Positions 1 to 64,000 of a stretch of 64,000 nt of DNA are shown piece by piece (position 1 is the first letter of the stretch; each line of letters begins with the position of its first letter). The stretch lies in contig CAZPKG010000011.1 of assembly GCA_964587105.1 (NCBI GenBank), positions 28,309 to 92,308 of the forward strand. The letters are read 5' to 3'. Source of the DNA: an uncultured Alphaproteobacteria bacterium. Lineage in GTDB: Bacteria > Electryoneota > RPQS01. A program made the position numbers and the translations under genes. The notes under the pieces are model-generated. The model saw only the letters and a list, made by a program, of their open reading frames with translations, made no database searches and had not been told where the DNA came from.

Positions 1-112
1 TCCGCTCATCCTGCGTGAGCGCGTAAAGCTCTTCCAAAGCCGCGCGTGAAGGTTCAACACCAAACGCAGCCAGATAGAGATCCGCAAAACTATATTGACA
101 ATGTGATGACAT
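1..112 (-). CDS. 5' end of an unknown gene (partial, continues beyond window start)
   Basis: ATG at 112-110 on the minus strand opens a frame (MSSHCQYSFADLYLAAFGVEPSRAALEELYALTQDER...) that runs off the window. No recognisable family. Confidence 0.25.
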   Translation of the reverse strand, partial: MSSHCQYSFADLYLAAFGVEPSRAALEELYALTQDER

Positions 113-130
113 AGTTTTCAGGCTTCCGAT

Positions 131-163
131 TCCCCCCTGCTCGCGGGGGGGGGGTTAGGGGGG
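131..163. repeat. REP-like hairpin, family 1 (C6-loop-G6-N-TTAG-G6/7)
   Basis: cccccctgctcgcggggggggggttaggggggg. Member of a family with at least 12 copies in the window. Confidence 0.8.
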
Positions 164-187
164 GTCTGTTGACGCTGGTTACATGTG

Positions 188-233
188 TCGCCGAGCCGGG
201 TTAAGGCTGCCGCAACCCGGCCGGAATCTCCTT
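188..233. repeat. Hairpin repeat, family CCGGGTTAAGGCTGCCGCAACCCGG (copy 1)
   Basis: cgccgagccgggttaaggctgccgcaacccggccggaatct. Near-identical copy at 1536-1576. Confidence 0.75.
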
Positions 234-240
234 CTGTCTC

Positions 241-280
241 CCTTCCTCCGTTCACGGGGGAAGGGCCGGGGATGGGGGTC
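241..280. repeat. Repeat family CTTCCTCCGTTCACGGGGG... (copy 1)
   Basis: ccttcctccgttcacgggggaagggccggggatgggggtc. Related copy at 2605-2660. Confidence 0.6.
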
Positions 281-292
281 TGACTAAGCCGT

Positions 293-1513
293 TTACATAT
301 TCGGATGCACCGTCGTGCTCCATACCGCATTCAAACTTGCGTCGTATTTCGACACCAACGCAGAGTAGCTCCCATTCCCGCGATCAAACGCGCCGCATAC
401 GAATAGGCTGCCATCATCTGAAACATGGACCTCTTTGACGACCACGTTTGTTTCGCCGCCGAAGCTCTCTTGAGCAATTGTGGTTAGGTCGCGGTTGAGC
501 AAAAGTAATCTCTGTGCTCCCGGCCTGCCACAACCCTCACCAGCTTTGCAAATCAGCAAGATGTCGTTGTTGATTGCTTGGACGGCGACCGAATCAAGAC
601 AATTAAGATAGGAAACAGTCGCTTCGTCCAGCAAAGTGAAGTCAGCAGAATACGTCCAAACATACGGATCGTTACCTTCTCTGCTCACACCTGCAATGAC
701 ATAATCCGAGTCAGGCATCTGTGTAATCGAGTAAGCGATATTGGGATTGTTCGCACCAATTTCGACGCTGTGAACGAATATTCCTCCATTGTCGAACCAA
801 CTTACTGCGTTTTCGCTCTGATCCACAATTGCATATCCGCCGTATTGCATCGCAGATATCGCTGATGCGTCAATACCTTCTTGACGAATCTGCGACCACA
901 CTGCTTGACCATATTCTGTCACGCACGTCAATCGTGCTGGTCCACCAATAGCTGACAATCCCCAATACAGCAAATCACCATTAGCCAGCGCGACAACTTG
1001 CATCGGGGAAATGCGCGTTTCATCCCACTCATCGCCGAGTGCATATCCGTACTCACACGTCGTCTGTGCCCAACGAATCGTTTGATAATTTTCATCTCGA
1101 ACAGCTACGGAGGGCAAGGCTCGTGGAGTGTAATGATCACCGCAATAGCTAAAATTTATTCCCGCCACAAGATACCCGTCCGTCACACGGTCGTAGTAGT
1201 GAACCATTCCATATTCATATTCACCACCGCCAATGCTCTGAAACCGCTGTCCGTTTGCACTGTGCAACTTCACTGTCATACTTCGGAAATAATACGCCGG
1301 TTCAGGCGGAGCGGGAGAATCATCCAACTCAACCGGCTCAACATCTTCCAACCGATCCACTTCCTGCGTCAACACCCAAATTTCCCCATCATCCGCTTCA
1401 ACAACTCCAACCCCAATCAAATCCTTCGTCCGCGGTTTCGGATCGGGTCCCGGCGGCTCTTCGTCACATCCCCAAACCAATAAACTCAACCCTAAGATTA
1501 CTAAGTATCGCAT
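293..1513 (-). CDS. Lipoprotein with beta-propeller-type repeats
   Basis: 406-aa ORF. N-terminus MRYLVILGLSLLVWGC is a signal peptide with a lipobox-like Cys. Repeated ~45-aa units (DGYLVAG, YALGDEW, DYVIAGVSREGNDPYVW) resemble the SBBP-like repeats of the 26038-27489 protein. Confidence 0.55.
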   Translation of the reverse strand: MRYLVILGLSLLVWGCDEEPPGPDPKPRTKDLIGVGVVEADDGEIWVLTQEVDRLEDVEPVELDDSPAPPEPAYYFRSMTVKLHSANGQRFQSIGGGEYEYGMVHYYDRVTDGYLVAGINFSYCGDHYTPRALPSVAVRDENYQTIRWAQTTCEYGYALGDEWDETRISPMQVVALANGDLLYWGLSAIGGPARLTCVTEYGQAVWSQIRQEGIDASAISAMQYGGYAIVDQSENAVSWFDNGGIFVHSVEIGANNPNIAYSITQMPDSDYVIAGVSREGNDPYVWTYSADFTLLDEATVSYLNCLDSVAVQAINNDILLICKAGEGCGRPGAQRLLLLNRDLTTIAQESFGGETNVVVKEVHVSDDGSLFVCGAFDRGNGSYSALVSKYDASLNAVWSTTVHPNM

Positions 1514-1535
1514 AAACCCTCCAAAAAATTTTTCC

Positions 1536-1576
1536 GCCGAGCTGGGTTAAGGCTGCCGCAACCCGGCCGGAATCTT
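1536..1576. repeat. Hairpin repeat, family CCGGGTTAAGGCTGCCGCAACCCGG (copy 2)
   Basis: gccgagctgggttaaggctgccgcaacccggccggaatct. Confidence 0.75.
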
Positions 1577-2135
1577 TTTTGAATATAGGCACACTACCCC
1601 AATTATACAGAACCTGAAAAAATACGCATTTTCACGCCCAAAATCAAACGAACCCGCCTCCTAAACTCCAATACAGAGAGGAGTTACATCATCTTCACTC
1701 CTGAACAGCTTCCTACCGTTTCAAGCGCGTTGTCATCCCGTAGGGATCTAACCAAGCGGCACGAAAATCAATTGTGGATACCTTTCTCGCGGCGGCTCCC
1801 GCCACGTCCTTTGGAAGGATTCGGTGCCCCTCTCCAAGAGAATTTTGACGATAATTGCCATGTTGTAAAAATACAACAGAACATCCATCTCCAGCCAAAT
1901 CAACCATTTTTCATCTTACGCATAAAAAACAATAGTTAATGCATAACCTCGTGTTTTTCAGATCGCAACAAGAGGAGGCCGATTTCCTCCCTTTCGCCTC
2001 TAAAATCGTAAATTCAATAAATTGTAAATATATATTATTAAATAAAATAAACATGTCATAATTGTCAAAATTTGAACAAATGGGCAGACTAACTATTGAC
2101 AAATCAACAACTTGTGTAATTTATACGGAAATCAC

Positions 2136-2170
2136 TTGACAAACGGACTCTTTTATTATACATTGTACCT
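2136..2170 (+). promoter_or_regulatory. Sigma70-like promoter candidate in AT-rich patch (TTGACA ~16 nt ATACAT), plus a second TTGACA 40 nt upstream
   Basis: cacttgacaaacggactcttttattatacattg, 30 nt upstream of the 2197 ORF. The surrounding 1960-2170 region is far more AT-rich than the rest of the window. Promoter rules are uncertain if the host is Bacteroidota-like. Confidence 0.35.
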
Positions 2171-2196
2171 GTCCGCAACAAACAACCCCACCACTC

Positions 2197-2592
2197 ATGA
2201 ACAACACATCTCAACACCCCCTCCTCAAAGCCCAAGCCCTGCTGGCCGACCCGGAAAACCTCGACCTTGATACCCTGTCTCAGCAGTTGGCAGTCGCCGC
2301 CGTCGAAGCTGACGCGCAATCCGCACTCATTTCTCTCTATGAAGATGAACTCCGCCGCGAGCTCCGCGCAAAAGTCGATCTCGCAGGAGCAATCCCCGCA
2401 TGCCCCGATCCCGCACTTGCCTTCACCCTTAGCGGCGAACAACTTCTTTCCGCCCGCCGCCAAGCATCTCTCCACTTCAACCGCGTCTTTCAACTTGCCC
2501 CCATCTCCCGGAGCGCTATTCCCGCAAACTCAGCTCACGTAACCAAAGACCTGCTGCTCCGGTCAGGCCTTGGTACAAACTCCGCTTCGTAA
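2197..2592 (+). CDS. Hypothetical protein (Ala/Leu-rich helical; possible phage scaffold-like)
   Basis: 131-aa ORF directly downstream of an AT-rich promoter-like patch, and first gene of the plus-strand phage head block. No recognisable motif. Confidence 0.45.
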   Translation: MNNTSQHPLLKAQALLADPENLDLDTLSQQLAVAAVEADAQSALISLYEDELRRELRAKVDLAGAIPACPDPALAFTLSGEQLLSARRQASLHFNRVFQLAPISRSAIPANSAHVTKDLLLRSGLGTNSAS

Positions 2593-2604
2593 CTCTCTTC
2601 CGGC

Positions 2605-2660
2605 CTTCCTCCGTTCACGGGGGGATCAGAAGGGGGTCGCCTTCCGCACTCCCCCCTCGA
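2605..2660. repeat. Repeat family CTTCCTCCGTTCACGGGGG... (copy 2)
   Basis: ccttcctccgttcacggggggatcagaagggggtcgccttccgcactcccccctcga. Confidence 0.6.
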
Positions 2661-2777
2661 CGGCACTCGCTCAAAACCCAATCATCTGGTCTTCTCCCGC
2701 AGTTCATTTGTGATGATCGCTCATCACTCGCTCGCGCACGACCAATACTCCAATCGGAGCGATACTCCTTCAAGTCT

Positions 2778-2905
2778 CCCCCAAAAGTTCGCCGCGAACT
2801 TTGGGGGAACTAAGGGGGGCTGCCTTCAAAAAATCAACCTCTAACAAAGAAAGGAAGCACCAAAGCAAAGGCGCATGCGCCAGAGCGAGAGGTGCTTGAC
2901 AAGCA
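2778..2905. repeat. Composite REP element (family-1 hairpin plus ~85-bp tail ending GCGAGAGGTGCTTGACAAGCAC), copy A
   Basis: ccccc-aaaagttcgccgcgaacttt-ggggg-aactaagggggg, then ctgccttcaaaaaatcaacc...gcgccagagcgagaggtgcttgacaagcac. Ends 3 nt before the ATG of the DUF2190-like gene. Sister copy at 7169-7262. Confidence 0.75.
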
Positions 2906-2908
2906 CAC

Positions 2909-3352
2909 ATGGCATCAACCTACAAAGTCAACAACGATGGCGCAGGAGCAAATCTCCTGCTCACCTTCGAAGTAGATACAACTTCAAACAAAGACTTCAC
3001 GTGGACCGACATTGACAATAATCTCGTCGCCGCGACAATGTCTGACAACAACAAGGTCGGCATGGGCTCGGCAGGTTCGCGTCTCATCGGCAAAGTCATC
3101 TCCGTTTCCGACGAACTTGCAGTCGGTACAGCCGTACCCGCACTATGCACCGTGCAAGTCACTGGTGTCGCACGTTTCCTCTACTCAGGAACCGCACCCA
3201 GCGTCGGCAACAAAGTCGAATGTGACGGCACCGGCAAAGTCCGCAAAGCCGTCACTCTCACCGATGTCCCCGCCGGCGGCACCGCTCAACGCGGCTTAGT
3301 CATCGCCGTCGATACCTCCGCCACAACCTGCGATGTCTTACTCGATGCGTAA
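2909..3352 (+). CDS. Phage head-associated protein, DUF2190-like
   Basis: 147 aa, Gly/Val/Thr-rich beta pattern (LIGKVISVSD...VTGVARF...GNKVECDGTGKV...GLVIAV) typical of DUF2190 proteins that precede major capsid genes. Sits immediately upstream of the capsid gene. Confidence 0.4.
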   Translation: MASTYKVNNDGAGANLLLTFEVDTTSNKDFTWTDIDNNLVAATMSDNNKVGMGSAGSRLIGKVISVSDELAVGTAVPALCTVQVTGVARFLYSGTAPSVGNKVECDGTGKVRKAVTLTDVPAGGTAQRGLVIAVDTSATTCDVLLDA

Positions 3353-3369
3353 CTCCGATTTCCCCCCAG

Positions 3370-3400
3370 TCCTCTGGGGGGATTAAGGGGGGTAAAATAC
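3370..3400. repeat. REP-like hairpin, family 1
   Basis: ccccccagtcctctggggggattaagggggg. Confidence 0.8.
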
Positions 3401-3460
3401 CAAATCGCGGCCAACCATTTCAAACAACTGCGTTAGCGCAATCAGTCCAGCGACACGCTG

Positions 3461-3577
3461 GTTGTCATCCTGAAGGCCGCTGCGGCTGAAGGATCTCGTG
3501 GCGGGGTAACGCGCGTCATGCGCTTATCGAATATGAAGCCGCTTGACAAGATCCTTCACTTCGTTCAGGATGACAAC
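3461..3577. mobile_element. 117-bp MITE-like element with terminal inverted repeats GTTGTCATCCTGAAG / CTTCAGGATGACAAC (copy 1)
   Basis: gttgtcatcctgaagg...ttcaggatgacaac. No ORF. Second copy in the same orientation at 4756-4871. The two copies bracket the capsid gene. Confidence 0.7.
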
Positions 3578-3580
3578 ACG

Positions 3581-3620
3581 AATTTCCTATTTCCAATTTC
3601 ACATTTCCAATTTCAAAAAC
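3581..3620 (+). promoter_or_regulatory. ATTTC-repeat leader element abutting the start codon (capsid gene)
   Basis: aatttcctatttccaatttcacatttccaatttcaaaaacATG. Confidence 0.5.
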
Positions 3621-4691
3621 ATGACTCTCGACTTTTCCCAAGCCTACACTCTGCGCGACAAAATCCAAGAACACTCGCGCTCCACTAATCTCGCGCTCTA
3701 TTCCGAAGCGCAAGAGCGCGGCATGACCTTCACTGAGTTGCTCGAAGAACTCGACCCGTCACCGCGTAAGCCCGACGGCCAGCTCGATGCGCCGCTTGAT
3801 GCCTTCGAGCGCCAGCTCTTTCTCGCCGATATCTCTTTTGCCGGCCGCAACGCCACCACGCTCGAACAATTCTTGAGCGGCCCCGGATTGATTCTCGCGC
3901 CTGAATATGTTTCGCGCGAAATCCGCAAAGGCTACAAGATGGTGCAAGACCCCGAAGAACTCGTGGCCGCCATCGTTCCCGAACGCGGACCCACGGTCAC
4001 GCCGCTCTATATCAAAACTGATTTCGCCAAGAAGTCTCAGCGGCGCAACGATAGCGCCGCCTATCCCGTGGTCAAGCTCGCCTATCGTCAAAAAGAGGCG
4101 GGCATGATTGATCGCGGGCGTCAATTTGATTTCAGCTATCGCATCCTGAAAAATCAAAAGCTCGCTGAGTTCCGCGTTTTCCTCTGGTGGATCGGCGCGC
4201 AATTGGCCAACGATGAAATTTCTGAAATCTACAACATCGTCATTAACGGAGACGGCACCAGCCCCGCTCCTTCAAATTCCTTCAACGGAACCGGCGGCAC
4301 GTTTGCCTATACCGACTTGGTTCATCTCGCAATGGCCTTTGATGGTCCCGCTCGTATGACGCATTTGCTCGGCGCCAAATCCGACATCGAAGCCGTCTTG
4401 AAAATCAACGAACTGCAAGATGCGCAAGCCTTTCAAGGTGGAGCATTCAACAACACCGGGGACTACCGCACATTCCTGCCGCTGAATACAAGATTGGTTG
4501 CAGTCGAAGGAGCCACGGCCACCAAGTTCGCCGCGCTCGATCATCGTTTCGCCATTCGTGAATCTGTCGCTCAACCTCTGCTCATCGAAGCCGAAAAAAT
4601 CATCTCGCACAAACTCGAATCAGCCGTCATCTCCAAAGAATCTGTTTACACCATCATGGTTGATGAAGGTATCGCCATGTCAGATTACTAA
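3621..4691 (+). CDS. Phage major capsid protein (HK97-fold family, putative)
   Basis: 356 aa, counting from the internal ATG at 3621 (the upstream part of the listed ORF lies inside a MITE copy). Length, composition and context (DUF2190-like gene upstream, terminase downstream) fit a major capsid protein. Family assignment is by resemblance, not a motif proof. Confidence 0.55.
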   Translation: MTLDFSQAYTLRDKIQEHSRSTNLALYSEAQERGMTFTELLEELDPSPRKPDGQLDAPLDAFERQLFLADISFAGRNATTLEQFLSGPGLILAPEYVSREIRKGYKMVQDPEELVAAIVPERGPTVTPLYIKTDFAKKSQRRNDSAAYPVVKLAYRQKEAGMIDRGRQFDFSYRILKNQKLAEFRVFLWWIGAQLANDEISEIYNIVINGDGTSPAPSNSFNGTGGTFAYTDLVHLAMAFDGPARMTHLLGAKSDIEAVLKINELQDAQAFQGGAFNNTGDYRTFLPLNTRLVAVEGATATKFAALDHRFAIRESVAQPLLIEAEKIISHKLESAVISKESVYTIMVDEGIAMSDY

Positions 4692-4699
4692 GCCAATCT

Positions 4700-4746
4700 G
4701 CTCGCCGAGCGGGGATTAAGCGCGAAGCGCGGTTCCCCGCCGGAAT
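4700..4746. repeat. Repeat family GATTCCGGCGGGGAACCGCTGCGCTTAATCCCCGCTCGGC (reverse orientation)
   Basis: gccgagcggggattaagcgcgaagcgcggttccccgccggaat. Forward copies at 29100-29156 and 60628-60667. Confidence 0.7.
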
Positions 4747-4755
4747 GTACAACGT

Positions 4756-4871
4756 TTTGTCATCCTGAAGCCGCTGCGGCTGAAGGATCTCGTTGCGGGG
4801 TTACGCACGCTATGCGATTACCAAATACGATGCCGCCAAACAAGATCCTTCACTGCGTTCAGGATGACAAC
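4756..4871. mobile_element. MITE-like element with GTTGTCATCCTGAAG TIRs (copy 2)
   Basis: ttgtcatcctgaagccgctgcggctgaaggatctcgttgcgggg...ttcaggatgacaac. About 85% identical to copy 1. Confidence 0.7.
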
Positions 4872-4888
4872 CATTGCCCCTCCGATCT

Positions 4889-4930
4889 CCCCCCAAAGTT
4901 CGCCGCGAACTTTGGGGGGATTAAGGGGGG
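4889..4930. repeat. REP-like hairpin, family 1
   Basis: ccccccaaagttcgccgcgaactttggggggattaagggggg. Same loop as the 2778 copy. Confidence 0.8.
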
Positions 4931-4935
4931 TGGCT

Positions 4936-4966
4936 ATCCTTTCCTATTTCTCATTTCTCATTTCCC
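4936..4966 (+). promoter_or_regulatory. ATTTC-repeat leader element abutting the start codon
   Basis: atcctttcctatttctcatttctcatttcccATG, immediately after a family-1 REP. Confidence 0.5.
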
Positions 4967-5332
4967 ATGAAACCCTCTCTTGCATACGCTCTCGCCAGTC
5001 AACCGTTGGTCTTTCTGACTTTCAGCGGAACACTTGGCACATCATCCGTCTATCTACCCGGCCCCGGCGGAATTGCCGCCGACGGAATTCCCATTCCGTT
5101 CGCGGGCACGCTCTCACAACTGACCGTATTCGACGGTTCAACAACTTTTGCCGATACCGACAACATCACATTTTCCGCTAACAACCGCATCAGCGTATAT
5201 TGCCAAAACATCGGTGGATCGTTCACTGTGAAAGTCCGTTTGAACGGAGTCTCCACAACACTCCAAACGGCGTCTGTCCCGCTTAGTTCGACTCTCCAAG
5301 TCACCGTCGGTTTTGCCATTAACCGCGTATAA
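4967..5332 (+). CDS. Hypothetical protein in phage head module (beta-rich)
   Basis: 121-aa ORF immediately preceded by a REP plus ATTTC-repeat leader. No recognisable family. Confidence 0.4.
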   Translation: MKPSLAYALASQPLVFLTFSGTLGTSSVYLPGPGGIAADGIPIPFAGTLSQLTVFDGSTTFADTDNITFSANNRISVYCQNIGGSFTVKVRLNGVSTTLQTASVPLSSTLQVTVGFAINRV

Positions 5333-5341
5333 GGAGCGCAC

Positions 5342-6166
5342 ATGTCTTTCACATCTCTTGCTATCGTCCGCAAACATCTTGTTGCGGGCAACTTGCCTTC
5401 TCAACGAATTGAAGACGTCCGCGTTACGCTAAACGGGATTGCCGACGTATCTCTGCCGCACTTCAATTTGCTCCAAGACTTCGCGGTCGTGAAGCGGCTC
5501 GCTTCTGACAAAGCGACATATGAAACCGGTGTGCTGCTGACCAATGAAGATGAAATCAGTCTTTCCAACAAGAATCTCGAAAGAGGCAGCGTCGTCGTCG
5601 CAAATGACCTCGCCTTAAGCGAAATCTTCGACGAGGAGTTTGATTACCGCGTAAACCACGAATCCGGTTCGGTCAAACGGCTCGCTACTGGTGCGATACC
5701 AAATTCATTTCCCGCTGTGGTTTGGTATAACTACTATGAGGTTTTTGAACCCTCCATTGACTACGAATTGGACTACGTTGCCGGAGCAATCCGCCGAGTT
5801 TCCGGAAGTAACATTCCCGACGGAGCGAACATCCTTGTGGACTACACCGTCGCGCAAGGCGCCGCCGAAAACGATCTGATCGAGCAATCGATCATTGAAG
5901 CTGAAGACATAATCGTGCGGGCACTCCGCGAAGGTTACAACTCAGCTTCGACCGATCAAGGACTAAAATCCGGTGCGACATACCTGACTCTCGCGATTGT
6001 CGCGCGCGGAATGGCGGCCTTGATGCTTACTCGCAATGTGGGCAGCGACGCAAATTCCCGCGCCCGCGAATGGCAGCAGCTTTCCGACAAATGGAGTGGC
6101 GCCGCTTGGAGCGTGCTTGCGTCCTTTGTCACTCCGCATTTCATGCACTCTAACACTATCGAATAA
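5342..6166 (+). CDS. Hypothetical phage structural/assembly protein
   Basis: 274-aa ORF tightly packed between the capsid-side genes and the terminase. Its stop at 6164-6166 is followed 1 nt later by the ATG of the next ORF. Confidence 0.45.
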   Translation: MSFTSLAIVRKHLVAGNLPSQRIEDVRVTLNGIADVSLPHFNLLQDFAVVKRLASDKATYETGVLLTNEDEISLSNKNLERGSVVVANDLALSEIFDEEFDYRVNHESGSVKRLATGAIPNSFPAVVWYNYYEVFEPSIDYELDYVAGAIRRVSGSNIPDGANILVDYTVAQGAAENDLIEQSIIEAEDIIVRALREGYNSASTDQGLKSGATYLTLAIVARGMAALMLTRNVGSDANSRAREWQQLSDKWSGAAWSVLASFVTPHFMHSNTIE

Positions 6167-6167
6167 A

Positions 6168-6371
6168 ATGGACGTCTTCTCCGAAGAGAGCAAACAGCAA
6201 GTTCTCGAAACTCTGTTCAAAATTGCAACGGACAACAAAAGCGCAAGCGTCCCGGCAATCAAACTCTATCTCGAACTCGCAAATGAACGTCCTTCCGCCG
6301 AAACACTTACCACTGAACAGGCTCTGGAAATCCTAAGAGAAGCACAATCAGAAAATGAGTCGTCGTCCTGA
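6168..6371 (+). CDS. Small helical protein, candidate terminase small subunit
   Basis: 67 aa (MDVFSEESKQQVLETLFKIATDNK...) directly upstream of the large terminase. Assignment by position only. Confidence 0.3.
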   Translation: MDVFSEESKQQVLETLFKIATDNKSASVPAIKLYLELANERPSAETLTTEQALEILREAQSENESSS

Positions 6372-6396
6372 ACAAAGTGAAAGTCCTCTCTGGTTT

Positions 6397-6424
6397 CCCC
6401 CCGCGAGCGGAGGGATTAAGGGGG
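6397..6424. repeat. REP-like hairpin, family 1 (degenerate)
   Basis: ccccccgcgagcggagggattaaggggg, followed by cttccgaaaaatttt as in the composite tail. Confidence 0.7.
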
Positions 6425-6506
6425 CTTCCGAAAAATTTTCCACTCCACCACTACAAAACATCCGCGTCAGCGCAATCAGTCCAGCGGCACGCTGGTTCTT
6501 CGCGGC

Positions 6507-6525
6507 GGCACCCGCTGCGGGTGCC
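6507..6525. repeat. Perfect palindrome GGCACCCGCTGCGGGTGCC (family 3)
   Basis: 9-bp stem with a 1-nt loop. Copies at 21267, 36849 and 59701. Confidence 0.8.
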
Positions 6526-6570
6526 CCATGCGCAACAATCGATTCTCCCTTCAGGTCTCCACCAAGCACA

Positions 6571-8007
6571 ATGACAAAAGACCAATTCCAAGAACTCCTC
6601 CGCTGTACTCGAAATCCGTGGTATTTTCTCACGAACTATGTCAAAACCCAAGACCCTGTCAAAGGAACCTCGGCCTATCCTGATTTCGATTACTTATGTG
6701 AGTTGACATATCTTGCTCTCACTCAACGCTATCTGCTTGTTCCCAAATCAAGACAGATGATGGTCACATGGAGTATGGTTAGCCTGTTCGTATGGCGGGC
6801 GCTATTCAAACAGCCCGGTGTCTATCTTTTCCTTTCGCGCAACGAGCGTTGTGCCGAAGAGCTTTTGGACAGAGCGCGTTTTATCATAACGCATTTGCCC
6901 GAGTTCATGCGGCCTCAACTAACAACAAACAACAAATCCGAAATTGAATTCGGTGGCTTGCACTCGCGCCTGCTTTCGCTTCCGGCAACTCCCGACGGCC
7001 CGCGAATGTACTCACCCACTGCCGTCTTTTGGGATGAGATGGCCTTCACTCCGTTTGATTCGCAAATTTGGACTGCCCTGAAACCGGCTATCAGCAGCGG
7101 CGGATCGTTCGTAGGCGTATCATCTTCCGGCGGTGCACAAAATCTTTTCGCAAAGTTCTGCTCTGATTCCCCCCTGCTTGCGGGGGGGCAAGGGGGGGTG
7201 CTTCCGAAAAAAGCCAACCAACAATCCAAAGAATCAGCGCCAGCGCGAGAGGTGCTTAACAAGCACTTTCACATCCATAAAATCCACTACACCAATCACC
7301 CCGACCGCAACAACGAAGAATGGCGACTCAGCGAATCGCGCGGCCTGTCACAAAGCCAATGGGATAGAGAACAGGAAATCTCGTTTGAGTCCTTTGATGA
7401 TCTGGTCTATTCCGAGTTCGATCCGGTTGTGCATCTGCTCAAAGAGGAATTTCATCCGCGCAAAGAGTGGCCGCTCTATCGCGCAATTGATTTCGGCTTT
7501 CGCAAGCCGTTTGCATTGTGGATTCAGAAACTCCCTTCCGGTGAATATGTCGTGTTTGACGAATGGGAAGGGAGAGATTGCACAACCGAAGCCATGTATG
7601 CTTCTATCACTCGCACGGACATCCTCTTCGGTCTCAAGGAGTCTGATTACCTATGGTCCGCCTGTGACCCTGCCGGAGCCGCCGCGCAAGACAGCGGGAT
7701 TTCACCGGTGGATTACCTTGCTCGCAACGGCATGAAATTACGTTATCGTCCGTCCCGCATTTTGCCCGGCGTCGAATGCGTGAAAGCTTCGTTGCGTGAC
7801 GCCGCCGGAAGAGTTTCGCTCTTTTTCTCCCCACGCTGCCAAAAACTCATCCAAGACATGCGAAGTTATAAATGGAACGCCGCCAATGACGAACCCATCA
7901 AAGACGGCGTCAGCGATCACTCTCTCGATGCGCTCCGCTATTTCTTCGTCAACCTTGAAGGCTCCGAAGATCGAGCTCCCGCCGCGCCGCGCATTGCACG
8001 GCTATAA
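6571..8007 (+). CDS. terL: Phage terminase large subunit (Terminase_6-like), with an in-frame repeat-element insertion
   Basis: Deviant Walker A KSRQMMVT and Walker B VFWDEMAF. SSSGG ATPase motif III. RNaseH-like nuclease acidic residues (AIDFGF, CDPAG, DHSLDALRY). True start is the ATG at 6571, because the upstream part of the listed ORF is translated repeat DNA. A ~38-aa insert at 7166-7262 is encoded by a REP composite element. Confidence 0.8.
   Translation: MTKDQFQELLRCTRNPWYFLTNYVKTQDPVKGTSAYPDFDYLCELTYLALTQRYLLVPKSRQMMVTWSMVSLFVWRALFKQPGVYLFLSRNERCAEELLDRARFIITHLPEFMRPQLTTNNKSEIEFGGLHSRLLSLPATPDGPRMYSPTAVFWDEMAFTPFDSQIWTALKPAISSGGSFVGVSSSGGAQNLFAKFCSDSPLLAGGQGGVLPKKANQQSKESAPAREVLNKHFHIHKIHYTNHPDRNNEEWRLSESRGLSQSQWDREQEISFESFDDLVYSEFDPVVHLLKEEFHPRKEWPLYRAIDFGFRKPFALWIQKLPSGEYVVFDEWEGRDCTTEAMYASITRTDILFGLKESDYLWSACDPAGAAAQDSGISPVDYLARNGMKLRYRPSRILPGVECVKASLRDAAGRVSLFFSPRCQKLIQDMRSYKWNAANDEPIKDGVSDHSLDALRYFFVNLEGSEDRAPAAPRIARL
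7169..7262. repeat. Composite REP element, copy B, inserted in-frame inside the large terminase ORF
   Basis: cccccctgcttgcggggggg-caaggggggg, then tgcttccgaaaaaagccaacc...gcgccagcgcgagaggtgcttaacaagcac. Colinear with the 2778-2905 copy. Translated as ...CSDSPLLAGGQGGVLPKKANQQSKESAPAREVLNK... without stops. Confidence 0.8.
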
Positions 8008-8011
8008 AAAA

Positions 8012-8038
8012 GAGCGACCCGATTACTCGGGCCGCTCT
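8012..8038 (-). terminator. Rho-independent terminator (hairpin plus T-run on minus strand) after paralog A1, also at 3' end of terL
   Basis: aaaaa-gagcgacccg-attact-cgggccgctc. Reads as hairpin plus UUUUU on the minus transcript. Confidence 0.6.
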
Positions 8039-8057
8039 AAACGAATATGAATGTAAA

Positions 8058-10577
8058 CTATTTACTCTCGTCGCGATTGATCAATACGGGATTCTGATTA
8101 GTTAGACCGGGCGTCGGCGGAGTACAATCCAGAGTCAGAACGAAGATTACTTCGTTTGATGGATTGGGTGCGAAAAACGTGTTGGCGAACGAACCCGCCG
8201 GGGTATAAAGCGACCAATCCGCCGAGTACGATGTCGGGAAAACTGCGCTCGGATTCGTTGACCACCAAAGTGTGATGACACCCGCCTCCTGTTGATGCCA
8301 TCTTACAGTGTAGGCATCCGCAGGGGTGGCAAGCATATTAATCGTCACGCTGTCCGGAGCCGGACACGGCGGAGTAAGACAGAAGGCAAAATCATACGGC
8401 GGCTGCGATGAAGTCCCGTCTCCAAACGGCGAGGTTACCCATGTCCACGGACAGTCCGTATCACCTACCTTTGCCACGCTCATTAAGCCGCTCGGAATGC
8501 CGCAGGGCGGATGAATTTCCACGTCGTATTGGGATAAATACCTCGAGTTGAAATATAGATCCGGCAGCAGCGTTCCAGTTGCCGTAACGGTGTACTCGCA
8601 CGTGTTTCCGCCGTCTGTAAAGTAAAGACGAAATGTCTCAAACTCGCTGCAAGTACCCGTAAAACCCCAAAACCGCACGGCGCCGACTGGCTCCGGCGTG
8701 ACGTAATTGTCATACTGAATCTGACTGAAATCGATATGTGACGTGAATGCTTGCGGAGACTCCGAGTTCATCGCTGGCAGTTGACCGACCACACTACGGT
8801 TGCCGCATTCTGCGCGGATCGGGCACGGCGTATCGCAAGTAACACCCTCCGTGAACAAGCCGCCCATTGTTTGGCACATAGACAGACTCGTGATCTCGCA
8901 GCCGGGCGACTGAGGATCGCCATAACAGCAGCGGCCGTAACAAGAACTTACCGTGAGTTCAAATTGACCACAGTCAGTGTGATAGGCTTCGACAGTTAGA
9001 TAGTAGCTACCCGAGCTTAAATAAGCACAGTTAATCGCGGATAATCCTGCGAAACCACAACCGTCGTCATCCTCATAAAAAGGAGAGCCGTCGCATGTGG
9101 GCGTCAAGTATATATAACTGTCCCAAAAGTCGTTGCCATTGCAAAGTGAAAATCTCCACTCCCCATTAGACGGAATGTTCACGAAGAATGTGTAATCTTC
9201 ACTCGGCCGAAGGGGATTGTTGTTGCCTGCGCCGCACGTATTCGCCACAGCCGTGCCCGGTGCCTGCAGGAAACCGTCTATCCGGCAACCGCTGCAAGGA
9301 ATGGCGTTAACCCGCACACGGTATTCGCGGAAATCAGGGGCAATATTCAGCGCATCCGTTGCCAGAAATAGAGTGTAATCGCCCGGCTGCACACATGGAA
9401 CTCTGTAGGTTAAAGTCGAACAAGGAATGGCCTGAAACTGGTTCAAGTACGTTGTGTAGTTGCAATCGAAAGAAGGAAAACTGTTGAGTTGCAACCGAAT
9501 AGGAACTTCGGTTCTGAGCGTGATGTCCAGTGAACATGGCTCCAGAATTTGGAAATAGTACCAATCCTGATCATGTTGGCCATTCGTGGCCCACGTACGG
9601 CCGCAAACAGTCTGAAAAAGACTGATCCCCTGAATGGAATTATATCCGTTACAGAAGTAATTGCAATCGAAAACAGGATCACCACCTATTTCCTCAAACG
9701 CGCATTCAGGAACGTCATTCGGCTGACACTCAATGCTGCAATTGCCTGTGATGTTCAAAACATAACTGCCCGCACTGCTGTTGTATCCATCCACGATGAT
9801 GTAATAAACCTGTCCGGCAGTAAGGTACAACGACAGATAAGATTGAAGACTGGGACTATTGTCGTCGTTACAGCCAACTGAAAAGATACCCGGGCATGAG
9901 CCCAATGTGTGCACATACAGATAGGTGTCATACGATGAACCCATCAGTGAAATAGCGTAAAAGTCGGTTATCGTCGGAGTAAACTCATAGACTACGTCAG
10001 GTGCAAAGGTCGAGTTACACGCGGAAATAGGATTGAAATCGTTTGCGCGTCCCACAGTTGTTCCCGTATCGGTGTAAGGAATTCCGGTGATGACCGTGGC
10101 CGGACAATTGTCACTTCCTTGATCAAGCGGATTGCGTTCGCGATTCTCCGGCCGTTGCTGATACAGTGCATTCAATTGTTCTTTCAAACTTGCAAAGGTC
10201 ACTTCGTCAACCGACTGAGACTGCGCGCCGCCACGAGCCTGAAGCTCGAGTTCTCGAATCTGCTCTTCAAGCGGGGTCAATTCAGTTGGGCGAATTAACG
10301 CACCGGCTTCAAAGCCTCCGTCAACCCGACCGGACTGGAGATCGTGCACCACATTACCGGAGTGTCTCTTGACTGGTGGAAGCAGCTCCTCAATTCGTGT
10401 CATCCAAGCCGGATCAGGCGTCTCCCCTGTAGCTTTTGCGTTAGCAATCAACTCTTTAAGCTCAGAAATTTCAGCCTTTGCGTCGCGAAATGCGTCCGGC
10501 TGTGTAGCGCTCAAATCGGCTGCAACAACGAAACTATTACAGCAAAGAACAACAATCGTGAACAGCAGTTTCTTCAT
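8058..10577 (-). CDS. Giant secreted Cys-rich multidomain protein, paralog A1 (PPC-type domains, C-terminal Fn3-like domain)
   Basis: Signal peptide MKKLLFTIVVLCCNSFVVAA. Conserved module ...RPENRERNPLDQGSDNCPATVI. PPC-like domain (DVVYEF...YDTYLYV...CNDD...AGQVYYIIVDGY). C-terminus WWSTNPSAVFP...VLTLDC is Fn3-like. RBS GGAGAcgatATG. Confidence 0.8.
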   Translation of the reverse strand: MKKLLFTIVVLCCNSFVVAADLSATQPDAFRDAKAEISELKELIANAKATGETPDPAWMTRIEELLPPVKRHSGNVVHDLQSGRVDGGFEAGALIRPTELTPLEEQIRELELQARGGAQSQSVDEVTFASLKEQLNALYQQRPENRERNPLDQGSDNCPATVITGIPYTDTGTTVGRANDFNPISACNSTFAPDVVYEFTPTITDFYAISLMGSSYDTYLYVHTLGSCPGIFSVGCNDDNSPSLQSYLSLYLTAGQVYYIIVDGYNSSAGSYVLNITGNCSIECQPNDVPECAFEEIGGDPVFDCNYFCNGYNSIQGISLFQTVCGRTWATNGQHDQDWYYFQILEPCSLDITLRTEVPIRLQLNSFPSFDCNYTTYLNQFQAIPCSTLTYRVPCVQPGDYTLFLATDALNIAPDFREYRVRVNAIPCSGCRIDGFLQAPGTAVANTCGAGNNNPLRPSEDYTFFVNIPSNGEWRFSLCNGNDFWDSYIYLTPTCDGSPFYEDDDGCGFAGLSAINCAYLSSGSYYLTVEAYHTDCGQFELTVSSCYGRCCYGDPQSPGCEITSLSMCQTMGGLFTEGVTCDTPCPIRAECGNRSVVGQLPAMNSESPQAFTSHIDFSQIQYDNYVTPEPVGAVRFWGFTGTCSEFETFRLYFTDGGNTCEYTVTATGTLLPDLYFNSRYLSQYDVEIHPPCGIPSGLMSVAKVGDTDCPWTWVTSPFGDGTSSQPPYDFAFCLTPPCPAPDSVTINMLATPADAYTVRWHQQEAGVITLWWSTNPSAVFPTSYSADWSLYTPAGSFANTFFAPNPSNEVIFVLTLDCTPPTPGLTNQNPVLINRDESK

Positions 10578-10668
10578 ATCGTCTCCATTGGTTAAGTATC
10601 ATCAAGATAACATAACACGACTATATTAGTCAAGAATTAACAAGTGTGAGCAAAATAAATCAAAAAAA

Positions 10669-10690
10669 GCGGCCCGATTGCTCGGGCCGC
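10669..10690 (-). terminator. Rho-independent terminator after paralog A2
   Basis: caaaaaaa-gcggcccg-attgct-cgggccgc. Confidence 0.65.
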
Positions 10691-10723
10691 CCTTCATGAG
10701 GTAATTTCCTCGGATCAATTCGC

Positions 10724-13336
10724 TTAACGCGTCACCGGATTATTCAGCGGGACAGGGGGCTGATTAATCTGAAGCATCGGAACGTCGCCACCCGGATTCT
10801 GAATTGCGATATTACTGCAATCCACGGTCAGGACATAGACGATTTCATTCGACGGATCCGGCGCATAGAACGAGTAGTTCATCAATCCACCCGGAACATA
10901 GCCACTGACCATCTGCGTGTATGTGGCAGGGAAAACCGCATTCGGATTTGCTGACCACCACAAATGCACAACGCCTTCCGGCTGCCACCATCTCAGTGTG
11001 TAAGCATCGGCGATGTTAGGATACAATTCAATGGTCACGCTGTCCGGCGAAAGGCACTGTCCGCCCAAGCAGAACGCGAGATTAGTTCCTGTGTCAAAGG
11101 GAGGTTGGCCGACCCAGTAACCGTTTGCGGTTGAGCCGTAGCCGGTGATCGCATATGACCAATAAAAGTTGCAGCCACTGCCTTGTTCAGCAATTTGCAC
11201 GTCACCGTTCAGAATCGTGCACGGCGGATTGAGTTCCGTCGAGTACTCGAGAATCCGGTAAGTGTTCCATTGCAGATACTTCGGAGTTCCTGTCAAAGTG
11301 ACGTTGTAAACCTGCGAAGTGTTGTTCACACTGTCAAAGAACGTGATTTGGAAGTTGTGCGGATCCGTGTTGCAGGCGCCCTGCTCAGCAAACACACCCC
11401 AGAACCTGATCGTACCAATCGGCCCTCCGACCAAGTAATCTTCGGCATTGAAGAAACCTTGATCCCCATCGGAGAGATTTGCATTCCACGGTTCATCGGG
11501 AAGCATCGGCAACTGACTGAGATAAGCGCCCGCCGTCGCGCAGGTCGGACGAGTGAAGCACGCGCCGCTTGAGCACGGTTCCATGTACGTCCACACTCCT
11601 CCGAGGCTGTCGCAGATTCCTTGTGACAATTGATTACAGCCGGGATCATCCGGATTGCCGTAGCAGCACGAGCCGATACATTCGAAAACATTCAACACAA
11701 ACGGACCACAGCCGGATGACCAGGCTTCCACCGTCAAGTAGTAGATGCCCGGATTTAGATGGACACAGTTGATCGTGGAAAGTCCGACGCCGCCGCAGCC
11801 GTCGTCGTCCTGTGCGATGACGCCGCCGTTACACGAACCTGACAAATAGATGTAGCTGTCCCAAATGCTGTCGTCGTTGCAAGTCGAAAATGTCCATTCA
11901 CCGGCATAAGGAATGTTCACGGCGTAAGTGTAGTCTTCGCTCGGACGCAAGGTGTTGTCGTCACCCGCGCCGCAAGTGTTCCAAGCTGCCGAACCCGGAG
12001 CTTGGAAATATGAATCAACTTGGCAACCGCTACACGGAACCAGATCAACACGAGCGCGATAGTCACGCGGAGTGTTTAGGCCGGTTTGGCTGGCGGGAAG
12101 AACGATGAGTGAGTATGTGCCAGGCTGGAGACACTGTGTTAAAAACGTGGCGGTCGAGCACGAGTATTGCCAGTCGTATGGACCGGAAACAATGGAGTAA
12201 GGACAGGAACCGGGAAAAACGTACATCTGTGATGCGAACTCCGCGTTGATCGTCAGCGCGAGCGAACACGGTTCAAAAATCGTAAAACGATAGGAGTCCA
12301 CGTCCCGGAAGGGCGAGTTAAAACTGGTGAGATACGTAAATCCGCGGCCGCATACAGTCTGGAACGGCAAAATGTCTTGCCACGATTCCGTGCCGCCGTA
12401 AAAGCCATCCTGACAAGAGCCGTTGCAATCTACCACCTCAAAACCGGGGCCGGGAACTTCAGCACACTCGAGAACATCGCTGGGCTGGCAAACAACATCA
12501 CAGTTGTCCGTGATATTGAGCACGTAGTTGCCACTGGCAACGTCAAAACCGTCTACGATGATGTAGTACGTCTGCCCGCCATTCAAGATGACCGAAACAA
12601 ACGACTGCAAACTAAAGTAATCGTCATTGCAGGCCACTTGAGTCGTACCGGGGCAACCGCCATTGGTATTGACATGAAGATAGGTGTCGTAGGACGAGCC
12701 TAACAACGAGATATTGTACGTCTGAGTCACTTGCGGAGTAAACTCATAAACAACATCGCTTGCATCACTAAAAGCGCAGTCCGAAATGGGGTTGTAGTTA
12801 TTGGCGAAGCCAACTGTCGTGCCGCCGTCCGAGTAAGGAACTCCACCGATAACCGTTCCCGGGCAAACATCATTGCCTTGATCGAGCGGATTGCGCTCAC
12901 GGTTCACGGGACGCTGTGCGTAAAGTTCATTCAACTGCTCTTTCAGATTCGCGAAGGTGACTTCGTCAACTCCCTGAAGGGACATTCCGCCGGACAGATG
13001 AAACTCCAACTCTTTGATCTGAGCTTCAAGCGGGGTCAATTCCGTTGGGCGAATCACCGCGCCGGGAGCAAAGCCTCCCTCGCTCTGAAACGCCTGCAAG
13101 TCCGCCGGGACTTTGCTCGCATGACCTTTAACGGACGGAATCAGCTCGCGAATCCGAGCCGTCCAGGCCGGATCGGGCGTCTGGCCTGTAGCCTTTGCCT
13201 TAGCAATCAGGTCTTCAAGCTTAGCAATTTCAGCCTTCGGGTCGCTCAATGTGAGCGGCACCGTCTGGCTTGGTCCAGCAGCAATAGCGTAGAATGCACA
13301 ACATAGGACAACAATCACAACTGACATTCTCTTCAT
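10724..13336 (-). CDS. Giant secreted Cys-rich multidomain protein, paralog A2
   Basis: Start moved to MKRMSVV (13336), which has the same RBS context (ccaatGGAGAtgatATG) as A1. Very similar to A1 and A3 at the N-terminal module and the C-terminal Fn3-like end. Confidence 0.8.
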   Translation of the reverse strand: MKRMSVVIVVLCCAFYAIAAGPSQTVPLTLSDPKAEIAKLEDLIAKAKATGQTPDPAWTARIRELIPSVKGHASKVPADLQAFQSEGGFAPGAVIRPTELTPLEAQIKELEFHLSGGMSLQGVDEVTFANLKEQLNELYAQRPVNRERNPLDQGNDVCPGTVIGGVPYSDGGTTVGFANNYNPISDCAFSDASDVVYEFTPQVTQTYNISLLGSSYDTYLHVNTNGGCPGTTQVACNDDYFSLQSFVSVILNGGQTYYIIVDGFDVASGNYVLNITDNCDVVCQPSDVLECAEVPGPGFEVVDCNGSCQDGFYGGTESWQDILPFQTVCGRGFTYLTSFNSPFRDVDSYRFTIFEPCSLALTINAEFASQMYVFPGSCPYSIVSGPYDWQYSCSTATFLTQCLQPGTYSLIVLPASQTGLNTPRDYRARVDLVPCSGCQVDSYFQAPGSAAWNTCGAGDDNTLRPSEDYTYAVNIPYAGEWTFSTCNDDSIWDSYIYLSGSCNGGVIAQDDDGCGGVGLSTINCVHLNPGIYYLTVEAWSSGCGPFVLNVFECIGSCCYGNPDDPGCNQLSQGICDSLGGVWTYMEPCSSGACFTRPTCATAGAYLSQLPMLPDEPWNANLSDGDQGFFNAEDYLVGGPIGTIRFWGVFAEQGACNTDPHNFQITFFDSVNNTSQVYNVTLTGTPKYLQWNTYRILEYSTELNPPCTILNGDVQIAEQGSGCNFYWSYAITGYGSTANGYWVGQPPFDTGTNLAFCLGGQCLSPDSVTIELYPNIADAYTLRWWQPEGVVHLWWSANPNAVFPATYTQMVSGYVPGGLMNYSFYAPDPSNEIVYVLTVDCSNIAIQNPGGDVPMLQINQPPVPLNNPVTR

Positions 13337-13442
13337 ATCATCTCCATTGGTTAGGGTATCAGATAAGATAACATAATATGATGTCATTTGTCAACAATTA
13401 GAGCATTCACACATATAGAGCATTCACACATAATAAAACAAA

Positions 13443-13464
13443 AGCGGCCCGTTGCCGGGCCGCT
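13443..13464 (-). terminator. Rho-independent terminator after paralog A3
   Basis: aaaa-gcggcccg-ttgc-cgggccgc-tttc. Confidence 0.65.
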
Positions 13465-13485
13465 TTCACTGACGTTCAAAAAAGG

Positions 13486-16092
13486 TTACTTGACTTCGTT
13501 CTGCGGTATGAACATGGGATTCAATGGAAGTCCTGTTGCAGGCGATGGGGCACCGCAATCCAAAGTCAAGACGTAAATAACCTCTGGTGACGGATCCGGT
13601 GCAAAGAACGCGTTGCTGTACGAACCTGCCGGAAGATTTAAGCTGAACAACTCCGTGTAGGTTGCCGGAAACACTGCGCTCGGATCTGTTGACCACCACG
13701 CGCGCACTAATCCTGCTGGCTGCCACCATCTTATGCTGTAAGCATCAGTGAAGTCGGGCAACATTCTGATCGTCAAACTATCGGGCGCAACGCACCCGGC
13801 ACTCAGACAGAATGCGAGTTCATGGTTCGACTCGAATGGCCCTTCTCCGTTATAGCTTACATGCGCAAACTGTCCATTGCCCAAAACGGTCCACGACCAG
13901 TAGAATTCACAGGATGGGGACGTCGACTCCACAACGCGAACCCAGCCGTTCGTGATTGTGCACGGCGGATTGATTTCGGCCGTGTACTCCAATAGCGTGT
14001 AGTCGTTGAAGTAGACAAGCGGAAGCACTGTGGCCGACAGCGTGACGTTGTAGGTCTGTGTCAAATTGTTCACACTGTCAAAAAACGTGATTTCGAAATT
14101 CTGCGGATTGGTGTTGCAAGTTCCGCCTTCGCTGAAGATACCCCAGAACCGAATGGAGCCGATGGCTGACGAGACTGAATAGTCCTCGTAAAACGCGTAG
14201 CCCGAATTCAAGTCCGACACGTTTGCATCCCACGGCTCGCCCGGAACAAAAGGCAACTGGCTGAAAATCACCTCGCCATCGCCGCAGTCAGGCCGCGTGT
14301 AGCACGCGGCGGCCGAACACGGCTCTTGATATGTCCATGCTCCGCCTAAAGCATTACAATCGCTTAGTGAGACATAATCGCAAGCAGGATATAGAGGATC
14401 GCCGTAACAACACGAACCCAAACACTCAAACACGTTCAGCACGAACGGGCCGCAGACATCTCCGGGCCCAGCTTCCACTGTTAAGTAGTAGTTGCCGGCC
14501 GAAAGATGCAGGCAGCTAATTGTTGAAAGTCCGGCATCGCCGCAACCGTTGTCATTCTCGGCAAAAACTCCGCCGCTGCACTCAGATGTCAAATACATGT
14601 AGCTGTCCCAAATGCTGTCGTCGTTGCACGTCGAAAACGTCCAATCCGATTCGTGGGGAATATTCACGACATATGTGTACTCTTGGCTGATGCGCAAACT
14701 GTTGTCATTACCCTCGCCGCAAGTGTTCTCCGCCGTGCTTCCCGGAGCTTGCAGGAAGTTGTCAATCCGGCAATTGTTGCAGGGAATCAAATCAACGCGC
14801 GCACGATACTGCTGCATCGAGTTAATCCCCGACCAAGTCGGCGGCAGAATCAAAACTGCGTAAGTGCCGGGCTGCACACACGGTGTCACAAACGTCACCG
14901 TCGAACAGGCATAAGACCAAGTTGGTGAGTTGTACAGCGAGCTCCACGGACATGTTGTGGTTAAGACCGCGACCTGGCTGCCGACCTCTGAATTCACTGT
15001 CACAGCAATCGAGCAGGCCTCAGTGATCGTCAAACGGTACGCGTCCACATCCGGAAGGATGAACGATCCATCTGCCGTGGGATGGGTGAAGGTGTTGCCG
15101 CACACCGTCTGAACGGGTAAGATGTCCTGAAAGGAAGCGACGCCTCCGAACATAGTATTGTTGCAACCTCCGTTGCAATCCGTTGTCTCATGACCCGGTG
15201 CAACCACTTCACCTGTGCACTCCAGAACGTCGCCGGGTTGGCAAGCGACTTCGCAGTTGCTCGTGACATTCAGAGTGTATGCGCCGGAATTGATGTCATA
15301 TCCGTCCACGATGATATAGTAAACCTGCCCGGCAGTCAGAGACAATGAAAGATAGGATGCGAGATTTGCGCCGTTGTCGTCGTTGCAGCCGACTGAGAAT
15401 ATTCCCGGGCATGAACCCAACGTGTGTACATAAAGATATGTGTCATACGATGAGCCCATCAGCGAAATGTTGTACACCTGACTTATAGCCGGAGTAAACT
15501 CATAGACTACATCAGGCGCGTTCGTGTTATTGCACGGACTGATTGGACTGAAGTCATTCGCACGCCCGTCGGTCGAGCCGGTGTCAGAGAAGGGAACTCC
15601 TGTGATTAGCGTGGCAGGACAAAAATCATTGCCCTGATCAAGCGGATTGCGCTCACGGTTTTCCGGACGCTGTGCATAGAGCGCGTTCAACTGCTCTTTC
15701 AAACTCGCAAAGGTGACCGGATCAACGCCTTGAAATGACAGGCCTCCGGAAAGCTCAAACTCGAGCGCGCGAATCTGCTGCTCGAGCGGGGTCAAATCTG
15801 TTGGGCGAATCACCGCACCCGGAGCAAAGCCTCCATCCAATTGAAAGGCCTCGAGATTAGCAGGCACTTTACTCGCGTGACCTTTGACCATCGGAATCAA
15901 CTCGCGAATACGAGTTGTCCATGCAGGGTCAGGGGTTTGGCCTGTGGCCTTTGCTTTAGCAATCAGGTCTTCAAGCTCTGTAATTTCAGACGCAGGTGAT
16001 TTCAATCCCTGCAACAATGACGAGTTCTGTCCAGAAGCAATTGCACATAATGAGCAACATAAAACAACAATCGCAAGCAACAATCTTTTCAT
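13486..16092 (-). CDS. Giant secreted Cys-rich multidomain protein, paralog A3
   Basis: Signal peptide MKRLLLAIVVLCCSLCAIASG. High identity to A1 over the first ~270 aa (ERNPLDQGNDFCPATLI..., SYDTYLYVHTLGSCPGIFSVGCNDDN). Fn3-like C-terminus. Confidence 0.8.
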   Translation of the reverse strand: MKRLLLAIVVLCCSLCAIASGQNSSLLQGLKSPASEITELEDLIAKAKATGQTPDPAWTTRIRELIPMVKGHASKVPANLEAFQLDGGFAPGAVIRPTDLTPLEQQIRALEFELSGGLSFQGVDPVTFASLKEQLNALYAQRPENRERNPLDQGNDFCPATLITGVPFSDTGSTDGRANDFSPISPCNNTNAPDVVYEFTPAISQVYNISLMGSSYDTYLYVHTLGSCPGIFSVGCNDDNGANLASYLSLSLTAGQVYYIIVDGYDINSGAYTLNVTSNCEVACQPGDVLECTGEVVAPGHETTDCNGGCNNTMFGGVASFQDILPVQTVCGNTFTHPTADGSFILPDVDAYRLTITEACSIAVTVNSEVGSQVAVLTTTCPWSSLYNSPTWSYACSTVTFVTPCVQPGTYAVLILPPTWSGINSMQQYRARVDLIPCNNCRIDNFLQAPGSTAENTCGEGNDNSLRISQEYTYVVNIPHESDWTFSTCNDDSIWDSYMYLTSECSGGVFAENDNGCGDAGLSTISCLHLSAGNYYLTVEAGPGDVCGPFVLNVFECLGSCCYGDPLYPACDYVSLSDCNALGGAWTYQEPCSAAACYTRPDCGDGEVIFSQLPFVPGEPWDANVSDLNSGYAFYEDYSVSSAIGSIRFWGIFSEGGTCNTNPQNFEITFFDSVNNLTQTYNVTLSATVLPLVYFNDYTLLEYTAEINPPCTITNGWVRVVESTSPSCEFYWSWTVLGNGQFAHVSYNGEGPFESNHELAFCLSAGCVAPDSLTIRMLPDFTDAYSIRWWQPAGLVRAWWSTDPSAVFPATYTELFSLNLPAGSYSNAFFAPDPSPEVIYVLTLDCGAPSPATGLPLNPMFIPQNEVK

Positions 16093-16184
16093 TTCATCTC
16101 CAATAGTTTTGAGCAGATTGAATCTACCTAAATATTACCAGTAATGTCAACAAATACGAACGATTTGTTCCAAATAAAAAGTAA

Positions 16185-16204
16185 GCGGCCCGTTGCCGGG
16201 CCGC
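16185..16204 (-). terminator. Rho-independent terminator after paralog A4
   Basis: aaaaagtaa-gcggcccg-ttgc-cgggccgc. Confidence 0.6.
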
Positions 16205-16231
16205 GTGTGTGCGATCATGCTTATTTGCATG

Positions 16232-18667
16232 TCATTCAATCTTGATAAACTGTCCTGGCGACTCCTCACCTGCTATCGGTGGTGGGCCGCATTGTGCCGT
16301 GATAATGTAACGACGATTCGGGACTGCGGTGTTGTCAGTACCGAACCAATCTCCTGCCGGTAACGATCCAGCCAAGAGCACGGTGTAAGTGGCGGGATAG
16401 ACCGCGTCTATGTTGTCACTGTAGTACAGTCGCACATAAGACGCTTCGGGCAAATGGAACATGATGTCGTATGTATCTGCCGCCGCACGGCGAATCACGA
16501 CGCTATCCGGCTTGGGACAGCCGCGGCCTAAACAGATACTCACGTCATACGGCAAGTCTACCGGATCGCCCGGATGATGCAGCACAACCGATCCGTTGCC
16601 TTGCGGAGAAGTCACCCACGCAAACACGCATGCATCATTCGATGTGCCGCGCACCCGCACGCGACCCGAAAGAATATTGCAATTCGTCGGCAGATCAAAA
16701 TCATACTGATAGACAGGAAATTGCGCACCGTAATTCTGCGGCACCTGATACCCGTTAATGGTGCCGGTGTATGTCTGCACGGCGGGGCCGTTCGCACTGT
16801 CCACAAAGGTAATCTCAAACGACTCTGGCTGTGTGAAACAGGGCAGACCGTTATTGTAATCGGTGTACAAACCCCAGAATCGGACAGAAGAGATAGGCCC
16901 AGTAACGGTATAGTCTTCCCACAAACTGTAATTGATGTACACGTCCGATGCCACCGCCGTCCATGTTTCCGTCGGCAAATGCGGCAGCTGGCTGAATTGT
17001 GACCCATCTTCACATTGCGGCCTCACTCCGCAAACTTCCGGCGAGCACTCTTGCCCCAATGTGAATTCTCCTCCCAAACTATTGCACGCCGAGAGTGTGC
17101 CATACGAGCATTGTTGATTGTAGTAATCGTTGCCGTAACAGCACGAGCCGAGGCACTCAGAAGCTTCAAGCGCCCATGCGCCACAGTCTGCGGCACCCGC
17201 GCCTTCCACAGTGAGATAGTAATTACCCGGCATGAGAGTGACACAATCTATGCTTGATAAGGGGCCACACGCGTCGTCGCTTTGCGCGATAATCTGACTG
17301 TTGCATGCGCTTGTTAAATAGAGATAGCTGTTCCACTCCGCAGACGAACCGCACAACGAGAATGTCCAATCAGAGGCGTACGGTACAATGATGCACATCG
17401 TGAAATCTGCACTTGGCCGCAGACTATTGTCATTGCCTTGGCCGCACGTCGTGAAGAGCGTAACCGAGGCAGGTAACGTGATCTGCCCTTGATCAACCTT
17501 ACAACCGGAACAGGGGAACTCTTCAATCATGAAGAGATAGGGAAGCTGAGACGGAGCGCCTGAATAGAAATTCGGCGCGATGTTGATGGTATATGTACCA
17601 GCAGGCAAACACTGTGTGACCGGAGCTAAGACAGAACAGGCAGGCAAGTTGGCATAATAGAAAATCCCAGTCGGCACACATCCGTCGTAATTGGACAGCC
17701 AGAAATCGAAGGTAAACGACGTGATGACATCAAGTTTCAAACTGCACGGTTCGGTCAGAGTGAAGTAGTAGCTGTCAATGTCACGTGCCGGAAAATTGTT
17801 CTGATCCGTGTAGGTGAACACGTTGCCGCGCATAAATTGACAGTGATTCGCGGGCTGATACTGTTCAAATCCGCCGTTCCAAATGTTGTTGCAGCCGCCG
17901 TTGCAATCCCACGCGGCGTGCATCGGATCGTTCAGACTCTCTCCGCACTCCTGCTGAAAGCTGCTCGATTGCGCGAGCAAACAGCCGTTGTTAATGGTCA
18001 GAACAAAGTTGCCGGAGTGGTTGTTGGCGCCGTCAATGATGATGAAATACTCTTGTCCGGCATTCAACATCACGATGACTTCGGAATACGACCCAAACAT
18101 ATCATCGTTGCAGGAAACTTGGGTATTTCCCGGACACGCGCCGCCCGTGTTGACATAGAGCTGCGTATCATAGTTGGAGCCGTAGAGCGAGATGCGAAAA
18201 GTTTGCGATGTGGCCGGAACATAGCGATAGATTTTGTCCGGCGCGAAAGTCGTCCCGCACGGCGTTATCGGGTTGAAGTTGTTTACTGCGCCGACAGTCG
18301 TACCGTAATCAACGAACGGAATAATCCCCGACGGAATTGTTGTGGCAGGACACGCATCCGATCCGTCATCAAGCGGACTTCGCTCGCGCGGTTGTTGACC
18401 GAGAAGTGCGGCCAGTTCGAGTTCGAGTTGTTGATAGGTCGCACTGTCGAGTGCCGTTGAACGACCGTAGTTTTGCATGTGCCATTCGAGGTCTGCAATC
18501 TGCTGTTCCAGCGGCGAGCGATTCTGCGGATGCAGAATCAACGCACTTTCAAGATCAAACGGTAACTCTTCACCATTTGGACAAGATGCGCTGGCAATAT
18601 TTGCGCTGAACGCAAATAGCAGAACCAGAAACCCGGACAGAAGCACTGTGATCCTCTTCATGATCAT
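16232..18667 (-). CDS. Giant secreted Cys-rich multidomain protein, paralog A4 (subfamily 2)
   Basis: Signal peptide. Module LEQQIADLEWHMQNYGRS...RERSPLDDGSDACPATTI. PPC-like domain. Shared central blocks with A5 (HAAWDCNGGCNN, IEEFPCSGCKVD, YYLTVEG). C-terminus YPATY...C. Confidence 0.75.
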   Translation of the reverse strand: MIMKRITVLLSGFLVLLFAFSANIASASCPNGEELPFDLESALILHPQNRSPLEQQIADLEWHMQNYGRSTALDSATYQQLELELAALLGQQPRERSPLDDGSDACPATTIPSGIIPFVDYGTTVGAVNNFNPITPCGTTFAPDKIYRYVPATSQTFRISLYGSNYDTQLYVNTGGACPGNTQVSCNDDMFGSYSEVIVMLNAGQEYFIIIDGANNHSGNFVLTINNGCLLAQSSSFQQECGESLNDPMHAAWDCNGGCNNIWNGGFEQYQPANHCQFMRGNVFTYTDQNNFPARDIDSYYFTLTEPCSLKLDVITSFTFDFWLSNYDGCVPTGIFYYANLPACSVLAPVTQCLPAGTYTINIAPNFYSGAPSQLPYLFMIEEFPCSGCKVDQGQITLPASVTLFTTCGQGNDNSLRPSADFTMCIIVPYASDWTFSLCGSSAEWNSYLYLTSACNSQIIAQSDDACGPLSSIDCVTLMPGNYYLTVEGAGAADCGAWALEASECLGSCCYGNDYYNQQCSYGTLSACNSLGGEFTLGQECSPEVCGVRPQCEDGSQFSQLPHLPTETWTAVASDVYINYSLWEDYTVTGPISSVRFWGLYTDYNNGLPCFTQPESFEITFVDSANGPAVQTYTGTINGYQVPQNYGAQFPVYQYDFDLPTNCNILSGRVRVRGTSNDACVFAWVTSPQGNGSVVLHHPGDPVDLPYDVSICLGRGCPKPDSVVIRRAAADTYDIMFHLPEASYVRLYYSDNIDAVYPATYTVLLAGSLPAGDWFGTDNTAVPNRRYIITAQCGPPPIAGEESPGQFIKIE

Positions 18668-18676
18668 TCTGCCTTG

Positions 18677-21157
18677 CTATTTGCTTTTCTGAGGGAGATC
18701 CAAATTAATCGGGAAAACTTGACTCGGTCCATACTCAGAACCCGCCGATTCCAACGCCGGTTCGCTGCAATCGGCAATAGCTATGAAGCGGCGGTTGGGT
18801 GAAATCATCGGCTCGACAAATCCGTAGTTACCGGCCGACAACCAACCAGAGTAGATTGGCAAATAGGTCGCCGGATACACCGCGTTGATGCTGTCGGAAT
18901 ACGAGAGCGTCACAAACGAACCAAATGAAACGTGAAAACCGAGATAGTAGAATCCGTCAGGAACATTGAATGTCGTGATGATGAGACTGTCAGGCTTTGG
19001 GCAGCCTTCCACCAAACAGACTGCGACGTCCGACGGAAGATTGACCGGACCGCCCGAATTGATCAACACGACCGAACCGTTTCCGAACGGTGAAGTAGCC
19101 CAGTAGAACAGGCAATTATCGGCATCGGTTCCGCGAATACTCAATCGTCCGTTTTGAATTGTGGCCATCGACGGCAAATCAACAAAATATTCGGTCATGA
19201 CGAAATTTGCACCGTAGTTTTGCAAAAGCGGAAGACCTGCGACGCTCACATTAAAGCTTTGCACAAGCGGACCAGCAGAACTGTCCACAAATGTGATGTC
19301 GAAATTCTGCGGTTGCTCCGTGCAAGCAAGACCAGTATTGATGTCAAGATTCAAACCCCAGAAGCGAACGGATTTGATCGCGCCGCTGACGGAGTAATCC
19401 TCCCACACACGGAATTGGTAGCCGTTATCCGAAGAGAGCGCGCTCCAAGGTTCATCGGGAACATGCGGTCTTTGCGAAAACATCGAGCCCGCTTCGCATC
19501 CCGGTCGCGGATAGCAAAGTCCCGGTGTGCATTGCTGGCCAAGCGTGAACTGTCCGCCCAGCGCGTCACACGCCGTACGCGAACCAAACGAGCACGACGG
19601 ATTCCACATGTCGCCGTAACAACAGGATCCTTCGCACGCGGTTGCCGTCAAATAAAACTGACCGCAGTCATTGGCGTTGAAGCCTTCTATGGTCAGATAG
19701 TAGTTTCCCGGCATCAGCGAAACACACTCAATCTTTGACAAGCCGTTCGCCGCACAACCGTCGTTGTCCTGTGCGATGATGCCGCCGTTACATTCGGAGG
19801 TTAAATACAAATAGCTGTTCCACGCGGGCGAGCCGCACAACGAGAACGTCCAATCAGAAGCATAGGGAATCACCACACAATACGTCGCGTCGTTGCTTGG
19901 CCTGAGCGAATTATGCGAGATGTTATCACAACCATTGGCCGTGAACGACGACGGCGCGATGAAGCTCGCATCCACGCGACAACCTGAACAGGGAATCGGA
20001 TCCACTTTAAGCAGATACGGCAGCGGATCCGGCATGTTGGAATAGAAATTTGGCGAAATTTCCAGTGAATATGTTCCAGCCGGCAGGCATTGTGTGATGT
20101 AGGTTCCGCCGTTGCACGGCCCGATATTGAGCAGTGAAACATAATTCTGCGGCACGCAGAAGCCGTAATCGTTGATCAGCACATTGTACGAGAACGTCGA
20201 GAACATGGACACGGCTAAACTGCACGGCTCAGTGATTGTGAAGTAATAACTATCTATGTCGCGCGCGGTGATATTATTCTGATCGAGATAAGTGAAACAG
20301 CTTCCGCGCATGAACTGGCACATGTTCATTTGCTGCCACGTCGGAAAGCCACCGTTCCACTGATTGTTGCAGCCGCCGTTGCAATCCCAGGCCGCGTGCA
20401 TCGGATCGCCGACCGACTCCGCGCACTCTTGCTGCCACGAATTGTCAAAACCAATCGCGCAATCGCCGCTGATGTGTAAAACGAAATTCCCGGAGTAGTT
20501 GCTGAAACCGTCCACGATGACGTAATAGGTTTGCCCCGGGTGCATCCACAAGGTGACCTTTGACTGCGAACCGCCGAAATCGTCGTTACACGCGACCGCT
20601 GTGTTGCCCGGACAGGAGCCGCCGGTTCTAACGTAAAGTTGCGTATCGAAATTCGAGCCGAACGTGTCCCAAGAATAGTAGGCGCCGGTGGCCGGAGTGT
20701 AACTGTAAATTTTGTCGGGCGCGCTGTTCCCTCCGCACGGTGCGAATGAATTGAAATTGTTCGCCGCGCCAACCGTTGTGCCGTAATCGACATTGGGCAC
20801 CATACCCGCCGGAAACACCGTCGCGGGACATGTGTCTGATCCGTCGTCAAGCGGATTGCGATCACGCGGAAGTTGTTCATAGAGCGCATTCAACTCGCCT
20901 TTCAACTGCATGTAGGTCGCGTCATCGAGCGGAGTGGAATGGCCGACATTGCTTAACCGCCGTTCCAAATCCTGTATCTGCTGTTCAAGCGGTGAGAGCG
21001 GCTGCAGGCGCACCGTCTGAACTTCGTCTTCAGTCACAGGCAACCCTGATCCCTCCCACAATCCGGCCCACGCACAGTTCTGACCCATATTGCAGAGCAA
21101 AGCAATACAGCCCAAGACCAACAATACTGTCCCATTCTTTCGCATCTGGCACCTCAC
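18677..21157 (-). CDS. Giant secreted Cys-rich multidomain protein, paralog A5 (subfamily 2)
   Basis: Close paralog of A4. Only a 9-nt gap to A4 with no terminator between them, so probably cotranscribed. The alternative start MRKNGTVLLVLGC (21145) gives a cleaner signal peptide. Confidence 0.75.
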   Translation of the reverse strand: MRCQMRKNGTVLLVLGCIALLCNMGQNCAWAGLWEGSGLPVTEDEVQTVRLQPLSPLEQQIQDLERRLSNVGHSTPLDDATYMQLKGELNALYEQLPRDRNPLDDGSDTCPATVFPAGMVPNVDYGTTVGAANNFNSFAPCGGNSAPDKIYSYTPATGAYYSWDTFGSNFDTQLYVRTGGSCPGNTAVACNDDFGGSQSKVTLWMHPGQTYYVIVDGFSNYSGNFVLHISGDCAIGFDNSWQQECAESVGDPMHAAWDCNGGCNNQWNGGFPTWQQMNMCQFMRGSCFTYLDQNNITARDIDSYYFTITEPCSLAVSMFSTFSYNVLINDYGFCVPQNYVSLLNIGPCNGGTYITQCLPAGTYSLEISPNFYSNMPDPLPYLLKVDPIPCSGCRVDASFIAPSSFTANGCDNISHNSLRPSNDATYCVVIPYASDWTFSLCGSPAWNSYLYLTSECNGGIIAQDNDGCAANGLSKIECVSLMPGNYYLTIEGFNANDCGQFYLTATACEGSCCYGDMWNPSCSFGSRTACDALGGQFTLGQQCTPGLCYPRPGCEAGSMFSQRPHVPDEPWSALSSDNGYQFRVWEDYSVSGAIKSVRFWGLNLDINTGLACTEQPQNFDITFVDSSAGPLVQSFNVSVAGLPLLQNYGANFVMTEYFVDLPSMATIQNGRLSIRGTDADNCLFYWATSPFGNGSVVLINSGGPVNLPSDVAVCLVEGCPKPDSLIITTFNVPDGFYYLGFHVSFGSFVTLSYSDSINAVYPATYLPIYSGWLSAGNYGFVEPMISPNRRFIAIADCSEPALESAGSEYGPSQVFPINLDLPQKSK

Positions 21158-21227
21158 GAGTTATTGTTGACAAGGTAAGTCAAATTTAACCGCATGTCAA
21201 CAATTTGCAAACACACCAAAAAGAAAA

Positions 21228-21248
21228 GCGGCCCGGTTGGGGCCGCTT
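21228..21248 (-). terminator. Rho-independent terminator after LVIVD pseudogene
   Basis: aaaaagaaaa-gcggccc-ggttg-gggccgc. Confidence 0.6.
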
Positions 21249-21266
21249 GGGAAACAATATCGTGGC

Positions 21267-21285
21267 GGCACCCGCTGCGGGTGCC
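21267..21285. repeat. Palindrome GGCACCCGCTGCGGGTGCC (family 3)
   Basis: Identical to the 6507 copy. Confidence 0.8.
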
Positions 21286-21297
21286 CCAGAGGAGTGC

Positions 21298-23388
21298 CTA
21301 CTTCAGTAAGACAGCCTTTTGCACGGCGTTAAAGGCAGGAGTTTCGAGCTTCACAAAATAGGTGCCGCTGGACAAATTTTCGCCGTTGAATTGCATTGAG
21401 TGTGTTCCGCTTGCGAAACGACCGTTGTACAAAACATTTGCTTCGCGGCCCAACACATCGTAAACCACCAACCGCCCTGTGACTTCGCGCGGTAAATCGA
21501 ACGAGATGTTCGCCGTGTTGTTGAACGGGTTGGGGTAGATGGGGTGTAACGCGAAAGATGTTGGGAGCTCGTGATTATCTTCAGGATGGAATGCGTCCGA
21601 CACATCATAAATTGTGAAATAATTCCGTTCAGCTACAAAAGCAAATCCGTTTTGAATATTGCACCCGTCAGCAGCGCGAGCTCCAACGTAGTGACCCACT
21701 ACTTGAGGCGCCACGGGATTCGAAATATCGACAATGCTAATGCCGTTGTTTCGCGAAACAAATGCGAAGTTTCCCGCTACAGTGACTGAATTTGCGTATG
21801 CAAGCGAGTCTATCGCGCTAACCTCGACCGGATTATGAACATCAGTTACGTCAATAATGAAAAACCCAGCCGACCAATTGGCAATGTATGCGTAGTTTCC
21901 TTGAACATCAAGCGCCGCCGGGTAATAGGCTGCATCGTACTCGCTTATTAACTCCGGAACCGACGGATTTGAAACATCAATAATGAATAACTTTTGGTCA
22001 CCAATCACAAACGCGTAATTGCCTTCTATGTCAATATCATCAACAGCGGTCAATTGAAACCGTGTAATCAGATCAGGATTTTCAGGGTTACTGATATCTA
22101 AAATACTGAGCGATGAGAAGTTACCTCCCGCATAAAGATAGTTACCGCTCACAGCAACAGTGTAGACGTTTGAACTGAGTTACACGGATTGCAATTCAAC
22201 AAGCCCACGAGGATTGGTAATATCTATGACACGCAGCGCCGAATAGTCTGCGACATATGCCGTATTGCCCGCAATACAAATGTCCCAAGATTGGCTGTAT
22301 GATCCTACCGAACTCAGTTCTACGGGTGCAACTGGATTTGAGATGTCAACTGATCGAATTCCTTTGGTATTTTCTGCTAAAAAGGCGAAAGAATCCTTAA
22401 TGGCTACGGCATGGACAAATCTTCTGGGAGTGTAGGTGTCCGCTCGAAAAAATGAACCGATGCTATCCGATATAAACGTGTTAAAGCCCTCAAAATTCAC
22501 AAAATAAAACGTTGAACCGTCGACGAAAAGGTTCCGTGCAGTACCGACCGTGAAGTCTTGTACCTGTACCGGCAAGGCTGGATTGCTTAAATCGAGAATA
22601 GCGAGGCCATTACCTGCGAGAATAGCTTTTGTGCCTGTAACGTCTATCTGGCGAGCGAGGTCAAATTGATAGGACGCGACATTCACTGGTGCAAAGGGAT
22701 CGCTGACATCAACAACCAAAAGACCGCTGTCTTCGGCAGCAATCAAAGCGTAGTTCTGCCAGAGTTTTACGTCGTTCAGCGGACCGGCCAGCGGCCACTG
22801 CATATACATTGTCGGCGATGCAGAATTCGCAGCATTGAAAATGAAAAGGCCGTCGGTTTCGCTTACAACAAACACAAGCGAGTCACGCACATCTAAGTTC
22901 TGTGCGCGATCTATTTCGATGGCATTTTCTATCACGACCGGCGTTTCAGGATTTGAAACATCTATGATCGATATACCGTGATTTGTGCACGCGAATGCCT
23001 TGTCACCGGAAATAGTCAGATCACGTCCTCCAATTTCTGTAGCGACTGGGGTTCCTACTTCTACCGGTCTGAACGGATTAAGGATGTCGAGTACATGCAG
23101 TAATGCGTGGTTATCCACGATGAATGCATAGTGTCCAACGAGGGCAACTTCAATGACAGCATTATGGGGGTCATACTGGCTGATGTCAATAGGGTGATGT
23201 GAATCAGCAATATTGAAGATATGAAGCCCCGTCCAACCAGTGGCCGCAAAAAGCAACGTGTCTTTGATTTCAAAATCCACAATCTCGTCACAATAGTCTG
23301 TTAACCCTCCAATCCTTCGCACATTCAAACTATCCTGCCCCCAAACAAGGGCGGGAATAAAGGACAAAAATATGTAGAATTTGCGCAT
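21298..23388 (-). pseudogene. LVIVD-repeat beta-propeller T9SS cargo gene interrupted by a single in-frame TAA
   Basis: The upstream ORF 22180-23388 has a signal peptide and LVIVD repeats but no CTD. The downstream ORF 21298-22152 has LVIVD repeats plus a T9SS CTD but no signal peptide. Both are in the same frame and separated only by TAA at 22180-22182 (...VELQSV*LSSNVYTVAVSGNY...). Confidence 0.6.
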
Positions 23389-23500
23389 GGACAGACTCCT
23401 GCAAAGGACGATTTCTCTAAGATACTCCCGAAATTCCTGATAGTCAACCTACCCGCACTTAATTCAGAAAACTCCACCATGCAAGCCTCAAGCAAAGAAA

Positions 23501-23522
23501 AGCGGCCCGGTGAGGGGCCGCT
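23501..23522 (-). terminator. Rho-independent terminator after paralog A6
   Basis: aaagaaaa-gcggccc-ggtgag-gggccgc. Confidence 0.6.
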
Positions 23523-23563
23523 TCAATCGGGCAGATTGCTGTCCGCCCTGACATGATCACGGA

Positions 23564-25891
23564 TCATTCGTTGAATTTAACGTGTGGTTCACTCGGCGGT
23601 GCGGCGATTGCTTGCGGGCAGTTCACGACCAAAACGACGTTCATGTAACTCAGTGAGGAAAACAAAGCCTGTGAATGATGTCCTACACCAAAGTTACTTG
23701 AGCCATAAGAAACATATCCTGCGGGATATACTGCGTTCGGATCGGTTGTGTAATACACCGTAGTTGTACCGGCTTCGGGTTGCCACCACTCAATTGTGAA
23801 CGTGGAACCTCCTTCAAACCTGATGGTCAAACTGTCTGCTTGTTCGCAAATAATCGGTTCACTTAGACAGAACGCGTAATCCACTCCGTTGCACGGCCCG
23901 TAATTGTCGCCGAACTCAGACGTCGCCCAGGCGAAGATGCAATTCGGATCGTTCACTTTAACCACACTGACTGTTCCCGACTGAATGGTGCACGGTGGAT
24001 TGAGCGCGACGGTGTATTCGTGCATGTTCATCATCGAATAATAGACCGGAGGTAAAACCGTTCCGACCGTGGTGACGTTGTAGGTTTGTGTCGCGGCTCC
24101 GTCTGTAAACGTGATGACAAATTGCTCCGGCACCGCGTCGCAGAAGCGCGAAAATCCCCAGTAACGAATGGAACCAATCGGGCCGGTCACCGAATAATTG
24201 TCGCAGCGAGTGGCAAAGTCTTCATGCGAAGCATAATCGTTGCCGTTTTCATCGGGAAGCCACGGGTATTGACCGAACATCGAAAGATTTGCACAGCCCG
24301 GACGTGAGGCACACGCGCCTGTCGAGCAAGGTTCTCCGACAGTAAAATGTCCGTTCAAAACTTCACACTCGGAAATGGTCGTTGTCTGACAGCTTGGTGA
24401 AGTTGGATTGCCGTAACAGCACGAACCTGTACACTCTGTGATATTGAGCGTATAATCTCCGCAATCGTAAATGAATCCATTTGTTACAGTCAGGTAGTAA
24501 ACACCGGGCGGAAAACCGACACACCCAAGCGATGACAGCCCAAGCTGCTGTCCGCAACCGTCGTTATCCGACACAATAGTATTTGAGCAGCAAGAGTACT
24601 CAATCTGAAGGTAGCTGTCCCAATTGACGGGTCCACCGCATAGCGAAATATTCCAATAGGCTGTCTGCGGCACAACCAAAGCCCATGTATCCTTGTAAGA
24701 GTCCCATCCTCCGCAATCGACAAATGGCCCGCAATTATTGCCCGTATAAACACCGGGACCTGTAATCACGCCGCCGTCAACTGTACAGCCGCTCTCAGGA
24801 AGCGGTTCAGCCTTAAATCTGTATTCCCGGTAGTCGTTTATCCCCGTGAATCCCGGCGGTGCAATCCAGAGATTGTATGTGCCCGGTTGGATCAGCGGCG
24901 AAATATAGGTTGTCGTCGAACAAGGATTCTGAAGTAGCGGCGCTTGCCAGATAATTGACCACGGGCAGTTATCCGTTACGAGGATGGCGTACAGACGGAC
25001 CTCGCTCGTCAAAGTTAATTTTACTGAGCACGCTTCCGAAAAAGTTATCCGGTATGCGTCAACATCGCGTTGCGATTCTCCGTTGCCGTCCAGATAATTG
25101 AATGTGCGGCCGCAAACCGTTTGAAACGGCAAAATTGTCTGAACCGCCTGCGACGGCACACTGCATCCGCCGTTGCAATCGTTGATCTCATGTCCCGGAG
25201 CGCGCGTCTCGGCACATTCGATGACGTCGTTCGGCTGACATAAAATTTCGCAATTGTCGTGAATGGTCAGCACATAGTCTCCCGAACTGCTGCTATAGCC
25301 GTCCACGTAAATATAATACGGAGTTCCGCCGGTCAGAGTCAGCGTAATCAGCGATGTCGTTCCCGGCCCGCTATCATCATCGCCGCCGACCTGTGCGTTG
25401 CCCGGACAGGGGCCGCCGCCGATGATATACAGATAGGTGTCGTAACTGCTGCCTTCTGTGGTAATCGTATAGCTCAACGTGTGCGACGGCACGAACGAAT
25501 AGACTACGTCCGGCGCTGAGGTAAGGCCGCACGGCGAATAGGGCGCGTGATTGTCCGCGTAACCTGTCGTTGTGCCCGTCACCACAATCGGCATTCCGGA
25601 AAGCGGCGCTCCCGGACAGGTGTCCGTACCCTGGTCAAGAGGATTGCGATCTCCGCGAACCTCGCGCTGTGCGTAGAGCGCGCTGAGTTGTTCTTTCAGA
25701 TTGGCATAGACTACAGGGTCAGGAGCGCTGGCGCTCAAACCGCCGTCAATTTGAAATTCCAATTCTCGAATCTGCTGTTCAACCGGCATTAACTCTTGAG
25801 GATTCAATGCCGTGTTTTGTGCAAACACCTCCGAGTGGGTCACGAAAAAAAGTCCCAACAATGTCAAAATAGTCGCGGCGAACCTCATCAT
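23564..25891 (-). CDS. Giant secreted Cys-rich multidomain protein, paralog A6
   Basis: Signal peptide MMRFAATILTLLGLFFVTHS. NPLDQGTDTCPGAPL followed by a PPC-like domain. C-terminal Fn3-like domain (TIEWWQPEAGTTTVYYTTDPNAVYPAGY...NC). Confidence 0.8.
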   Translation of the reverse strand: MMRFAATILTLLGLFFVTHSEVFAQNTALNPQELMPVEQQIRELEFQIDGGLSASAPDPVVYANLKEQLSALYAQREVRGDRNPLDQGTDTCPGAPLSGMPIVVTGTTTGYADNHAPYSPCGLTSAPDVVYSFVPSHTLSYTITTEGSSYDTYLYIIGGGPCPGNAQVGGDDDSGPGTTSLITLTLTGGTPYYIYVDGYSSSSGDYVLTIHDNCEILCQPNDVIECAETRAPGHEINDCNGGCSVPSQAVQTILPFQTVCGRTFNYLDGNGESQRDVDAYRITFSEACSVKLTLTSEVRLYAILVTDNCPWSIIWQAPLLQNPCSTTTYISPLIQPGTYNLWIAPPGFTGINDYREYRFKAEPLPESGCTVDGGVITGPGVYTGNNCGPFVDCGGWDSYKDTWALVVPQTAYWNISLCGGPVNWDSYLQIEYSCCSNTIVSDNDGCGQQLGLSSLGCVGFPPGVYYLTVTNGFIYDCGDYTLNITECTGSCCYGNPTSPSCQTTTISECEVLNGHFTVGEPCSTGACASRPGCANLSMFGQYPWLPDENGNDYASHEDFATRCDNYSVTGPIGSIRYWGFSRFCDAVPEQFVITFTDGAATQTYNVTTVGTVLPPVYYSMMNMHEYTVALNPPCTIQSGTVSVVKVNDPNCIFAWATSEFGDNYGPCNGVDYAFCLSEPIICEQADSLTIRFEGGSTFTIEWWQPEAGTTTVYYTTDPNAVYPAGYVSYGSSNFGVGHHSQALFSSLSYMNVVLVVNCPQAIAAPPSEPHVKFNE

Positions 25892-25973
25892 ATCTCCTTT
25901 TAATGTTGTTCACAAATTTACATCAATATGACACCCCGAGTCAACTCTTCGAAGCCATTCCGAGAAAAAAAAG

Positions 25974-25997
25974 AGCGGCCCGGTTAGGGGCCGCTCA
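25974..25997 (-). terminator. Rho-independent terminator after SBBP-like T9SS gene
   Basis: aaaaaaaa-gagcggccc-ggttag-gggccgctc. Confidence 0.65.
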
Positions 25998-26037
25998 TGA
26001 GCGGGCGGCACGCCTGCCGCCCCTACATTTCTTCATG

Positions 26038-27489
26038 TTACTTCAGAAAAACCGCTCTTTGCACGGCATTGAAGGCCGGAGATTCGAGTTTTACGAAATA
26101 CGTTCCGCTGGACAAATTCTCGCCGCTGAATTGCATCGAGTGTGCTCCGCTTGCGAAATGACCGTCGTACAAAACACTTGCTTCGCGGCCCAGCACATCA
26201 TAGACCACCAACCGTCCCGTGACTTCGCGCGGCAAATCAAATGCGATGTTCGCCGTGTTGTTGAACGGGTTGGGGTAGATGGGATGGAGGGAGAATTCTG
26301 ATGGAATAGGGGAAGGGTCTTCCACGGAAAGTGCGGGATCCGTGCCGGTTCTGACTAACCATATGTCCCAATCAATCGCACCGAATGACAATGTCTGACC
26401 GCCCAATACGAATCCGCCGTTCGATGTGACAGCAACAGACTCGCAATATTCCGTGTTGCCACCGCCAAACGTACGACTCCACAGAATTGTGCCTGTAGAA
26501 GATAGCCGAACCAGCCAAACATCGTCGTTTCCTGCGCCGAATGAATAGGTTGAACCTGCGAGAATGTACCCACCGTCTGAAGTTTGCTGAAGCGAGTAGC
26601 AGAACTCATCAAATGCTCCGCCGTATGTGTGAACCCACTCGAGAGTGCCATTACCGTCGGTTTTTACAAGATAAAAATCGCGCTCACCCGAACCACCAGA
26701 CTGAGTGTGGCCAGCCAACGCGAAGCCACCATCAGAAGTCTTTATCATGTCGTAGGCGACATCATTTGTGCCCCAGCCGAATGTCCGACTCCAGAGCATC
26801 TGGCCAGTGGAACTCGTTCGGACTAACCATGCATCTGCCTCGCCTGCGCCAAAGGATGTAGTATAACCAGCCAGCGCATAGCCGCCGTCGGCAAGCTGCT
26901 GGACCGAATAGCAAACTTCTGCCGCGTATCCGCCGAACGTCTGTGTCCACTGGTCTTCGCCTGCGGCATCTGTTTTAATCAACCAGAAATCTGATTCACC
27001 AGCGCCAAACGAGCGGGTTTCGCCGCCGATCGCGAATCCACCGTCGGTAGTCTCTACAAGCGCATTAGCCATATCCCAGGATGCGCCGCCCCAGTAGCTG
27101 ATGGCTTGTGGATCACCAACCGCTGAGTAAGTCGCGAAGTAAACATCTTCTTGCCCTGCACCATATGAAGTTGTCAGTCCGGCCATGGCGTATCCGCCGC
27201 CCGAACGGATGACGACATCGTTCGCGGCTTCTGTCAAAGTGCCTCCAAGCATCCGCGTCCATTCTGCATTTCCATTGACATCCGTCTTGACCAACCACGC
27301 GTCAACATCCGATGGACTGAAATTCGTTCTTCCCCCCAAAATGAATCCACCGTCAGCGGACTCATGGACAGACTTGCAAAGATCAACTTCTGTCCCGCCG
27401 TACATGCGGCTCCACAGGCTGTCAACGGGTTGTGCAATAACATTGCACCCAAACCCGACCAACAACAGAATATGTATTGTACTCTTCAT
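26038..27489 (-). CDS. SBBP-like beta-propeller repeat protein with T9SS C-terminal sorting domain
   Basis: Signal peptide. About nine ~45-aa repeats of the form DGG(F/Y)..AG.T.SFGAG..D.WL(V/I)KTD..G...W. C-terminus YPNPFNNTANIAFDL...VYDVLGRE...GTYFVKLE...VFLK is a canonical T9SS type-A CTD. Confidence 0.8.
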   Translation of the reverse strand: MKSTIHILLLVGFGCNVIAQPVDSLWSRMYGGTEVDLCKSVHESADGGFILGGRTNFSPSDVDAWLVKTDVNGNAEWTRMLGGTLTEAANDVVIRSGGGYAMAGLTTSYGAGQEDVYFATYSAVGDPQAISYWGGASWDMANALVETTDGGFAIGGETRSFGAGESDFWLIKTDAAGEDQWTQTFGGYAAEVCYSVQQLADGGYALAGYTTSFGAGEADAWLVRTSSTGQMLWSRTFGWGTNDVAYDMIKTSDGGFALAGHTQSGGSGERDFYLVKTDGNGTLEWVHTYGGAFDEFCYSLQQTSDGGYILAGSTYSFGAGNDDVWLVRLSSTGTILWSRTFGGGNTEYCESVAVTSNGGFVLGGQTLSFGAIDWDIWLVRTGTDPALSVEDPSPIPSEFSLHPIYPNPFNNTANIAFDLPREVTGRLVVYDVLGREASVLYDGHFASGAHSMQFSGENLSSGTYFVKLESPAFNAVQRAVFLK

Positions 27490-27618
27490 TTCTTGACCTC
27501 ACTGTCCATTTTTGGATAAAAAACTCCATTATTAATATCGGTAATGCGATAGCTAATGTCAAGCAGATTCTAATTGTACCCAAGAAATTGTTCGAAACGG
27601 AGACGTTTTACGAAAAGA

Positions 27619-27637
27619 GCGGCCTTGTCGGGCCGCC
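27619..27637 (-). terminator. Rho-independent terminator after LVIVD T9SS gene
   Basis: cgaaaa-gagcggcc-ttgtc-gggccgc. Confidence 0.55.
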
Positions 27638-27660
27638 CTTGCGAGAGAACGATTAAGCTG

Positions 27661-28914
27661 CTACTTCAGCAAAACGACTTTCTGTGTTGCGTTAAAGGTT
27701 GGTGTTTCGAGTTTAATAAAATATGTTCCGGACGACAGACCGTTGCCATTAAATTGCATCTGATGACTTCCTGCCGCGAGTTTGCCGTCGTACAATGTAT
27801 TTGTCATTCTCCCCAGCACATCATAGACCACCAACCGTCCCGTGACTTCGCGCGGCAAATCGAAACTGATGTTCGCCGTGTTGTTGAACGGGTTGGGGTA
27901 GATGGGATGGAGAGAGAATTGGGAGACGACGGTGTTGGGAGTCTCAATAATCGGTAAGGCGGTCGAAATATCAAAGATCTCGACTCCGAATAAATCGTTG
28001 ACATAGACAATATTGTCATCGAGAATCAATTGGTGGCTGTACCAGCTCAAGCGATGCCAGCCGACGTTTTGAAAATTCGCAGGATCAGCAACGCTGTAAA
28101 TTTGCAGACCCGGCAACCCTTTTGCCGTCGCAGCCACAACATCGCCGACAGCCTGAATATCCGTGAACATCACATCGGTTTGATGGAAGTCGCCAATGAG
28201 CAAAGGTGTTGTCGGCTCAGAGATGTCAATAACCTCAATTCGACCCCAATAGGTTGTGGTGAACGCGCGATTACCGGAAACCGAGATGTCATAGGCCCCA
28301 TACGAAGTCCGATAGACACCGACTTCAGTTGGGATTGTGATGTCACTGATGTCAAGGATTCGCACGCCACTGTCAGCACAAGCGACGTAAGCGTAGTTGC
28401 CGACGACGTCAACATCTACCGGATAGCTACTCCAGAAATCTCCCGGCGGATCATACGTACCAACAAGTTCCGGCGCGGTTGGAATGCTAAGGTCGAGAAT
28501 GGACAGAGTCGTGGTGCCAGCCAAAAAAGCATGTGTGCCGAAAACTTTGACTTTCCAACTTGAAACATCCGAGACTCCGACTTCAACCGGTGCCGCAGGA
28601 TTCACGATGCTGATGATGTGAAGGCCATCTGATGCGCCGGAGACATAGGCGTAGTCACCCAATAGCGCTACGTCAAATAACGATTCGTCCGATTCCAGAA
28701 AGGAAATCTCTGTCCATTCCGCCGGTTCGCGGGCATCCAAGACGTGCAAACCCTGACCGCCTTCCGCCGCGTAAATGAATCCGTCGCGAACGGCAATTTG
28801 CCCCAACTCCGGCCCGCTCGCAATGCTAATCCGTGACAGCAGGCTCGTATTCAAACTATCCTGACCAAAGACGAAGAGTGGCAGACAAAGCAAAGCAAAA
28901 ATGAAGCTGCGCAT
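27661..28914 (-). CDS. LVIVD-repeat beta-propeller protein with T9SS CTD
   Basis: Signal peptide MRSFIFALLCLPLFVFGQ. LVIVD-type repeats (YAYVA..GL.I.DIS.P..P). Its CTD is near-identical to those of 21298-22152 and 26038-27489. Confidence 0.8.
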   Translation of the reverse strand: MRSFIFALLCLPLFVFGQDSLNTSLLSRISIASGPELGQIAVRDGFIYAAEGGQGLHVLDAREPAEWTEISFLESDESLFDVALLGDYAYVSGASDGLHIISIVNPAAPVEVGVSDVSSWKVKVFGTHAFLAGTTTLSILDLSIPTAPELVGTYDPPGDFWSSYPVDVDVVGNYAYVACADSGVRILDISDITIPTEVGVYRTSYGAYDISVSGNRAFTTTYWGRIEVIDISEPTTPLLIGDFHQTDVMFTDIQAVGDVVAATAKGLPGLQIYSVADPANFQNVGWHRLSWYSHQLILDDNIVYVNDLFGVEIFDISTALPIIETPNTVVSQFSLHPIYPNPFNNTANISFDLPREVTGRLVVYDVLGRMTNTLYDGKLAAGSHQMQFNGNGLSSGTYFIKLETPTFNATQKVVLLK

Positions 28915-29039
28915 AGCCGAATCCTCCGTTTAGTGTTAAAACTATCCAACTGCAAGATAAGGCCCAATTTCCCCAGAGTCAATGTTTCACTAACCGAAAT
29001 TTTTCAGATTCCGGTCGGGTTGCGGCAGACCTTAACCCG

Positions 29040-29260
29040 ACTCGGCGAATCAGCGGTCGTCATTCTGAAGGTTTCAGCAGAAACCTGAAGAATCTCTCTG
29101 ATTCCGGCGGGGAATCCCCACCGGGACAGGCCGCTGCGCTAAATCCCCGCTCGGCGATCACGCCCGCAATCAGCAGAGGGGTTCTTCACTACGCCGAGCC
29201 TACGTTCAGAATGACGACGGAAGGAATGCCGAGCCTTCATTCAGAATGACGACGATCTTA
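29040..29260. repeat. Nested composite of MITE-like repeats upstream of portal gene
   Basis: Inverted ends cgtcattctgaag / ttcagaatgacgacg (the latter tandemly duplicated). Internal GATTCCGGCGGGGAATCCCC...CCGCTGCGCTAAATCCCCGCTCGGC element (29100-29156). No ORF. Confidence 0.65.
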
Positions 29261-29302
29261 AAATATCAACTGCAACCCCAATAACCCCAAAAAAAACCCA
29301 CC

Positions 29303-30595
29303 ATGATCTCCTTTTTCAAGAAAAACAACCTCCAAGAACTTCCAGCGCGGGTTTCAACACAGCGCGCAACCAACTACAAACCCGTTCCCGTGCCCAATGA
29401 GGCCATTTCGCCACCGAGAAGTGTGACCGGCAATCTGTTCACGGCCACGCTCGATGGCAACGAATTCATCTGGACCGGAACGAACCGTGCCGAGTTCTAT
29501 CGCTACTTGCGCGATCATGTGCCGATAATTTCATCGGCGGTGTGGGCGTGGGTGCATCTGTGCGCGACGCCGCAAAGCTATACACTGACCGGAAGCGAAG
29601 ACGAAAAGCGTAAGGCTGATGCAATATTGTCGGCGCTCGACAAACGGATGCTTGAAAATCCGCTCGTGCGGCGCGGTGGTATCGCGCATGTGACCGAGCA
29701 ATTCTTTCTCGAACTCTTCACAACCGGAAGATTCTGCGGCGAAATCATTCCACTTCCCGACGGCAAAGGAATTGATTACTTCCACACGATTGACGCCGAC
29801 TTGATTCAATGGGAGCGCGACGGAAAATGGAAAGCCTATCTCGAAGATGACAAAGGCAAGCGCACATATTTGAATCCGGCGCGGTTTTTCTACGCGTCGC
29901 TCGGCAGTGACATTCACAATCCGCGCGGGATTGAGCCGCTGGCGTCGATTCCGTTTGTGGCGCAAATTCAGGAGGCGATGCTCTCGGACATGGCCCGCAG
30001 CGCACGGATGGCCGGAACGCCGCGCTTGCAAATCAAAGTCACTCCGCCCAAAGCCTACCAGCATGAAACGGACAAAGAGTATCAGGCACGCGCGAACAGA
30101 TATTTCGACGATACAGTGTCGCAATTCCGCAAGCTTGACCCTGATGACAACATCTTCACATGGGACGACGTGGAAATCACGCTAATCGGCGGCGACACGA
30201 ACCGCAATTTTACGTGGCGATTAAACCGCGAGCAGGTGATTGAAGACGTGATTACAGGATTGCGATTGTATCCGTGGGTGCTGGGTCGTTCGCATGGCAC
30301 CACGAAAAACTGGGTTGAAGCGCAGTTCAATCTGCTGATGCAAATTGTCGATTCGGTGCAAAATCTCGGCAAGAGTCTCGGTAATTTTCTGCGCAATACG
30401 GAGCTTTCCATGCAGGGCAATCTGTGCAAATCCGAACATGTCTTTGAACCAAACCAAGACCCGTTTCAGCTTTCGAGAATGCAGGCCCGCAACATCGAGT
30501 TTGACACAATTGACAAAAAGGTCAAGCGCGGTTACATCTCCAAAGACGACGGCGCGCGAGAGTTGGGTTATCAGAAGGCGTTTAGCTCGGAATAG
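29303..30595 (+). CDS. Phage portal protein (HK97-family-like)
   Basis: 430 aa. Portal signature region PIISSAVWAWVHLCATPQSY matches the conserved SAV(Y/W)AC(V)RLI block of HK97-type portals. Plus strand, like the other phage head genes. Confidence 0.6.
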   Translation: MISFFKKNNLQELPARVSTQRATNYKPVPVPNEAISPPRSVTGNLFTATLDGNEFIWTGTNRAEFYRYLRDHVPIISSAVWAWVHLCATPQSYTLTGSEDEKRKADAILSALDKRMLENPLVRRGGIAHVTEQFFLELFTTGRFCGEIIPLPDGKGIDYFHTIDADLIQWERDGKWKAYLEDDKGKRTYLNPARFFYASLGSDIHNPRGIEPLASIPFVAQIQEAMLSDMARSARMAGTPRLQIKVTPPKAYQHETDKEYQARANRYFDDTVSQFRKLDPDDNIFTWDDVEITLIGGDTNRNFTWRLNREQVIEDVITGLRLYPWVLGRSHGTTKNWVEAQFNLLMQIVDSVQNLGKSLGNFLRNTELSMQGNLCKSEHVFEPNQDPFQLSRMQARNIEFDTIDKKVKRGYISKDDGARELGYQKAFSSE

Positions 30596-30598
30596 AAA

Positions 30599-30650
30599 CA
30601 GGGCACCACACCTGTGATGCCCTGAAAAAACTACCGGCGGCCTCCGGCCG
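30599..30650. terminator. Bidirectional terminator region (two GC hairpins around an A/T run) between portal gene and minus-strand PPC-protein gene
   Basis: cagggcaccacacctgtgatgccctg-aaaaaa-ctaccggcggcctccggccg. The first hairpin recurs almost verbatim at 36883-36908. Confidence 0.55.
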
Positions 30651-30664
30651 TCCTCAAGAATCGC

Positions 30665-32659
30665 TTACTGCTGACAGCCGTTCAGCGTCACGACAAAGCG
30701 GCCGGACTGGTCGGGAGCGGCGATTTCATAATTTTCATAACGTCCTGCGACATTGGCCTGAAATTGCTCGAGCGGAACAAAGCCCGCCGGAAATTCGGTC
30801 GCGGGATTGGTCGAATAGTGAATCGTTACTGTTCCCGGCGTCGGGACATAGAAATTCAGGAACACGCTGAAGTCTTCAAACGGCTCGATAGTCAGGCTGT
30901 CAATCGGCGGACATTGGCACGGTTCTACCGATAATGTGAAATCGTTTGTGCAGAACGGCGGCCCTTCGTTGCCGTCATTTTCCACCAGCACAAAAACCTT
31001 CCCCGAGTCCAGCTCAATACAATCAAGCTGTGCCAAACCGTTCACACAGCCGCCGTTGCTTTGCGCGATGATGAAAGGATTGTTGTCACAGCAGGAAGAC
31101 ATCACGGTCATCATGCTGGTCCACGGTTCCGTGCTTGAGCAGAGCGACAACGTGTAGCTTCCGTGTTCGGGAATATCTACGCGCACGAGTCGGTCATCTG
31201 TGTCCACCTGCTGTTGAATATCAAGCGTGCAATCATCGCCTTCGCCGCAGGTGTTGCTCGAATAGCTGCCGGGCAATACCGTGATGGCTCCGTCTTCACC
31301 GCAGACGGGAAATGCATCCACGCGCAGACGATAATTCAACGGATCGGGCATCGCCGTGTCTTGTTGCGACTCAATCCACATTTCATAGTTCCCAGCAGGC
31401 AGAATATAAAATGGTGAACCTCTGTCAACATCGGTGGTCGTTGAACAGGCAGGGCCGGTGTAGTAATAGTAATAGGTCGGTTGACACAAAGCCGGTTTGA
31501 GATGAATTTGCCACGGAAACTCCGCCGACACCGTGGCGGCTAAACTGCACGTCTGTGCGAGATTGAAGCGGAACCAATCCCCATCCGAGAGCGCTTGCGT
31601 TCCGCGATAGGTGAAGATTCGCCCATAGATAGTCTGACCGATGGTGTAGGTTTGAAAAGTCGGTGTGCCGCCCCAGATGGCGTTGTAGCAACCGCCGTTG
31701 CAATCTGTGGATTGATGCGGTGTTCCCGGTGTTTCAGGTGCGCAGTCAAGCAAATCACCGGGTTGCTGAACGACTTCACAAACGGGAAAAACCTCTAACG
31801 TATAAGCACCGGAACGAGTACTCTGATCATCCACAACCAAGTAATAAGTGACATTGGCAATCGCCTTAAAAGCGAGCGACGCTCCGTATCCGTTGGATCC
31901 AAGATTACACTCGACGTAAGTCCCCGGACAAGTCGGCCCTGAGCGCAAAACCAATTCGCGGAGGTGCGGCCCTTCTTCGTTGATCAATTTGGCCACGATA
32001 TTCTGAGTGGTGGGAAGCGTCAGTCTGTAAATGACATCCGGCGCGTTTTGTCCGCCGCAGTCATTGGACGAAAAGTTGTTCGCGCGTCCGACGGTCGTGC
32101 CGTAGTCGGTGTAGGGCAATGACGGAATAAGTGTCGCCGGACAGCTATCCGCTTCGCATGTGTCACAGGCTTGCGAAATGTTGAGCGTGTAATTTCCGGC
32201 CAGACCATCCTGACCGTCCACGATGATAAAGTAGGTTGAGGAGGCCGTTAACTGTACGTCAATCACTCCCTGCGAATTACTCGGATTGAAGTGACAATAC
32301 ACTTGGGTATTGCCCGGACACGCGCCGCCAGTATTGACGGCAAGAACTCCGAGATAGTTGGTGGTAATCAGTATCGTGTAAATTGCCGTCGTCGTCGGCG
32401 TGTACTGATAGACGACATCACCGGAAAACAGACCTGAGCAGAAGCTGAAGTTATTTGCCCGGCCCGCCGTTGTTCCACTGTCCGTATAGGGCAAGGCCGC
32501 AATCACCGTCGCCGGACAATTGTCCGCACCTTGGTCAAGCGGATTGGCGCCTTGCCTATCGCGCTGCTCGTCCGCCGCGAACAATGCTACGCTCGCGCAC
32601 AAAATTACGATGCAAGTCAGAAATCTGAACACGTTGTTCTCCCCGGTTACTTTTTCCAC
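30665..32659 (-). CDS. Secreted protein with three PPC-like domains and a C-terminal Fn3-like domain
   Basis: Signal peptide. ANPLDQGADNCPATVIAALPYTDSGTTAGRANNF domain repeated three times. C-terminus IHYSTNPATEFPAGF...VVTLNGC. Confidence 0.7.
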   Translation of the reverse strand: MEKVTGENNVFRFLTCIVILCASVALFAADEQRDRQGANPLDQGADNCPATVIAALPYTDSGTTAGRANNFSFCSGLFSGDVVYQYTPTTTAIYTILITTNYLGVLAVNTGGACPGNTQVYCHFNPSNSQGVIDVQLTASSTYFIIVDGQDGLAGNYTLNISQACDTCEADSCPATLIPSLPYTDYGTTVGRANNFSSNDCGGQNAPDVIYRLTLPTTQNIVAKLINEEGPHLRELVLRSGPTCPGTYVECNLGSNGYGASLAFKAIANVTYYLVVDDQSTRSGAYTLEVFPVCEVVQQPGDLLDCAPETPGTPHQSTDCNGGCYNAIWGGTPTFQTYTIGQTIYGRIFTYRGTQALSDGDWFRFNLAQTCSLAATVSAEFPWQIHLKPALCQPTYYYYYTGPACSTTTDVDRGSPFYILPAGNYEMWIESQQDTAMPDPLNYRLRVDAFPVCGEDGAITVLPGSYSSNTCGEGDDCTLDIQQQVDTDDRLVRVDIPEHGSYTLSLCSSTEPWTSMMTVMSSCCDNNPFIIAQSNGGCVNGLAQLDCIELDSGKVFVLVENDGNEGPPFCTNDFTLSVEPCQCPPIDSLTIEPFEDFSVFLNFYVPTPGTVTIHYSTNPATEFPAGFVPLEQFQANVAGRYENYEIAAPDQSGRFVVTLNGCQQ

Positions 32660-32700
32660 ACATTACTGCATATTCATCCACACGGCAAATTCAGTTTTTC

Positions 32701-35196
32701 TTACGGACAAACTTTCACGATAACGTAATTGCGATACGCGCTTGTGACATCCAAGTCAGTCCAAAGCGTCAAACCGGCCGGACCAAACAAAGTCGCGCGC
32801 TGTCCCCATTGGGGATCGCCGCCGCGCGGGTCGCCGTCGTTGTTGGGTATGTTCGTGCTGAAAATGTCGTAGGTTCCGCCGTCGGAGATGTAACGAATTT
32901 CAGCTTGGCCAGCGGTGTTCCAACGAATTGTCACGCTGTCCGGCGGCAGGCAAGGAGTTGCAGCGCACGATACAAGCACATTGATGTCGCCGCACGCGCC
33001 CCAAGCCTGTGAGACATGCAGGTAATAGGTCCCCGGAGTGAGTTCAACCGTGCCATGCTCTTCCCAACGGTTGCCCGTCGGATGCTGTGACGTGTTGTTT
33101 TGATCCTGTGCAAACACACAACTCGTTCGGGGCAAAACACAATCCGTAAACAACGAGAATTGCACGTCGCCGTTAGTATCTACGGACGCTATATCAAAAG
33201 TATATTCCGCAGTGGTGGGAACGTCAATCCGGAAGAACTTCTGCGGACCTGTGCCTGCGCGGTCTCCGTCGCCGCAGCCATTACGATACGTCTGACAAAT
33301 CGGCGAGGAACAGCCGTCGCAGGTATTCACGAGCGTCGGTACGTTGCACTCAATCGCTGGAGCCGTCACACAGGCAACTGGATCGCATTCGTCGTATGGA
33401 ACTGCAATGGAGTCCACAAGAACTTTGTAAGGACCTGTGTAGCAGTCGCCCAATCCGGCAACTACCACTGCCACAGTTTCCGGTCCGCAGCCGGATATCC
33501 AACTGCATGTGTTGCAAGGATCGGTGACGTAGCAACCGTTTACATTGACAAAAGAAATTCCCATGTCGGCGCCGCCGATGTCACAATTAGGTCCGGCTTG
33601 CACGCCGATAATATTCCAGCGGTCTTCTGGTGTGACTACCCAATAGAAGTCACGGTCGCCCGGTTCACATATGGTACCGGCCACAGCATCACCGAAGACA
33701 AGGGTATCAGGATCAAACTGCAGCGGATTACATGAATTGTTCGGTTCTGTCTCCGTATCCGGCAACGGACAAAGCTCTCCGATGTTGCAGGCTTCAACAG
33801 CCGTTTCATACATATCGAAAACGAACGGCCCGAACGAGCTTGCGCTGGTGCCGTCCACAACGATACAGTAGTCATGTCCCTGCTCAAATTCAAAACAGTA
33901 AATCGCGGCATTCTGCCAGAAGCCGCCGAAGAACGTGTAACATGAGCGCGGACCGCACTGGTAAAACGGAGAGTTGGTGTCGCCGTCGCGGAAAATGTAG
34001 AGACTCGACCCAAACAGCGTGTTGCCGCAAGTCAGAATGTCGGCAAGGTGAGTCGTTGACGGAGTGTAGCTAAACACGATATCCGGTGCGCCGTCTTCGT
34101 AAGAACAGAAATTGTAGTCGTTGGTCATGCCCATCGTCGTGCCGCTGTAACTGAAGGGCAGTGAATTGATGGCGATGGCGTCATTACATGTTTCGCCGCT
34201 GCCGTTAGAGCAAGGCGTGTAATCGCATCCACCACCTTCGTAGATTTTGAGCGTATAGTCGCCACCGTCACCCGATCTGCCGTCCACATAAATGTAGTAT
34301 TGGAATCCGACATAGACATCCACTCCCGTGATGCAGCTGTTGTTACCTTCATAGACTGTCGGACAGCCGAGCAGATAAGAATCGTAGCATCCCGTTGTGG
34401 ACTCATGAATTTCTACATAGGTTTCAAAGGTGGCGCTGGAAAGTGAAATGCCGAGAAATTGATCTTGTGTGGGGATGTATTCATAGACTACGTCCGGTCC
34501 GCCAAAATCTGAATCGCAGGATGGTGAGAAGTCATTCTGATAAAGCGAAGAATTGCGCGCGTCGCAGTAGGGGAGAGTGCTCAAAGAAATGGGATTATCG
34601 CAATTGACACCCGTCTCGTTACACGGAGTGCTCGGGCAGTTGAATCCTTCCACAACATGCAAAACGTAGTCTCCGGATTCTCCCCAATCGCCGTCGGCTA
34701 CGATGTAGTAGGTATAGCCTGAATAAACGGTGATGCCTTCTATACAACTCGTTGGGACATTGTTGTTGCAGTCGTAGAACCACATGTCGTTGCAATCCGT
34801 ATCGGTTTCATAGACCTGTAAGTAAGTGCTGTACGTTCCGGAAGCCAAGGAAATGGAAACGACCATGTCCGACGGCGGAGAATAGACATAGACAACATCC
34901 GGCGCTCCGGTAACCCCAAGGCACTCTTCATAATAATCGTCGTTGTAACCGGCCGTTGTTCCCTGATCACAATACGGCAGAGACGAAATTACTGTCGCGT
35001 TACCGCAATCGTCGCCACCTTGATCAAGCGGAGTGCGAGGACGTTCGGAGCGTGGTGAATTGGAGATTTTCTGTTGCGTCGGTGTTACGAGCATCTGTGC
35101 GCTGCCATGAACCGTGACGACACGAGAAACAGATTTGTTCGTGTCTGCCCAAGCACTGGATGCAAGCACGAGAATGATAAGAATAGTTGAGCGCAT
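32701..35196 (-). CDS. Secreted protein with at least four PPC-like domains and a C-terminal Fn3-like domain
   Basis: Signal peptide MRSTILIILVLASSAWA. Repeated D(D/G)C..A..I..LPY.D.GTT.G..DDY / Y.TYL.V.E....C... / YYIVADG....G.Y.L units. C-terminal Fn3-like end. Confidence 0.75.
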   Translation of the reverse strand: MRSTILIILVLASSAWADTNKSVSRVVTVHGSAQMLVTPTQQKISNSPRSERPRTPLDQGGDDCGNATVISSLPYCDQGTTAGYNDDYYEECLGVTGAPDVVYVYSPPSDMVVSISLASGTYSTYLQVYETDTDCNDMWFYDCNNNVPTSCIEGITVYSGYTYYIVADGDWGESGDYVLHVVEGFNCPSTPCNETGVNCDNPISLSTLPYCDARNSSLYQNDFSPSCDSDFGGPDVVYEYIPTQDQFLGISLSSATFETYVEIHESTTGCYDSYLLGCPTVYEGNNSCITGVDVYVGFQYYIYVDGRSGDGGDYTLKIYEGGGCDYTPCSNGSGETCNDAIAINSLPFSYSGTTMGMTNDYNFCSYEDGAPDIVFSYTPSTTHLADILTCGNTLFGSSLYIFRDGDTNSPFYQCGPRSCYTFFGGFWQNAAIYCFEFEQGHDYCIVVDGTSASSFGPFVFDMYETAVEACNIGELCPLPDTETEPNNSCNPLQFDPDTLVFGDAVAGTICEPGDRDFYWVVTPEDRWNIIGVQAGPNCDIGGADMGISFVNVNGCYVTDPCNTCSWISGCGPETVAVVVAGLGDCYTGPYKVLVDSIAVPYDECDPVACVTAPAIECNVPTLVNTCDGCSSPICQTYRNGCGDGDRAGTGPQKFFRIDVPTTAEYTFDIASVDTNGDVQFSLFTDCVLPRTSCVFAQDQNNTSQHPTGNRWEEHGTVELTPGTYYLHVSQAWGACGDINVLVSCAATPCLPPDSVTIRWNTAGQAEIRYISDGGTYDIFSTNIPNNDGDPRGGDPQWGQRATLFGPAGLTLWTDLDVTSAYRNYVIVKVCP

Positions 35197-35460
35197 GTTT
35201 TCTATCCCCAGCTATCATGAATGAACTTTATTGCAAACGAAAACCGCGCGCCGTGAAGGGCGTGCGGTACTGACAAATATTACGAACCCAGCAATCTACG
35301 CTGTATAATGTAATATAGTGAAGAAATGTTAGCGGTCAAGAGTAATGTTACTGTTTAAGAACCTTTTGTTAAAAATGCAGCTTGTTGTTAAATAGACCCT
35401 TAAAACAAAACGGCCCGACCAAATGGCCGAGCCGAGGATCGCCGGAATGGAAATCAAATG

Positions 35461-36768
35461 TCATTTCCCGATTGCGCGATTGCAGAACTCTAATATCTTC
35501 GGAAAGAAATCGGGATGGAGTTCTGTGAAAGGAGTTCCGATGAATGCAATCGCCTGCGTGCCGGGATTGGTGAAACCATGATCCATGCCTTCAATTGCAA
35601 CGAACTGAGCTCTACCCGGATGATAGAAATTCACGATATCGCGCGCGTATTCATGTTCTTCCTGTGCCACCACAAAATCCGCCGTGCCACAAACGAACAA
35701 AACCGGCGCATCGACTTTCTTCCAGTAGTCGGCTAAACTCAAATCCGCAACTTCCTGCATGAATGTGTAGTGCGCCGGATATTGCAAATCTCCGGCAAGC
35801 GCTGAATCCTCGGCAAGAATCTGATCGGGTGTCTGATGTTCCACAAACAGCTTCTGCATGGCGGTGTATTTCGTGTCGAGCATGATTTCAATCGAGTCGT
35901 AAGGTGTTCCGGCAAGAACAAGTTGACGGCGGTTGTTTTTCATCTCGTATTCTTTCCAATCAATTCCCGAAGTCGCCACCGCCACGATTGCCGCGCACGG
36001 AATGTCTTGATAGACCACGGGTGAGGTCAAGCCGCCCATCGAGTGACCGAAATAGATCAGCTTTGATCTGTCAATCCACTTGAAACGGTCAAGCGATTTG
36101 ACGCCTTCGGTTAGGCCGTGTGTTTCATCAAAGAAGCTCTGCTGTGCGCACGGTTCGCCCTGCGAATCTCCCATGCCGGTTTTTTCGATGCGCACGGTTG
36201 CAAAACCATTGCGAGTGAATTTGTAGAGAATATCGCGATAGGCAAACGGCTGCTGCGGAGCAACATCCACACTGTAGCAACCAAGTCCGCCCATCAACAC
36301 AACCGTCGGAAACGGGCCATCCCCTTTAGGTTTGGTCAAAATAATTCTGCGCAAAAATCCGTCGATATTCGCGGCATCGTAGATAATTTCAAATTCATCT
36401 GAAGTTTCGCGCGGCGCTTCTTTCAAGCTGACAATTTTCGAGAGCACTTTGTCGGCGCGCAACACTTCAAACACGATGTCGGCTCCCGCGCCTTCGTTTT
36501 TCAAGAGCGGGCCGACGTCTTGCGGGCCGCGCAACGGCAAACCGTTGGCTGTGAGCAAAATGTCGCCGGACATAATTCCGGCATCTGCGGCGCTGGAACC
36601 GGGAAACACGTTGGGCAGCAAGACACCCGTTGTGAACTTACTGCTTGTGGCCGCAAGCTGTTCGGCGGTGGCGGGAGCAAGCTGTGCTCCGAACCATGCC
36701 CGGCGCGGAAGCGGGTCTTTGGCGAAGGCGCTGACGGCGAAGATTAGAATGAGAATAAGGTGCAGCAT
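35461..36768 (-). CDS. Secreted PDZ-domain alpha/beta-hydrolase (serine peptidase/esterase)
   Basis: Signal peptide. PDZ-like segment (GIMSGDILLTANGLPL). GHSMGG nucleophile elbow (GxSxG). Later Asp/His region (GTADFVV...GMDHGF). Confidence 0.8.
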   Translation of the reverse strand: MLHLILILIFAVSAFAKDPLPRRAWFGAQLAPATAEQLAATSSKFTTGVLLPNVFPGSSAADAGIMSGDILLTANGLPLRGPQDVGPLLKNEGAGADIVFEVLRADKVLSKIVSLKEAPRETSDEFEIIYDAANIDGFLRRIILTKPKGDGPFPTVVLMGGLGCYSVDVAPQQPFAYRDILYKFTRNGFATVRIEKTGMGDSQGEPCAQQSFFDETHGLTEGVKSLDRFKWIDRSKLIYFGHSMGGLTSPVVYQDIPCAAIVAVATSGIDWKEYEMKNNRRQLVLAGTPYDSIEIMLDTKYTAMQKLFVEHQTPDQILAEDSALAGDLQYPAHYTFMQEVADLSLADYWKKVDAPVLFVCGTADFVVAQEEHEYARDIVNFYHPGRAQFVAIEGMDHGFTNPGTQAIAFIGTPFTELHPDFFPKILEFCNRAIGK

Positions 36769-36848
36769 GGGGACTCCGATGTGGGACTGGTGGGGAATTA
36801 CTCAGTTGGAGTGGAAGAGAGATGAGAGGGTTGCACTATGATGTTAGG

Positions 36849-36867
36849 GGCACCCGCAGCGGGTGCC
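36849..36867. repeat. Palindrome GGCACCCGCAGCGGGTGCC (family 3)
   Basis: Perfect palindrome in the intergenic region. Confidence 0.8.
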
Positions 36868-36882
36868 GCCGCGAAAACAAAA

Positions 36883-36908
36883 AACAGGGCACCACTTGCG
36901 TGATGCCC
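36883..36908 (-). terminator. Rho-independent terminator after 36935-38422 gene
   Basis: aaaacaaaaaa-cagggcaccacttgcgtgatgccctg. Confidence 0.6.
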
Positions 36909-36934
36909 TGTTGAAACGAACGAGTGAAGATTGT

Positions 36935-38422
36935 TTACTTCATCAACAACATTTTGTGCGTTGAGCTGAAGCTGCCGGAACGGAGGACGTAGAAATACAA
37001 ACCGGTCGGCAATTGCGCGGCGTCGAACTGCACATTGTGCGAACCGGCTTCGACGCGGCCATTGACGAGACGAGCGACTTCGATACCGAGTGCATTGGTG
37101 ACGGTCAAAGTCACGTCAGATGCTTCGGGAACATCAAAGCTGATGGTCGTGCTCGGGTTGAACGGATTCGGATAGTTCTGATGCAACGCATACTCGGTGA
37201 TGATCGCGTTGTTGAACGTACCGGCTTCAACCGTGCGCGTGCCGTGGCTGCGGCGGATACCATTCACGTCTTGCGTGAAGAGTTCGTAGGTGTAAACTTG
37301 TCCGGCGACGACATTGCGATCCGTCCAGCTATATTCCGTGCGAGCGGAACTCAGACCAACACCGCGAACTTCGGCAACCTTTTCATTGTCGCGGAAGACG
37401 TCAAAATGATCGTTGCCGTTTTCTGAAGCGGTGGCCCAATCGAGATCAATCGCACCGTTGGAAGCAATGGCCGTGAAGCCCGCCATTTCAACAGCAAGCT
37501 GACGCTCGAAGAAGACGCAGAAGCAACCGTCGGTGTTCGCTTCAAAGATCGCGTGCCAGTAGCCGCCCGGAGCTTGGCATTCGATGCCCGTCGAATCATA
37601 AGAAGCAACCCAAGTCAAGCCGGTCGGAATGACCGTGCCGGGGCAAGCTTCAATCACGAACACAGGCTGACCGTCGTAGGGGCAGCACCAGTACACTTCG
37701 ATCGGGGTACCACAATACTCCAAGCAGAACGTGCTGCCGACTTCCACCCATTGCGGCGGCATCGGCGGGCAAGGCTGCTCAGTGAAGCAATCCGGCGGAA
37801 CAATCAAGACGCCGTGGTTGACGGTGCAGTTATCGAAGTTCTGATTGATCGCATCCACAATAGCGTTCAAGTCAGAAACATCAGTACCTGAAGGAAGACC
37901 ACTCAAGTCACCGCCGAGAACTGCGTTGGCCAAAGCGAGAATCTGATCCACCGAATAGCCTTCGAAATCGCCGTTGTCCACCAAGAGCATTCCGAAGTCA
38001 TTGAATCCAGCCACACCCGCATCGCCAAACGCGACGTTAATCGCAAGCGCGGTCACTTGACCCGCGAACACACCGGCGGTCGTGTTGCCGACGGGATCCA
38101 CATAGTTCTGGGTGAGCACATCGGGAGTTGAACCGGCGGGAAGAAAATCACGAACTGCATTTGAGCTCGTGTAGTGTATCGTGAAACCACCACCGACCGT
38201 CAAGCCGGCTGGGAATACGGTCGCGAAGTTGTCTTGCAGAATACATCCGGCGTTGCCGCCGTTGCACGCAGCGCCCCAACCGCCTTGCGTGCGGGTGCAG
38301 AAGTCACCCACGTCAATTACGCAATCATCGGGCTGGGCCAACGCCAGTCCGGACAGCAGCAAAATGCCACAAATTGTACCAATCAGTTTTTTCACGAACA
38401 TAGGCCTCTCCATAACGCTCAA
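36935..38422 (-). CDS. Secreted protein of unknown function with Fn3-like domain and T9SS CTD
   Basis: Signal peptide, with MFVKKLIGTICGILLLSGLALAQ the likely start (38401). C-terminus YALHQNYPNPFNPSTTISFDV...KMLLMK is a canonical T9SS CTD. Confidence 0.7.
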   Translation of the reverse strand: MSVMERPMFVKKLIGTICGILLLSGLALAQPDDCVIDVGDFCTRTQGGWGAACNGGNAGCILQDNFATVFPAGLTVGGGFTIHYTSSNAVRDFLPAGSTPDVLTQNYVDPVGNTTAGVFAGQVTALAINVAFGDAGVAGFNDFGMLLVDNGDFEGYSVDQILALANAVLGGDLSGLPSGTDVSDLNAIVDAINQNFDNCTVNHGVLIVPPDCFTEQPCPPMPPQWVEVGSTFCLEYCGTPIEVYWCCPYDGQPVFVIEACPGTVIPTGLTWVASYDSTGIECQAPGGYWHAIFEANTDGCFCVFFERQLAVEMAGFTAIASNGAIDLDWATASENGNDHFDVFRDNEKVAEVRGVGLSSARTEYSWTDRNVVAGQVYTYELFTQDVNGIRRSHGTRTVEAGTFNNAIITEYALHQNYPNPFNPSTTISFDVPEASDVTLTVTNALGIEVARLVNGRVEAGSHNVQFDAAQLPTGLYFYVLRSGSFSSTHKMLLMK

Positions 38423-38639
38423 ACTACCTAATTGCTGACAAAACCAGTCATATTAATCTCTTCGTAAAGTAATAAGGAGAGTTAAAGGAGTCAAGTAGGT
38501 TTATCACCTATGTTATTAGTGACTTAGGGGGTCAATTTCCGTTTAAGCATATTGCCCACAGAAAGTTACGTTGCGAGACTGCAACACTGACCCGAGGCGG
38601 TTCTAAAAGTAACTCCTCCTTTCTCCCCAAGAAAAGAAA

Positions 38640-38665
38640 CAGGGTGCCCCAACTGGGGCACCCTG
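38640..38665 (-). terminator. Rho-independent terminator after S1 protease/T9SS gene
   Basis: gaaaagaaa-cagggtgcccc-aact-ggggcaccctg. Confidence 0.6.
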
Positions 38666-38714
38666 TGAATCCTACCATTGCTGAGCCGAAACCCGCAAGG
38701 GCGGGTTAGTTCAG

Positions 38715-41186
38715 TTATTTCATCAAGAGCATCTTCTTGGATTCGACGAATCCATTGGCTTCGAGGCGGTACACGTAGACGCCGCTGGCCATTGAGGATG
38801 CGTCGAATTTAACCGTGAACCGGCCGGCTTCGTGATGGCCCGTGGCGAGTGTGGCAACTTCGCGGCCCAGAACATCAAAGACCTTCAAGCTAACGTCGCC
38901 TGCATTCAGCAAGTCGTAGGCAATCGTGGTCGAAGGATTGAACGGATTCGGATAGTTTTGATGCAGCGCGTACTCTTCCGGTAACATACCCTTGTTGGGG
39001 TCGGCCATCTCAATTGCAATCACACCATTGTCGTCATTCGGGCCGTTCGGATTCGGGCAAGCTGTTCCGGTGACGCTCAGAGTATAGGCTCCGCGACGAG
39101 TCGAATAGCCGTGCACCATCAGCCAGTAGGTTTGATTGGCATTGGCGGTGAAGGTAATTTGGCTTGAGGTGCCGCAGAAGTCGTCGTTACAGGCAACCAA
39201 AGTCGTACCGGGGCAGGCGCCGCTGGTGCGAATGCCAAGGCCTGTGTCGTAGCCTGATCCGCACAGTGAAACGGTGACAACTCGACAGGTCGGCAGCGTC
39301 AGTGCATAGACGTGTTCCCGCGAACTTGCGCCCACGCAATCGGCGTAATTATTGACCGCATTGGTAGTGTTGCCGGTTGTGGAATAGGGAACTGCCGTAA
39401 TTGCGACACCGGGGCAGACGTCGGGATTGCCGCCACCGCCGCTGCAAGCGACACCGGTGACGTTCATCGTGAAGTTGCCGCTGTTGGTCGAATAGCCGTG
39501 CACACGAATCCAATAAGTCGTGTTGGCGTTGGCGGTAAAGGACACAACCGAGGACGTGGAGCCGCTGCCGCACGCCGTTGCATCATCGTTGCAGGCAACT
39601 TGCGTTGTGCCGGGACAACTGCCGCCGCTATAGATTCCGAGGCCGGTATCATAGCTTGATCCGCACAGTGAAACAGTTACCGTTTGACAGGTCGCGAGAT
39701 TCAAGCTATAGATAACTTCTTTTGAAGTTGCGCCGACGCAATTGGTGTAGTTGTTGTTTGCGGTTGCCGTTGTGCCGGAGGTTGAATACGGCAGAGATGC
39801 AATGGCCGTACCGGGGCAAAGGTCGTTGACTGGTGCGCCGCCACCACCGCCGCCCGTACCGTTCAAACCATCGAGCGTATTGGGAGCGGTACCGTTCGGA
39901 TCGAGCCAGTTGCTCAAACGAGTTGAACTCGTTCCGCCGCCGGCCCAACTGTAGGCGAACTTTCCAAAGTAGTCGTTGACATTATTTGTGCACGTCGCGT
40001 CGCCGCCGTGCAATTGGCCGATGATGCGCGAGTTCTGATCAAATAGCGGCGAGCCCGAGGAGCCCGGTTCGGTGGTGCCGTCATCCCATGCGCCGATGTT
40101 CCAATGGTTGTCACCTGTGGTGTACCAGCCGCTCGAAGTGGGTGCATTGTTGTCAAATGAGATCTTCTTAATATCGCCGCTTGGATGATGAATGCAAATC
40201 GAATTCGTCGAGGGTGAGTTCACACGGTTCCAGCCGTTGTAATACGGGTTGTAGGTCGAAGGCGGTGTGCTTGACAATTGCAGCAATGCGAAGTCGGATG
40301 TGCTCCAGCTTGCGCGCAAGGTTGCGTTGGCAACGGTTTGATTGGTCGGGCCATCAACATTTGAGCAACTGGAACTCTCGTAATTGAACATGAACACCCA
40401 ACTGGCTTCGCCGCCCAAGCAGTGATAGGCAGTCAAAAAGTAGGGAGTTTGATTGGCGGCGGTGTTATTGACCAGCGAGCCGGTGCAAATGCGCGAGCCG
40501 CCGGAAAGAATCATGCAAACGCCGCGCTTTTCATCCTGCCAATTCGCACCTTCGGGGCAGTTGATGTTGTTGTTGCATGAGCCGGAGGAACCAAAGGCGT
40601 CAAGCGCACGGTCACGCGGACGGCTGAACACGTCGCGATAGCCGTGGTTGACGGTCATGATGGACAGCACACTTTGATTACGCACATTGGCGGGTTCGAG
40701 ATACTCCAAAGTAATCGCCGAACCTTTCACGGGCTGTGTGATGTTCGTGCCATTATCCCAATTGTTGAAACTTGTGAAGGCACCGATGACTTGCGAACGG
40801 TCGTCGTTATAGATGAACAGTTGTCCGCCTTTGGGAATAAACCATTGATCGTAAACCAAACCGATCGTATTGGCATTCTGTGACGCAATGCGCAAGCGCC
40901 ACAGACGGTCTCCGCTCGGAAGATTCTCCCACATTCCGCTGTTCGTGAGGTTCAGATTGACGGGAAGTTCGGCCGCAAACCTGAGCGGAACGTCCTTTCC
41001 TTCGGCTTCATCTTCAGCCATCAGCGCAAGATGATCTTGATAGACCATCGTTACGGTTGGCACGTTGGCGGACACGGCCCATTCTTCACTTGGCGGAGTG
41101 CCACCCGCCGAAATCTGCGCATACCCCATCTGACTTGCGGCCAAACATACAGCCGCCACAAAGACCCACCGATACAGCTTACACAT
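38715..41186 (-). CDS. Secreted S1-family (trypsin/lysyl-endopeptidase-like) serine protease with two PPC-like domains and T9SS CTD
   Basis: Catalytic triad context TAYHC ... DFALLQL ... GSSGSPLF. Two GAPVNDLCPGTAIASLPYS...YWIRVHGYST..G.FT.NVTG domains. Canonical CTD. Start set to MCKLYRWVFVAAVCLAASQ (41186), which has RBS GGGAG. The long upstream extension is probably 5' UTR. Confidence 0.8.
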   Translation of the reverse strand: MCKLYRWVFVAAVCLAASQMGYAQISAGGTPPSEEWAVSANVPTVTMVYQDHLALMAEDEAEGKDVPLRFAAELPVNLNLTNSGMWENLPSGDRLWRLRIASQNANTIGLVYDQWFIPKGGQLFIYNDDRSQVIGAFTSFNNWDNGTNITQPVKGSAITLEYLEPANVRNQSVLSIMTVNHGYRDVFSRPRDRALDAFGSSGSCNNNINCPEGANWQDEKRGVCMILSGGSRICTGSLVNNTAANQTPYFLTAYHCLGGEASWVFMFNYESSSCSNVDGPTNQTVANATLRASWSTSDFALLQLSSTPPSTYNPYYNGWNRVNSPSTNSICIHHPSGDIKKISFDNNAPTSSGWYTTGDNHWNIGAWDDGTTEPGSSGSPLFDQNSRIIGQLHGGDATCTNNVNDYFGKFAYSWAGGGTSSTRLSNWLDPNGTAPNTLDGLNGTGGGGGGAPVNDLCPGTAIASLPYSTSGTTATANNNYTNCVGATSKEVIYSLNLATCQTVTVSLCGSSYDTGLGIYSGGSCPGTTQVACNDDATACGSGSTSSVVSFTANANTTYWIRVHGYSTNSGNFTMNVTGVACSGGGGNPDVCPGVAITAVPYSTTGNTTNAVNNYADCVGASSREHVYALTLPTCRVVTVSLCGSGYDTGLGIRTSGACPGTTLVACNDDFCGTSSQITFTANANQTYWLMVHGYSTRRGAYTLSVTGTACPNPNGPNDDNGVIAIEMADPNKGMLPEEYALHQNYPNPFNPSTTIAYDLLNAGDVSLKVFDVLGREVATLATGHHEAGRFTVKFDASSMASGVYVYRLEANGFVESKKMLLMK

Positions 41187-41436
41187 ACTCTTGCTCCCGT
41201 TTACTAAGTTTTTTGCCAGGTGATGCCGCCGACAGATTGACGACACTCCTGTAATTGCGCTAAACTGCTCCTTCTTCCCAAGGAGGATAAGTAGCTTAGC
41301 GGAAATGTCCCGAATTGTCAAGACCCTCACCACTTGCCCACAAAATAAACGGTGTTCACCAATAGCAAAATCAAAAGAAGGTTGCCAAAACGAAACAGAC
41401 GGCCCGAAGGCCGCCTGCGACAGAAAAGCCGGTGCC

Positions 41437-43602
41437 TTAGTCAATCACACTTGACGTGACCACGTAGAAGTGGCTGTCAAAGGGTGAAGCGAGGACATTG
41501 AGATCGGTGTAGGATGTGGCCAGAGTTGTGGCGATAAGATTTGTTGGAATGATCTCAACGTCCGGGGTGGTTGAGCGGTAGATGTGATACTCGATGGGTT
41601 CACAGGGAAACCCTGTCCAGTTCAACACAACGCTCTCGTTTGAACGGATAATTGTTAGGGAGTCGGGAGTCAAGTCGCCGGGAGGAAGTTGAAACGGAGA
41701 TAACTCGATGGTCAGGAAGTATGGATTCGTGGCAAACGGATCCGTGCGCATCACGTAAACGTCGAGTATCGAGTTAGACGGAGAGGAAGCTGGGATCACA
41801 ATCATGCCGCACGAACACACGTCGCAATAGAGCGTCAAGTTGCCACCAAAGAACATACTCGCAGCCAACGCATACCCCGGAGAATTGCATAGTGTAACTA
41901 AGTACGTGCACGAGGGGCAATTGGGGCGGGAGTATCGGAACACGTGCTCTGCACTGGAAGCTTGGCCGCAACGATCCGGGCCCCAATCGCAGATCGGAAA
42001 GCCTGAGGCATAAAATGGCAAGCCCAGTAAGGTGAAGAGATTTTCAGACCGAAACAAATGCAACGTGAAGTTGCCCGATGCACCCGTTGAGTCGTCAATC
42101 CGCAGGTAGTACTCACTGGCCGGTACCAGAGTGCGCCGTCCGCCCGCGCCGCAACTGTCCCCAAACACGAATGCCGGTGTCAGATTTCCGCACGTTCCGG
42201 TGTAGGCGTCCACGTAGGGCGAAAACCCTATGCCTTCTGTTAAGACGTCCATGCAAGTGCTGCTTGTATTGGTCACCCGATAAAACACGTCCGGGCCGAT
42301 GCCGACACCACAGCCAAGCGAGCTATTGCTTGCGGCGATTGTGCTGCCATTGACCGCGACGTGTGTTCCGCTAAAGAGCAGGGGAATCGCAGTCGCGCAC
42401 TCGTCGCCCGGAGGGGTCACGCTTAACTCGTAATACCCGCTTTCAGACCCCGCTCCATCCACAACGATCAAATATGTAACCCCGGCCACGAATTGATAGC
42501 GAAGTTGGCTTTGCAGGCCGCACGCATTGTCATTGCAGGCCACCGGATTCAGATTGTTGCAACTGCCGAAGGGGCTTTCATAGATCTGCAATACGGTGTT
42601 AAAGCTACTGCCGCAGGTGGAAACGTCAAGAAGTGCCGTTGATGCCGGAGTGAAACGATAAACGTCGTCGCGGTTCCCGCCCAAATTGCAACTTCCCAAA
42701 TCGTCGGCAGAGAAATTCGTGTTGCCTGTTATGTAGAATGGAATATTCTCGATTACCCGTCCGAGGCAGCTGTCGCGCTCCTCTTCGACCAGCAGATTCA
42801 TGAAGTTCGCCGCAGGTGTCCGGTGATCGAGAACGATGTAGTAAACCGTGTTGGCCAGAAACGTGTACGTGAGCCGGGCTTCCGTACCACATGCGTTGTC
42901 ATTGCAGGCGACGCTGAAGGAATTAAAGCAGGTGCCGTCCACGCTTTGGACGATTTCGATAATTGTGTCTTCGGAACCGAACAGACATGAGCTGACCAGA
43001 CAGCGCCGAGTCTCCGCGAACTCCACGCGAAAGAATTGGTCCGGTCCGGATTGGGTTGTTCCACACAGGTTCACTTCATTCTGAATTCCAGCGGCAGGTT
43101 GGAAGTGCGAAAATGGAAGCTCGGTAACCTCGACTCCGGGGCAAATATCCGCATAATCCGGCAGGCGAAAAATCTGAAATGTGTAAGCTATGTCGCGGAC
43201 TTGCTCAAGCCCGATCACGCCGATTTCAATCACAACGGTTTGCCCCTGCGTCAAGGCCAAGGGATGCCCGGGAGTTTGGTCAATCGAACCCAGTTCTATT
43301 AGAATAGAATTGCCGGAACAGCAGGTACCGTCGGTCCACAAACGCATCCGGTAGTTGTCGCTGTTTGTGCTTCCTGTCATGGTAAACCTATACGTGTCCG
43401 CTGCCGGTGCGGTAAAAGTGTAGAACACGTCGTTAACGGGGTCACCTATACAAGACGGACCGTTGCTTACGTCCAGGACACCTTCGTCTCTAAACGGAAC
43501 CGAGGTCACTACTGTTGCGGATTCGCATGACGGGCCTCCGGCGGCTAAGGCGAATTGAACCGCAAACACTACAGGCAAGAGTCTAATTACAAACGACTTC
43601 AT
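41437..43602 (-). CDS. Secreted Cys-rich multidomain protein (PPC-like domains, C-terminal Fn3-like domain)
   Basis: Start at MKSFVIRLLPVVFAVQFALAAG (RBS AAGGAG). DVFYTF...YRFTM domain type. Fn3-like C-terminus (EYHIYRSTTP...FYVVTS). Confidence 0.75.
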   Translation of the reverse strand: MKSFVIRLLPVVFAVQFALAAGGPSCESATVVTSVPFRDEGVLDVSNGPSCIGDPVNDVFYTFTAPAADTYRFTMTGSTNSDNYRMRLWTDGTCCSGNSILIELGSIDQTPGHPLALTQGQTVVIEIGVIGLEQVRDIAYTFQIFRLPDYADICPGVEVTELPFSHFQPAAGIQNEVNLCGTTQSGPDQFFRVEFAETRRCLVSSCLFGSEDTIIEIVQSVDGTCFNSFSVACNDNACGTEARLTYTFLANTVYYIVLDHRTPAANFMNLLVEEERDSCLGRVIENIPFYITGNTNFSADDLGSCNLGGNRDDVYRFTPASTALLDVSTCGSSFNTVLQIYESPFGSCNNLNPVACNDNACGLQSQLRYQFVAGVTYLIVVDGAGSESGYYELSVTPPGDECATAIPLLFSGTHVAVNGSTIAASNSSLGCGVGIGPDVFYRVTNTSSTCMDVLTEGIGFSPYVDAYTGTCGNLTPAFVFGDSCGAGGRRTLVPASEYYLRIDDSTGASGNFTLHLFRSENLFTLLGLPFYASGFPICDWGPDRCGQASSAEHVFRYSRPNCPSCTYLVTLCNSPGYALAASMFFGGNLTLYCDVCSCGMIVIPASSPSNSILDVYVMRTDPFATNPYFLTIELSPFQLPPGDLTPDSLTIIRSNESVVLNWTGFPCEPIEYHIYRSTTPDVEIIPTNLIATTLATSYTDLNVLASPFDSHFYVVTSSVID

Positions 43603-43691
43603 CCGAGTCTCCTTAGTATTTGCTGCAATATAACAACGGAATATGACCAAAACAAGAATATTTGTGATTCAACAAGAATTTCCAAGAAAAA

Positions 43692-43716
43692 CGGGCGGCT
43701 TCAGTGAAGCCGCCCG
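43692..43716 (-). terminator. Rho-independent terminator after giant S1 protease gene
   Basis: agaaaaa-cgggcggcttc-agt-gaagccgcccg. Confidence 0.65.
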
Positions 43717-43741
43717 CACAAGAGAAAAGGTATTGTGCAAG

Positions 43742-46700
43742 TTATTTGCCGACGGACTTTTCTTCGACTTCGTTGTTGTCTTGGATGTGCGGATTTGAAA
43801 TCTCGACTGAGTTCACCGCCTGATCTTTAGGAAGCTGATCACCAATGGCCATAAGTCCCGGACCGTCCGCGCCGACGGCTACGACTTGGAAGAAGCCCAT
43901 CATATCGGGTGTGCTCAGGCCGCCGCTGACAGTGGCCTGAGGTGAGGTTGTGGTTAAGATCAGATTGCCCGGTGCGACAATAGCGGCTTGATTTGTCGAG
44001 TAGTAAACCTGATAAGACAGGGCATTGGCGGTCGCTCCCCAATAAAGGAAGATGTCGTCGCTGCCGTCATTGGCCAGAATGACCAGATCGTCAACAGGGT
44101 CAGGCGTCGGCGCAACGCACGGAGTTCCGCTTACGTTGATGACGTAGTTACCGCAATTCGTGCTGAAGCCGTGCACGAGGAATTGATAGTTGGTGTTGGC
44201 TTGCGCTTGGAAGGTGGCGGTGCTTTGAAGAACGTAATTCCCGCCGCAATAATTGTCGTCATTGCAGACAATCAGCGGAGCGATATTCGGGCAAACGCCG
44301 CCGTAGATTCCCAGACCGGTGTCGTAGTTTGAACCACAGAGCGAAACCGTGACGTCCTGACAGGTATTCGAGTAGTAGTTGTAAACCATCTCGCGCGAAT
44401 CTACGCCGACGCATGGCGTGTAGTTGTCAGCCATGCAGCAAGTGTTGCCGTAATCGGTGAACGGGAGCGAGGGCACATTGATGCCTGGGCAAACGTCGCC
44501 GTAGGGCATGCCCTGCGGTGCGCCGCCGGAAACATAAAGCATGAACTGTCCGGCAGCGTCGTTGTATCCGCTTACGATGATGTAGTAAGTGCGGTTGGCT
44601 TCCGCGTTGAACAAGACAGAACTTTTGAGACCGTTATTGCCGCAGGCATCATCGTTCCACGCAACGACCGTTGAGCCCGGGCACGGTCCTCCCGTGCGGA
44701 CTTCGAGGCCTGTGTCGAACAGTGTTAGTGCATCGTCACAGGTGTGAACCTGAAGCACTTGACAAACAGGTGAGGTGTATTGGAAAAATACCTCTTTCGA
44801 GCTGGGGCCTACGATAGTTGCAAAATCATCCGACGCAGGCCGCGTATCGCCGAAATCGTTAAACGGCAGACCGGTGATTACATACGGTGTTTCGCAGTCA
44901 TCGTTGTACACTTCGAGTTCGAGTGACGACATTCCTTCCGCGCCGTTAAATCCGTCCATGTGAATGTAGTATGTCGCACCGGCGCCGGCATCAAATACGA
45001 CGGTACTCGCAAGAGGATCTCCACCGCAAGTGTAATCGTCGTTACAGCCCGCGCTCCACGTTCCCGGACAGGCGCCGCCATAGCGCACGTCGAGAATCGT
45101 GTCAAAGTTTGTGAAGCAGGTTTTCGCGCGCATGGTTTGGTTATACGGTGAAACCCAATACCAATGCACATCCTGACCGTCCTGAGTCGGGCGGCATTCG
45201 GGGTTCACGTCGTCGTTGCCGCACCACGTCGCGCCATAAGTGAAATAGGGAATCTCGGTGATTTGATAGCCGGGACACTGTGCGTTGCCTTGCGCACCGG
45301 CGGCAACACCGGTTACATTCAGCGTAAAGTTACCCCAAGACGAGGCATAACCTTCTAAAACGATGAGATAAGGCACGCCGCCCTGCGCAGTGAAGGTCAC
45401 TTGACTTTGCGCGCCACAGAAGTCGTCATTACAGCCCGCGCTCGTAAACCACTGCATACATGCGCCGATCTGGAAAATGAAAAGCTGAGTGTCAAAGTTC
45501 GAGCCGCAAGTTGAGACGGTGACCGTATGATCACACGGCAACTGAAGCTGGTACATTACTTCGGGAGAAGTGTTTGTGTTGCAGCCACTCACGGTGTTGA
45601 AATTATTGGCGGCAAATTGCGTGCTGCCGGAAACGGAGAAGGGAAGCGTTGTGATTGTGGTGAAGCCGGGTTGTCCGCACGAATCGTTGGGCGGGCCAAA
45701 CGGCTGCCAGTAGTTACCTGTTTGCGAGCCGCTGTTGTTGGGATCAAGCCAATCACGCACGCGGCTTGAGGAATTTCCGCCGCCATCCCAACTTGAAGAG
45801 AGTTTGCCATAACGATCCAGCTGACTGGGCATTCCACAGCCGGAGAGACCGCCGTGCAGCTGACCAATAACGCGGCCACTGCTGGCGATCAACGGAGAAC
45901 CTGAAGAGCCGCCTTCGGTGACGCCGTTATCCCAATCCACGCGCCAATGTGTGTTAGGAAAGCTGCCGTTCCAATCGGCGCTCACGGGTGCTGAATAATC
46001 TTCACTGCCTTTCTTCACATCGCCGGAAGGATGGTGAATACCATAGGTTGAGCCCGGAGCAGTGCCACCACGATCCCAGCCCATGAATGCGGGAATATAG
46101 CCCGTGTTCGGACGCGGACGCGACAGACGCAAAAGTGCGAAATCCGAGTTTACCCAGTTGGCCAACAAGCTCGCGTTGGCGATGACGCTGTTGGTCGGGC
46201 CGTCGGTGTTGGGTGAGCACGCTGCGCTTTCATAATTAAAGACAAACTGCCAATTGGTGTGATTACCGTTCAAGCAATGATCGGCAGTCAGAAATAGCGG
46301 ATCACCGTTTTGAAGGGTGTTGTTTAGCATCGTGCCGCTGCACCAACGACCGACAGACGGATCAAAGATCATCGCAACGGCACGCTTTTCTTCCTGCATG
46401 TAGCCGAAGCAGTTGATGTTGACGTTACAGGCGCCTGAGCTGCCAAAAACGTCGAGCGGATCGCGCTCACGGACATCGTCTCGGTTAAACATGTGTCGGT
46501 AGCCGTGCAACACGGTTTGGATTGACAGCTCGTTTGTGCCTTCTGTCCCTTCAGGGATGACGAGTTCAATCGTCATGGCGCTGCCGATGATGAACGGCGA
46601 GATGTTCGTGCCGTCCCAATTGTCAATGTAAGTGAACGGCCCTTCGACTTGGGTGTGGGAATCGTTGTAGTAATAGATTTCGCACGGCTTGACCAGCTGC

Positions 46701-47071
46701 CAGCCGTCGAAGTGAAGACAGAGATCGGTTGCGTCGGGAGATTCAATCCGCAATCTCCAAACACGTGCGCCGTTAGGGAGAGTTTCCCAACTGCCGGAAT
46801 TGCTGAGATTCAGATGAACGGGCAGCGGAATTGACGAGCGAAACGGAATAGACTCGCCCGACAAACGCGCGGCCTCAATTTCTGATTCGTCTTCAGCCTT
46901 GAAGACACTGTTGTCCTGCAACGGCATCACAACTGAGCTTGGCGCGGGCACGGAAAATTGCATGCTGGGCGCTTGAACCGGCAGATTGACGGCTTGGTAC
47001 TGTGCCATTGCAAGTGAACTGCCCAGACACAGAAGCACAAGCAAATACATCGATAATCTTAACTTCTTCAT
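43742..47071 (-). CDS. Giant secreted S1-family serine protease with five PPC-like domains and a C-terminal Fn3-like domain
   Basis: Signal peptide MKKLRLSMYLLVLLCLGSSLAMA. LTADHCLNG ... DFALLRL ... GGSSGSPLI protease domain, a paralog of the 38715 protein. Repeated C.G..IT.IPY...G.T domains. C-terminus LSYQVYYSTN...FFQVVAVGADG is Fn3-like, with no T9SS CTD. Confidence 0.8.
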   Translation of the reverse strand: MKKLRLSMYLLVLLCLGSSLAMAQYQAVNLPVQAPSMQFSVPAPSSVVMPLQDNSVFKAEDESEIEAARLSGESIPFRSSIPLPVHLNLSNSGSWETLPNGARVWRLRIESPDATDLCLHFDGWQLVKPCEIYYYNDSHTQVEGPFTYIDNWDGTNISPFIIGSAMTIELVIPEGTEGTNELSIQTVLHGYRHMFNRDDVRERDPLDVFGSSGACNVNINCFGYMQEEKRAVAMIFDPSVGRWCSGTMLNNTLQNGDPLFLTADHCLNGNHTNWQFVFNYESAACSPNTDGPTNSVIANASLLANWVNSDFALLRLSRPRPNTGYIPAFMGWDRGGTAPGSTYGIHHPSGDVKKGSEDYSAPVSADWNGSFPNTHWRVDWDNGVTEGGSSGSPLIASSGRVIGQLHGGLSGCGMPSQLDRYGKLSSSWDGGGNSSSRVRDWLDPNNSGSQTGNYWQPFGPPNDSCGQPGFTTITTLPFSVSGSTQFAANNFNTVSGCNTNTSPEVMYQLQLPCDHTVTVSTCGSNFDTQLFIFQIGACMQWFTSAGCNDDFCGAQSQVTFTAQGGVPYLIVLEGYASSWGNFTLNVTGVAAGAQGNAQCPGYQITEIPYFTYGATWCGNDDVNPECRPTQDGQDVHWYWVSPYNQTMRAKTCFTNFDTILDVRYGGACPGTWSAGCNDDYTCGGDPLASTVVFDAGAGATYYIHMDGFNGAEGMSSLELEVYNDDCETPYVITGLPFNDFGDTRPASDDFATIVGPSSKEVFFQYTSPVCQVLQVHTCDDALTLFDTGLEVRTGGPCPGSTVVAWNDDACGNNGLKSSVLFNAEANRTYYIIVSGYNDAAGQFMLYVSGGAPQGMPYGDVCPGINVPSLPFTDYGNTCCMADNYTPCVGVDSREMVYNYYSNTCQDVTVSLCGSNYDTGLGIYGGVCPNIAPLIVCNDDNYCGGNYVLQSTATFQAQANTNYQFLVHGFSTNCGNYVINVSGTPCVAPTPDPVDDLVILANDGSDDIFLYWGATANALSYQVYYSTNQAAIVAPGNLILTTTSPQATVSGGLSTPDMMGFFQVVAVGADGPGLMAIGDQLPKDQAVNSVEISNPHIQDNNEVEEKSVGK

Positions 47072-47271
47072 AACTGCTCCCTTGTGGTTTGAAACGAGTG
47101 AACGCGTCGCCCAAACGGACGACGCGTTGCCCGATCACAAATTATCTAACTTAATGATTCAATTTAACGCATATTGGCGAATAGGTCAATGCTTGTCAAG
47201 TTTATTCCGCCAGAAACACAATTCTTACCTGTTTTCTAACCCTTTGTTAACTCTAACTGGAGTTCCACCTT

Positions 47272-47943
47272 ATGATTCTGCAGACCCGTTCCCACCCCAT
47301 CTCCCTCCTCAACTCACCTGAGCCGAACAGTCAGCTTGAAGCAATCAACCGTTTGCCGAATCCGCCGCTGATTCCGCTGGCGGCTGAAGATATTCATGTG
47401 CGCCGCTGCCGTTTGGCTGGTGATGCGATTGACGGTCATCTGGGCTGTTTTCGCACGAGCGATTTGGAAGACATTCTGAAGCTTGCGCACGGCGCGCCCG
47501 CATTGATCGGGCACAACCGTTATGCAATTGCCGTCGCGAGATTTTTTGGCGGCACCGTTGAAACACATCAGAACCACAAATACATCGTGCCGAATTTCTA
47601 TTGGCCGAAAGCGCACAGCGGCGCGGAAGACTTTCGCATTTTGCTTGACAGCGGCATCATCACCGAGGCCTCGATTGCGTTCACGTTCAACAAACCGAGT
47701 TGTTCTATTTGCGGCCACGATATTCGTGAATGCGAACACGATCCGGGCGTCATGTACGGGCAGCAACTCTGCCACTACTGGTATGACGGTGTAGATAGAG
47801 TGCTTGAAGGCAGCTTTGTCTATCGCGGCAGCGAGCCGGGAACAGGCGTGCTGGCAGAAATGAAAAATGTTCGCAGCGAACTAAAAAACCGCAGAATGAA
47901 ACTGCGGTTGGGGGGACGTGTGTACGAGGTTCTTCCTGCATAA
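47272..47943 (+). CDS. Phage prohead protease-like protein (HK97 gp4 / S78-like, putative) with C-terminal Cys/His cluster
   Basis: LIGHNRYAIAVARFFGG resembles the His block of prohead proteases (LLWGHD..PIGR). ITEASIAFTF resembles the GASIGF Ser block. CSICGHDIRECEHD is a possible metal site. RBS GGAG. The only plus-strand gene in this part of the window. Confidence 0.45.
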   Translation: MILQTRSHPISLLNSPEPNSQLEAINRLPNPPLIPLAAEDIHVRRCRLAGDAIDGHLGCFRTSDLEDILKLAHGAPALIGHNRYAIAVARFFGGTVETHQNHKYIVPNFYWPKAHSGAEDFRILLDSGIITEASIAFTFNKPSCSICGHDIRECEHDPGVMYGQQLCHYWYDGVDRVLEGSFVYRGSEPGTGVLAEMKNVRSELKNRRMKLRLGGRVYEVLPA

Positions 47944-47950
47944 CAACAAA

Positions 47951-47976
47951 GTGGGCCGGTCATCGAACCGGCCCAC
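47951..47976. terminator. Bidirectional terminator hairpin between prohead-protease-like gene (+) and LTD protein gene (-)
   Basis: caaa-gtgggccggt-tcatcga-accggcccac-ttg. Perfect 10-bp stem with an A-run on the left. Confidence 0.6.
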
Positions 47977-47999
47977 TTGAAGTCATTGTGAATTAGAAA

Positions 48000-50795
48000 T
48001 CAATTTGTCGCAAGCGCTGGGCAAACTGCGGGTGTTGCTTCGTTTTGAAGTGTCGGCGCCGTTGTGGTGATGATGGTGCAATCGGAGCAGAATGTCACAT
48101 CGGCGACGTGATCCCAGCCCTTGCAACAGAATTCACCCTCGCAATCGGGATCGGCACGCGCGATAAACGAGTCGTTGATGGTGACGTGAGTGCCCAAGCC
48201 CGCTGTGGCCGGTACGGAGCCGCTCGATGACGGCTCATCCCACCAGCGCACACGTCCGTGCAGTAATCGTTTTGTATCCAGATAGCCGCCGTTTCTGTCG
48301 GGGCGGTAATCATCGTTGCCGTAGTCGTCGCCGCCGTGCGGATAATCCGTGCCGCCGTAGTTCTTGTGACGTGTGCGGCTCACGGGTGGATCGAGCGGAG
48401 TAAAACCTGTCGGCGGAGGACCGCCGGTGCATGTTACCGTTTCGCGTGTGCGATCGCCTTTTGCATCTTGTCCCCAATAACACATCTCCCACGCTTCGGC
48501 AATTTCAAATCTGATAAAAACGACCATCTCGAAACTGAACCCAACTTCGAAATTGCCGTCTTTGCAAGTCAGCACGGGCCCAAGCGGAATGTCCTTTTCA
48601 TCACCGTATGTACCATTGGAAACACCTGAGGTGCGGAGTAACATTCCGTCACAACAGCAGCGGATCGTAATCCACGGAATATCGAAATCGCCGGGTATCA
48701 GGGCAATGGTCGTAACACCGCCGTTTAGTAACGGATCTTCCGGAATAGTTGACGATTCGGTGATTACTCGCTCAATTGAGATCGGAATGGGGTTGACCAG
48801 AATCAAGGAATCCATGCCGGGATACCACGGAAAGGTCGCTTGGCCGCCATGGAATGTTCCGGCCTGTGAAGTTTCCCAAATAATATCGATCAGCGGAGAC
48901 CAGGTTCCACCAACTCCCGTTGTGTCAACCGTGAACAAACCGGTCCCGGAATCATGAGTCGCCGTGAAGTTCGAAAACGGGAGCGGAACGATTTCAATGG
49001 CCTGCGTGACGTCGGCAAAAGTCCCATCAATGAAATTGACATGAGCTGTGATGGTATGCGGCCCGGGAGACGTGTGAGAGAAATCAACCGGAATGCCGTT
49101 GATACCCGCGAGGTTCCAGGGGTTTATGTGGTCTGTGCCGAGCAAGACGGGACTGCTCGACATGTCGAGCCAAATTTCATAGTCTTGCCAGAGCGAGAGG
49201 TGCAGAAAGTCGTTCAGGACGATTGTGTTCTGGCCCGCCAGTCTCGCGCTGTTTGGTGGCCATGCAATTATCGGTTGCGGTGTGTTCAAGACATTATCAG
49301 CAATTGCTTGCACTGCATAGAAACCGATGCTGGGCAGCCCCGAGACGTCTATGTCGAAAATTCCGTCTGTGGTCATTGTGAGGATTTGATCAATCGTGGC
49401 CTCGGTCGGGCCATACAGCACAACCCATTGCGCTCCCTGCAAATCGCGCCCATTATCGGCGGTAATCGTTGGATCCCACTGCAAACGAATCATGTCATTA
49501 CCGAGCGGACGTATCGTCAAATCAATGGGCGACATGGATTGCAGTGAGAGCATTTCGAGAGTTGTCTCGATTGTAATCGGACTCAAAGCCATGACTCCCA
49601 TACAATCGCGGGCGACAAGACGCACTTCGTAAGTTGTCGATGGGGAAAGTCCGGAGATGATATGGGCGCTGTTCTTGCCCCACCACGGCGCCGTTTTGAA
49701 TACCGGATAGATGCTTGATCCGAACGGGAAGTCAACATACATGGACGTTACAAAACCGTCTGATGAATATTGAATCGCATAGTCGGTATCTGCACCGTTC
49801 AAGGGATCCCACGGCAAATTGAATTGCAGAGAATGAGACGCCGTCGCGGGATAGAGAATCGGTGCGGGCGGTGCAGTGACCGGCAGGCAGCCGTGGCCTT
49901 CCAACTCAATGCGTAGCGGTGCGCTGCCGTCACTCTGCTTGATGAACACGACACCGAAGAAATCACCGACGGCCGGAGGTGTGAAGCCGACTTGCAGCAG
50001 CGCAACATCATTGGGTTGAATCACTGATGGCGGAGGAACTGCAACAAAGAAGATGTCGCTGTAGGTTCCGACAAATTCGATACATGTTGCGTTTGGCCCT
50101 GTGTTGCGAACGGCAATCTCTCCAAATACCGTTTGGTGTACATACGTATCTGGCAGCGTGTTGTTGGATTCAGGGGTTACTTCAAGAACGCCGCATTGCA
50201 ACGGCGGATCGAGGCTATTGGGCTGATTGGGAGTACAGTGGCGGAATCGGCCGGTTGGAGAAAAGACCTGCGTGCACTCTTTCCATGCAAGGGGATCATC
50301 TGTCCACTGCTGGTTCTGAATGCGCTTCTCGACGCTGTTGCCTGCATTTGCTGCTGCTAAATCAGGAAAGGTCGTGGCCAGAGATCCGTCAATCAATTGC
50401 GCGGTCGGGCCGTTGCCGTCAAACAAAGCGAGGTTGTCTCCGGCGTTGTTCAAAGTCCACGACGGATCAACCTCGTTACAGACTACAGTGGGAAACTCAG
50501 CAATCGGCTGCTTGCTGATGACCAAATATCCGTTAGGTGGAATGACTGTTCCCGGTGGAATTAGCAGAGCGCCTTCTGTCGAAGGCGGCGGCCAAACGTT
50601 GCCGTCCGTCAAAACCCAATTCGACAATGTGCGCGGGAAGGGTTGCGTATTATACAACTCAACCCATTCAATGTCTGTCGTGGCCGTGTCATCGTACATA
50701 ATCTCATTGATCAGTACGCTGCCGGGCTGTGCGAACAGCGGCACACCAACGCATAACAACAGAATCGTCAACCAAATTTGTCTATATCGCTGCAT
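48000..50795 (-). CDS. Large secreted protein with N-terminal lamin-tail domain (LTD) and Fn3-like repeats
   Basis: Signal peptide. LINEIMYDD...DIEWVELYN is the LTD signature. Multiple beta-sandwich repeats. No T9SS CTD. Confidence 0.75.
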   Translation of the reverse strand: MQRYRQIWLTILLLCVGVPLFAQPGSVLINEIMYDDTATTDIEWVELYNTQPFPRTLSNWVLTDGNVWPPPSTEGALLIPPGTVIPPNGYLVISKQPIAEFPTVVCNEVDPSWTLNNAGDNLALFDGNGPTAQLIDGSLATTFPDLAAANAGNSVEKRIQNQQWTDDPLAWKECTQVFSPTGRFRHCTPNQPNSLDPPLQCGVLEVTPESNNTLPDTYVHQTVFGEIAVRNTGPNATCIEFVGTYSDIFFVAVPPPSVIQPNDVALLQVGFTPPAVGDFFGVVFIKQSDGSAPLRIELEGHGCLPVTAPPAPILYPATASHSLQFNLPWDPLNGADTDYAIQYSSDGFVTSMYVDFPFGSSIYPVFKTAPWWGKNSAHIISGLSPSTTYEVRLVARDCMGVMALSPITIETTLEMLSLQSMSPIDLTIRPLGNDMIRLQWDPTITADNGRDLQGAQWVVLYGPTEATIDQILTMTTDGIFDIDVSGLPSIGFYAVQAIADNVLNTPQPIIAWPPNSARLAGQNTIVLNDFLHLSLWQDYEIWLDMSSSPVLLGTDHINPWNLAGINGIPVDFSHTSPGPHTITAHVNFIDGTFADVTQAIEIVPLPFSNFTATHDSGTGLFTVDTTGVGGTWSPLIDIIWETSQAGTFHGGQATFPWYPGMDSLILVNPIPISIERVITESSTIPEDPLLNGGVTTIALIPGDFDIPWITIRCCCDGMLLRTSGVSNGTYGDEKDIPLGPVLTCKDGNFEVGFSFEMVVFIRFEIAEAWEMCYWGQDAKGDRTRETVTCTGGPPPTGFTPLDPPVSRTRHKNYGGTDYPHGGDDYGNDDYRPDRNGGYLDTKRLLHGRVRWWDEPSSSGSVPATAGLGTHVTINDSFIARADPDCEGEFCCKGWDHVADVTFCSDCTIITTTAPTLQNEATPAVCPALATN

Positions 50796-51025
50796 GGTAC
50801 TCTCCCCAATCGTGAGTGATTCTCCAACGCCAAGCGAGGTGCAAATCAGACGGTGCTTTTCCCCTATATAAAAATCTACATGTGAGGTTTGTGATTGTCA
50901 ATGAATATTGAACATGCTTGTTGAATATCTCTTAAAGTATTTTAGGGCTAAACTATTGAGAACGTTGCAGAGGGACAAAATTGGAGCACTCTCAGACTCA
51001 AAGGAGAGGCGGGGAGAAAAAAAGA

Positions 51026-51048
51026 CAGGCAGGTCTAAAACCTGCCTG
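51026..51048 (-). terminator. Rho-independent terminator after ATL gene
   Basis: gagaaaaaaaga-caggcaggt-ctaaa-acctgcctg. Confidence 0.6.
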
Positions 51049-51086
51049 ATAAACGAATACCTAAAGATAAATCAGCGAGCCTGAAA

Positions 51087-51464
51087 CTACTTCTTCCACC
51101 CGAACTTTTTAAAATCCACTTTGTCTTTGTCGTTGAACTCGACGCCTTCTTGCTCTAAGATTTTGCGTTGAATATTGGCGGCCATTGGATTACTGCGAAT
51201 GGAAATGTGGCCTTGCGCATTGATGACTCGCTGCCATGGCACATTCTCGATATCGCTTTCGCTCAAAGCATGTAAGGCATAACCGACCATGCGGGCGTGT
51301 CGTTCAAGGCCGGCTACTCGTGCGACTTGGCCGTAACTTGCCACTTTGCCGCGCGGGATCTTTTTCACCGTGGCGTAGATGCGTTTGTAAAGAGATTCGG
51401 GGCCGCTCTTGACCCCCCCTAACCCCCCCGCGCGACGCGGAGGGGGACCAGATTTAGACGTCAT
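51087..51464 (-). CDS. Alkyltransferase-like protein (ATL; MGMT-family DNA-binding domain lacking the catalytic Cys)
   Basis: VPWQRVINAQG corresponds to the Ogt PCHRV motif with Trp replacing Cys, as in ATL proteins. IPRGKVASYGQVA helix-turn-helix region. The first ~17 codons are the translation of a REP element. Confidence 0.7.
   Translation of the reverse strand: MTSKSGPPPRRAGGLGGVKSGPESLYKRIYATVKKIPRGKVASYGQVARVAGLERHARMVGYALHALSESDIENVPWQRVINAQGHISIRSNPMAANIQRKILEQEGVEFNDKDKVDFKKFGWKK
51413..51446. repeat. REP-like hairpin, family 1 (reverse orientation), lies within ATL coding sequence
   Basis: ccccccctaacccccccgcgcgacgcggaggggg. Confidence 0.75.
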
Positions 51465-52350
51465 AGTTCAAGAGTTTGTAGATCATTAGAGCGCGGACGG
51501 TCAGTTCGCGGTCTTGAGCATTTTCTTCGAGCGGGTAGTACCACGAGAGATGCGCGGGAGTTTCTTCGAGGTCGAAGTGCCACATGCCGTCGGCGTCCTG
51601 CTGGACTTCCAGTTCTTCATAAAGCCATTGCAGATGCGGAACACCGGCCACGACTCCGGCGCGCGCACCGTGCTCCAAATCGAATAACATGCGCACGGGT
51701 GCGGCAAGGTATTTGTCTTTATCGGGAATCGTGAAGCGGGTGTTTTCCGGAAGCAGAACTTCGGGTTGCGTCTCGACTTCATTCAAGAGTTTGGTGAGTA
51801 GGGCGCGCTTGTTCAGAACTTCATTGACGTTCGGCTGCCACCAGACCATCGCATTATAGGCCGGAACGGTCGGAGCGGGAGATTTCTTGTCGGAAAACCA
51901 ATGCTGCCATTCGAGTTTTACAATTTCCAAATAGGATTCGAGCAGAGGGTGCGTGCCGCGCGTGGCGCGAGCAAGCATGTGCAAACAGACGTCCCGCACA
52001 AGCAAGCGTTGATTGGATTGCAACTCCCAAGTTACGTTTTCTTGCGCGAGTGTGGGAAGCACAACAAAATCCAAAGCGCGTTTGACACAACCGTGATCTT
52101 CGGCTCCGGCCTCGCACAGCCACAACACTGAGGCCGCTGTGTGCGAAAGTCTATCATTGAAGGAACCGTTTGCCAATTGCTCAGTGGCGAGTTTCACGAC
52201 GCGCGGATGTTTCAAAACGGCGGCTTGGGCTGACGAAGTTTCAATCCAACTCTCATCACGGCCTAACACGTCGCGCAAAATTCGGTAACGAAGTAAGGGG
52301 CCGCTCTCTTTGAAGAGCTGTTGGAATGATGGTGGGAGATCGGGGATCAC
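51454..52350 (-). CDS. Hypothetical protein (GTG start), overlaps ATL gene start by 11 nt
   Basis: 298-aa ORF preceded by an ATTTC-repeat leader and a REP element. No recognised domain. Confidence 0.5.
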   Translation of the reverse strand: MIPDLPPSFQQLFKESGPLLRYRILRDVLGRDESWIETSSAQAAVLKHPRVVKLATEQLANGSFNDRLSHTAASVLWLCEAGAEDHGCVKRALDFVVLPTLAQENVTWELQSNQRLLVRDVCLHMLARATRGTHPLLESYLEIVKLEWQHWFSDKKSPAPTVPAYNAMVWWQPNVNEVLNKRALLTKLLNEVETQPEVLLPENTRFTIPDKDKYLAAPVRMLFDLEHGARAGVVAGVPHLQWLYEELEVQQDADGMWHFDLEETPAHLSWYYPLEENAQDRELTVRALMIYKLLNYDV

Positions 52351-52353
52351 TTG

Positions 52354-52390
52354 AGGAAAATAGGAAATGAGAAATTAGAAATAGGAAAGC
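52354..52390 (-). promoter_or_regulatory. ATTTC-repeat leader element abutting a GTG start (minus strand)
   Basis: Minus-strand reading: ctttcctatttctaatttctcatttcctattttcctcaaGTG. A REP lies directly upstream. Confidence 0.5.
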
Positions 52391-52395
52391 GGAAG

Positions 52396-52436
52396 CCCCC
52401 CTTAATCCCCCCAAATACGCAGACGAATTTGGGGGG
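52396..52436. repeat. REP-like hairpin, family 1 (reverse orientation)
   Basis: ccccccttaatccccccaaatacgcagacgaatttgggggg. Confidence 0.8.
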
Positions 52437-52476
52437 AGACCTGAAGCAATATGCGAAGTACTTGTTGAAAATGCAA

Positions 52477-52500
52477 ACGGGGCCGCAGATGCGGCCCCGT
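52477..52500 (-). terminator. Rho-independent terminator after six-PPC-domain giant gene
   Basis: gaaaatgcaa-acggggccgc-agat-gcggccccgt. Confidence 0.6.
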
Positions 52501-52523
52501 TCATGGACAAGTTGTTGAGAATG

Positions 52524-55511
52524 TTATTCTCGCGGTGTGACGATGTTAGGATGTTGCGGCATGACGACCGTGGGTACTACATCGCAGGGTGGGTGATTCG
52601 CCTCGCAATAAGCAACAACTTGATAGATCCAGATTTCGTTGATCCCATTGTTGATGATGACGCCTTCATGGAGGAATTGCGTCGCGGTGGTTGAAGCAAC
52701 ATAGTTTGCAGGTTGAACGATGTTCAAGCTGTTGTTGTTGCTCGTGCGGTAGATTCGGTACTCTGTGGCACCCAAAACCGGAGTCCAATAGAGCGCAACG
52801 TTTTGAAGCGAATCGGAGACACCCATTGAATCCGGATAGTGAATTACCAAACTATCTGGAGCTTGGCAAACGGTCGGTTCGCATGGTGAACAGACGGCGG
52901 CAAGTGCATAGTCCCAGCAATTCACAAATTCGAGTCCGGTCGGGCGGAACTCAACGAGATAAACACCTTGCGGCAGACAAAGCGAGATGCACTGAATGCC
53001 CTGACAGCCGACGACGTAAATGCAATCGAGCAAATCACGATGGGCACATGGATCGAGCGATGGGCCCGGTCGGTAGATGCTCAAATAGCCATTGAATTCG
53101 CTGGTTACACAGAGTCTGACCTGACTTGGATCGCCAACACGCAAGCCGTACCAATCGGTGTCAGTGTAGTTCGGATCAGAATAGCCTGTTCCGCAGTAGG
53201 TATCGCCACAACCTATCGGGAGGAAGCGATGCGGCGTTGTATTGCATCCGCCGTCAGTTGTGTCAATAAACGATGGACATGGTTCGTTTTCGAGAATAGC
53301 CTGCGGCGGGCAGGTGATTTCACACGGTGGGCGGCAATCGCAGAATGTACAGCCGACCGCCAAAATGTACGGCCCTTGTGTCGCTAACTCACCGTACACG
53401 TGAATGAAATAGAATCCGGGCTCCAGACACGCTGTTATTAAGCGGGAATCTTCGCCTATGCCGCCGTCAGAGTCCTGTCCAATCAACGTCTGGCAATCGC
53501 TATCCCATACTTCGACGGCTGGGTCAAGCCCCTGTCCGAACGGGTATTGATTGTCTGTATCGTTGCCGAGAACATCGATGATGAGTTGAGTGCAGAATTC
53601 GAGCTGTATCAGATACCAATCGTGATCCGGCGCTGCGGCTCCTTGAATTGCTCCACAGTAGGATTGACCACACTCGACACGCGGATCGAATGTGCCGCAC
53701 TGATTGTTGATCGGCTCAATGTCGTTGTTGGGCCAGGGACATGTGTCGCACGGCGCACACGAAGTTGCAAGGATATATGGGCCGCTGGTGAAGTCTTCCT
53801 GCTGGACTTGGATGTTATAAGACCCTTGCGGCAGGCAAACTTCAAGGCGAGCATCTTCGCCGATACCGCTTGCCGTGTCAACGCCAAACACCCATGTGCA
53901 GCCGACTCCGACGATTCTGACCATCGGATCAAGTCCCTGACCAAAGGGATACCAGCCCGGAGTATCGTCACCGAAGACGTCAATTGTCACGCGTTGGAGA
54001 CCTGCGCCGACAACGGTAAGCAAGTACCAATCCACATCATTCGGTGTGGTTATGTCTCCGCACAATGTATCTCCGCAGACCATCGGCGGATTGAAGGTGC
54101 CGCATTGGTTGTTCAGGGCCTCGTTGTCGCGATTGGGATAGTCACAGGTGTTAGGACATTCGCACGGAGTGCAACTGACTGCAACGACATACGGACCGAA
54201 CGATTGATTCTGCGGTTGACCTTGGACGTACAACCGGTAGATTCCGGGTCTGAGACAAAGCGAGTCAATGCGTGCATCGTTTCCGGCGCCGCTGTTTCCG
54301 TCAAATGCGATGGTCGAATCACATGAGACGTTGATGATGAAGACTTGCGGGTTCAGACCTTGTCCAAACGGGAAATAACCGGGTGTGTCGTTGCCAAAGA
54401 CGTCAACGGTGACATTTTGACAGCCGGGGCCTTGGATATCGAGATAGTAATAATCTTGCCCATCCTGTCCGGGTGTGATGTTACCGCAAATCGTATCGCC
54501 GCAGGTCAATACAGAGCCACCGGCGAGGCAGGCATTATTGGGTTCAAGATCGCCGTCAGGGTAGAGACAGCTCGGACAATCACATCCGGTGCACGTCACC
54601 GCAAGTTCGTATGGCCCAATACTTCCGACGCCTTCCACGAGTATGTAGTAGGAACCGGCGCGGGTACAAAGCGAATCAATAACCGCATCCAAACCAATAC
54701 CGCCATCATCGTCTTGGGCAACCATCGTCAAGCAGTCACCTGTCCAAAGCGAAACTTTGGGGTTCAAGCCCTGTCCTTCCGGCCAATGGCCAGGCGTATC
54801 ATCGCCGAAGACATTTATGCGGACGTCGGAGCAGGGGAATTGTGTGAAACTGAAATGATACCAATCGCGGTCGGCTGTAGTGGAAATTTCACCGCATAGA
54901 CGATCGCCGCATGCGACATTCGGGATATTCGGTCCGCAAGCGTCGTTGATAGGCTCGAAGTCGCGCGATGGGAACGGGCAAGTGTCTTGTGCGCAAGGTG
55001 TTTCAGGGCAAGCTTGGCCTTGCACGACGTTGAAAACGTAGTTGCCGGAATTGGGAGCCGTTGAGCCGCCATCTACAACTACAAAATACTGGGTATTGGC
55101 AAGCAAAGTCACGCCACTGCAGCAGGCATCGTCGCCGCAGACGTTGTCACTGCAGCAGACCAACACGCCACCGGACGTCGGACAGCCGCGCCAGATAGTA
55201 AGGGCCGTGTTGTAGGGCGAGCCACAAAGCGAGAAAGAGAGTATGCTCGTTACCGGGGGTGTCAACGTGTAAACTACGTCGGGAGCGGCACTGCCGGTGT
55301 TACACGTTACCGGGTAATCGTTGACGTGCCCCGAAGTTGTTCCAGTGTCGCAAAACGGGATGGTTGTGATGGCTACGGCGGTGGCGCAGGTTTCCCCGCC
55401 TTGGTCAAGGGGGTCATTTGGATTGCGGTTTGCCTCGTCGTTGGCGGCCCAGAGGGGTAGTGAAAGGAGCAGGAGCAGGAGGGCTGAGCACAGGGTTTTA
55501 CATCGGTACAT
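52524..55511 (-). CDS. Giant secreted protein with one N-terminal and six tandem ~110-aa PPC (pre-peptidase C-terminal) domains, C-terminal Fn3-like domain
   Basis: Start at MYRCKTLCSALLLLLLSLPLWA (RBS AGGAG). Six repeats of CP..C.YP..D.EP.N.C...CGDT.CG.I....D.DWY......C..V.IDVFG.DTPG..PFGQGL.P.V........DG..G...DA...CL..G.Y...V...GPY.LAV. Fn3-like C-terminus (EYRIYRT...IYQVVAYC). Confidence 0.8.
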   Translation of the reverse strand: MYRCKTLCSALLLLLLSLPLWAANDEANRNPNDPLDQGGETCATAVAITTIPFCDTGTTSGHVNDYPVTCNTGSAAPDVVYTLTPPVTSILSFSLCGSPYNTALTIWRGCPTSGGVLVCCSDNVCGDDACCSGVTLLANTQYFVVVDGGSTAPNSGNYVFNVVQGQACPETPCAQDTCPFPSRDFEPINDACGPNIPNVACGDRLCGEISTTADRDWYHFSFTQFPCSDVRINVFGDDTPGHWPEGQGLNPKVSLWTGDCLTMVAQDDDGGIGLDAVIDSLCTRAGSYYILVEGVGSIGPYELAVTCTGCDCPSCLYPDGDLEPNNACLAGGSVLTCGDTICGNITPGQDGQDYYYLDIQGPGCQNVTVDVFGNDTPGYFPFGQGLNPQVFIINVSCDSTIAFDGNSGAGNDARIDSLCLRPGIYRLYVQGQPQNQSFGPYVVAVSCTPCECPNTCDYPNRDNEALNNQCGTFNPPMVCGDTLCGDITTPNDVDWYLLTVVGAGLQRVTIDVFGDDTPGWYPFGQGLDPMVRIVGVGCTWVFGVDTASGIGEDARLEVCLPQGSYNIQVQQEDFTSGPYILATSCAPCDTCPWPNNDIEPINNQCGTFDPRVECGQSYCGAIQGAAAPDHDWYLIQLEFCTQLIIDVLGNDTDNQYPFGQGLDPAVEVWDSDCQTLIGQDSDGGIGEDSRLITACLEPGFYFIHVYGELATQGPYILAVGCTFCDCRPPCEITCPPQAILENEPCPSFIDTTDGGCNTTPHRFLPIGCGDTYCGTGYSDPNYTDTDWYGLRVGDPSQVRLCVTSEFNGYLSIYRPGPSLDPCAHRDLLDCIYVVGCQGIQCISLCLPQGVYLVEFRPTGLEFVNCWDYALAAVCSPCEPTVCQAPDSLVIHYPDSMGVSDSLQNVALYWTPVLGATEYRIYRTSNNNSLNIVQPANYVASTTATQFLHEGVIINNGINEIWIYQVVAYCEANHPPCDVVPTVVMPQHPNIVTPRE

Positions 55512-55757
55512 CTTGATTTCTCCTAATTTAGTCATATTCGGCCAGATATTCGCAAGGTGCTGTTCTATAACATATAATAAAACAGCTTCCACCAATTGTG
55601 CAAGTTCTTTAGCAACTTTCTAACAGGATTGCCCGGTTTAATCAGTTCTTACTAAGTTATGGTTAGAAGGGTGTATTATCGATAATAGACAGGTACGTCG
55701 GAGCAGTTCTTGCTGTAAAGTGGGATATAAGGGGATCACGCAACACAAGGCAAAGGT

Positions 55758-56153
55758 ATGAGCGGATTAGCTCCATTCAAGGTTTGCGACAAGTGCGGTT
55801 TCGAATGGAATACGATTGAGGAGTTTGTGCTTGATACGAACTTGCGAGTCAACGGTTACCAGGCGATGCTCAGCAACGCTGACGAGGGATTGTATATTCT
55901 CACGCACGAATGTCCGGCGTGTTTGACGTCATTGTCGGTTACGGTTGGTAGTCTCGCGAGTTTGTACCAAGGGGTGCGGTTCACTGAACTGAAGTTCCTT
56001 AGTCCAGAGTGCGAAGGACACTGTTTCAAGACTGATGATCTAAGTGTATGTAAAGTCGAGTGTTCAATGCGCTGGGCACGAGAAGTATTGCAATACTTGA
56101 AAGAACACAGACTACCGGAGAAAGTGCGAACTTTACTGCGCAGTTCTGGATAA
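55758..56153 (+). CDS. Small Cys-rich (zinc-ribbon-like) protein, paralog 1
   Basis: 131 aa. Cys pairs CDKCG / CPAC / CEGHC / CKVEC. Conserved C-terminus MRWAREVLQYLKEHRLP shared with the downstream paralog. Lower-GC island. Confidence 0.55.
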   Translation: MSGLAPFKVCDKCGFEWNTIEEFVLDTNLRVNGYQAMLSNADEGLYILTHECPACLTSLSVTVGSLASLYQGVRFTELKFLSPECEGHCFKTDDLSVCKVECSMRWAREVLQYLKEHRLPEKVRTLLRSSG

Positions 56154-56262
56154 GGCAATTACAGTTGCGTGTTACAGAGTGCGGTTGATTTTTGTTGACG
56201 CTGGCACTTGATAATTACGATTGTACTTAATAAATTGTTATTAGGCACAATTAGGGGTTATC

Positions 56263-56658
56263 ATGGAAAATGTTCCGTTTTTCAAAGTGTGCAACGGTTG
56301 CGGCAAAGAGTGGCTTACCGTCGAGGAATTTATTCTCGATCCGAGCCTGCTCGTGACCAAATACCAAGCAGTGTTCGGTGAAGTAGAGTATGGGTTGTAC
56401 GTTCTTCGACATGACAAACCTGATTGTCAATCATCGCTCTCGGTTCATGTCGGCATGTTCAAAGGGCTTATCCCAAGCCACCACCATGAATCGGGGTATA
56501 TGGATCCAAGCTGTGAGAACCGTTGTTTTTCACAACGTGATCTTGGCCCATGCAACGTCGCATGTTCGATGAAGTGGGCCAGAGACGTCTTGCAATATCT
56601 GAAGGAGCACAGGTTGCCGCCGGGATTTCAAAGAGGAGGCAACTACACTTTGTTCTGA
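56263..56658 (+). CDS. Small Cys-rich (zinc-ribbon-like) protein, paralog 2
   Basis: 131 aa, same Cys spacing (CNGCG / PDC / CENRC / CNVAC) and MKWARDVLQYLKEHRLP. Followed by a hairpin plus T-run terminator. Confidence 0.55.
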   Translation: MENVPFFKVCNGCGKEWLTVEEFILDPSLLVTKYQAVFGEVEYGLYVLRHDKPDCQSSLSVHVGMFKGLIPSHHHESGYMDPSCENRCFSQRDLGPCNVACSMKWARDVLQYLKEHRLPPGFQRGGNYTLF

Positions 56659-56685
56659 AAGCACCGGGACAAATCAATAACGAAA

Positions 56686-56712
56686 GCAGCCGCATGAGAT
56701 TCATGCGGCTGC
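56686..56712. terminator. Bidirectional terminator between Cys-rich paralog 2 (+) and cyclophilin gene (-)
   Basis: cgaaa-gcagccgcatga-gat-tcatgcggctgc-tttatg. Confidence 0.65.
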
Positions 56713-56769
56713 TTTATGTATCGGTATGCATTGCGGGTCTGGAGACCCATAGCGGCGAAATGCGAGCGA

Positions 56770-57459
56770 TTACAAACCGGCTTGGGCGCGGCTGACGATC
56801 TTGACGGATTTCATCTTGACCTTGGCGAGCGGAGTGGAACCTTGAACCGGAGTCTCGGCGATTTGGTTCACGATTTCCATGCCCTTGATGGTCTTGCCGA
56901 AGACGGTGTATTGATTGTCAAGGTGCGGTGTGGCAACGTGGCAGATGAAGAACTGCGAACCCGCGCTATTCGGATCGGGGGTGCGAGCCATCGAAAGCGT
57001 GCCCGGCTCGTGGTGGCGATCGTTAAACTCGGCATTCACCGTCCAACCCGGACCACCCTGGCCCGTGCCTGTGGGATCGCCGCCTTGAATCATGAAACCT
57101 TTGATCACGCGATGAAAGATCACGCCATCATAAAAATTGTGATCGGCCAACCACTTGAAATTACGCACGTGGTTGGGAGCCTTATCAGGATAGAACTCCG
57201 CGACAATCGTGCCTTTGATGGGGCCGCCTTCTTGTTCAATTTCAATCACGGCAACGCTATCACCTGTGACGGGATAGTCAGCAGGCCATTTTTCGAGTTT
57301 CGGGGTATCGGACACGGGTTTCGCTTGCTCCTGAGTGTTTTTAACTTCGGTCTTTTTCGGCTCCTGCTTGGTGGCGGCCTTTTCAGCAGGTTTCTCGGAC
57401 TTGCTGCAGCCTGCGAACGCGACGCCCGCGGCTATCAGTACGATCAAAAGTGATTTCAT
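56770..57459 (-). CDS. ppiA: Peptidyl-prolyl cis-trans isomerase, cyclophilin type (lipoprotein/periplasmic)
   Basis: FHRVIKGFMIQGGDPTGTGQGGPGW...GTLSMAR...GSQFFI...LDNQYTVFG are cyclophilin signature blocks. N-terminal signal with FAGC lipobox. Confidence 0.9.
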   Translation of the reverse strand: MKSLLIVLIAAGVAFAGCSKSEKPAEKAATKQEPKKTEVKNTQEQAKPVSDTPKLEKWPADYPVTGDSVAVIEIEQEGGPIKGTIVAEFYPDKAPNHVRNFKWLADHNFYDGVIFHRVIKGFMIQGGDPTGTGQGGPGWTVNAEFNDRHHEPGTLSMARTPDPNSAGSQFFICHVATPHLDNQYTVFGKTIKGMEIVNQIAETPVQGSTPLAKVKMKSVKIVSRAQAGL

Positions 57460-57521
57460 GCGTTTTCCTTTGTTGGGGTCTATGTGAAATGTAAATGTGT
57501 GTCAGAAGTGTCGAGTCGAGA

Positions 57522-58877
57522 CTACCGTAATAGCATGGCCTTGGCAACTTGTATTTGACCTTCGCTTTTCAACTCAATCAAATAAAGGCCCGATGAACAA
57601 GAGGTGCAATCCCATGTTACGTTGTGCGTGCCTGAACTTTGTAAACCGTTTACGAGTTGTGCAACTTGGCGGCCTTGAATGTCATATGCGGTCAACTGAA
57701 CATTCGCGGCCCGTGACAGCTCGAACTGGATTGTTGTTGAGGGATTGAAAGGATTGGGAAAGGTTTTGACAAGCTGAAAATGGCTTGGCGCGGGAATGAC
57801 TCCATCATCAACGGATGAAACTTCACAGTCGATCGGCTCTCCATCAACTTGGGTGAGTATGCCGTTCTCAACATACCAGTTTTCCCACTCACCTCCGACG
57901 CTAAGCTCCCATTCGGCCAGGTCGAATGAACTGCTCCCGAAATCTGTTCCGTAGATTTTGCAAACACGAATGGCTGTTCCGCCCAAATTCCAATTTAGCG
58001 GCTGAGCGGGTGTGCAATTCTCCGGAGAAATGTCTTCCAATTCACAATTGGTTTGCAGAAAATAGACGGCTTCTTCGGCATTAGGATAGTTCCCAAAGGC
58101 CCGCGCAAGACCGCTTTCGTCAATGCAAACGGCGGCGTTTTCGTTGCATGCTATGCCACGCGGAACGACTCCAAAGTCGGTTAAAATTCTGGCGAGAAAA
58201 ACGACGTGGCGCCCATATCTCGTGCGCGTGTCGTAGTGAGTGTCAGTAATGACGTCGTGGAGGTAATCAATCTCAAGGAATCTTGTTGAATCCACGGTGA
58301 TCAAAGGATCGTATGGATTGCTCAAGGCTTGAGGGGAGGTGACTGTGCCGTTTTGACTTGTGAAGTAGAACTTACTCAGAATTGCCATACCGGCGCTTGT
58401 GCCGCCAATGACGATATTGCGATTGTCGATTGCGTCATTGATGAGACTGTCAATTGGAGTATTTCGCCAATACTGTACATAGTTCCATTGATCCCCACCG
58501 GCAAACCAGATGGCTTCGGCCTGACGGATTTTGTTTTGCACGTACGGCGAGTTGGCGGCGTTCGCGTTGTTGAAGACGATAGTCTCGACCGAATTGACCG
58601 TTACTCCTAACTCAGAATACATGTAATTGTTGTATCCATCTTCGCCGCTCGCGCGCAGAACTAAAACATCACCACTATCAGCTTGCATCAGGAACCAACG
58701 CATCGCTTCGTCGTGCTCTGTACCTCCGCCCATCATGCAAATGCCGCCTTCAGGCGTGGTTTGCCGATTGAAAATGCTGCCGGTGAAATATGAGGTAAAA
58801 TCTTGTGCGAACAAACAATTTGACAGCGAACCGAGAATTAACATCAACAATACAAACACAAATTTCAGCATTATCAT
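57522..58877 (-). CDS. Peptidase S51 / cyanophycinase-like secreted hydrolase with T9SS CTD
   Basis: Signal peptide. GGGTEHDEAMRWF...IWFAGGDQWNY...IGGTSAGMAIL matches the S51 GGG / GGdQ / G.SAG pattern. C-terminus FPNPFNPSTTIQFEL...KAMLLR is a T9SS CTD. Confidence 0.6.
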   Translation of the reverse strand: MIMLKFVFVLLMLILGSLSNCLFAQDFTSYFTGSIFNRQTTPEGGICMMGGGTEHDEAMRWFLMQADSGDVLVLRASGEDGYNNYMYSELGVTVNSVETIVFNNANAANSPYVQNKIRQAEAIWFAGGDQWNYVQYWRNTPIDSLINDAIDNRNIVIGGTSAGMAILSKFYFTSQNGTVTSPQALSNPYDPLITVDSTRFLEIDYLHDVITDTHYDTRTRYGRHVVFLARILTDFGVVPRGIACNENAAVCIDESGLARAFGNYPNAEEAVYFLQTNCELEDISPENCTPAQPLNWNLGGTAIRVCKIYGTDFGSSSFDLAEWELSVGGEWENWYVENGILTQVDGEPIDCEVSSVDDGVIPAPSHFQLVKTFPNPFNPSTTIQFELSRAANVQLTAYDIQGRQVAQLVNGLQSSGTHNVTWDCTSCSSGLYLIELKSEGQIQVAKAMLLR

Positions 58878-58895
58878 CCTTGCAATGTTGGAGCG

Positions 58896-59663
58896 CTAAG
58901 ATAACGTCAGCACCGGCCCGACGGTGCGTTGAGCGGTTAAGTGGACGGGAATTTCGGGGTTGTTGTCGAGCGCTGTGCGGGCGCAATCGTGGGCGAGCAG
59001 CGGGTGGTTATTTTCTTCGGACATGTGTGCGAGCACGACATGTTTCATGTTCTTGTTGGTGCAGTCGCGCAATACGTTAGCGGTTTGACGATTGGAGAGG
59101 TGGCCAGTGTTTCCCGCGATACGAATCTTGAGCAATTCGGGATAGGGGCCGGTGCGGAGCATCTCTTCATCGTGATTGCTCTCGATAACGGCGATCGTAC
59201 TTTCGGTGAAGGCTTGATGTAGGTCTTCAGGAACTTCACCCAAGTCCGTGGCCACTGTAATGACCTCATCCTCCACGTGAATTTGATAGGCCACGGGCTC
59301 GGCGGCATCGTGCAAGATCGGAAACGCGCGGACATTAAACGGGCCGACGTCAACCGCATGACCGTTAATGGGAAAAGCCTTTTGCATGCGCATGAAGCCG
59401 GGCGAAAGTGCTTTCAAGGTTCCGGCGGCAGCATACACCGGGATCGAAACCTTCTTCAACAAACTATCCAAGCCGCGCGTATGATCCGTATGCTCGTGCG
59501 TGATGAAGACCGCGTTGATGTTTTGCGGTTGCTCGCCGATCTGCTGTAACGCAAATATCAATCCGCGAATGCCTAAACCCGCATCGATGAGGATGCGGGT
59601 TTCTCCTTTGCGGAGCAGAAGTGCGTTGGCTTTGGAGCCTGAAGCAAGGACGGAAAGTTGCAA
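58896..59663 (-). CDS. MBL-fold metallo-hydrolase (YycJ-like), TTG start
   Basis: HxHxDH motif in FITHEHTDHTRG. Later DAAEP and His residues typical of the metallo-beta-lactamase fold. ATTTC-repeat leader upstream. Confidence 0.75.
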   Translation of the reverse strand: MQLSVLASGSKANALLLRKGETRILIDAGLGIRGLIFALQQIGEQPQNINAVFITHEHTDHTRGLDSLLKKVSIPVYAAAGTLKALSPGFMRMQKAFPINGHAVDVGPFNVRAFPILHDAAEPVAYQIHVEDEVITVATDLGEVPEDLHQAFTESTIAVIESNHDEEMLRTGPYPELLKIRIAGNTGHLSNRQTANVLRDCTNKNMKHVVLAHMSEENNHPLLAHDCARTALDNNPEIPVHLTAQRTVGPVLTLS

Positions 59664-59697
59664 AATTAGAAATTAGAAATAGGAAATGAGAAAGCAG
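59664..59697 (-). promoter_or_regulatory. ATTTC-repeat leader element abutting a TTG start (minus strand)
   Basis: Minus-strand reading: ctttctcatttcctatttctaatttctaattttgcaacTTG. A family-3 palindrome lies directly upstream. Confidence 0.5.
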
Positions 59698-59700
59698 AGG

Positions 59701-59719
59701 GGCACCCGCAGCGGGTGCC
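59701..59719. repeat. Palindrome GGCACCCGCAGCGGGTGCC (family 3)
   Basis: Perfect palindrome adjacent to an ATTTC-repeat leader. Confidence 0.8.
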
Positions 59720-59741
59720 GCCGCGTGAAAGCTAAGAACTC

Positions 59742-60251
59742 TTATTTCTGCACGACTAATGTGTCGGCTAAGACGTCGTGAAGGGCTTGCTTCTTTTGAG
59801 TGAAGCCTGCCATCATGAAACCGATGCCGAGAATGATGGCCGAAAGGAATTTGCCAAAGAAGCGGCCCGAGGCTTGACCGAAATTGATGCGATGATAATT
59901 CTCATCGGTGACAACCAAACCAATGGCCATCTTGCCCAGTGTGGCTTGGCGGTTGGAACTCTCCATCAATGCGAAATAGAGCCACTGCACGACGATTCCG
60001 AGTCCGTAGGTGATTTTGAAATCGTCGAAATCCACCGTCCAGGTGAAACTTCCGGTGACAATCGAGAGCAAAATACCGTCAATTAACGAGGCCAACACGC
60101 GCCGCCAGAAACCGGCATATTGAACCGGCGCGACATTCAGTGAATGCGTGGTCGGTACCGCTTGCGGAGCGATGGTCGGCAATTCGCGACCGCAGTTTTG
60201 ACAATACTGCGCGTCGTCGGGATTCGGTTTGGAACAATGGGGACAGAACAT
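59742..60251 (-). CDS. Zinc-ribbon plus RDD-family membrane protein
   Basis: N-terminus CPHCSKPNPDDAQYCQNCG is a zinc ribbon. RDD-domain features (WRRVLASLIDGIL ... LGKMAIGLVV ... KQALHDVLADTLVV). Confidence 0.7.
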   Translation of the reverse strand: MFCPHCSKPNPDDAQYCQNCGRELPTIAPQAVPTTHSLNVAPVQYAGFWRRVLASLIDGILLSIVTGSFTWTVDFDDFKITYGLGIVVQWLYFALMESSNRQATLGKMAIGLVVTDENYHRINFGQASGRFFGKFLSAIILGIGFMMAGFTQKKQALHDVLADTLVVQK

Positions 60252-60263
60252 GTTCGGACTCCA

Positions 60264-60581
60264 CTATCTTTTGTACGGATTGCCTGTGTAAGCCGCGATG
60301 ATGCAGAGCAGATGCAGAATTAATCCGGGGACAATTAGTAACCAGTAGCCCACAGCAACGGCGGCCATCCAGAGCAAGCCGCGAAGTATCTTGCCGCGAT
60401 AGATTTGACCGACACCGGGAAAGAAGAAACTCAAGACAGCCGCAATGCCCGGATGCCACAAGCGTTCGCGTGGAGGTTGAACAACCACGACGGGGCGGTC
60501 GATATCACCGATACCCGAACCGCATTTGGGGCAGAAATTAGAATTTGCCGCGAGGGTGTTTCCGCAAACGGTGCAGTGCAA
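60264..60581 (-). CDS. Zinc-ribbon small membrane protein (TM2-like), TTG start
   Basis: CTVCGN...CPKCG zinc ribbon followed by two hydrophobic helices (GVGQIYRGKILRGLLWMAAVAVGYWLLIVPGLILHLLCIIAAY). ATTTC-repeat leader upstream. Confidence 0.5.
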   Translation of the reverse strand: MHCTVCGNTLAANSNFCPKCGSGIGDIDRPVVVVQPPRERLWHPGIAAVLSFFFPGVGQIYRGKILRGLLWMAAVAVGYWLLIVPGLILHLLCIIAAYTGNPYKR

Positions 60582-60625
60582 AGTTTAAATAGAAAATAGA
60601 AAATAGAAAATTGAAAATTGAAAAG
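60582..60625 (-). promoter_or_regulatory. ATTTC/TTTTC-repeat leader element abutting a TTG start (minus strand)
   Basis: Minus-strand reading: ttttcaattttcaattttctattttctattttctatttaaacTTTG. Confidence 0.45.
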
Positions 60626-60627
60626 CG

Positions 60628-60700
60628 GATTCCGGCGGGGAACCGCTGCGCTTAATCCCCGCTCGGCAGACGCAAGGAAGCGGATTCCGGCGGGGAACCA
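60628..60700. repeat. Repeat family GATTCCGGCGGGGAACCGCTGCGCTTAATCCCCGCTCGGC (1.5 tandem copies)
   Basis: gattccggcggggaaccgctgcgcttaatccccgctcggc, followed by a partial second copy gcggattccggcggggaaccagc. Confidence 0.7.
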
Positions 60701-60764
60701 GCGGGCGGATTGCCATCCGCCCCTACACAAACCTCACTCTGCGGACATATTGCATGCGGAGGAA

Positions 60765-61334
60765 TTATGCTGTTACTCTGCTGCCGCGTTTGGTTAGCGG
60801 AACACCTTTGGCGCACTGGGGGCAAGTCTCGGGAGTAAAGGTGTCCAAACTCAATTTTACGACTGCGTAAGGAGCGGGCGAGAGATGCACTTCACCGCGC
60901 TGAATCAATGTGGCGATTCCGATGATGATTCCACCTTCACGTTCGACGGCTTCCTTGACTTCACCGACGGAGAGACCTGTAGTGATGACGTCTTCGCAAA
61001 TGAGCACACGTTGTTCGGGCTCGATTGCGAAACCTCGCCGCCATTCCATGCGGCCATCAATACGTTCAGGGAAGGCGATGGGACAGCCGAGATCTTTGCC
61101 GACTTCGTGCGCAACCAATACACCGCCGGTCAAGGGGCCGACGACGAGGTCGGGGCTTGAGATGCGGAAGTGGTCGGCAATGGCGTGACCGAATTGCTCC
61201 GTCAGCTCGGGGCGTTCGAGCAGACGAAATTTCTCAATGTAAACATTACTATGCCTTCCGCTTGAGAGCAGAAAGTGACCTTCGAGAAAGGCGCCGCATT
61301 CCCGAAGCATTTCGAGTGCGTGTTCTTGATTCAT
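60765..61334 (-). CDS. pyrE: Orotate phosphoribosyltransferase
   Basis: PRPP-binding motif VLICEDVITTGLS. Overall OPRTase layout (GHFLLSSGRHSNVYIEKF ... VVGPLTGGVLVA). Confidence 0.85.
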   Translation of the reverse strand: MNQEHALEMLRECGAFLEGHFLLSSGRHSNVYIEKFRLLERPELTEQFGHAIADHFRISSPDLVVGPLTGGVLVAHEVGKDLGCPIAFPERIDGRMEWRRGFAIEPEQRVLICEDVITTGLSVGEVKEAVEREGGIIIGIATLIQRGEVHLSPAPYAVVKLSLDTFTPETCPQCAKGVPLTKRGSRVTA

Positions 61335-61380
61335 AAGAGTTTTAGTATGAGAATCTGGTTGGGGCGAGTCGTGCGAAGAC

Positions 61381-61408
61381 CCCCCTTAGTCCCCCCGCTC
61401 GCGGGGGG
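61381..61408. repeat. REP-like hairpin, family 1 (reverse orientation)
   Basis: ccccccttagtccccccgctcgcgggggg. Confidence 0.8.
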
Positions 61409-61419
61409 AGATCGGATAT

Positions 61420-62052
61420 TTATTCATAGTCAAGCGAATCACGCTGCTTGACGACGTAGGTATCGGCGAGAATATCGTGAAGAGCTTGCTTCTTCGCAGT
61501 AAATCCGGCCATGATGTAACCGACCATCAGAATCATGCCCGAGAGAAACTTGGCGAAGTAGCGGCCCGAGGCGCGAGCGAAATTAATCGTTTCACCGTTA
61601 TGTCCGATGACTTGCAGACCAAGCGCCATCTTGCCCAACGTGCCGCGCGAGGCCGAGCTTTCCAAGAATGCGTAGTAGAGCCACTGTGCAACCGCTGTGA
61701 CTACAATGAACACGAGCCAGCCGCCTATCAGACCTAAAATTACGGCGGGATCGGGGTCTTCCATGTCTGCTAAATCGGAAATTGACATGACGCTGCCGGC
61801 GGTGAACACAAGCGCAATGATGAAGAACACGAAGCCCACAACGGAGATGACAATCTGATCGATCAGATGAGCAAGAAAGCGTATCCAGAAACCGGCATAA
61901 CGATATTTCTTCTCAGCCTCGGGAGACAGAGAAGGCTGGTATTGCGTGTGCGATTGCGGAAGAGTCTGCGGAGCAAGACCCGCGGGATTTCCGCAAGTCG
62001 AGCAAAATTTCGCGTCGTCAGTAAGTTGTGCGCCGCATTTTGTGCAGAACAT
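61420..62052 (-). CDS. Zinc-ribbon plus RDD-family membrane protein (paralog of 59742-60251)
   Basis: CTKCGAQLTDDAKFCSTCG zinc ribbon. YAGFWIRFLAHLIDQIV ... LGKMALGLQV ... KQALHDILADTYVV. Confidence 0.7.
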   Translation of the reverse strand: MFCTKCGAQLTDDAKFCSTCGNPAGLAPQTLPQSHTQYQPSLSPEAEKKYRYAGFWIRFLAHLIDQIVISVVGFVFFIIALVFTAGSVMSISDLADMEDPDPAVILGLIGGWLVFIVVTAVAQWLYYAFLESSASRGTLGKMALGLQVIGHNGETINFARASGRYFAKFLSGMILMVGYIMAGFTAKKQALHDILADTYVVKQRDSLDYE

Positions 62053-62069
62053 GTGGGTACCTCATATTT

Positions 62070-62100
62070 CCCCCCGGTCTTCCGGGGGGATTAAGGGGGG
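62070..62100. repeat. REP-like hairpin, family 1
   Basis: ccccccggtcttccggggggattaagggggg. Left flank of the DUF559 gene. Confidence 0.8.
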
Positions 62101-62463
62101 TCAAGCTCTATTGAATTCGAGAATGATTGAATTAAGAACTGATTCTATCGACTTGAGAATTGCGCCGTTAGGAAATCGAACAACGCGAAATCCAAGCGCT
62201 TGAAGTGACTCGGTACGACGCGCATCATATTCCCGTTGTTCATCACTTGCATGTGTTGGTCCATCCACTTCGATCACCAACATGTGTTCAAGTGAAACGA
62301 AATCCACGATGTACTTGCCTATTGCATGTTGGCGACGAAATTTTGTGCCCAACTGCTCCGACCTAAGCTTGTACCACAAAGCCTTTTCGGCTTGTGTCAT
62401 TGCACGGCGATAATGTTTCGCACGAATTAGATTCTTAAGAGGGATCTTGTCGTAGTCTCTCAT
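62101..62463 (-). CDS. DUF559 / Vsr-like PD-(D/E)xK endonuclease-domain protein
   Basis: FRRQHAIGKYIVDF ... LVIEVDGPTHASDEQREYDARRTESLQALGFRVVRF matches the DUF559 core. Flanked on both sides by inverted REP copies. Confidence 0.7.
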   Translation of the reverse strand: MRDYDKIPLKNLIRAKHYRRAMTQAEKALWYKLRSEQLGTKFRRQHAIGKYIVDFVSLEHMLVIEVDGPTHASDEQREYDARRTESLQALGFRVVRFPNGAILKSIESVLNSIILEFNRA

Positions 62464-62487
62464 GCTAAGAATAATCTGGCCGTTTGA

Positions 62488-62519
62488 CCCCCCCTAACCC
62501 CCCCGGAGGACCGGTGGGG
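62488..62519. repeat. REP-like hairpin, family 1 (reverse orientation)
   Basis: cccccccctaacccccccggaggaccggtgggg. Right flank of the DUF559 gene, inverted relative to 62070-62100. Confidence 0.75.
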
Positions 62520-62521
62520 AA

Positions 62522-63313
62522 TCAGAGACTGTTTCTTAATGTGTCTACTTCTGATACTGCGGCCTCGATGCAATCGTTGCCTGAGGACGCGTAGAGAACA
62601 CTGCGCGAGACATTAAGTAGTGCAGTGCCGCCGGATGTTTTCACTTTGCTCATGACAGCGGTGCTGCCACCTTGCGCGCCGCTGCCGGGCAGAAGCAGCG
62701 GAAGTTCAGGAGCGAAACTCAAAATATTGTCCAGCGCTTCCGGTTTTGTCGTGCCCACGACCAAGCCCATGTTGCCGTTTAGATTGGCGGCTTTGACTTG
62801 GTGGGCGATCTCTTGATAGAGCTTGCGATCAGCGACTGTCAGCTCTTGTATGAGTGAGGCACTGGCATTCGATGTTGCACAGAGGACGAAGACGCCTTTG
62901 TCTGAGTGTCGCCAAAAGGGTTCCAATGCTGCCATTCCGAGGTAGGGTTGAACGGTCACGGCATCGGCTCCGAGGCCATCGAAGATTGCGCGAGCGTAGG
63001 CTTCGTTGGTGTGTTCGATGTCACCGCGTTTGGCGTCAACCAGCCAGATTACATCGGGCGGGCAGGCGATTCGTAGGCGTTCGAGAGCGAGCCAGCCGCC
63101 TGAGCCGTAGGCCTCAAAGAAGGCTGTGTTGGGCTTGAAGGCCGCCACTTTGGGCCAAAGCGCAATGATGATCTCTTCCAGAAACTTGGTCGCGCCCTCC
63201 GCTCCACGGCCGAATTTGGCCGGAATCTTCGCAGGGTCGGGATCGAGGCCCACGCAGAGCGGGGAACCAGATCGGTCGATTGAGGCTTTAAGGCGGGAGA
63301 GGAAAGCGGACAC
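62522..63313 (-). CDS. pyrF: Orotidine 5'-phosphate decarboxylase, type 2 (long form)
   Basis: LCVGLDPD, FKPNTAFFE and DAKRGDIEHT motifs of PyrF. Confidence 0.85.
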   Translation of the reverse strand: MSAFLSRLKASIDRSGSPLCVGLDPDPAKIPAKFGRGAEGATKFLEEIIIALWPKVAAFKPNTAFFEAYGSGGWLALERLRIACPPDVIWLVDAKRGDIEHTNEAYARAIFDGLGADAVTVQPYLGMAALEPFWRHSDKGVFVLCATSNASASLIQELTVADRKLYQEIAHQVKAANLNGNMGLVVGTTKPEALDNILSFAPELPLLLPGSGAQGGSTAVMSKVKTSGGTALLNVSRSVLYASSGNDCIEAAVSEVDTLRNSL

Positions 63314-63466
63314 AGACAGAGTTCGGCAATTAATGGATTAACCGTGAAATATAACAATTTTTGGGCTGAGGTGCAACGGCAAATGAGCCAAGCTGTTGGC
63401 AGGAGTTGTATTTACGCGCCATGTTTGGTACCTTTGAATCATGAAAAATACTTTCACTGAGATCAG

Positions 63467-63497
63467 CCCCCCCTAACCCCCCCGCTCGCGGAGGGGG
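63467..63497. repeat. REP-like hairpin, family 1 (reverse orientation)
   Basis: ccccccctaacccccccgctcgcggaggggg. Ends 4 nt before the ATG of the YraQ-like gene. Confidence 0.8.
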
Positions 63498-63501
63498 ATT
63501 A

Positions 63502-64000
63502 ACATGATTACAACATACTTTAGTGAGACTTGGGCGCTGTATTTGGAAATGGCGCCGTATCTGATGCTGGGGTTCACCTTGGCGGGGGTGCTTCACGCCT
63601 TTGTGCCGCGCAAGGCTGTGGGGCGGCATTTGGGCGGAGAGAATCTGATCTCGTCGTTCAAGGCGGCGGTATTGGGAGTGCCGATGCCGTTGTGTTCGTG
63701 CGGAGTGATTCCGACGGGAGTGGGCTTGCGAAAGCGCGGGGCTTCACGGGCGGCAACAGTGTCATTCTTAATATCGACTCCGCAGACGGGTGTCGATTCG
63801 ATTCTTGTGACTTACGGATTTTTCGGTTGGGCGATGGCAATCTTTCGCCCCATTGCCGCGTTTATCAGCGGAGTTTTAGGCGGGCTCGCGGTGATTCTGG
63901 TGAAGCCCGGTACCCGCGAAGACGAATGGATGAAACATCACATGCATTCAGAAGACGCGCTGGCCGAAGCGGACGCGAAGAAAACTCTCGGACAAAAATT
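63502..64000 (+). CDS. YraQ/UPF0718 (DUF318) family permease, 3'-truncated by window end
   Basis: ATG at 63502 directly after a REP copy. Hydrophobic helices. The PLCSCGVIP motif is characteristic of COG0701 permeases. No stop before the window end. Confidence 0.6.

Follow-up and report, generated by a model that had tools for sequence, protein, structure and literature searches.

To our knowledge, gene transfer agents (GTAs) have been recognised in only a handful of lineages, each known case representing a separate domestication of a phage. PBSX-like particles package host DNA, and encapsulins are HK97-fold shell proteins recruited by cells. GTAs have been described as domesticated prophages (PMC11841831, PMC9632790). 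Nuclease-protected DNA of gut capsids has been sequenced with long reads (PMC12946183). The capsid-forming PICIs (cf-PICIs) are described (10.1101/2025.02.11.637232) as elements with a terminase, portal, protease, capsid and connectors of their own and no tail. In this study, we report a set of phage head and DNA-packaging genes in an uncultured bacterium (GTDB Electryoneota RPQS01) which, judged from its sequence, is probably a new GTA-like system. A literature search on GTAs in KSB1, Calditrichaeota and Electryoneota retrieved no matching publication.

The window, i.e. the whole stretch of DNA that was analysed, comprises 64,000 nt of the 103.8-kb contig CAZPKG010000011.1 (assembly GCA_964587105.1). 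Its plus strand carries nine intact phage head and packaging genes between 2197 and 47943, a span of 45.7 kb. Seven of them are grouped at 2197-8007, and the portal and protease genes lie apart downstream, beyond gaps of 21,296 bp (TerL to portal) and 16,677 bp (portal to protease) that contain minus-strand genes only. A first-pass annotation made from the letters alone had listed six full-length head genes on the plus strand, separated by two long blocks of minus-strand genes for secreted proteins. This picture holds: the six genes are found at or near the positions assigned to them, all nine cluster ORFs are intact, and many of the gap genes encode cargo of type IX secretion (T9SS). Three conserved cluster genes (2197-2592, 4967-5332 and 5342-6166) had been missed or left unnamed. 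The features of the locus are:

2136..2164, plus strand: sigma-70-like promoter match (TTGACA-17-TACATT), the best match upstream of the first cluster gene
2197..2592, plus strand: p131, small and apparently helix-rich, first gene of the cluster in the window clade
2909..3352, plus strand: virion structural protein just 5' of the capsid gene (phrog_4588, E 1.4e-11)
3621..4691, plus strand: major capsid protein (phrog_3922, major head protein, E 5.7e-37)
4967..5332, plus strand: p121, conserved small protein
5342..6166, plus strand: p274, two beta (Ig-like) domains and a C-terminal helical bundle
6168..6371, plus strand: 67-aa gene directly 5' of TerL, candidate small terminase (TerS)
6571..8007, plus strand: predicted large terminase (TerL) of T4 gp17 type (phrog_2, E 7e-24)
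7160..7198, no strand assigned: REP-like repeat copy (position 7182), in frame within the TerL inter-domain linker
8058..28914, minus strand: host block 1, five tandem secreted paralogs of ~830 aa, then LVIVD and Por_Secre_tail proteins
29303..30595, plus strand: portal protein (phrog_3753, E 7e-34)
30665..47071, minus strand: host block 2, secreted proteases (Trypsin_2, PPC, Por_Secre_tail), a PDZ-hydrolase and unknowns
47272..47943, plus strand: prohead (capsid maturation) protease with predicted assemblin / T4 gp21 fold and a CxxC...CxH insertion

The gene identities were derived from PHROG profiles, from matches to PDB profiles and from predicted folds, not from Pfam. Of the Pfam families proposed for checking the earlier assignments, the terminase is recovered (Terminase_6N at threshold, 22.4 bits with a cutoff of 22), whereas Phage_portal, Phage_capsid, Peptidase_S78 and DUF2190 fail their thresholds. 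The capsid protein scores 21.7 bits with Phage_capsid_4 (cutoff 27, hence sub-threshold), the portal has no Pfam match, and none of 29 protease homologues matches Peptidase_S78 at E <= 1. That portal, capsid and protease stay below Pfam thresholds was counted against the explanation preferred below. PDB profile searches with the protease, p274, p121, decoration-like protein, portal and capsid profiles gave nothing significant, and TerL alone was matched. The names previously given to the capsid, large terminase and portal genes are nevertheless borne out by the profile matches listed above, and that of the prohead protease by its predicted fold. For the gene at 2909 a virion structural assignment stands (phrog_4588) and the DUF2190 label does not.

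Concerning the packaging genes, the TerL profile matches T4 gp17 structures with E 2e-20. The true start of TerL is M73 of the 6355 ORF, and its ATPase and nuclease motifs are intact (KSRQ, WDEMAF and the nuclease Asp residues, invariant in an alignment of eight sequences). On profile similarity and these conserved residues, the product is classed as a predicted large terminase of T4 gp17 type. The small gene before it is called as a 67-aa gene also on identical Logan contigs, shows a weak HTH match and has homologous small counterparts preceding TerL in other clades (clusters 22 and 15); by its position only, it is a TerS candidate (dN/dS 0.23). Reads from SRR14271333, SRR14271343, SRR14271345 and SRR35571891 contain genes identical to those of the window. 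The portal (dN/dS 0.06-0.12) has 234 homologues with identity down to about 50%, some of them on Mb-size bacterial contigs. The protease (dN/dS 0.057) matches phrog_16951 with E 3e-17 and has H81 and S134 invariant across the family; its modelled fold together with the conserved His and Ser places it with the assemblin / T4 gp21-type proteases.

Among the structural genes, the capsid protein is 95% identical in amino acids to that of L004 (dN/dS 0.044). The protein encoded at 2909..3352 shows 69% mean column identity across 18 genomes (dN/dS 0.14-0.18), and its position, as the sole indication, suggests that it is decoration-like. p131 is conserved in L004, L006, L007, L008, L010 and L011 (dN/dS 0.17-0.20) and has neither a Pfam nor a PHROG match; one might speculate that it serves as a scaffold. 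Homology of p131 to the small gene at the equivalent position in other clades (cluster 19) was considered and is not detectable. p121 is found in at least 22 loci (dN/dS 0.12-0.24) and gave no significant family or PDB match. p274 is a probable head-to-tail adaptor (neck) protein; in Foldseek comparisons with viral models chiefly its Ig-like domains were matched, which does not settle the role. Upstream of the first gene, the promoter call at 2136..2164 reflects agreement with the consensus and no more, and this lineage may not follow sigma-70 rules. A sigma-70 scan upstream of the portal gave a score not above background. No promoter or operator common to the three cluster fragments was found, only start-proximal bases and a terminator hairpin being conserved upstream.

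The genes between the fragments are of a different kind. Many of them carry Por_Secre_tail, LVIVD, PPC or Trypsin_2 domains, and seven domain-less intervening ORFs searched against PHROG matched no family. The single inserted giant protein that was inspected in full begins with a signal-peptide-like start. The idea that the inserted giant proteins are tail fibres was rejected, since they lie on the opposite strand, several have T9SS sorting domains and none has a PHROG match. T9SS cargo genes recur inside or adjoining the cluster in several lineages. Moreover, short repeats have entered the module, as the first-pass annotation had observed. A REP family (GGGGGGNTTANGGGGGG) is present in 13 copies in the window, with 0.03 expected; four copies lie in spacers between head genes (at 2803, 3376, 4914 and 6409), and the copy within TerL belongs to a clade-specific insert of about 30 aa. 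The spacers of each genome's cluster are filled by that genome's own short repeats.

Comparison with relatives, all of which are metagenome-assembled genomes (MAGs), gives the history of this arrangement. In a scan of species-representative genomes the portal was found in 58 loci, each from a separate assembly record, in MAGs labelled KSB1, Electryoneota, LCP-89 and Calditrichaeota. A compact same-strand cluster of about 7 kb is present in about 40 of the 58 species-level loci. Apart from two isolated genomes, split clusters are limited to the window clade, its sister clade and one LCP-89 clade. MAGs of the window clade further include GCA_023382385.1 and contigs of 1.0-3.4 Mb. Synteny with L004, L002 and GCA_013360195.1 extends across the region and includes the flanking host genes; L004 and GCA_013360195.1 carry a subset of the inserted genes and have the same host genes on the flanks, and host block 1 is missing from the compact relatives. 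Because the usual arrangement in relatives is the compact cluster, the dispersal is, on these genome comparisons, taken as a lineage-specific event of insertion and tandem duplication. An ancient dispersed context, as had been assumed at first, is therefore not supported: the scattering is not ancestral, and the window lineage acquired the insertions. Some distant clades have in addition an XRE regulator, a holin-like gene and an amidase. An Amidase_2 endolysin adjoins the cluster in nine distant loci, the sister clade has a holin-like small membrane protein, and in other clades virion-structural-like genes follow the protease. Peptidase_M78 is present in some clades. In a six-frame profile search, the accessory genes that come after the protease in other clades (a ~185-aa protein, the holin-like gene and the amidase) were absent from the window, which was counted against the explanation preferred below. 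Deeper relationships are less regular. A crude NJ tree of the portal puts two Electryoneota genomes in different clades and is not obviously congruent with the NCBI phylum labels, and between-gene identity correlations are only moderate (rho 0.38-0.62). Shared chromosomal inheritance is indicated for the window clade only.

Within the window clade the genes behave as part of the host genome. In comparison with two already fragmented relatives, dN/dS of the nine genes is 0.04-0.24 wherever dS is estimable, each gene having an estimate in at least one of the two pairwise comparisons; the values are approximate because dS is near saturation. The dN/dS check proposed along with the first description of the locus accordingly indicates purifying selection. 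Head-gene dS amounts to 0.6-2.4 and is similar to that of host neighbours, which is 1.15-2.3 plus saturated values. GC content and GC3 are 0.531 and 0.593 for the head genes and 0.526 and 0.58 for host genes, codon usage of the two groups correlates with r 0.89, and capsid and portal have changed less than the host genes that separate them. As far as these comparisons reach, the head genes are to be regarded as chromosome-resident and co-diverging with the host in the window clade. The proposal of host-retained genes under selection, as opposed to fresh prophage decay, agrees with dN/dS, synteny, amelioration and the spread over 58 genomes.

Functions that a phage would need beyond the head are lacking here. 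When the large ORFs were scanned with Pfam and PHROG, the earlier impression was confirmed that the window holds no tail, lysis, integrase or repressor gene, and no replication genes are found in the 64 kb. Ordinary prophage genes just outside the cluster had been named as the finding that would overturn a domesticated module. GCA_013360195.1 is the nearest relative whose flanks are long; within about 7 kb upstream and 10 kb downstream it has no tail, lysis, replication or integrase gene. The flanks of the 58 loci consist of housekeeping genes, without a recurrent integrase, replication or tail family, and around four compact clusters no att-like flanking direct repeats were detected, only dispersed host repeats. 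A megaphage or plasmid origin was considered and discarded in view of housekeeping genes (pyrF, PRTase, MGMT-like) and the Mb-size chromosomal contigs of relatives. The best GenBank phage matches have 25% (portal) and 31% (capsid) identity, and a related portal occurs in only five short IMG/VR fragments. Judged by its gene content, the set has no replication, integration or lysogeny module and would be incapable of propagating itself. Since no tail, lysis gene or regulator is visible in the 64 kb, a route of release and delivery is not evident for the window clade, which also counts against the explanation preferred below.

We incline, slightly beyond an even judgement, to the explanation that the locus is an anciently domesticated GTA-like capsid and DNA-packaging module that has become a normal component of the chromosome under selection. 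From the gene content we infer a GTA-like or head-only packaging function, comprising particle formation, DNA packaging and a benefit for the host. The genes would derive from one head-assembly and DNA-packaging module of a tailed phage, taken over long ago by a bacterial lineage, with an ancestral order over about 7 kb of small protein, decoration-like protein, capsid, p121, adaptor, TerS candidate, TerL, portal and protease. Opposite-strand host genes, mostly for T9SS cargo, would have been inserted at the terminase-portal and portal-protease junctions, and one inserted gene would then have been duplicated in tandem five times, stretching the set to its present length. The protease-matured capsid would assemble around the portal, the gp17-type terminase would fill it with DNA, and the adaptor would close or extend the portal. 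Such a particle, GTA-like or confined to a packaging head, would serve the host and would not be a virus. A more specific version, namely an independently domesticated GTA-like capsid system without sequence relationship to the known GTAs, common to several uncultivated FCB-group phyla (KSB1, Electryoneota, LCP-89 and relatives), here tail-less or tail-borrowing and with genes scattered between those for secreted proteins and presumably co-regulated in trans, is tentative, and we regard it as possible rather than probable.

Several other explanations have to be weighed against the preferred one. The window may contain one half, the head genes, of a complete GTA or of an inducible defective phage whose tail, lysis and regulatory genes survive at other chromosomal positions, like the additional loci of RcGTA, the particle then being tailed and DNA-transferring. 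The adaptor-like p274 is kept under selection, which is most sensible if something docks on the portal; the virion-structural-like, holin-like and amidase genes by the protease and the XRE gene upstream in other clades point in the same direction, and the cluster tolerates break-up. However, neither the 64 kb nor the flanks of GCA_013360195.1 contain anything tail-like, and no tail family recurs beside the 58 loci, and we consider a complete GTA unlikely. Rather improbable, in our judgement, is a head-only system that borrows the tails of co-resident or infecting phages in the manner of capsid-forming PICIs, for DNA transfer or interference with a helper. The window does hold genes for head, packaging and adaptor but none for a tail, and the cf-PICI report describes tail-less capsids that are completed by foreign tails (10.1101/2025.02.11.637232). 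Against this reading are the lack of integrase, replication genes and island boundaries, the interleaved host genes, the lack of self-mobilisation and the fact that no helper phage is known.

Three further readings have far less in their favour. Re-purposing of the shell as a protein compartment or secreted particle without DNA, encapsulin-like and perhaps tied to T9SS cargo, would fit the recurrence of such cargo genes by or inside the cluster, an association that may merely mirror the abundance of these genes in the genomes; with portal, adaptor and a gp17-type terminase with intact motifs all under selection, it is very improbable. We give scarcely any credence to a cryptic prophage remnant that decays slowly and is functionless at present. 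The module is broken up and no longer has its neighbouring accessory genes, repeats have entered it and even TerL, and L031, L032 and L057 contain possible frameshifts, which may be sequencing errors or real decay. Yet nine ORFs have remained intact under low dN/dS over a dS of about 1 since fragmentation, the catalytic residues are invariant, and capsid and portal outdo the intervening host genes in conservation. An active prophage or satellite moving between these bacteria is hardly credible either: the XRE regulator, Peptidase_M78 and endolysin of some clades and the poor fit of the portal tree to phylum labels would suit it, but integrase and att-like repeats were not found, the 58 loci of the genome scan come from 58 different assembly records, the head genes are interleaved with host genes in a region syntenic with host flanks, and the family is nearly absent from viral collections.

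If the preferred explanation of a domesticated packaging module is true, a sequence-unrelated GTA case over several uncultivated phyla widens the expected range of host-controlled DNA-packaging particles. The compact, partly split and widely split forms would represent a dated natural experiment on the break-up of a phage operon, and the portal, capsid, protease and terminase profiles a marker set for such particles in viromes. Virus-detection pipelines will label these host loci viral, and the five short IMG/VR contigs probably already reflect host loci miscalled in this way.

Like the RcGTA-type GTAs of Rhodobacter capsulatus and Caulobacter crescentus, the locus consists of chromosome-fixed phage structural genes that are inherited with the host and are under purifying selection. 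Replication and integration genes are absent, the compact relatives have a small cluster of about 7-12 kb, and contiguity is not needed. The 45.7 kb spanned by the gene set is at most an indirect pointer to packaged DNA pieces too short to hold all of it. Unlike RcGTA, it belongs to uncultivated FCB-group hosts and is known here from genes alone. A sequence relationship to RcGTA is not detectable (Phage_portal, HK97 Phage_capsid and Peptidase_S78 are unmatched at E <= 0.01), the capsid block precedes the terminase, and no tail genes were found in the window set. With the cf-PICIs it shares a head and packaging module of its own without tail genes. However, cf-PICIs are discrete, self-packaging mobile islands that carry genes for integrase, regulation and replication, none of which is present in the window. 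The window genes alternate with 38 kb of host genes and are inherited with the chromosome, and four compact loci showed no flanking direct repeats. PBSX of Bacillus subtilis resembles the locus in that phage structural genes are fixed in the chromosome and serve the host, a service that in the window clade is presumed. PBSX-like elements are contiguous and tailed, with lysis genes, a repressor and a narrow host range, none of which is seen in the window. Encapsulins, finally, are without portal, terminase, protease and adaptor, whereas the window set has all four, and they are conserved.

Nine genes for phage head formation and DNA packaging lie on the plus strand of the window, in the following order:

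2197-2592, plus strand: p131, no function assignable
2909-3352, plus strand: decoration-like gene, virion structural protein (PHROG E 1.4e-11)
3543/3621-4691, plus strand: major head protein, the capsid (PHROG E 5.7e-37)
4967-5332, plus strand: p121, no function assignable
5342-6166, plus strand: p274, probable head-to-tail adaptor
6168-6371, plus strand: 67-aa gene, candidate small terminase by position
6355/6571-8007, plus strand: large terminase TerL (PHROG E 7e-24)
29303-30595, plus strand: portal (PHROG E 7e-34)
47272-47943, plus strand: prohead protease, identified by predicted fold

Four of these identities come from PHROG profiles, and the TerL family profile in addition matches T4 gp17 structures (E 2e-20). 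The proposal of the first-pass annotation that these are genuine phage head genes is thereby borne out. Pfam is much weaker. Terminase_6N reaches 22.4 bits on TerL (cutoff 22), Phage_capsid_4 scores 21.7 bits on the capsid, below its cutoff of 27, and the Pfam scan yields no match for the portal or for the genes at 2909 and 47272; the proposed Pfam check therefore formally fails for four of five genes. Alignment of TerL with seven homologues places its true start at 6571, with KSRQ, WDEMAF and the nuclease aspartates invariant.

The surrounding 64 kb are bacterial chromosome. Host genes include pyrF (OMPdecase), a phosphoribosyltransferase, an MGMT-like protein, a metallo-beta-lactamase-fold protein and RDD-family proteins, and many minus-strand genes carry Por_Secre_tail, the sorting domain of type IX secretion (T9SS), alongside LVIVD, PPC, Trypsin_2 and PDZ-hydrolase domains. 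No tRNA gene was found in the window, and GC content is flat (0.47-0.55). Two neighbouring paralogous 131-aa ORFs (55758-56153, 56263-56658) have no function assigned, and paralogous zinc-ribbon RDD-family membrane proteins (59742-60251, 61420-62052) stand one on each side of the phosphoribosyltransferase.

Homologues of the portal number 234 and span identities from 100% to about 50%; several are carried by bacterial contigs 1-5.4 Mb long, and the source labels are Calditrichaeota, KSB1, LCP-89 or plain "bacterium". Scanning a single genome for each species yielded 58 portal loci, every one from a separate assembly record and two Candidatus Electryoneota genera among them; onto these loci (L numbers) we mapped the nine proteins and clustered all flanking ORFs. 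About 40 of the 58 hold one same-strand cluster of roughly 7 kb with spacers below 1 kb, in the order small protein, decoration-like gene, capsid, p121, p274, small gene, TerL, portal, protease. The scattering, which the first-pass annotation called ancient, is thus derived and not ancestral. Split clusters occur in the window's clade (portal identity at least 79%), patchily in the sister clade (66-73%), in an LCP-89-type clade and in two single genomes. The gaps widen as follows.

Distances between head genes in the window, two relatives of its clade (L004, GCA_013360195.1) and one sister-clade locus (L006)
L006: TerL to portal 159 bp; portal to protease about 60 bp
L004: TerL to portal 3.2 kb; portal to protease about 6 kb
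GCA_013360195.1: TerL to portal 8.4 kb; portal to protease 7.7 kb
Window: TerL to portal 21.3 kb; portal to protease 16.7 kb

In all of these genomes almost every inserted gene is encoded on the opposite strand. The window's TerL-portal gap is enlarged by five tandem paralogs (8058-21157, 2.7-kb period) of about 830 aa without Pfam or PHROG family, with 23564-25891 and 30665-35196 noted alongside; the paralog at 8058-10577, translated in full, is Cys-rich with a signal-peptide-like N-terminus. As the closest relatives carry only one such gene, the five represent a recent tandem expansion of an uncharacterised secreted-protein family. Seven ORFs of the inserted blocks that lack a recognised domain were compared with PHROG, and none matched.

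The terminase-portal and portal-protease junctions are hit in L004, L007, L008, L011, L017, L021, L052, L055 and the window, and host genes entered there independently in several lineages. The newcomers nearly always run on the opposite strand and are often T9SS cargo; such cargo genes also adjoin many compact clusters, which may reflect no more than their genomic background. Locus L008 carries a duplicated portal 3' fragment (14167-14394, 74% identical to residues 354-429) 3 kb downstream of the intact portal and beside inserted genes, which may be the scar of an insertion event. Defence-like or accessory cargo is seen in L010, where a Dam-like methylase and small genes lie between terminase and portal (6801-9727), and in L061, where a HEPN-domain protein follows the amidase (15516-17200). 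In a KSB1-type clade the protease ORF reaches 731-826 aa (L016 6765-8957, L026 7169-9646, L027 4245-6560, L048 1149-3341) because some 500 uncharacterised residues are added at its C-terminus, and p274 is immediately preceded by a protein with a CBM96 domain that can be as long as 871 aa.

The window, L004 and GCA_013360195.1 have in common the split arrangement, a subset of inserted genes in conserved order, and the same host genes to either side. Pairwise Nei-Gojobori dN/dS against L004 is 0.044 for the capsid, 0.057 for the protease, 0.089 for the portal, 0.115 for p121, 0.118 for TerL, 0.144 for the decoration-like gene and 0.168 for p131; p274 gives no estimate because dS is saturated. 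Against GCA_013360195.1 the eight estimable head genes range from 0.06 to 0.24 (p274 0.14, 67-aa gene 0.23; protease excluded, dS saturated), and syntenic host genes show 0.02-0.19, all ratios being approximate since dS is near saturation. The dS ranges of head genes (0.6-2.4) and host neighbours (1.15-2.3, some saturated) are alike, so the head genes diverged alongside the chromosome. Capsid and portal keep 87-95% amino acid identity versus about 60-66% for the secreted-protein genes between them. Head genes also resemble host genes in GC (0.531 and 0.526) and GC3 (0.593 and 0.58), and their codon usage correlates with that of non-secreted host genes (r 0.89). The suggestion that the host retains these genes under selection agrees with the low ratios, and the head genes stayed constrained after fragmentation. 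Three loci have portal or protease frameshifts, possibly sequencing errors. Every genome used is a MAG, and the labels are inconsistent. The records of L004, L007, L008, L011 and L057 bear the title "uncultured Alphaproteobacteria bacterium", a label that looks wrong given their T9SS cargo genes and how closely they resemble MAGs labelled KSB1 or Calditrichaeota.

Host-type repeats do lie between and inside the phage genes, as had been noticed. The G-rich, REP-like repeat GGGGGGNTTANGGGGGG, arranged as CCCCCC-hairpin-GGGGGGNTTANGGGGGG, has 13 copies in the window (0.03 expected), with copies at positions 147, 2803, 3376, 4914, 6409, 7182, 51413, 52396, 61380, 62084, 62488 and 63467; no copy was found in the secreted-protein blocks at 8-51 kb. 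In the left-hand head block four spacers contain copies, and another copy, within TerL (7160-7198), is translated in frame. It contributes to an insert of some 30 aa that lies in the linker joining the ATPase and nuclease domains; L004, L006 and L010 also have an insert at this site, and more distant homologues lack one. Near-identical copies of a second short hairpin, GGGGCACCCGCAGCGGGTGCCGCCGCG, which may be a terminator, all lie in intergenic spacers (6499-6527, 21260-21287, 36847-36875, 59699-59725). MITE-like elements with the inverted-repeat ends GTCATCCTGAAGG ... CAGGATGACA and GTCATTCTGAAGG ... CAGAATGACGAC are located just upstream of capsid and portal (~3460-3580, 29041-29260). Other genomes fill the cluster spacers with their own repeat families, which fits long residence in each chromosome.

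No active phage with this head module was found in IMG/VR, GenBank phage records or the representative-protein search. IMG/VR holds only five related portals (43-52% identity) on 6-9 kb fragments (L062-L066), which are probably pieces of bacterial chromosome called viral because of their head genes. The best matches in 50,697 GenBank phage records are 25% (portal) and 31% (capsid) identical, and searching 1.84 billion representatives with a portal profile gave 58 proteins at E <= 1e-30, beyond which scores drop to distant portals of other sizes.

The absence of tail, lysis and integrase genes reported for the window extends to 7 kb upstream (Fic, ferredoxin, P450, ORF6N, unknowns) and 10 kb downstream (MGMT-like, secreted proteins, PPIase) of the cluster in GCA_013360195.1; the first-pass annotation would have yielded to such genes within ordinary prophage boundaries, and these flanks show none. 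Profiles built from cluster flanks in other clades (divergent XRE regulator, post-protease protein of ~185 aa, virion-structural-like protein, holin-like small membrane protein, Amidase_2 endolysin) had no match in the window's six-frame translation. A census of 150 flank proteins drawn from all loci turned up housekeeping functions, regulators of the XRE and M78 types and endolysins, with no recurrent integrase or tail family among the 25 commonest families listed, though single occurrences may exist beyond these, and no att-like direct repeats surround four compact clusters.

A phage head and packaging module has thus been fixed in the chromosome, ameliorated and inherited with its neighbours under purifying selection, and in the window's lineage its genes became separated as host genes were inserted between them and duplicated. 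We infer that its products would still build a DNA-filled capsid, because portal, protease, adaptor and a motif-intact terminase are retained. The tail and lysis functions by which such particles would be released or delivered may sit elsewhere in the genome, may be altogether absent, or may be borrowed from phages in the manner of capsid-forming PICIs (10.1101/2025.02.11.637232). Portal clades track accessory gene content, which points to descent with modification; however, two Electryoneota genomes fall in different portal clades of a crude NJ tree, and ancient transfers between related phyla may therefore have occurred.

Among known systems, a capsid-forming PICI is rejected, there being no integrase, replication gene or island boundary in the window and the flanks surveyed, and an encapsulin because portal and terminase are present. 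The closest functional analogue would be a gene transfer agent (GTA), a particle system that derives from a domesticated prophage (PMC11841831, PMC9632790). Full-text literature searches that paired GTAs with KSB1, Calditrichaeota or Electryoneota found no paper, and the one naming Electryoneota makes no mention of phage or capsid. As in GTAs, phage-derived particle genes have been domesticated; membership in the alphaproteobacterial RcGTA family is rejected because its Pfam families give no match in the head genes. The module's genes stand in a rearranged order, and the window's clade yielded no tail. We rate the module as a domestication in uncultivated FCB lineages that is putatively independent and has no sequence relationship to known cases.

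Follow-up and report, generated by a model that had tools for sequence, protein, structure and literature searches.

The window, by which we mean the whole 64-kb stretch of DNA analysed, carries five genes whose start codons are directly preceded by short T-rich tandem repeats, referred to below as arrays 1–5 (Table 1). The genes served are functionally unrelated and comprise a capsid gene, an MBL-fold hydrolase gene, a zinc-ribbon protein gene and genes of unknown function. Direct reading of the window matched the description given by the first-pass annotation at all five sites. Each array consists of 4–6 imperfect copies of the heptamer TTTCYNA, is 30–44 nt long and T-rich, and is assigned a period of 7 by Tandem Repeats Finder (TRF). 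Two to three of the seven positions vary among the units inside a single array, the 3’ ends of the arrays differ from one another, and there is no self-complementarity. A 19-nt string is common to arrays 3 and 4. A search with TTTCYNATTTCYNATTTC allowing at most two mismatches gave 13 overlapping matches, all within the five arrays, versus 0.13 expected from shuffled sequences, and the first-pass claim of near-identical T-rich strings directly 5’ of five start codons is thus borne out. Relaxed searches and TRF over the window gave no sixth TTTCYNA-type array, the sole other period-7 repeat being a CAACAAA run within the terminase gene. A weaker version of the string had also been described 5’ of the cyclophilin gene. 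It is present, but comprises no more than about two units, with an SD-like AAGGAA site 3’ of it.

Table 1. Array-bearing genes, heptamer arrays and the elements 5’ of them in the 64-kb window
Feature	Position	Strand	Remarks
Major head (capsid) protein gene	3621..4691	+	PHROG 3922, E 4.5e-37; ATG backed by identical N-terminus in L252
121-aa gene, conserved head-gene cluster	4967..5332	+	Orthologues in L252, L253, L255
298-aa gene, no Pfam match	51454..52350	-	GTG start kept in L122, L124, L129
MBL-fold hydrolase gene	58896..59663	-	TTG start kept in L124, L127, L129; GTG in L122
Zinc-ribbon protein gene	60264..60581	-	TTG start here; ATG in L122, L123, L127
Array 1	3581..3620	+	TTTCCTA TTTCCAA TTTCACA TTTCCAA TTTCAAAAAC; G-free; adjoins ATG 3621; predicted unpaired
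Array 2	4934..4966	+	(cc)TTTCCTA TTTCTCA TTTCTCA TTTCCC; G-free; adjoins ATG 4967; predicted unpaired
Array 3	52351..52389	-	TTTCCTA TTTCTAA TTTCTCA TTTCCTA TTTTCCTCAA; G-free; adjoins GTG 52350; predicted unpaired
Array 4	59664..59693	-	TTTCTCA TTTCCTA TTTCTAA TTTCTAA TT; G-free; adjoins TTG 59663
Array 5	60582..60625	-	TTTTCAA x2, TTTTCTA x3, TTTAAACT; G-free; adjoins TTG 60581; TRF score 62
REP-like element GATCCTTCACTTCGTTCAGGATGAC	3550..3574	+	Just 5’ of array 1; second copy at about 4845-4869
REP, 15-bp-stem hairpin CCCCCCAAAGTTCG..CGAACTTTGGGGGG, then ATTAAGGGGGG	4888..4930	+	5’ of array 2; z -3.98
REP, same type as at site 2	52396..52437	-	5’ of array 3
Hairpin GGCACCCGCTGCGGGTGCC, dispersed REP	59701..59719	-	5’ of array 4; second copy at about 36850-36868
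Array 5 together with two hairpin/REP modules (segment, about 176 nt in all)	60582..60757	-	Missing from L122, L123, L127 by alignment

All five arrays lie on the sense strand and are G-free, so that the first G 3’ of each is the G of the start codon itself. To express this placement as a chance, each array was allowed any position in its intergenic region (spacers of 78–275 nt) with equal probability, and either orientation at random. Arithmetic from the coordinates then gives a chance of about 1e-7 that all five would lie in the sense orientation within 10 nt of a start.

The start codons that follow arrays 1–5 are ATG, ATG, GTG, TTG and TTG. All five starts are genuine, because orthologues begin at the same codon at all five sites and the Pfam and PHROG alignments agree with these N-termini. 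The sequence upstream of the orthologues differs from that of the window at four of the five sites; the exception is the 298-aa gene, where the closest relative retains a diverged copy of both REP and array. The proposal that the strings often serve TTG or GTG starts is correct for three of the five genes, although unusual starts are mostly a property of the genes rather than of the arrays, since the MBL TTG and the 298-aa GTG are also present in relatives that lack an array.

An SD site was found in none of the five array-bearing genes. The length distribution of the G-free run 5’ of starts is bimodal, and none of the eight genes having a G-free leader of at least 25 nt has an SD, versus 43% of all 179 genes. 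The absence of SD sites reported by the first-pass annotation therefore holds, whereas its companion statement that the giant paralogues have GGAG applies to some of them only. In relatives some arrays, a minority of those in the clade, sit directly 5’ of AGGAGG, GAGG or AAGAGG followed by ATG. This position is the classical place of an S1 enhancer. Pairing of the arrays with the anti-SD was rejected by reasoning (the window has no 16S gene), because, relative to the 16S 3’ tail, the arrays are in the same sense and not complementary.

The arrays lie 3’ of stable hairpins and are predicted to be unpaired in both MFE and centroid structures, so that, by this prediction, at least about 16 nt before the start or SD would be single-stranded. 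Array G content was 4.5%. The string had been called a module separate from the REPs, and this description stands: four hairpin types lie upstream in the window and there is no hairpin at the L127 arrays at 9453 and 10015. That each site has a different REP or MITE type is incorrect, as one type, CCCCCC..GGGGGG-ATTAAGGGGGG, occurs at both site 2 and site 3. The four hairpin types, together with the variable array ends, rule out the arrays being part of a single MITE, and none of the features that define MITEs and REPs (a hairpin, terminal inverted repeats, conserved ends) was found in the arrays. At site 5 the alignment places the segment of about 176 nt exactly at the zinc-ribbon start codon, with (A/T)TGCA on both flanks. 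This TGCA duplication flanking the composite insertion is only a 4-nt hint of a target-site duplication. Rfam covariance models run over the whole window gave no matches at the gathering score.

At orthologous sites the arrays turn over. The MBL start is preceded by TTTCYNA units in the window, by TTCCGAC/TTTATCC in L124, by TCTTTCC in L127, by a degenerate CT-rich string in L122 and by nothing in L129, and sites 1 and 2 in L255 have TTCATCN units. In the closest relative the array is missing at site 5, and the leader at site 1 is G-free but not repetitive; hence the repeat itself is dispensable. The first-pass suggestion that the string couples phage head genes to host genes finds no support, given that the unit changes between genomes at the same gene and that the closest relative is without an array at two of the five sites. 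The gap between the RDD and MBL genes is filled by REP plus array in the window and by array alone in L127, and is 1 nt in L129 (TAA c TTG), so that the pair must be co-transcribed in L129. Array 3 and its L122 orthologue are about 75% identical by column count, versus 92% for the whole alignment; that is, the pair diverged faster than its flanks, yet both arrays are still T-rich and G-poor. This difference argues against a sequence-specific reading.

Variation in copy number was sought in two strain comparisons, both small samples. L127 and L128 are 99.88% identical with no gaps over four arrays, and L122 and L123 are 97.4% identical, again with no gaps. L001 is identical to the window. Phase variation at a contingency locus was rejected on this small sample, there being no indels between strains of 97.4–99.9% identity, and the imperfect units combined with the lack of indels argue against ongoing slippage.

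A survey of 210 kb of Calditrichota/KSB1-like sequence gave 28 period-7 arrays, and period 7 stands out there relative to periods 6 and 8–12. Twenty-four of the 28 are intergenic, and in 18 of these 24 the G-poor strand is the sense strand and the array ends within 22 nt of a start. Some of the start-proximal arrays adjoin the start without an SD and others lie just 5’ of an SD. Within tandem-gene spacers the sense orientation was found in 17 of 20 arrays. The opposite orientation was found in three (L127 5469; L255 5445 and 9902). Two purine-sense arrays lie beside a start in divergent spacers (L127 6776; L129 7339), and one array is between convergent genes (L127 17414). Arrays of one genome have in common a longest string of 9.8 nt on average and those of different genomes one of 5.9 nt, the figure after shuffling being 6.1 nt. 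Heptamer families are particular to single genomes, as illustrated by the three (TCTTTCC)n copies in L127, all of which begin ATTTCC. The 64-kb window has five sets of TTTCYNA arrays, and within-genome families are found in the relatives as well. The strings of the window consist of an imperfect 7-nt unit, TTTCYNA, in short tandem arrays, and belong to a genome-specific dispersed family of a kind typical of the Calditrichota/KSB1-like lineage, from which the window appears to come.

The TTTCTAA and TTTCTCA units recur in a Bacteroidota-type phage family of about 50% GC, where TTTCTAA TTTCTCA TTTCTAA TTTCTCA fills the stop-to-ATG gaps from terminase to adaptor and from adaptor to portal without an SD. 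The array core is identical at 28 of 28 positions in the relative L299, though the coding flanks differ at many positions. In the phage collection the nearest relatives of the portal are unannotated human-faecal phages (47–62% identity), and those with names are for the most part phages of Bacteroides, Flavobacterium and Porphyromonas (about 27–28% identity among those listed). The TTTCNNA matches listed from genome, metagenome and viral contigs are mostly perfect heptamer microsatellites from many phyla. Among the genome and metagenome matches listed there was no pan-bacterial association with starts (27/108 in sense and 31/100 in antisense, versus 28% of random positions), and the first-G test was passed by about 3 of about 100 arrays. 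None of the genome and metagenome loci listed, to which the comparison applied, is related to the window; note that these loci are not a genome-wide count for the Calditrichota/KSB1-like lineage.

We put the probability at roughly 0.5 that the arrays are a dispersed heptamer repeat that functions as a translation leader, unstructured and independent of an SD. Of the three mechanisms offered in the first-pass annotation, a U-rich S1-type leader fits best, because the arrays are G-free, are predicted to be unpaired beside hairpins, and in relatives lie at the start or just 5’ of an SD. The regulator/sRNA and promoter-proximal proposals were not supported. In the mechanism we propose, the arrays would lie in the transcribed leader or in the intercistronic spacers of operons. 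As the sense strand has no G, the array RNA should be unable to self-fold, and a single-stranded pyrimidine/A tract of 30–44 nt would be left, with a stable REP hairpin or the preceding stop codon on its 5’ side and the start codon on its 3’ side. The 30S subunit could use this tract for standby or landing, and may be bound through ribosomal protein S1 or another single-strand-binding protein of the OB-fold or RRM type. A cold-shock domain, whose footprint is about 7 nt and whose preference is for T-rich heptamers containing C, is another possible binder. Initiation would thereby be allowed without SD pairing, even at UUG or GUG, and an array might restore expression of genes whose translational coupling had been broken by insertion of a REP. 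The 7-nt period most likely stems from the way these repeats originate, bacterial simple repeats being biased towards heptamers. Copying between sites, rather than independent local slippage, is suggested by the identical strings at different sites within a genome.

Several observations are also accommodated by an explanation in which the arrays are neutral or selfish SSRs, made by slippage or copy-paste and without function, their adjacency to starts being a survivorship filter for harmless orientations in non-coding DNA. We consider this unlikely, although it is the most credible of the alternatives. Many bacteria have an excess of heptameric SSRs, for which slippage over the polymerase footprint has been proposed as the cause, as stated in the part of PMC4692102 that cites Mrazek 2007. 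The missing start link of the listed TTTCNNA arrays of many phyla, the dispensability of arrays in close relatives, the rapid divergence of the window/L122 pair and the exceptions to orientation and position in the clade are all as expected of neutral repeats. In contrast, the 3’-most placement at five of five sites exceeds mere tolerance under the uniform model, and at one gene start a heptamer array was re-acquired or retained in three diverged genomes. The strict identity of the phage arrays in L299 and the imperfect units with no indels between strains also speak against neutrality.

A stronger form of the translation-leader reading seems rather improbable to us. In this form the arrays would be a portable, lineage-specific initiation cassette whose reader takes one heptamer per domain (OB-fold S1/Csp, or RRM) and co-evolves with the unit. 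The cassette would be copied between sites, even into the start codon (ATG to TTG in the zinc-ribbon gene), would allow SD-independent initiation at AUG, GUG and UUG behind REPs, and would be used by FCB-group phages for their head genes. One candidate reader was rejected, the RRM protein RbpB of Bacteroides, for which CLIP shows single-strand binding and no pyrimidine-heptamer motif. As an array reader RbpB thus stays speculation.

Regulation through the arrays is improbable. Here the heptamer of each genome would be an operator at the RNA or DNA level, recognized by a sequence-specific Csp-like, RRM-type Rbp or CsrA-like protein, by an sRNA or by a ToxR-like binder of heptad-repeat DNA, and the array genes would be co-regulated by a factor that co-evolves with its sites. 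The genome-specific families with their long identical strings (the ATTTCC starts in L127 and the 19-nt string of arrays 3 and 4) would be consistent with such an operator, as would the strictly conserved phage copies, and analogous proposals exist for TAACTGA and for the start-proximal heptamer repeats of Nostoc. The first-pass idea of a binding site for an sRNA or regulator is nevertheless disfavoured by the sole orthologous array pair, which drifted by about 25% (column count) and kept its T-richness. In addition, the genes served are unrelated in function, units inside one array differ at 2–3 of 7 positions, the window contains no candidate factor, and the sequence consists of pyrimidines only, without the GGA motifs that CsrA needs.

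A transcription signal in the DNA is very unlikely, whether a promoter (possibly of leaderless mRNAs, with TAnnnT-like hexamers in the units) or the terminator U-tract of the upstream gene. Direct reading finds TAATTT/TATTTC hexamers 6–8 nt before the start at sites 1, 3 and 4. However, no sigma-70 -35/-10 hexamer pair with a 16–18-nt spacer was found in or beside any array, whereas clear TTGACA/TAnnnT promoters are present elsewhere in the window, and the promoter-proximal element that had been suggested is also at odds with the relative in which the gene pair is 1 nt apart. Leaderless mRNAs from the -10-like hexamers were rejected, since the spacing is inconsistent, no -35 is present and a UUG-initial leaderless mRNA would be unusual. 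The hairpins with T-rich tails at sites 2, 3 and 4 were flagged as terminator-like, but the matches are weak and no commoner than in shuffles, and a canonical terminator is found elsewhere in the window. Arrays moreover occur without a preceding hairpin and inside tight operons, and where an SD is present it is 3’ of the array. Two further candidates failed. The Bacteroidetes -7 motif TAnnTTTG fits site 4 only, and only by borrowing the start codon, and an insulator of stops in all frames (three shifted TAA codons) is excluded by array 1, which has no stop codon and is traversed by an ORF.

The translation-leader reading bears on SD-independent initiation, especially in the FCB group (Bacteroidota and relatives), and on the abundance of non-coding heptamer repeats. 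At validated AUG, GUG and UUG starts a defined G-free tract of 30–44 nt takes the place of the SD. In related genomes the tract at a given gene is made of other units, and such tracts recur at phage head-gene junctions. If the translation-leader reading is right, the arrays would amount to a portable leader of natural origin that needs no SD; if not, they would provide a clean example of selection filtering where simple repeats persist.

Among known systems, REP/BIME elements and MITEs are, as are the arrays, dispersed, intergenic, oriented with transcription and located in operon spacers, and arrays frequently adjoin REPs. They differ in the hairpins, terminal inverted repeats and conserved ends that the arrays lack, and arrays are found behind four REP types or none. 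Phase-variable 7-bp repeats lie upstream of the hmw genes of Haemophilus influenzae. Phase-variable SSRs such as those in 5’ UTRs (PMC12721329) share with the arrays the tandem heptamer, the interval from promoter to start and, for the arrays putatively, the ability to modulate expression. However, their long runs of perfect units vary in copy number, whereas the units of the window are imperfect and show no indels between strains.

A/U-rich, S1-dependent translational enhancers were reportedly described by Boni in 1991, and a U-run 5’ of the UUG-start rnd gene is said to have been found by Zhang and Deutscher in 1992. To our knowledge S1 has no 7-nt register. Known S1 enhancers are neither tandem heptamers nor dispersed repeat families, and the S1 link proposed for the arrays is putative. 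The likeness lies in a G-poor, single-stranded tract that precedes the start or SD and adjoins a stable hairpin, in function, putative for the arrays, with a weak or absent SD and non-AUG starts, and in an optimal unstructured length of at least 16–18 nt (PMC2176067, PMC5934652). G-free CA or AU tails of 16–18 nt are ribosome standby sites (PMC5934652). In relatives, arrays hold exactly the enhancer position 5’ of an SD.

Dispersed tandem heptamers in non-coding DNA with a suspected role in translation are also found in cyanobacteria, where STRR heptamer repeats were reportedly described by Mazel in 1990. In Nostoc several heptamer repeats overlap the start codon or are no more than 30 nt from it, and in Xanthomonas the heptamer arrays of related species share their flanking genes but vary extensively in length and sequence (PMC4692102; bioRxiv 10.1101/2022.06.06.494920). 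The cyanobacterial units (CCCCAAT, GGGGAYT, GACYAAT and TTCAAAA) differ from those of the window in that many are G-rich and G4-capable. The cyanobacterial arrays are often much longer, and consistent abutment on starts has not been reported genome-wide.

Comparable heptamer repeats are thus already known in a few other bacteria, and the closest precedent is the TAACTGA repeats of marine Beggiatoaceae. These mostly end about 1 nt 5’ of start codons, and an SD is missing in about 90% of cases (MacGregor 2015, PMC4679880). S1, Csp and CsrA were proposed as readers, and CspB binds as one protein per heptamer with a preference for TTCTTTT (PMC4679880). Both elements are tandem 7-nt units in 2–6 copies with related 7-mers interspersed, are overwhelmingly intergenic and start-oriented, and precede functionally unrelated genes. 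Both are mostly SD-less, the roughly 10% of BOGUAY sets having an SD corresponding to the minority of clade arrays, and neither has a known mechanism of spread. The TAACTGA type has one dominant unit per genome, which may also hold for the genome of the window. The two elements differ in that TAACTGA has a G and stop codons, whereas the TTTCYNA unit is pyrimidine-rich and G-free (the individual units are TTTCCTA, TTTCTCA, TTTCTAA, TTTCCAA and TTTTCTA). TAACTGA belongs to Gammaproteobacteria, whereas the window arrays are FCB/Calditrichota-like, often follow REP hairpins and change unit family between related genomes at orthologous sites. The arrays of the window are the same kind of element as the TAACTGA repeats, but of a different family.

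Five T-rich strings, described in the first-pass annotation as ATTTC-repeat leaders abutting five starts, were all present when the sequence was checked at the five coordinates, and that description was largely right (tandem units, abutted starts and no Shine-Dalgarno (SD) site). The unit is 7 nt, TTTCYNA in arrays 1-4 and TTTTCWA in array 5, with four to six tandem units per array, and Tandem Repeats Finder reported period 7 at all five. A three-unit pattern with up to two mismatches gave 13 overlapping matches, all inside the five arrays, versus 0.13 expected from shuffles, and relaxed two-unit searches of the window gave no additional copy. Each array lacks G in the sense strand of the downstream gene, and at all five sites the start codon supplies the first G 3' of the array. 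As our ORF lists took the first NTG following a stop codon as the start, the starts were checked independently. Orthologues in related contigs start at the identical codon at the five sites, with upstream sequence unlike the window's at four of them, and Pfam and PHROG alignments were consistent with the N-termini of the array-bearing genes. In one relative (L129) the MBL TTG lies 1 base downstream of the preceding gene's stop codon. The chance that all five arrays would be sense and end within 10 nt of the start is about 1e-7 (arithmetic from the coordinates, with uniform placement and random orientation of each array inside the 78-275-nt spacer where it lies). The arrays are thus a real feature, and a non-random one.

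Coordinates of arrays, spacers and neighboring features in the window and in comparison contigs (L-numbers)
Feature	Contig	Position	Detail
Array 1, capsid gene	window	3581-3620 (+)	ATG 3621
Array 2, 121-aa gene	window	4934-4966 (+)	ATG 4967
Array 3, 298-aa gene	window	52351-52389 (-)	GTG 52350
Array 4, MBL-fold hydrolase gene	window	59664-59693 (-)	TTG 59663
Array 5, zinc-ribbon gene	window	60582-60625 (-)	TTG 60581
Architecture A, with arrays 1-5	L122	20188
	L124	9954
	L127	10015, 17015
	L129	4918, 17799
Architecture B	L124	9366
	L127	9453
	L129	8289
	L254	9399
	L255	9960
	L122	12205
RDD/MBL spacer	window		hairpin + TTTCTCA TTTCCTA TTTCTAA TTTCTAA
	L124		REP + TTCTGAC TTCCGAC TTCCGAC TTTATCA TTCATCC TTTATCC
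	L127		solely TGATTTCC TCTTTCC TCTTTCC TCTTT
	L122		CT-rich string, degenerate
	L129		one base
Phage arrays	L324	7043-7078, 7506-7544
Viral array	L316	3821-3868	(TTTCCAA)5
Capsid-locus array	L251	1186-1215	(GGATGAA)4
CRISPR-like array	L180	3368-6470	about 41 repeats, period about 77 nt
Phage head genes	window	2197-8007	131 aa, 147 aa, capsid, 121 aa, 274 aa, terminase
REP ending GGGG(A/G)TTA(A/G)GGGGGG	window	150, 2805, 3378, 4916, 6411, 51413, 52396, 61380, 62086, 62488, 63467
REP-like GGCACCCGCTGCGGGTGCC	window	59701, 36850
Inverted promoter-like segment	window	1911-2196	ttgacaaacggactcttttattatacattgtacctgt
Tandem duplication, perfect, 17 nt	window	13399-13432	TAGAGCATTCACACATA x2
887-aa paralogue gene	window	10724-13387
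Paralogous genes	window	8058-55595	about 12, 737-1109 aa, mainly minus strand

Among 179 genes, 43% had an SD-like motif and 77% an ATG start, and the length of the G-free run 5' of the start was bimodally distributed. None of the eight genes with a 30-40-nt G-free run had an SD. Two of these eight leaders are non-repeat; the common feature is therefore the G-free leader and not the repeat, and the arrays represent its extreme, with a G content of 4.5% (21% in other leaders) and 50% T. When 130-nt stretches of the five sites were folded, stable hairpins, the dispersed repeats (REPs) that often lie 5' of an array, were predicted at four sites and a weak one at site 1. In the predicted folds array and start codon were essentially unpaired after the hairpin at all five.

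Of the options in the first-pass annotation, a translation leader is the best supported by the SD absence, the G-free composition and the predicted unpaired state, and we put the probability that the arrays function as a leader or standby site for translation at about 0.5. The arrays would be transcribed as leaders or intercistronic spacers and would give the 30S subunit an unstructured landing (standby) site, with contact made perhaps via S1 or another single-strand-binding protein. Initiation would then be SD-independent, and the array would offset REP hairpins that disrupt translational coupling. A/U-rich enhancers 5' of the SD stimulate translation (PMC2176067), and G-free tails of CA or AU sequence, 16-18 nt long, serve as standby sites beside structured ribosome-binding sites (PMC5934652). 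The 7-nt register may merely be how bacterial repeats originate; heptameric SSRs are over-represented in many bacteria, with polymerase-footprint slippage as a proposed explanation (PMC4692102). Alternatively, one cold-shock-type OB fold may bind per heptamer, by analogy with CspB, for which the summary in PMC4679880 gives one protein per heptamer and a preference for TTCTTTT.

The MBL hydrolase and capsid homologues carry the source labels Calditrichota, KSB1, LCP-89 or plain "bacterium" and many window proteins have a T9SS sorting domain; the window genome therefore appears to be FCB-group and Calditrichota-like. Syntenic contigs of relatives were found through exact-protein look-ups: L122 and L252 (GCA_964269295.1, 94% amino-acid identity to the window), and L124, L127, L129, L253/L254 and L255 (various MAGs, 75-79%). 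The clade sample was 210 kb, window included. One repeat detector run on periods 4-12 in window and relatives found one to six period-7 arrays in every sequence surveyed, at most two short period-6 matches per sequence (none in three of four relatives) and zero arrays of periods 8-12 in any of them. A slightly laxer threshold gave 28 period-7 arrays clade-wide, 24 of them intergenic; in 18 the G-poor strand is the sense of the next gene, whose start lies no more than 22 nt from the end of the array. Where both flanking genes point the same way, as in operons, 17 of 20 arrays are in sense orientation, or about 12 versus 3 independent cases, because some are orthologous sites. Of the six exceptional intergenic arrays, three lie antisense between tandem genes, two adjoin a start in divergent spacers with the purine strand as sense, and one separates convergent genes. 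In architecture A the array abuts a start, often TTG or GTG, without an SD; in architecture B an SD (AGGAGG, GAGG or AAGAGG) comes between the array and an ATG start.

The arrays turn over at orthologous sites, and the RDD-to-MBL gene junction differs in each of five genomes. At site 3, L122, the closest relative, also has REP plus array of equal length, still T-rich with one G, and the arrays are about 75% identical (column count) versus 92% over the entire alignment. At sites 1 and 2, L252 has G-free non-repeat leaders and L255 has TTCATCN heptamers. At site 5 the closest relative has an ATG start with neither REP nor array. Compared with L122 9100-9140, the window carries a segment of about 176 nt (60582-60757; two hairpin modules plus array 5) inserted exactly at the start codon, with (A/T)TGCA at both borders. 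A new TTG start was formed at its 3' border, and the former ATG remains, opening a 10-codon ORF. That the arrays have no positive function and are neutral or selfish repeats, persisting only where selection lets them, is unlikely, yet the foremost alternative; the lack of this array in the closest relative and the start-unlinked arrays of other phyla (below) are consistent with it, and the placement of all five window arrays directly at starts counts against it. No array indels were seen between strains 97.4-99.9% identical, and the arrays are thus not hypervariable contingency loci.

Same-genome arrays are far more alike than same-site arrays of different genomes: the longest shared string averaged 9.8 nt for arrays of one genome, 5.9 nt for arrays of different genomes and 6.1 nt in shuffles. 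Window arrays 3 and 4 have a 19-nt string in common, and each of the three (TCTTTCC)n arrays in L127 opens with ATTTCC. Independent local slippage does not fit this likeness as the origin of the arrays. The likeness suggests that arrays are copied from site to site, or that each genome has its own reader. The latter would suit a sequence-specific regulon operator, an improbable reading when set beside the drift of array 3 from its L122 counterpart. Unit replacement at orthologous starts leaves the proposed coupling of phage head genes to host genes unsupported. A DNA-level promoter or terminator signal is very improbable, as no sigma-70-like promoter was found in or near the arrays, against the promoter-element idea of the first-pass annotation, and terminator-like matches around them did not exceed shuffles. 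Recognizable TTGACA/TAnnnT promoters occur elsewhere in this genome, and a textbook terminator adjoins another copy of the site-4 REP, with a G-poor non-repeat leader with GGAG on its 3' side. An Rfam search of the window gave no match.

Several other features of the window were recorded. The eleven-copy REP usually lies 3' of a CCCCCC..GGGGGG hairpin and mostly along the local gene direction; at least three further REP-like families are present (GTCATCCTGAAG..GAAGGATC; GGTTCCCCGCCGGAAT; GGCACCCGCTGCGGGTGCC). Of three large paralogues compared with Pfam, two had no match and the third only a Trypsin_2 domain; several have clear TTGACA-type promoters and GGAG sites upstream, and the tandem duplication is just upstream of the 887-aa member. 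Sense strands are G-poor (GC skew -0.2 at 1-4 kb, positive at 36-64 kb). The head genes are kept in the same order, with 57-94% amino-acid identity, in many Calditrichota/KSB1/LCP-89-labeled MAG chromosomes (compared in L252, L253/L254 and L255); in L253/L254 T9SS cargo genes spanning about 8 kb interrupt the cluster. No tail or lysis genes were found beside it, and it seems to be a domesticated element passed on vertically, possibly of GTA type, rather than a live prophage. The adjoining inverted promoter-like segment, common to two divergent small ORFs, may be a phage-type genetic switch.

TTTCNNA patterns were also scanned in three public collections. Among the matches listed, mostly perfect arrays occurred in Acidobacteriota, Verrucomicrobiota, Planctomycetota, Patescibacteria, Bacteroidota and others; taken together they showed no link to ORF starts. 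The sharp exception, again among the matches listed, was a gut phage family with affinities of Bacteroidota type and roughly 50% GC, represented by about nine related contigs (L324, L269, L296, L298, L299, L312, L327, L343 and L365). There TTTCTAA TTTCTCA TTTCTAA TTTCTCA TTAAAT.. occupies the whole gap between the terminase stop codon and the ATG of the head-tail adaptor, and the identical array recurs between the adaptor stop and the portal ATG; no SD is present in these gaps. The 28-nt core is unchanged in L299, its coding flanks differing at many positions from L324 (about 17% by eye), and indels occur in the short stretch that separates the array from the ATG. By portal protein, unannotated phages from human faeces come closest in the phage collection (47-62% identity); relatives with names are for the most part phages of Bacteroides, Flavobacterium and Porphyromonas (about 27-28% among those listed). 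By sequence, these head genes have the same units and architecture as the window's, in a phage of a related phylum. A further isolated T-rich array, in a viral contig of very different base composition (L316, 68% GC), runs straight into the ATG of a 373-aa ORF. The L251 array (IMG/VR, a capsid-locus relative) is immediately 3' of the capsid stop codon, and its opposite strand reads TTCATCC, a unit found in L255. The CRISPR-like array of L180, whose repeat contains TTTCCTATTTCCGATTTC, is unrelated to the heptamer arrays.

Xanthomonas and Nostoc have G-rich heptamers that occupy the same intergenic position in related species and vary there in both sequence and length (PMC4692102), and Nostoc heptamer repeats overlap start codons or lie within 30 nt, with inconclusive reporter data (bioRxiv 10.1101/2022.06.06.494920). 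Of known systems, the TAACTGA repeats described by MacGregor come closest, with 169 sets in one Beggiatoaceae genome, mainly forward, most commonly ending 1 nt 5' of the start codon and about 90% without an SD; the candidate readers put forward were S1, Csp and CsrA (PMC4679880). A literature search on the word TAACTGA found no experimental follow-up. By unit sequence the window arrays are not members of that family, but they are the same kind of element. Unlike TAACTGA, the unit is pyrimidine-rich and G-free, comes from a different phylum, often adjoins REPs, is demonstrably replaced at orthologous starts and has a phage parallel.

Follow-up and report, generated by a model that had tools for sequence, protein, structure and literature searches.

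How the large terminase gene of a phage-type gene cluster came to carry, in frame, a stretch of DNA that otherwise lies between genes, and whether the enzyme it encodes is still functional, are the two questions raised by this locus. The window (the whole 64-kb stretch of DNA analysed here) comes from the chromosome of an uncultured bacterium with type IX secretion. Within it lies a phage-type cluster of head and packaging genes, in which the large terminase gene, terL, occupies positions 6571-8007 (478 aa; coordinates refer to the forward strand unless stated otherwise). We believe that a host intergenic cassette was probably inserted in frame in terL as a tolerated passenger, and that turnover of the loop it entered then followed across a clade of related terminases.

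The true start of terL is the ATG at 6571, where all homologues and gene calls begin (the equivalent of MTKDQF); the mechanical open reading frame begins at 6355 and runs through another copy of the element in the terS-terL spacer, upstream of that start. The protein gives weak Pfam matches to Terminase_6N and Terminase_6C, matches to PHROG terminase large subunit families and a profile match to the T4 gp17 ATPase (E=1e-19). In Foldseek searches its AF2 model matches T4 gp17 and D6E TerL, with matches to full-length T4, D6E, Sf6 and HK97 TerL, and it superimposes on 2o0h with an rmsd of 3.0 over 284 columns, an ASCE ATPase fold. The Walker B motif (VFWDEM) and the SSS of motif III, or C-motif (codons at 7120-7128, aligned by profile with TTT 285-287 of T4 gp17), are invariant among 36 homologues, as are the RNase H-like nuclease residues D307, D366, D449 and D453, in a part of the protein that also has PHROG and Pfam matches. 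The canonical Walker A motif is G/A-x4-GK[ST]; the terL sequence is PKSRQMMVTW, which aligns with SRQLGKT of T4 and lacks the GK. All members of the family share this deviation, even the distant homologues of alignment A2, and it is thus a lineage trait and not a sign of decay. No portal gene was recognised near terL.

The insert itself is a run of 35 codons (7159-7263, residues C197-K231) that reads without a stop in the terL frame, as CSDSPLLAGGQGGVLPKKANQQSKESAPAREVLNK. The initial annotation had put the gain at about 38 aa; the 35-codon stretch substitutes for a native linker of about 6 residues, so that the net gain over insert-free homologues is 29 aa, and the anchor-to-anchor span is 63 aa in the window terL versus 34-35 aa in 50 other loci. 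The colinearity and the open reading frame that the same annotation described are both borne out. Positions 7161-7266 match, with their parts in the same order, the intergenic leader of an upstream virion gene at 2778-2906, the two having in common a C6/G7 hairpin, a second G-run, a CTTCCGAAAAAA spacer and a 30-mer that is identical at 28 of 30 positions. The terL copy opens with the left-flank motif of the repeat unit, CTCTGATT (7161-7168; most intergenic copies have a C(T/C)(T/C)(T/C)GAT(T/C)T flank before their C-run), and continues with the hairpin C6-TGCTTGC-G7 (7169-7188, C6 at 7169-7174 and G7 at 7182-7188), identical at 19 of 20 positions to the intergenic copy at 132-151, and with CAA and a second G7 (7189-7198, the G-run at 7192-7198). 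Together the two G-runs form a G3N1G3N3G3N1G3 motif (7182-7198), and ViennaRNA with G-quadruplex terms predicts a three-tetrad quadruplex at -26.0 kcal/mol versus -21.2 kcal/mol for the hairpin. There follow the spacer TGCTTCCGAAAAAAGCC (7199-7215), whose CTTCYGAAAAA is also found after a G-run at 2820 and 6426 and in L087 (991), L088 (1556) and L008 (2544), the segment AACCAACAATCCAAAGAATCA (7216-7236) and the 30-mer GCGCCAGCGCGAGAGGTGCTTAACAAGCAC (7237-7266), which occurs exactly twice in the window versus 0.00 times expected from shuffles. The 30-mer ends in the palindrome GTGCTT-AAC-AAGCAC (7252-7266), a hairpin that in gene leaders normally adjoins the start codon and in relatives precedes the ATG by 0-3 nt; the insert thus resembles an entire intergenic spacer, minus its stop and start codons only. 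Thermodynamic stability alone is not evidence here, since the terL copy does not surpass dinucleotide shuffles in stability, either in full (z = -1.4) or as the hairpin by itself (z = 0.0); the 2778 leader is the only copy whose folding energy stands out (z = -3.2).

The spacers between genes in this genome are made of repeated short modules, namely a hairpin clamped by GC pairs (C5-7, a variable palindrome, G5-7), a further G-run and the CTTCYGAAAAA spacer. The hairpin/G-run unit is present in 12 copies in the window, 11 of them intergenic, some next to host housekeeping genes. A search for the C-run/loop/G-run/AGGGGG pattern returned 15 matches at 11 sites versus 0.00 expected, and the twelfth copy, which is degenerate, lies at 6397-6425 in the terS-terL spacer, where a half palindrome AAGCAC (6564-6569) precedes the ATG at 6571. 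Intergenic copies are found at 132-164 (its hairpin is the nearest to that of terL), at 2778-2906 in the leader of the virion-structural gene 2909-3352 (hairpin, G-run, CTGCCTTCAAAAAA, 30-mer, then acATG), at 3362-3392, 10 nt past the stop of that gene, and at 4889-4930 between the capsid gene and the reading frame at 4967. The pattern scan places six further copies between host genes, at 62070-62100 and, on the reverse strand, at 51413-51446, 52396-52436, 61380-61408, 62488-62519 and 63467-63497, with neighbours that match a methylguanine methyltransferase DNA-binding domain, a phosphoribosyltransferase and T9SS-sorted proteins. Whether in the head cluster or next to host genes, the intergenic copies usually lie 2-25 nt past a stop, and in 11 of 12 cases the unit is oriented along the gene. 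Between the two G-runs of canonical copies stands a TAA or TAG, which is read as a stop in one of the frames, whereas the terL copy has CAA. In other loci the repeats lack stops and inflate spurious open reading frames, so that automatic sorting of the copies there into coding and non-coding was not reliable and its counts are left aside. The leader end, GCGCCAGCG...GTGCTT-NNN-AAGCAC abutting the start codon, is a further module, confined to the head cluster. Its palindrome stands 0-3 nt before the ATG of head-module genes in five leaders (window, L001, L006, L008 and L088). Every one of the 60 stem cells is paired, one change being compensatory and two of the G.U type.

Within the protein, the initial annotation had located the insert just after motif III, in the hinge that leads to the nuclease domain. 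The assignment of SSS to motif III and the place of the insert downstream of it stand, but the hinge does not: in the homologue alignment the insert falls about 10 residues past motif III, in a loop of the ATPase domain and about 70 residues upstream of the nuclease domain, not in the linker between the two. The AlphaFold model puts it between helix 192-197 and the following strand, with the nuclease domain beginning at about residue 300, and gives residues 200-229 of the insert a pLDDT below 50, so that they are modelled as a disordered loop between well-predicted elements. The site aligns with residues ~300-312 of T4 gp17, a loop that is variable in T4 gp17 too. In the model of a natural homologue without the insert, P0007, the secondary-structure elements follow in the same order around a short, confidently predicted loop, and the two proteins are predicted to fold in the same way. 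Insert-free homologues exist among distant relatives and among close ones at 73-74% identity (L008, L014 and P0007). On these models the insert appears to be a floppy surface loop that the enzyme tolerates.

Comparison of related loci shows that this loop is occupied well beyond the window. Loop length could be scored in 73 terL loci, and the 48 outside a single monophyletic clade have 0-1 extra residues versus 0-39 in the 25 within it, the clade being defined on a neighbour-joining tree without support values and the number of independent events being uncertain. Hairpin/G-run units occupy the loop in the window, L007, L009, L012 (two copies), L016 and L088; repeats of the heptamer TCATCCC do so in L003, L016-L018 and L020-L024, and a GTCATCCTGA...GGATC palindrome in L002 and L013, while L008 and L014 have no insert at all. 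Because the loop of this one clade holds residues from at least four unrelated repeat classes, and presence of the element varies among its orthologous terminases, the site is a clade-wide hot spot of turnover and not a single case. That copying is templated locally is suggested by L012: the hairpin CCCCCCGCAGAGTGCGGGGGG in its terL has an exact match in an intergenic copy (5750) ~250 nt upstream of that gene and is one base off another ~110 nt upstream (5888), and a second terL hairpin, in the opposite orientation, matches another subfamily of the same locus. In both L088 and L009 a hairpin homologous to the window's is found, and at an identical codon position. Between the window and L001, a 48-nt hairpin module is present as an indel next to a common right-hand part of 51 nt (7216-7266, including the 30-mer), and L008 lacks a further 39 nt; these differences indicate that the window insert was assembled stepwise. 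In a viral contig collection the nearest relatives reach only 43% identity and have no insert, and that collection therefore gives no information on the clade.

Is the terminase then a real and working gene? Evidence comes from an independent assembly, GCA_054403255.1 (L087), whose terL is 3.3% diverged: 48 of 1437 nt differ, 36 changes being synonymous and 11 nonsynonymous (dN/dS = 0.08), and the insert is 100% identical. Short GC-rich repeats can mislead assemblers, but that the insert is a chimera made at the repeat has a next to negligible probability when the same insert lies between flanks that differ at 48 sites, when L088 and L009 hold homologous hairpins at its codon position and when L001 has the same right-hand part. 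The inactivated but open terminase that the initial annotation had envisaged would be a pseudogene in a decaying prophage, left open by chance; the atypical Walker A motif, the lack of a recognised portal gene nearby and the absence of the clade from the viral collection above 43% identity might all be read that way. We consider it highly improbable, however, in view of the dN/dS value, the invariant catalytic residues (and an odd Walker A that is itself invariant) and a reading frame intact in 24 of 25 scorable clade members, the exception, L006, being a long-read assembly with frameshifts elsewhere in the gene. The gene is thus under purifying selection, and the terminase of the head cluster is most likely functional. 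A longer history would make the insert a relic of gene fission, in which the full spacer once split terL into two cistrons with assembling products, and loss of the stop and start later restored the frame. Such a history would suit an insert that is colinear with an entire spacer, from the post-stop hairpin through the ATG-adjoining hairpin, the CAA found where canonical copies have TAA or TAG, and the L016 insert, which has the full spacer architecture of hairpin, G-run and pyrimidine-rich heptamer leader. It is nonetheless improbable: not one of the 25 scorable members of the clade has a terL broken at the insert site, the one split gene examined (P0063/L169) breaks ~50 codons downstream of it, outgroups and some clade members have a short uninterrupted loop, and more steps are needed than for simple in-frame insertion.

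A different kind of alternative is that the cassette is kept inside terL as a nucleic-acid signal, its translation being incidental. The leader-end palindrome would then be a site for a regulator, for the small terminase (pac-like) or for an RNA operator hairpin, and the G-rich hairpin or quadruplex a pause or processing site; we regard this as unlikely. Slightly less probable is its fullest form, in which the whole gene-leader cassette was recruited as a cis-acting site and is kept at the nucleotide level, the peptide being irrelevant, whether as a putative small-terminase pac-like signal, as an operator common to the head-operon leaders or as a hairpin/G-quadruplex switch that throttles terL expression. 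In the operator or pac reading, GTGCTTAACAAGCAC, as DNA or as RNA, may be the target of the small terminase, for which the 67-aa product of 6169-6371 is the candidate, or of cluster-encoded regulators. Several observations lean in this direction. The palindrome keeps a fixed place by start codons across genomes, its variants preserve pairing, and a quadruplex is predicted for G7-CAA-G7. The right-hand 51 nt of terL are identical at 47 positions between the window and L001, versus 76% for the gene as a whole, and their third-codon positions at 15 of 17, versus 55% gene-wide, a degree of silent-site conservation that a purely neutral passenger would not show unless recombination were recent. Recent conversion within the L001 genome does not explain it, since the terL copy of L001 resembles the copies of the window more than it does the upstream variant of L001 itself. 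At the same time, the silent-site signal is post hoc and small, with ~3% of 17-codon windows reaching the same identity; the covariation of the palindrome is weak, being reached by 34 of 500 shuffles; and the folding energy of the terL copy, as noted, is no better than that of shuffles. Moreover, terL is intact in close relatives that lack the 30-mer (L007, L009 and L088) or, like L008, L014 and P0007, any insert.

We therefore favor in-frame insertion of a host intergenic cassette, followed by turnover, as the likely origin of the segment. One leader cassette would have been copied into the surface loop of the ATPase domain, just past the motif III helix; a neighbouring spacer was probably the template, and recombination or gene conversion, not classical transposition, the route. 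Since its length is a multiple of three and no stop interrupts the terL frame, the copy would be read through by the ribosome as a low-complexity, disordered loop, leaving the ATPase and nuclease folds and their catalytic residues untouched. Because the enzyme is still under purifying selection, we infer that the insert is a passenger which the enzyme tolerates and that it confers no new function on the protein. Its peptide seems not to be under selection itself, since the frame in which the G7-CAA-G7 core is translated varies with the lineage, giving GGQGG in the window and L088 and GGKGG in L009. Of the ideas in the initial annotation, tolerance of a repeat-encoded insertion thus agrees with the insert-free homologues, the disordered-loop model and the selection on the gene, and exaptation draws no support from a core that is read in different frames. 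Once at the loop, the repeat would have served as a landing pad, with the clade descending from that event and the content of the loop being repeatedly replaced, extended and deleted by means of each genome's own repeat subfamilies.

Several more familiar elements fit the segment poorly. MITEs are defined by terminal inverted repeats and a target-site duplication; at the junctions between the window, L001 and L008 neither a target-site duplication nor terminal inverted repeats beyond the hairpin were found, and these junctions are clean indels of 48 and 39 nt with C-run microhomology only. An intein, an intron or translational bypass is not indicated by 105 nt with no in-frame stop, no domain match and no Rfam match; Rfam 15 gave no match at the gathering threshold in the whole window, and a permissive scan of 2600-7400 gave no family either, the only sub-threshold hit having E=0.66. 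No tRNA or tmRNA was found, which leaves no attachment-site explanation. The hairpins are not intrinsic (rho-independent) terminators: no T-run follows them, and a scan that called a canonical terminator at 8038-8011 did not call them. A promoter-like TTAACA-16-TAAAAT at 7256-7283, partly within the 30-mer, was not accepted as an internal promoter: it belongs to a class whose count is within chance (5 versus 3.1), its -10 element is not conserved in L001, and no forward-strand gene follows. An internal translation start at the in-frame GTG at 7252 is unlikely, because the purine-rich stretch abuts the GTG without spacing and, in real leaders, this GTG is in no consistent frame with the ATG; no in-frame ATG, GTG or TTG follows it for more than 45 codons.

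The closest analogue appears to be the Rickettsia palindromic elements (RPEs), which, as summarised in PMC10969869 from Ogata et al. 2000, are short palindromic repeats found in frame in protein-coding genes, where the added peptide fits the fold and function of the host protein. RPEs measure ~150 bp, occupy many unrelated genes and form families that encode a conserved peptide. Set against this description, the terL insert is likewise an in-frame palindromic repeat whose peptide is compatible with the predicted fold. The differences are nonetheless considerable: the unit here is 50-105 nt long and belongs to an unrelated sequence family and bacterial lineage, it occupies one loop of one gene in 64 kb, the same DNA is read in different frames by lineage, and the insert reproduces a whole intergenic leader. 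With only terL occupied in the window and the frame differing by lineage, the resemblance to RPEs is functional only. The REP and BIME sequences of proteobacteria, with which intragenic ERIC or MITE insertions may be grouped, are abundant, short, imperfect palindromes that form subfamilies, lie mostly in extragenic positions between the genes of operons and occasionally occur inside open reading frames. The family described here is similar in being a short imperfect palindrome with 12 copies in 64 kb versus 0 expected, 11 of them intergenic, but it has no GTAG-type head, its conserved flank being CTCTGATYT, and it differs in the fixed second G-run past the hairpin and in an orientation that mostly follows the genes (11 of 12). 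The variable loop of T4 gp17 past the motif III helix (~300-312) offers a parallel within the enzyme itself, with length variation at the same structural position and extra T4 residues exactly there; those residues are ordinary protein sequence, however, whereas here they are copied from intergenic repeats and turn over within one clade. Literature searches on the element sequence, on translated repeat peptides and on terminases with REP insertions or hypervariable loops yielded no relevant report.

The odd segment of terL is thus not an assembly error, and the terminase that carries it is most likely functional. For those who annotate these genomes there is a practical warning, in that low-complexity segments rich in proline and glycine, and spurious N-terminal extensions, are translated repeats. 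The same loop of the TerL ATPase domain offers a permissive insertion site for engineering. More generally, in a lineage of bacteria about which little is known, the locus documents a new family of modular intergenic cassettes. It also offers a clear natural example in which one such cassette is read as a protein loop; that loop is a hot spot across a whole clade of terminases, and the case lends itself to the study of how disordered segments of proteins are seeded by non-coding repeats.

The open reading frame that harbors the repeat-derived insert, terL (6571-8007, + strand), encodes the large terminase. Matches of its product are weak to Pfam Terminase_6N/6C and clear to PHROG terminases, a profile from 36 homologues reaches the T4 gp17 ATPase domain at E=1e-19, and the AlphaFold model (mean pLDDT 84.6) matches the T4 gp17, D6E, Sf6 and HK97 terminases. 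The start is the methionine at 6571 in all homologues and in the gene call of an independent assembly, and TerL is therefore 478 aa long; the mechanical ORF runs 72 codons further 5' (6355-6570) because the spacer (6355-6571), including its degenerate hairpin-unit copy at 6397-6425, is by chance free of in-frame stops. At the Walker A position (6745-6771, codons P58-W67), PKSRQMMVTW aligns to SRQLGKT of T4 gp17, without its glycine and lysine. With this deviant motif invariant in 36/36 aligned homologues, the family may rely on a lysine further upstream, K59; an upstream lysine is used by some lambda-like terminases.

The head/packaging cluster (2909-8007) also encodes a virion structural protein (2909-3352), the major capsid protein (3543-4691), two small or Ig-like proteins and a candidate small terminase of 67 aa (6169-6371). 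It is syntenic at the homologous terL loci L001, L002, L006, L010 and L012 of other genomes, on chromosomal contigs of up to 2.9 Mb, with 93-94% identity for the capsid protein and only 72-75% for TerL. No portal gene was recognised near the cluster, and the viral contig collection held no relative of the window's terL clade above 43% identity; the cluster may represent a cryptic prophage of long residence or else a domesticated module akin to a gene-transfer agent. Convergent with terL lies a long array of paralogous genes (8058-50795, - strand) with many internal DNA repeats, encoding proteins of 400-1100 aa, mostly without a Pfam match and a few with trypsin-like peptidase, PPC, lamin-tail, fn3 or type IX secretion sorting domains; terL is followed by an array of this kind in L001, L006, L087 and L088 too.

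Read directly, the insert has the composition given in the initial annotation: a left-flank motif CTCTGATT (7161-7168), the hairpin C6-TGCTTGC-G7 (7169-7188), CAA and a second G7 run (7189-7198), TGCTTCCGAAAAAAGCC (7199-7215), AACCAACAATCCAAAGAATCA (7216-7236) and, at the 3' end, the 30-mer GCGCCAGCGCGAGAGGTGCTTAACAAGCAC (7237-7266), with no stop in the frame of ORF 6355-8007. Its proposed colinearity with an intergenic copy also holds, the same parts following in identical order at 2778-2906, which stops two bases 5' of the ATG of ORF 2909-3352. The window contains exactly two copies of the 30-mer (0.00 expected from shuffles) and 15 matches, at 11 sites, to the C-run/loop/G-run/AGGGGG pattern (0.00 expected). 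The 30-mer represents the opposite end of a gene leader from the hairpin/G-run unit: its last 15 nt form a palindrome, GTGCTT-NNN-AAGCAC, that lies 0-3 nt 5' of the ATG of the 2909 gene in the window and L006, of terL itself in L001 and L088, and of the ORF-4967 homologue in L008; in the window, terL has a half site, AAGCAC, ahead of its start. Pairing is retained among the palindrome variants (60/60 stem cells; one double compensatory substitution, two changes to G.U), a covariation signal that is weak because 34/500 shuffles match its level. With both leader ends present, the insert amounts to a whole intergenic spacer of the head cluster, from the post-stop hairpin through to the start-touching hairpin, only the stop and start being absent; the terL leader of L088 has the same architecture over 118 nt. 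P/G-rich N-terminal extensions annotated in these genomes are likely translated repeats, and in the homologous protein P0002 the called start (MLNKHT...) falls within the leader palindrome.

The hairpin/G-run unit (CTCTGATYT, C5-6, variable palindrome, G6-7, (A/G)TTA(A), then G6-8) has 12 copies in the window, 11 of them intergenic and often 2-25 nt 3' of a stop codon: four in the head cluster (2778, 3362, 4889 and 6397), one at 132, and six at 51-63 kb among host-type genes, which encode, among others, a protein with a methylguanine methyltransferase domain, a phosphoribosyltransferase and proteins bearing sorting domains for type IX secretion. All but one of the 12 follow the direction of the flanking genes; the sole reversed copy belongs to an oppositely oriented pair (62070-62100, +; 62488-62519, -) flanking a 120-codon ORF (62101-62463, -). 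Hairpin interiors form subfamilies (AAAGTTCGCCGCGAACTTT, AGTCCTCT, GCGAGC/TGCTYGC and TCCGCGTCGCGCGG) that recur within and between genomes; the terL hairpin agrees with the copy at 132 in 19 of 20 positions. An Rfam scan of the window returned no family for the unit or the insert. We rejected an intrinsic terminator, since no U-tract follows the hairpin; a canonical one at 8011-8038 (- strand; 12-bp stem, then T-run), between terL and the convergent gene 8058-10577, shows that the organism has ordinary terminators, so the units are something else. For the G7-CAA-G7 of terL, ViennaRNA with G-quadruplex energies yields a three-tetrad quadruplex (-26.0 vs -21.2 kcal/mol for the hairpin), a prediction only, and none for canonical G6...G6 spacer copies; two-G7-run copies matching G3N1G3N3G3N1G3 lie at 132-164, 7182-7198, 51413-51429, 62488-62504 and 63467-63483. 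Further repeated spacer modules occur at about 3435-3500 and 6469-6495 and, in L002, 5' of its 2909 homologue; the AGCGCAATCAGTCCAGCGRCACGCTGG module includes the palindrome CCAGCG-N3-CGCTGG.

The insert had been placed in the hinge between the ATPase and nuclease domains and sized at about 38 aa, and both points require revision. The SSS codons (7120-7128) do align with motif III of T4 gp17, as proposed. Measured from one conserved anchor, GVSxxxG (motif III), to the other, HYxxHP, the loop spans 34-35 residues in 50 of the 73 loci scored (L008 and L014 from the clade and 48 from outside it) and 63 in the window, a net gain therefore of 29 residues; 35 element-derived codons (7159-7263) stand where the native linker has about six residues. 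The insert lies between a short helix (192-197) after motif III and the strand FHIHKIHY, its residues 200-229 have pLDDT < 50 between confident flanks, the nuclease domain starts only near residue 300, and the natural insert-free homologue P0007 (78% identical) is modelled with the same order of secondary structure and a short, confident loop at the site. The site is therefore a surface loop of the ATPase domain, predicted to be disordered in the product. T4 gp17 likewise has extra residues relative to the family profile at the equivalent point (about 300-312).

This loop is a hot spot within the clade of the window (at least 53% identity; monophyletic by neighbour joining, in a tree that carries no support values): it holds 0-39 extra residues there, vs 0-1 in 48/48 scorable loci outside. 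Presence and absence vary among orthologues: hairpin/G-run units occupy the loop in the window, L007, L009, L016 and L088, with an oppositely oriented pair in L012; TCATCCC heptamers in tandem, translated SSLIPHPSS, in L003, L016-L018 and L020-L024; a GTCATCCTGA...GGATC palindrome, read as HPERSEG...SFRMTE, in L002 and L013; and other low-complexity sequence in some members, with no extra content in L008, L014 and P0007. These fillers have spacer counterparts, the heptamers 5' of start codons (e.g. in L002) and the palindrome near 3464 in the window; window spacers 4931-4966 and 52350-52395 lack the heptamer itself but have pyrimidine-rich repeats related to it (TTTCTCA/TTTCCTA). The spacer unit GTCATCCTGAAGG...GAAGGATCTC is of the same element class as the L002 and L013 filler. 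The clearest evidence for local copying comes from L012, in which one terL hairpin is identical to a spacer copy ~250 nt 5' of its own terL and one base different from a second ~110 nt upstream, and the other terL hairpin agrees with a second subfamily present at that locus. The window insert arose stepwise: it has an additional 48-nt hairpin module relative to L001, and both share a further 39 nt relative to L008. The window and L088 read the G7-CAA-G7 core as GGQGG and L009, in another frame, as GGKGG; selection therefore acts on the open frame, not on the peptide.

Could the insert be an assembly chimera, or the terminase be inactivated while staying open, as the initial annotation had allowed? 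The insert is 100% identical in L087, from the independent assembly GCA_054403255.1, L088 and L009 have homologous hairpins at the matching codon position, and the right-hand 51 nt of the insert recur in L001 terL, all of which speaks against misassembly. Inactivation is made unlikely by purifying selection, with a dN/dS of 0.08 against L087 (48/1437 positions; 36 synonymous and 11 nonsynonymous codon changes) and by the invariant Walker B, motif III and nuclease aspartates of the 36-sequence alignment. Synonymous divergence from L087 (1136-2572) is mosaic, with dS of 0.28 over codons 1-196 and 0.03 over codons 232-478, a pattern suggestive of a recombination breakpoint close to the insert.

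A purely neutral passenger is less easily reconciled with the 51 nt shared with L001. These are 47/51 identical, vs 76% for the gene, and third-codon positions are identical at 15/17, vs 55% elsewhere (binomial P = 0.004, in a post hoc test whose value ~3% of 17-codon windows attain). Since three of the four differences are nonsynonymous, either it is the nucleotide sequence that is conserved or the segment was recently exchanged. This silent-site conservation, and the closer resemblance of the L001 terL copy to the window's copies than to its own upstream variant, leave room for the palindrome to act in cis, putatively as an operator, pac-like site or RNA hairpin; close relatives, however, manage without it in terL.

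The data show directly the homology to spacer cassettes, the site in the protein, the predicted disorder, the purifying selection and the loop contents peculiar to each lineage; we infer both the neutrality of the insert and its mode of copying. A spacer cassette would have been copied into the permissive ATPase loop, probably by templated repair or gene conversion from neighbouring spacers, as local subfamily matches and the lack of target-site duplications and terminal repeats at the insert suggest. Only copies of length 3n without stops would survive, the ribosome reading through and the protein gaining a disordered loop; the resident repeat would then promote exchange with other copies, driving loop turnover in the clade. 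The main reading of the initial annotation, an intergenic repeat inserted in frame and tolerated, is real and right once position and size are corrected; for its term "exapted" we find no evidence, the core being read in different frames across lineages.

Rickettsia palindromic elements insert in frame within coding genes, giving tolerated surface peptides, and ERIC, BOX and other MITE-like repeats do so more sporadically (PMC10969869). The terL insert works like these, a palindromic repeat in frame in a tolerated loop, but is unrelated to all these families in sequence and lineage, is seen in one gene only without a conserved peptide, and lacks MITE hallmarks and the GTAG head of REP elements. 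In the searchable literature, neither the hairpin/G-run element nor any terminase insert of repeat origin turned up. The kind of event is already known, and this case is a further instance; its added, modest interest is that the insert corresponds to a complete gene leader and that one loop serves as a hot spot for repeats across the clade.
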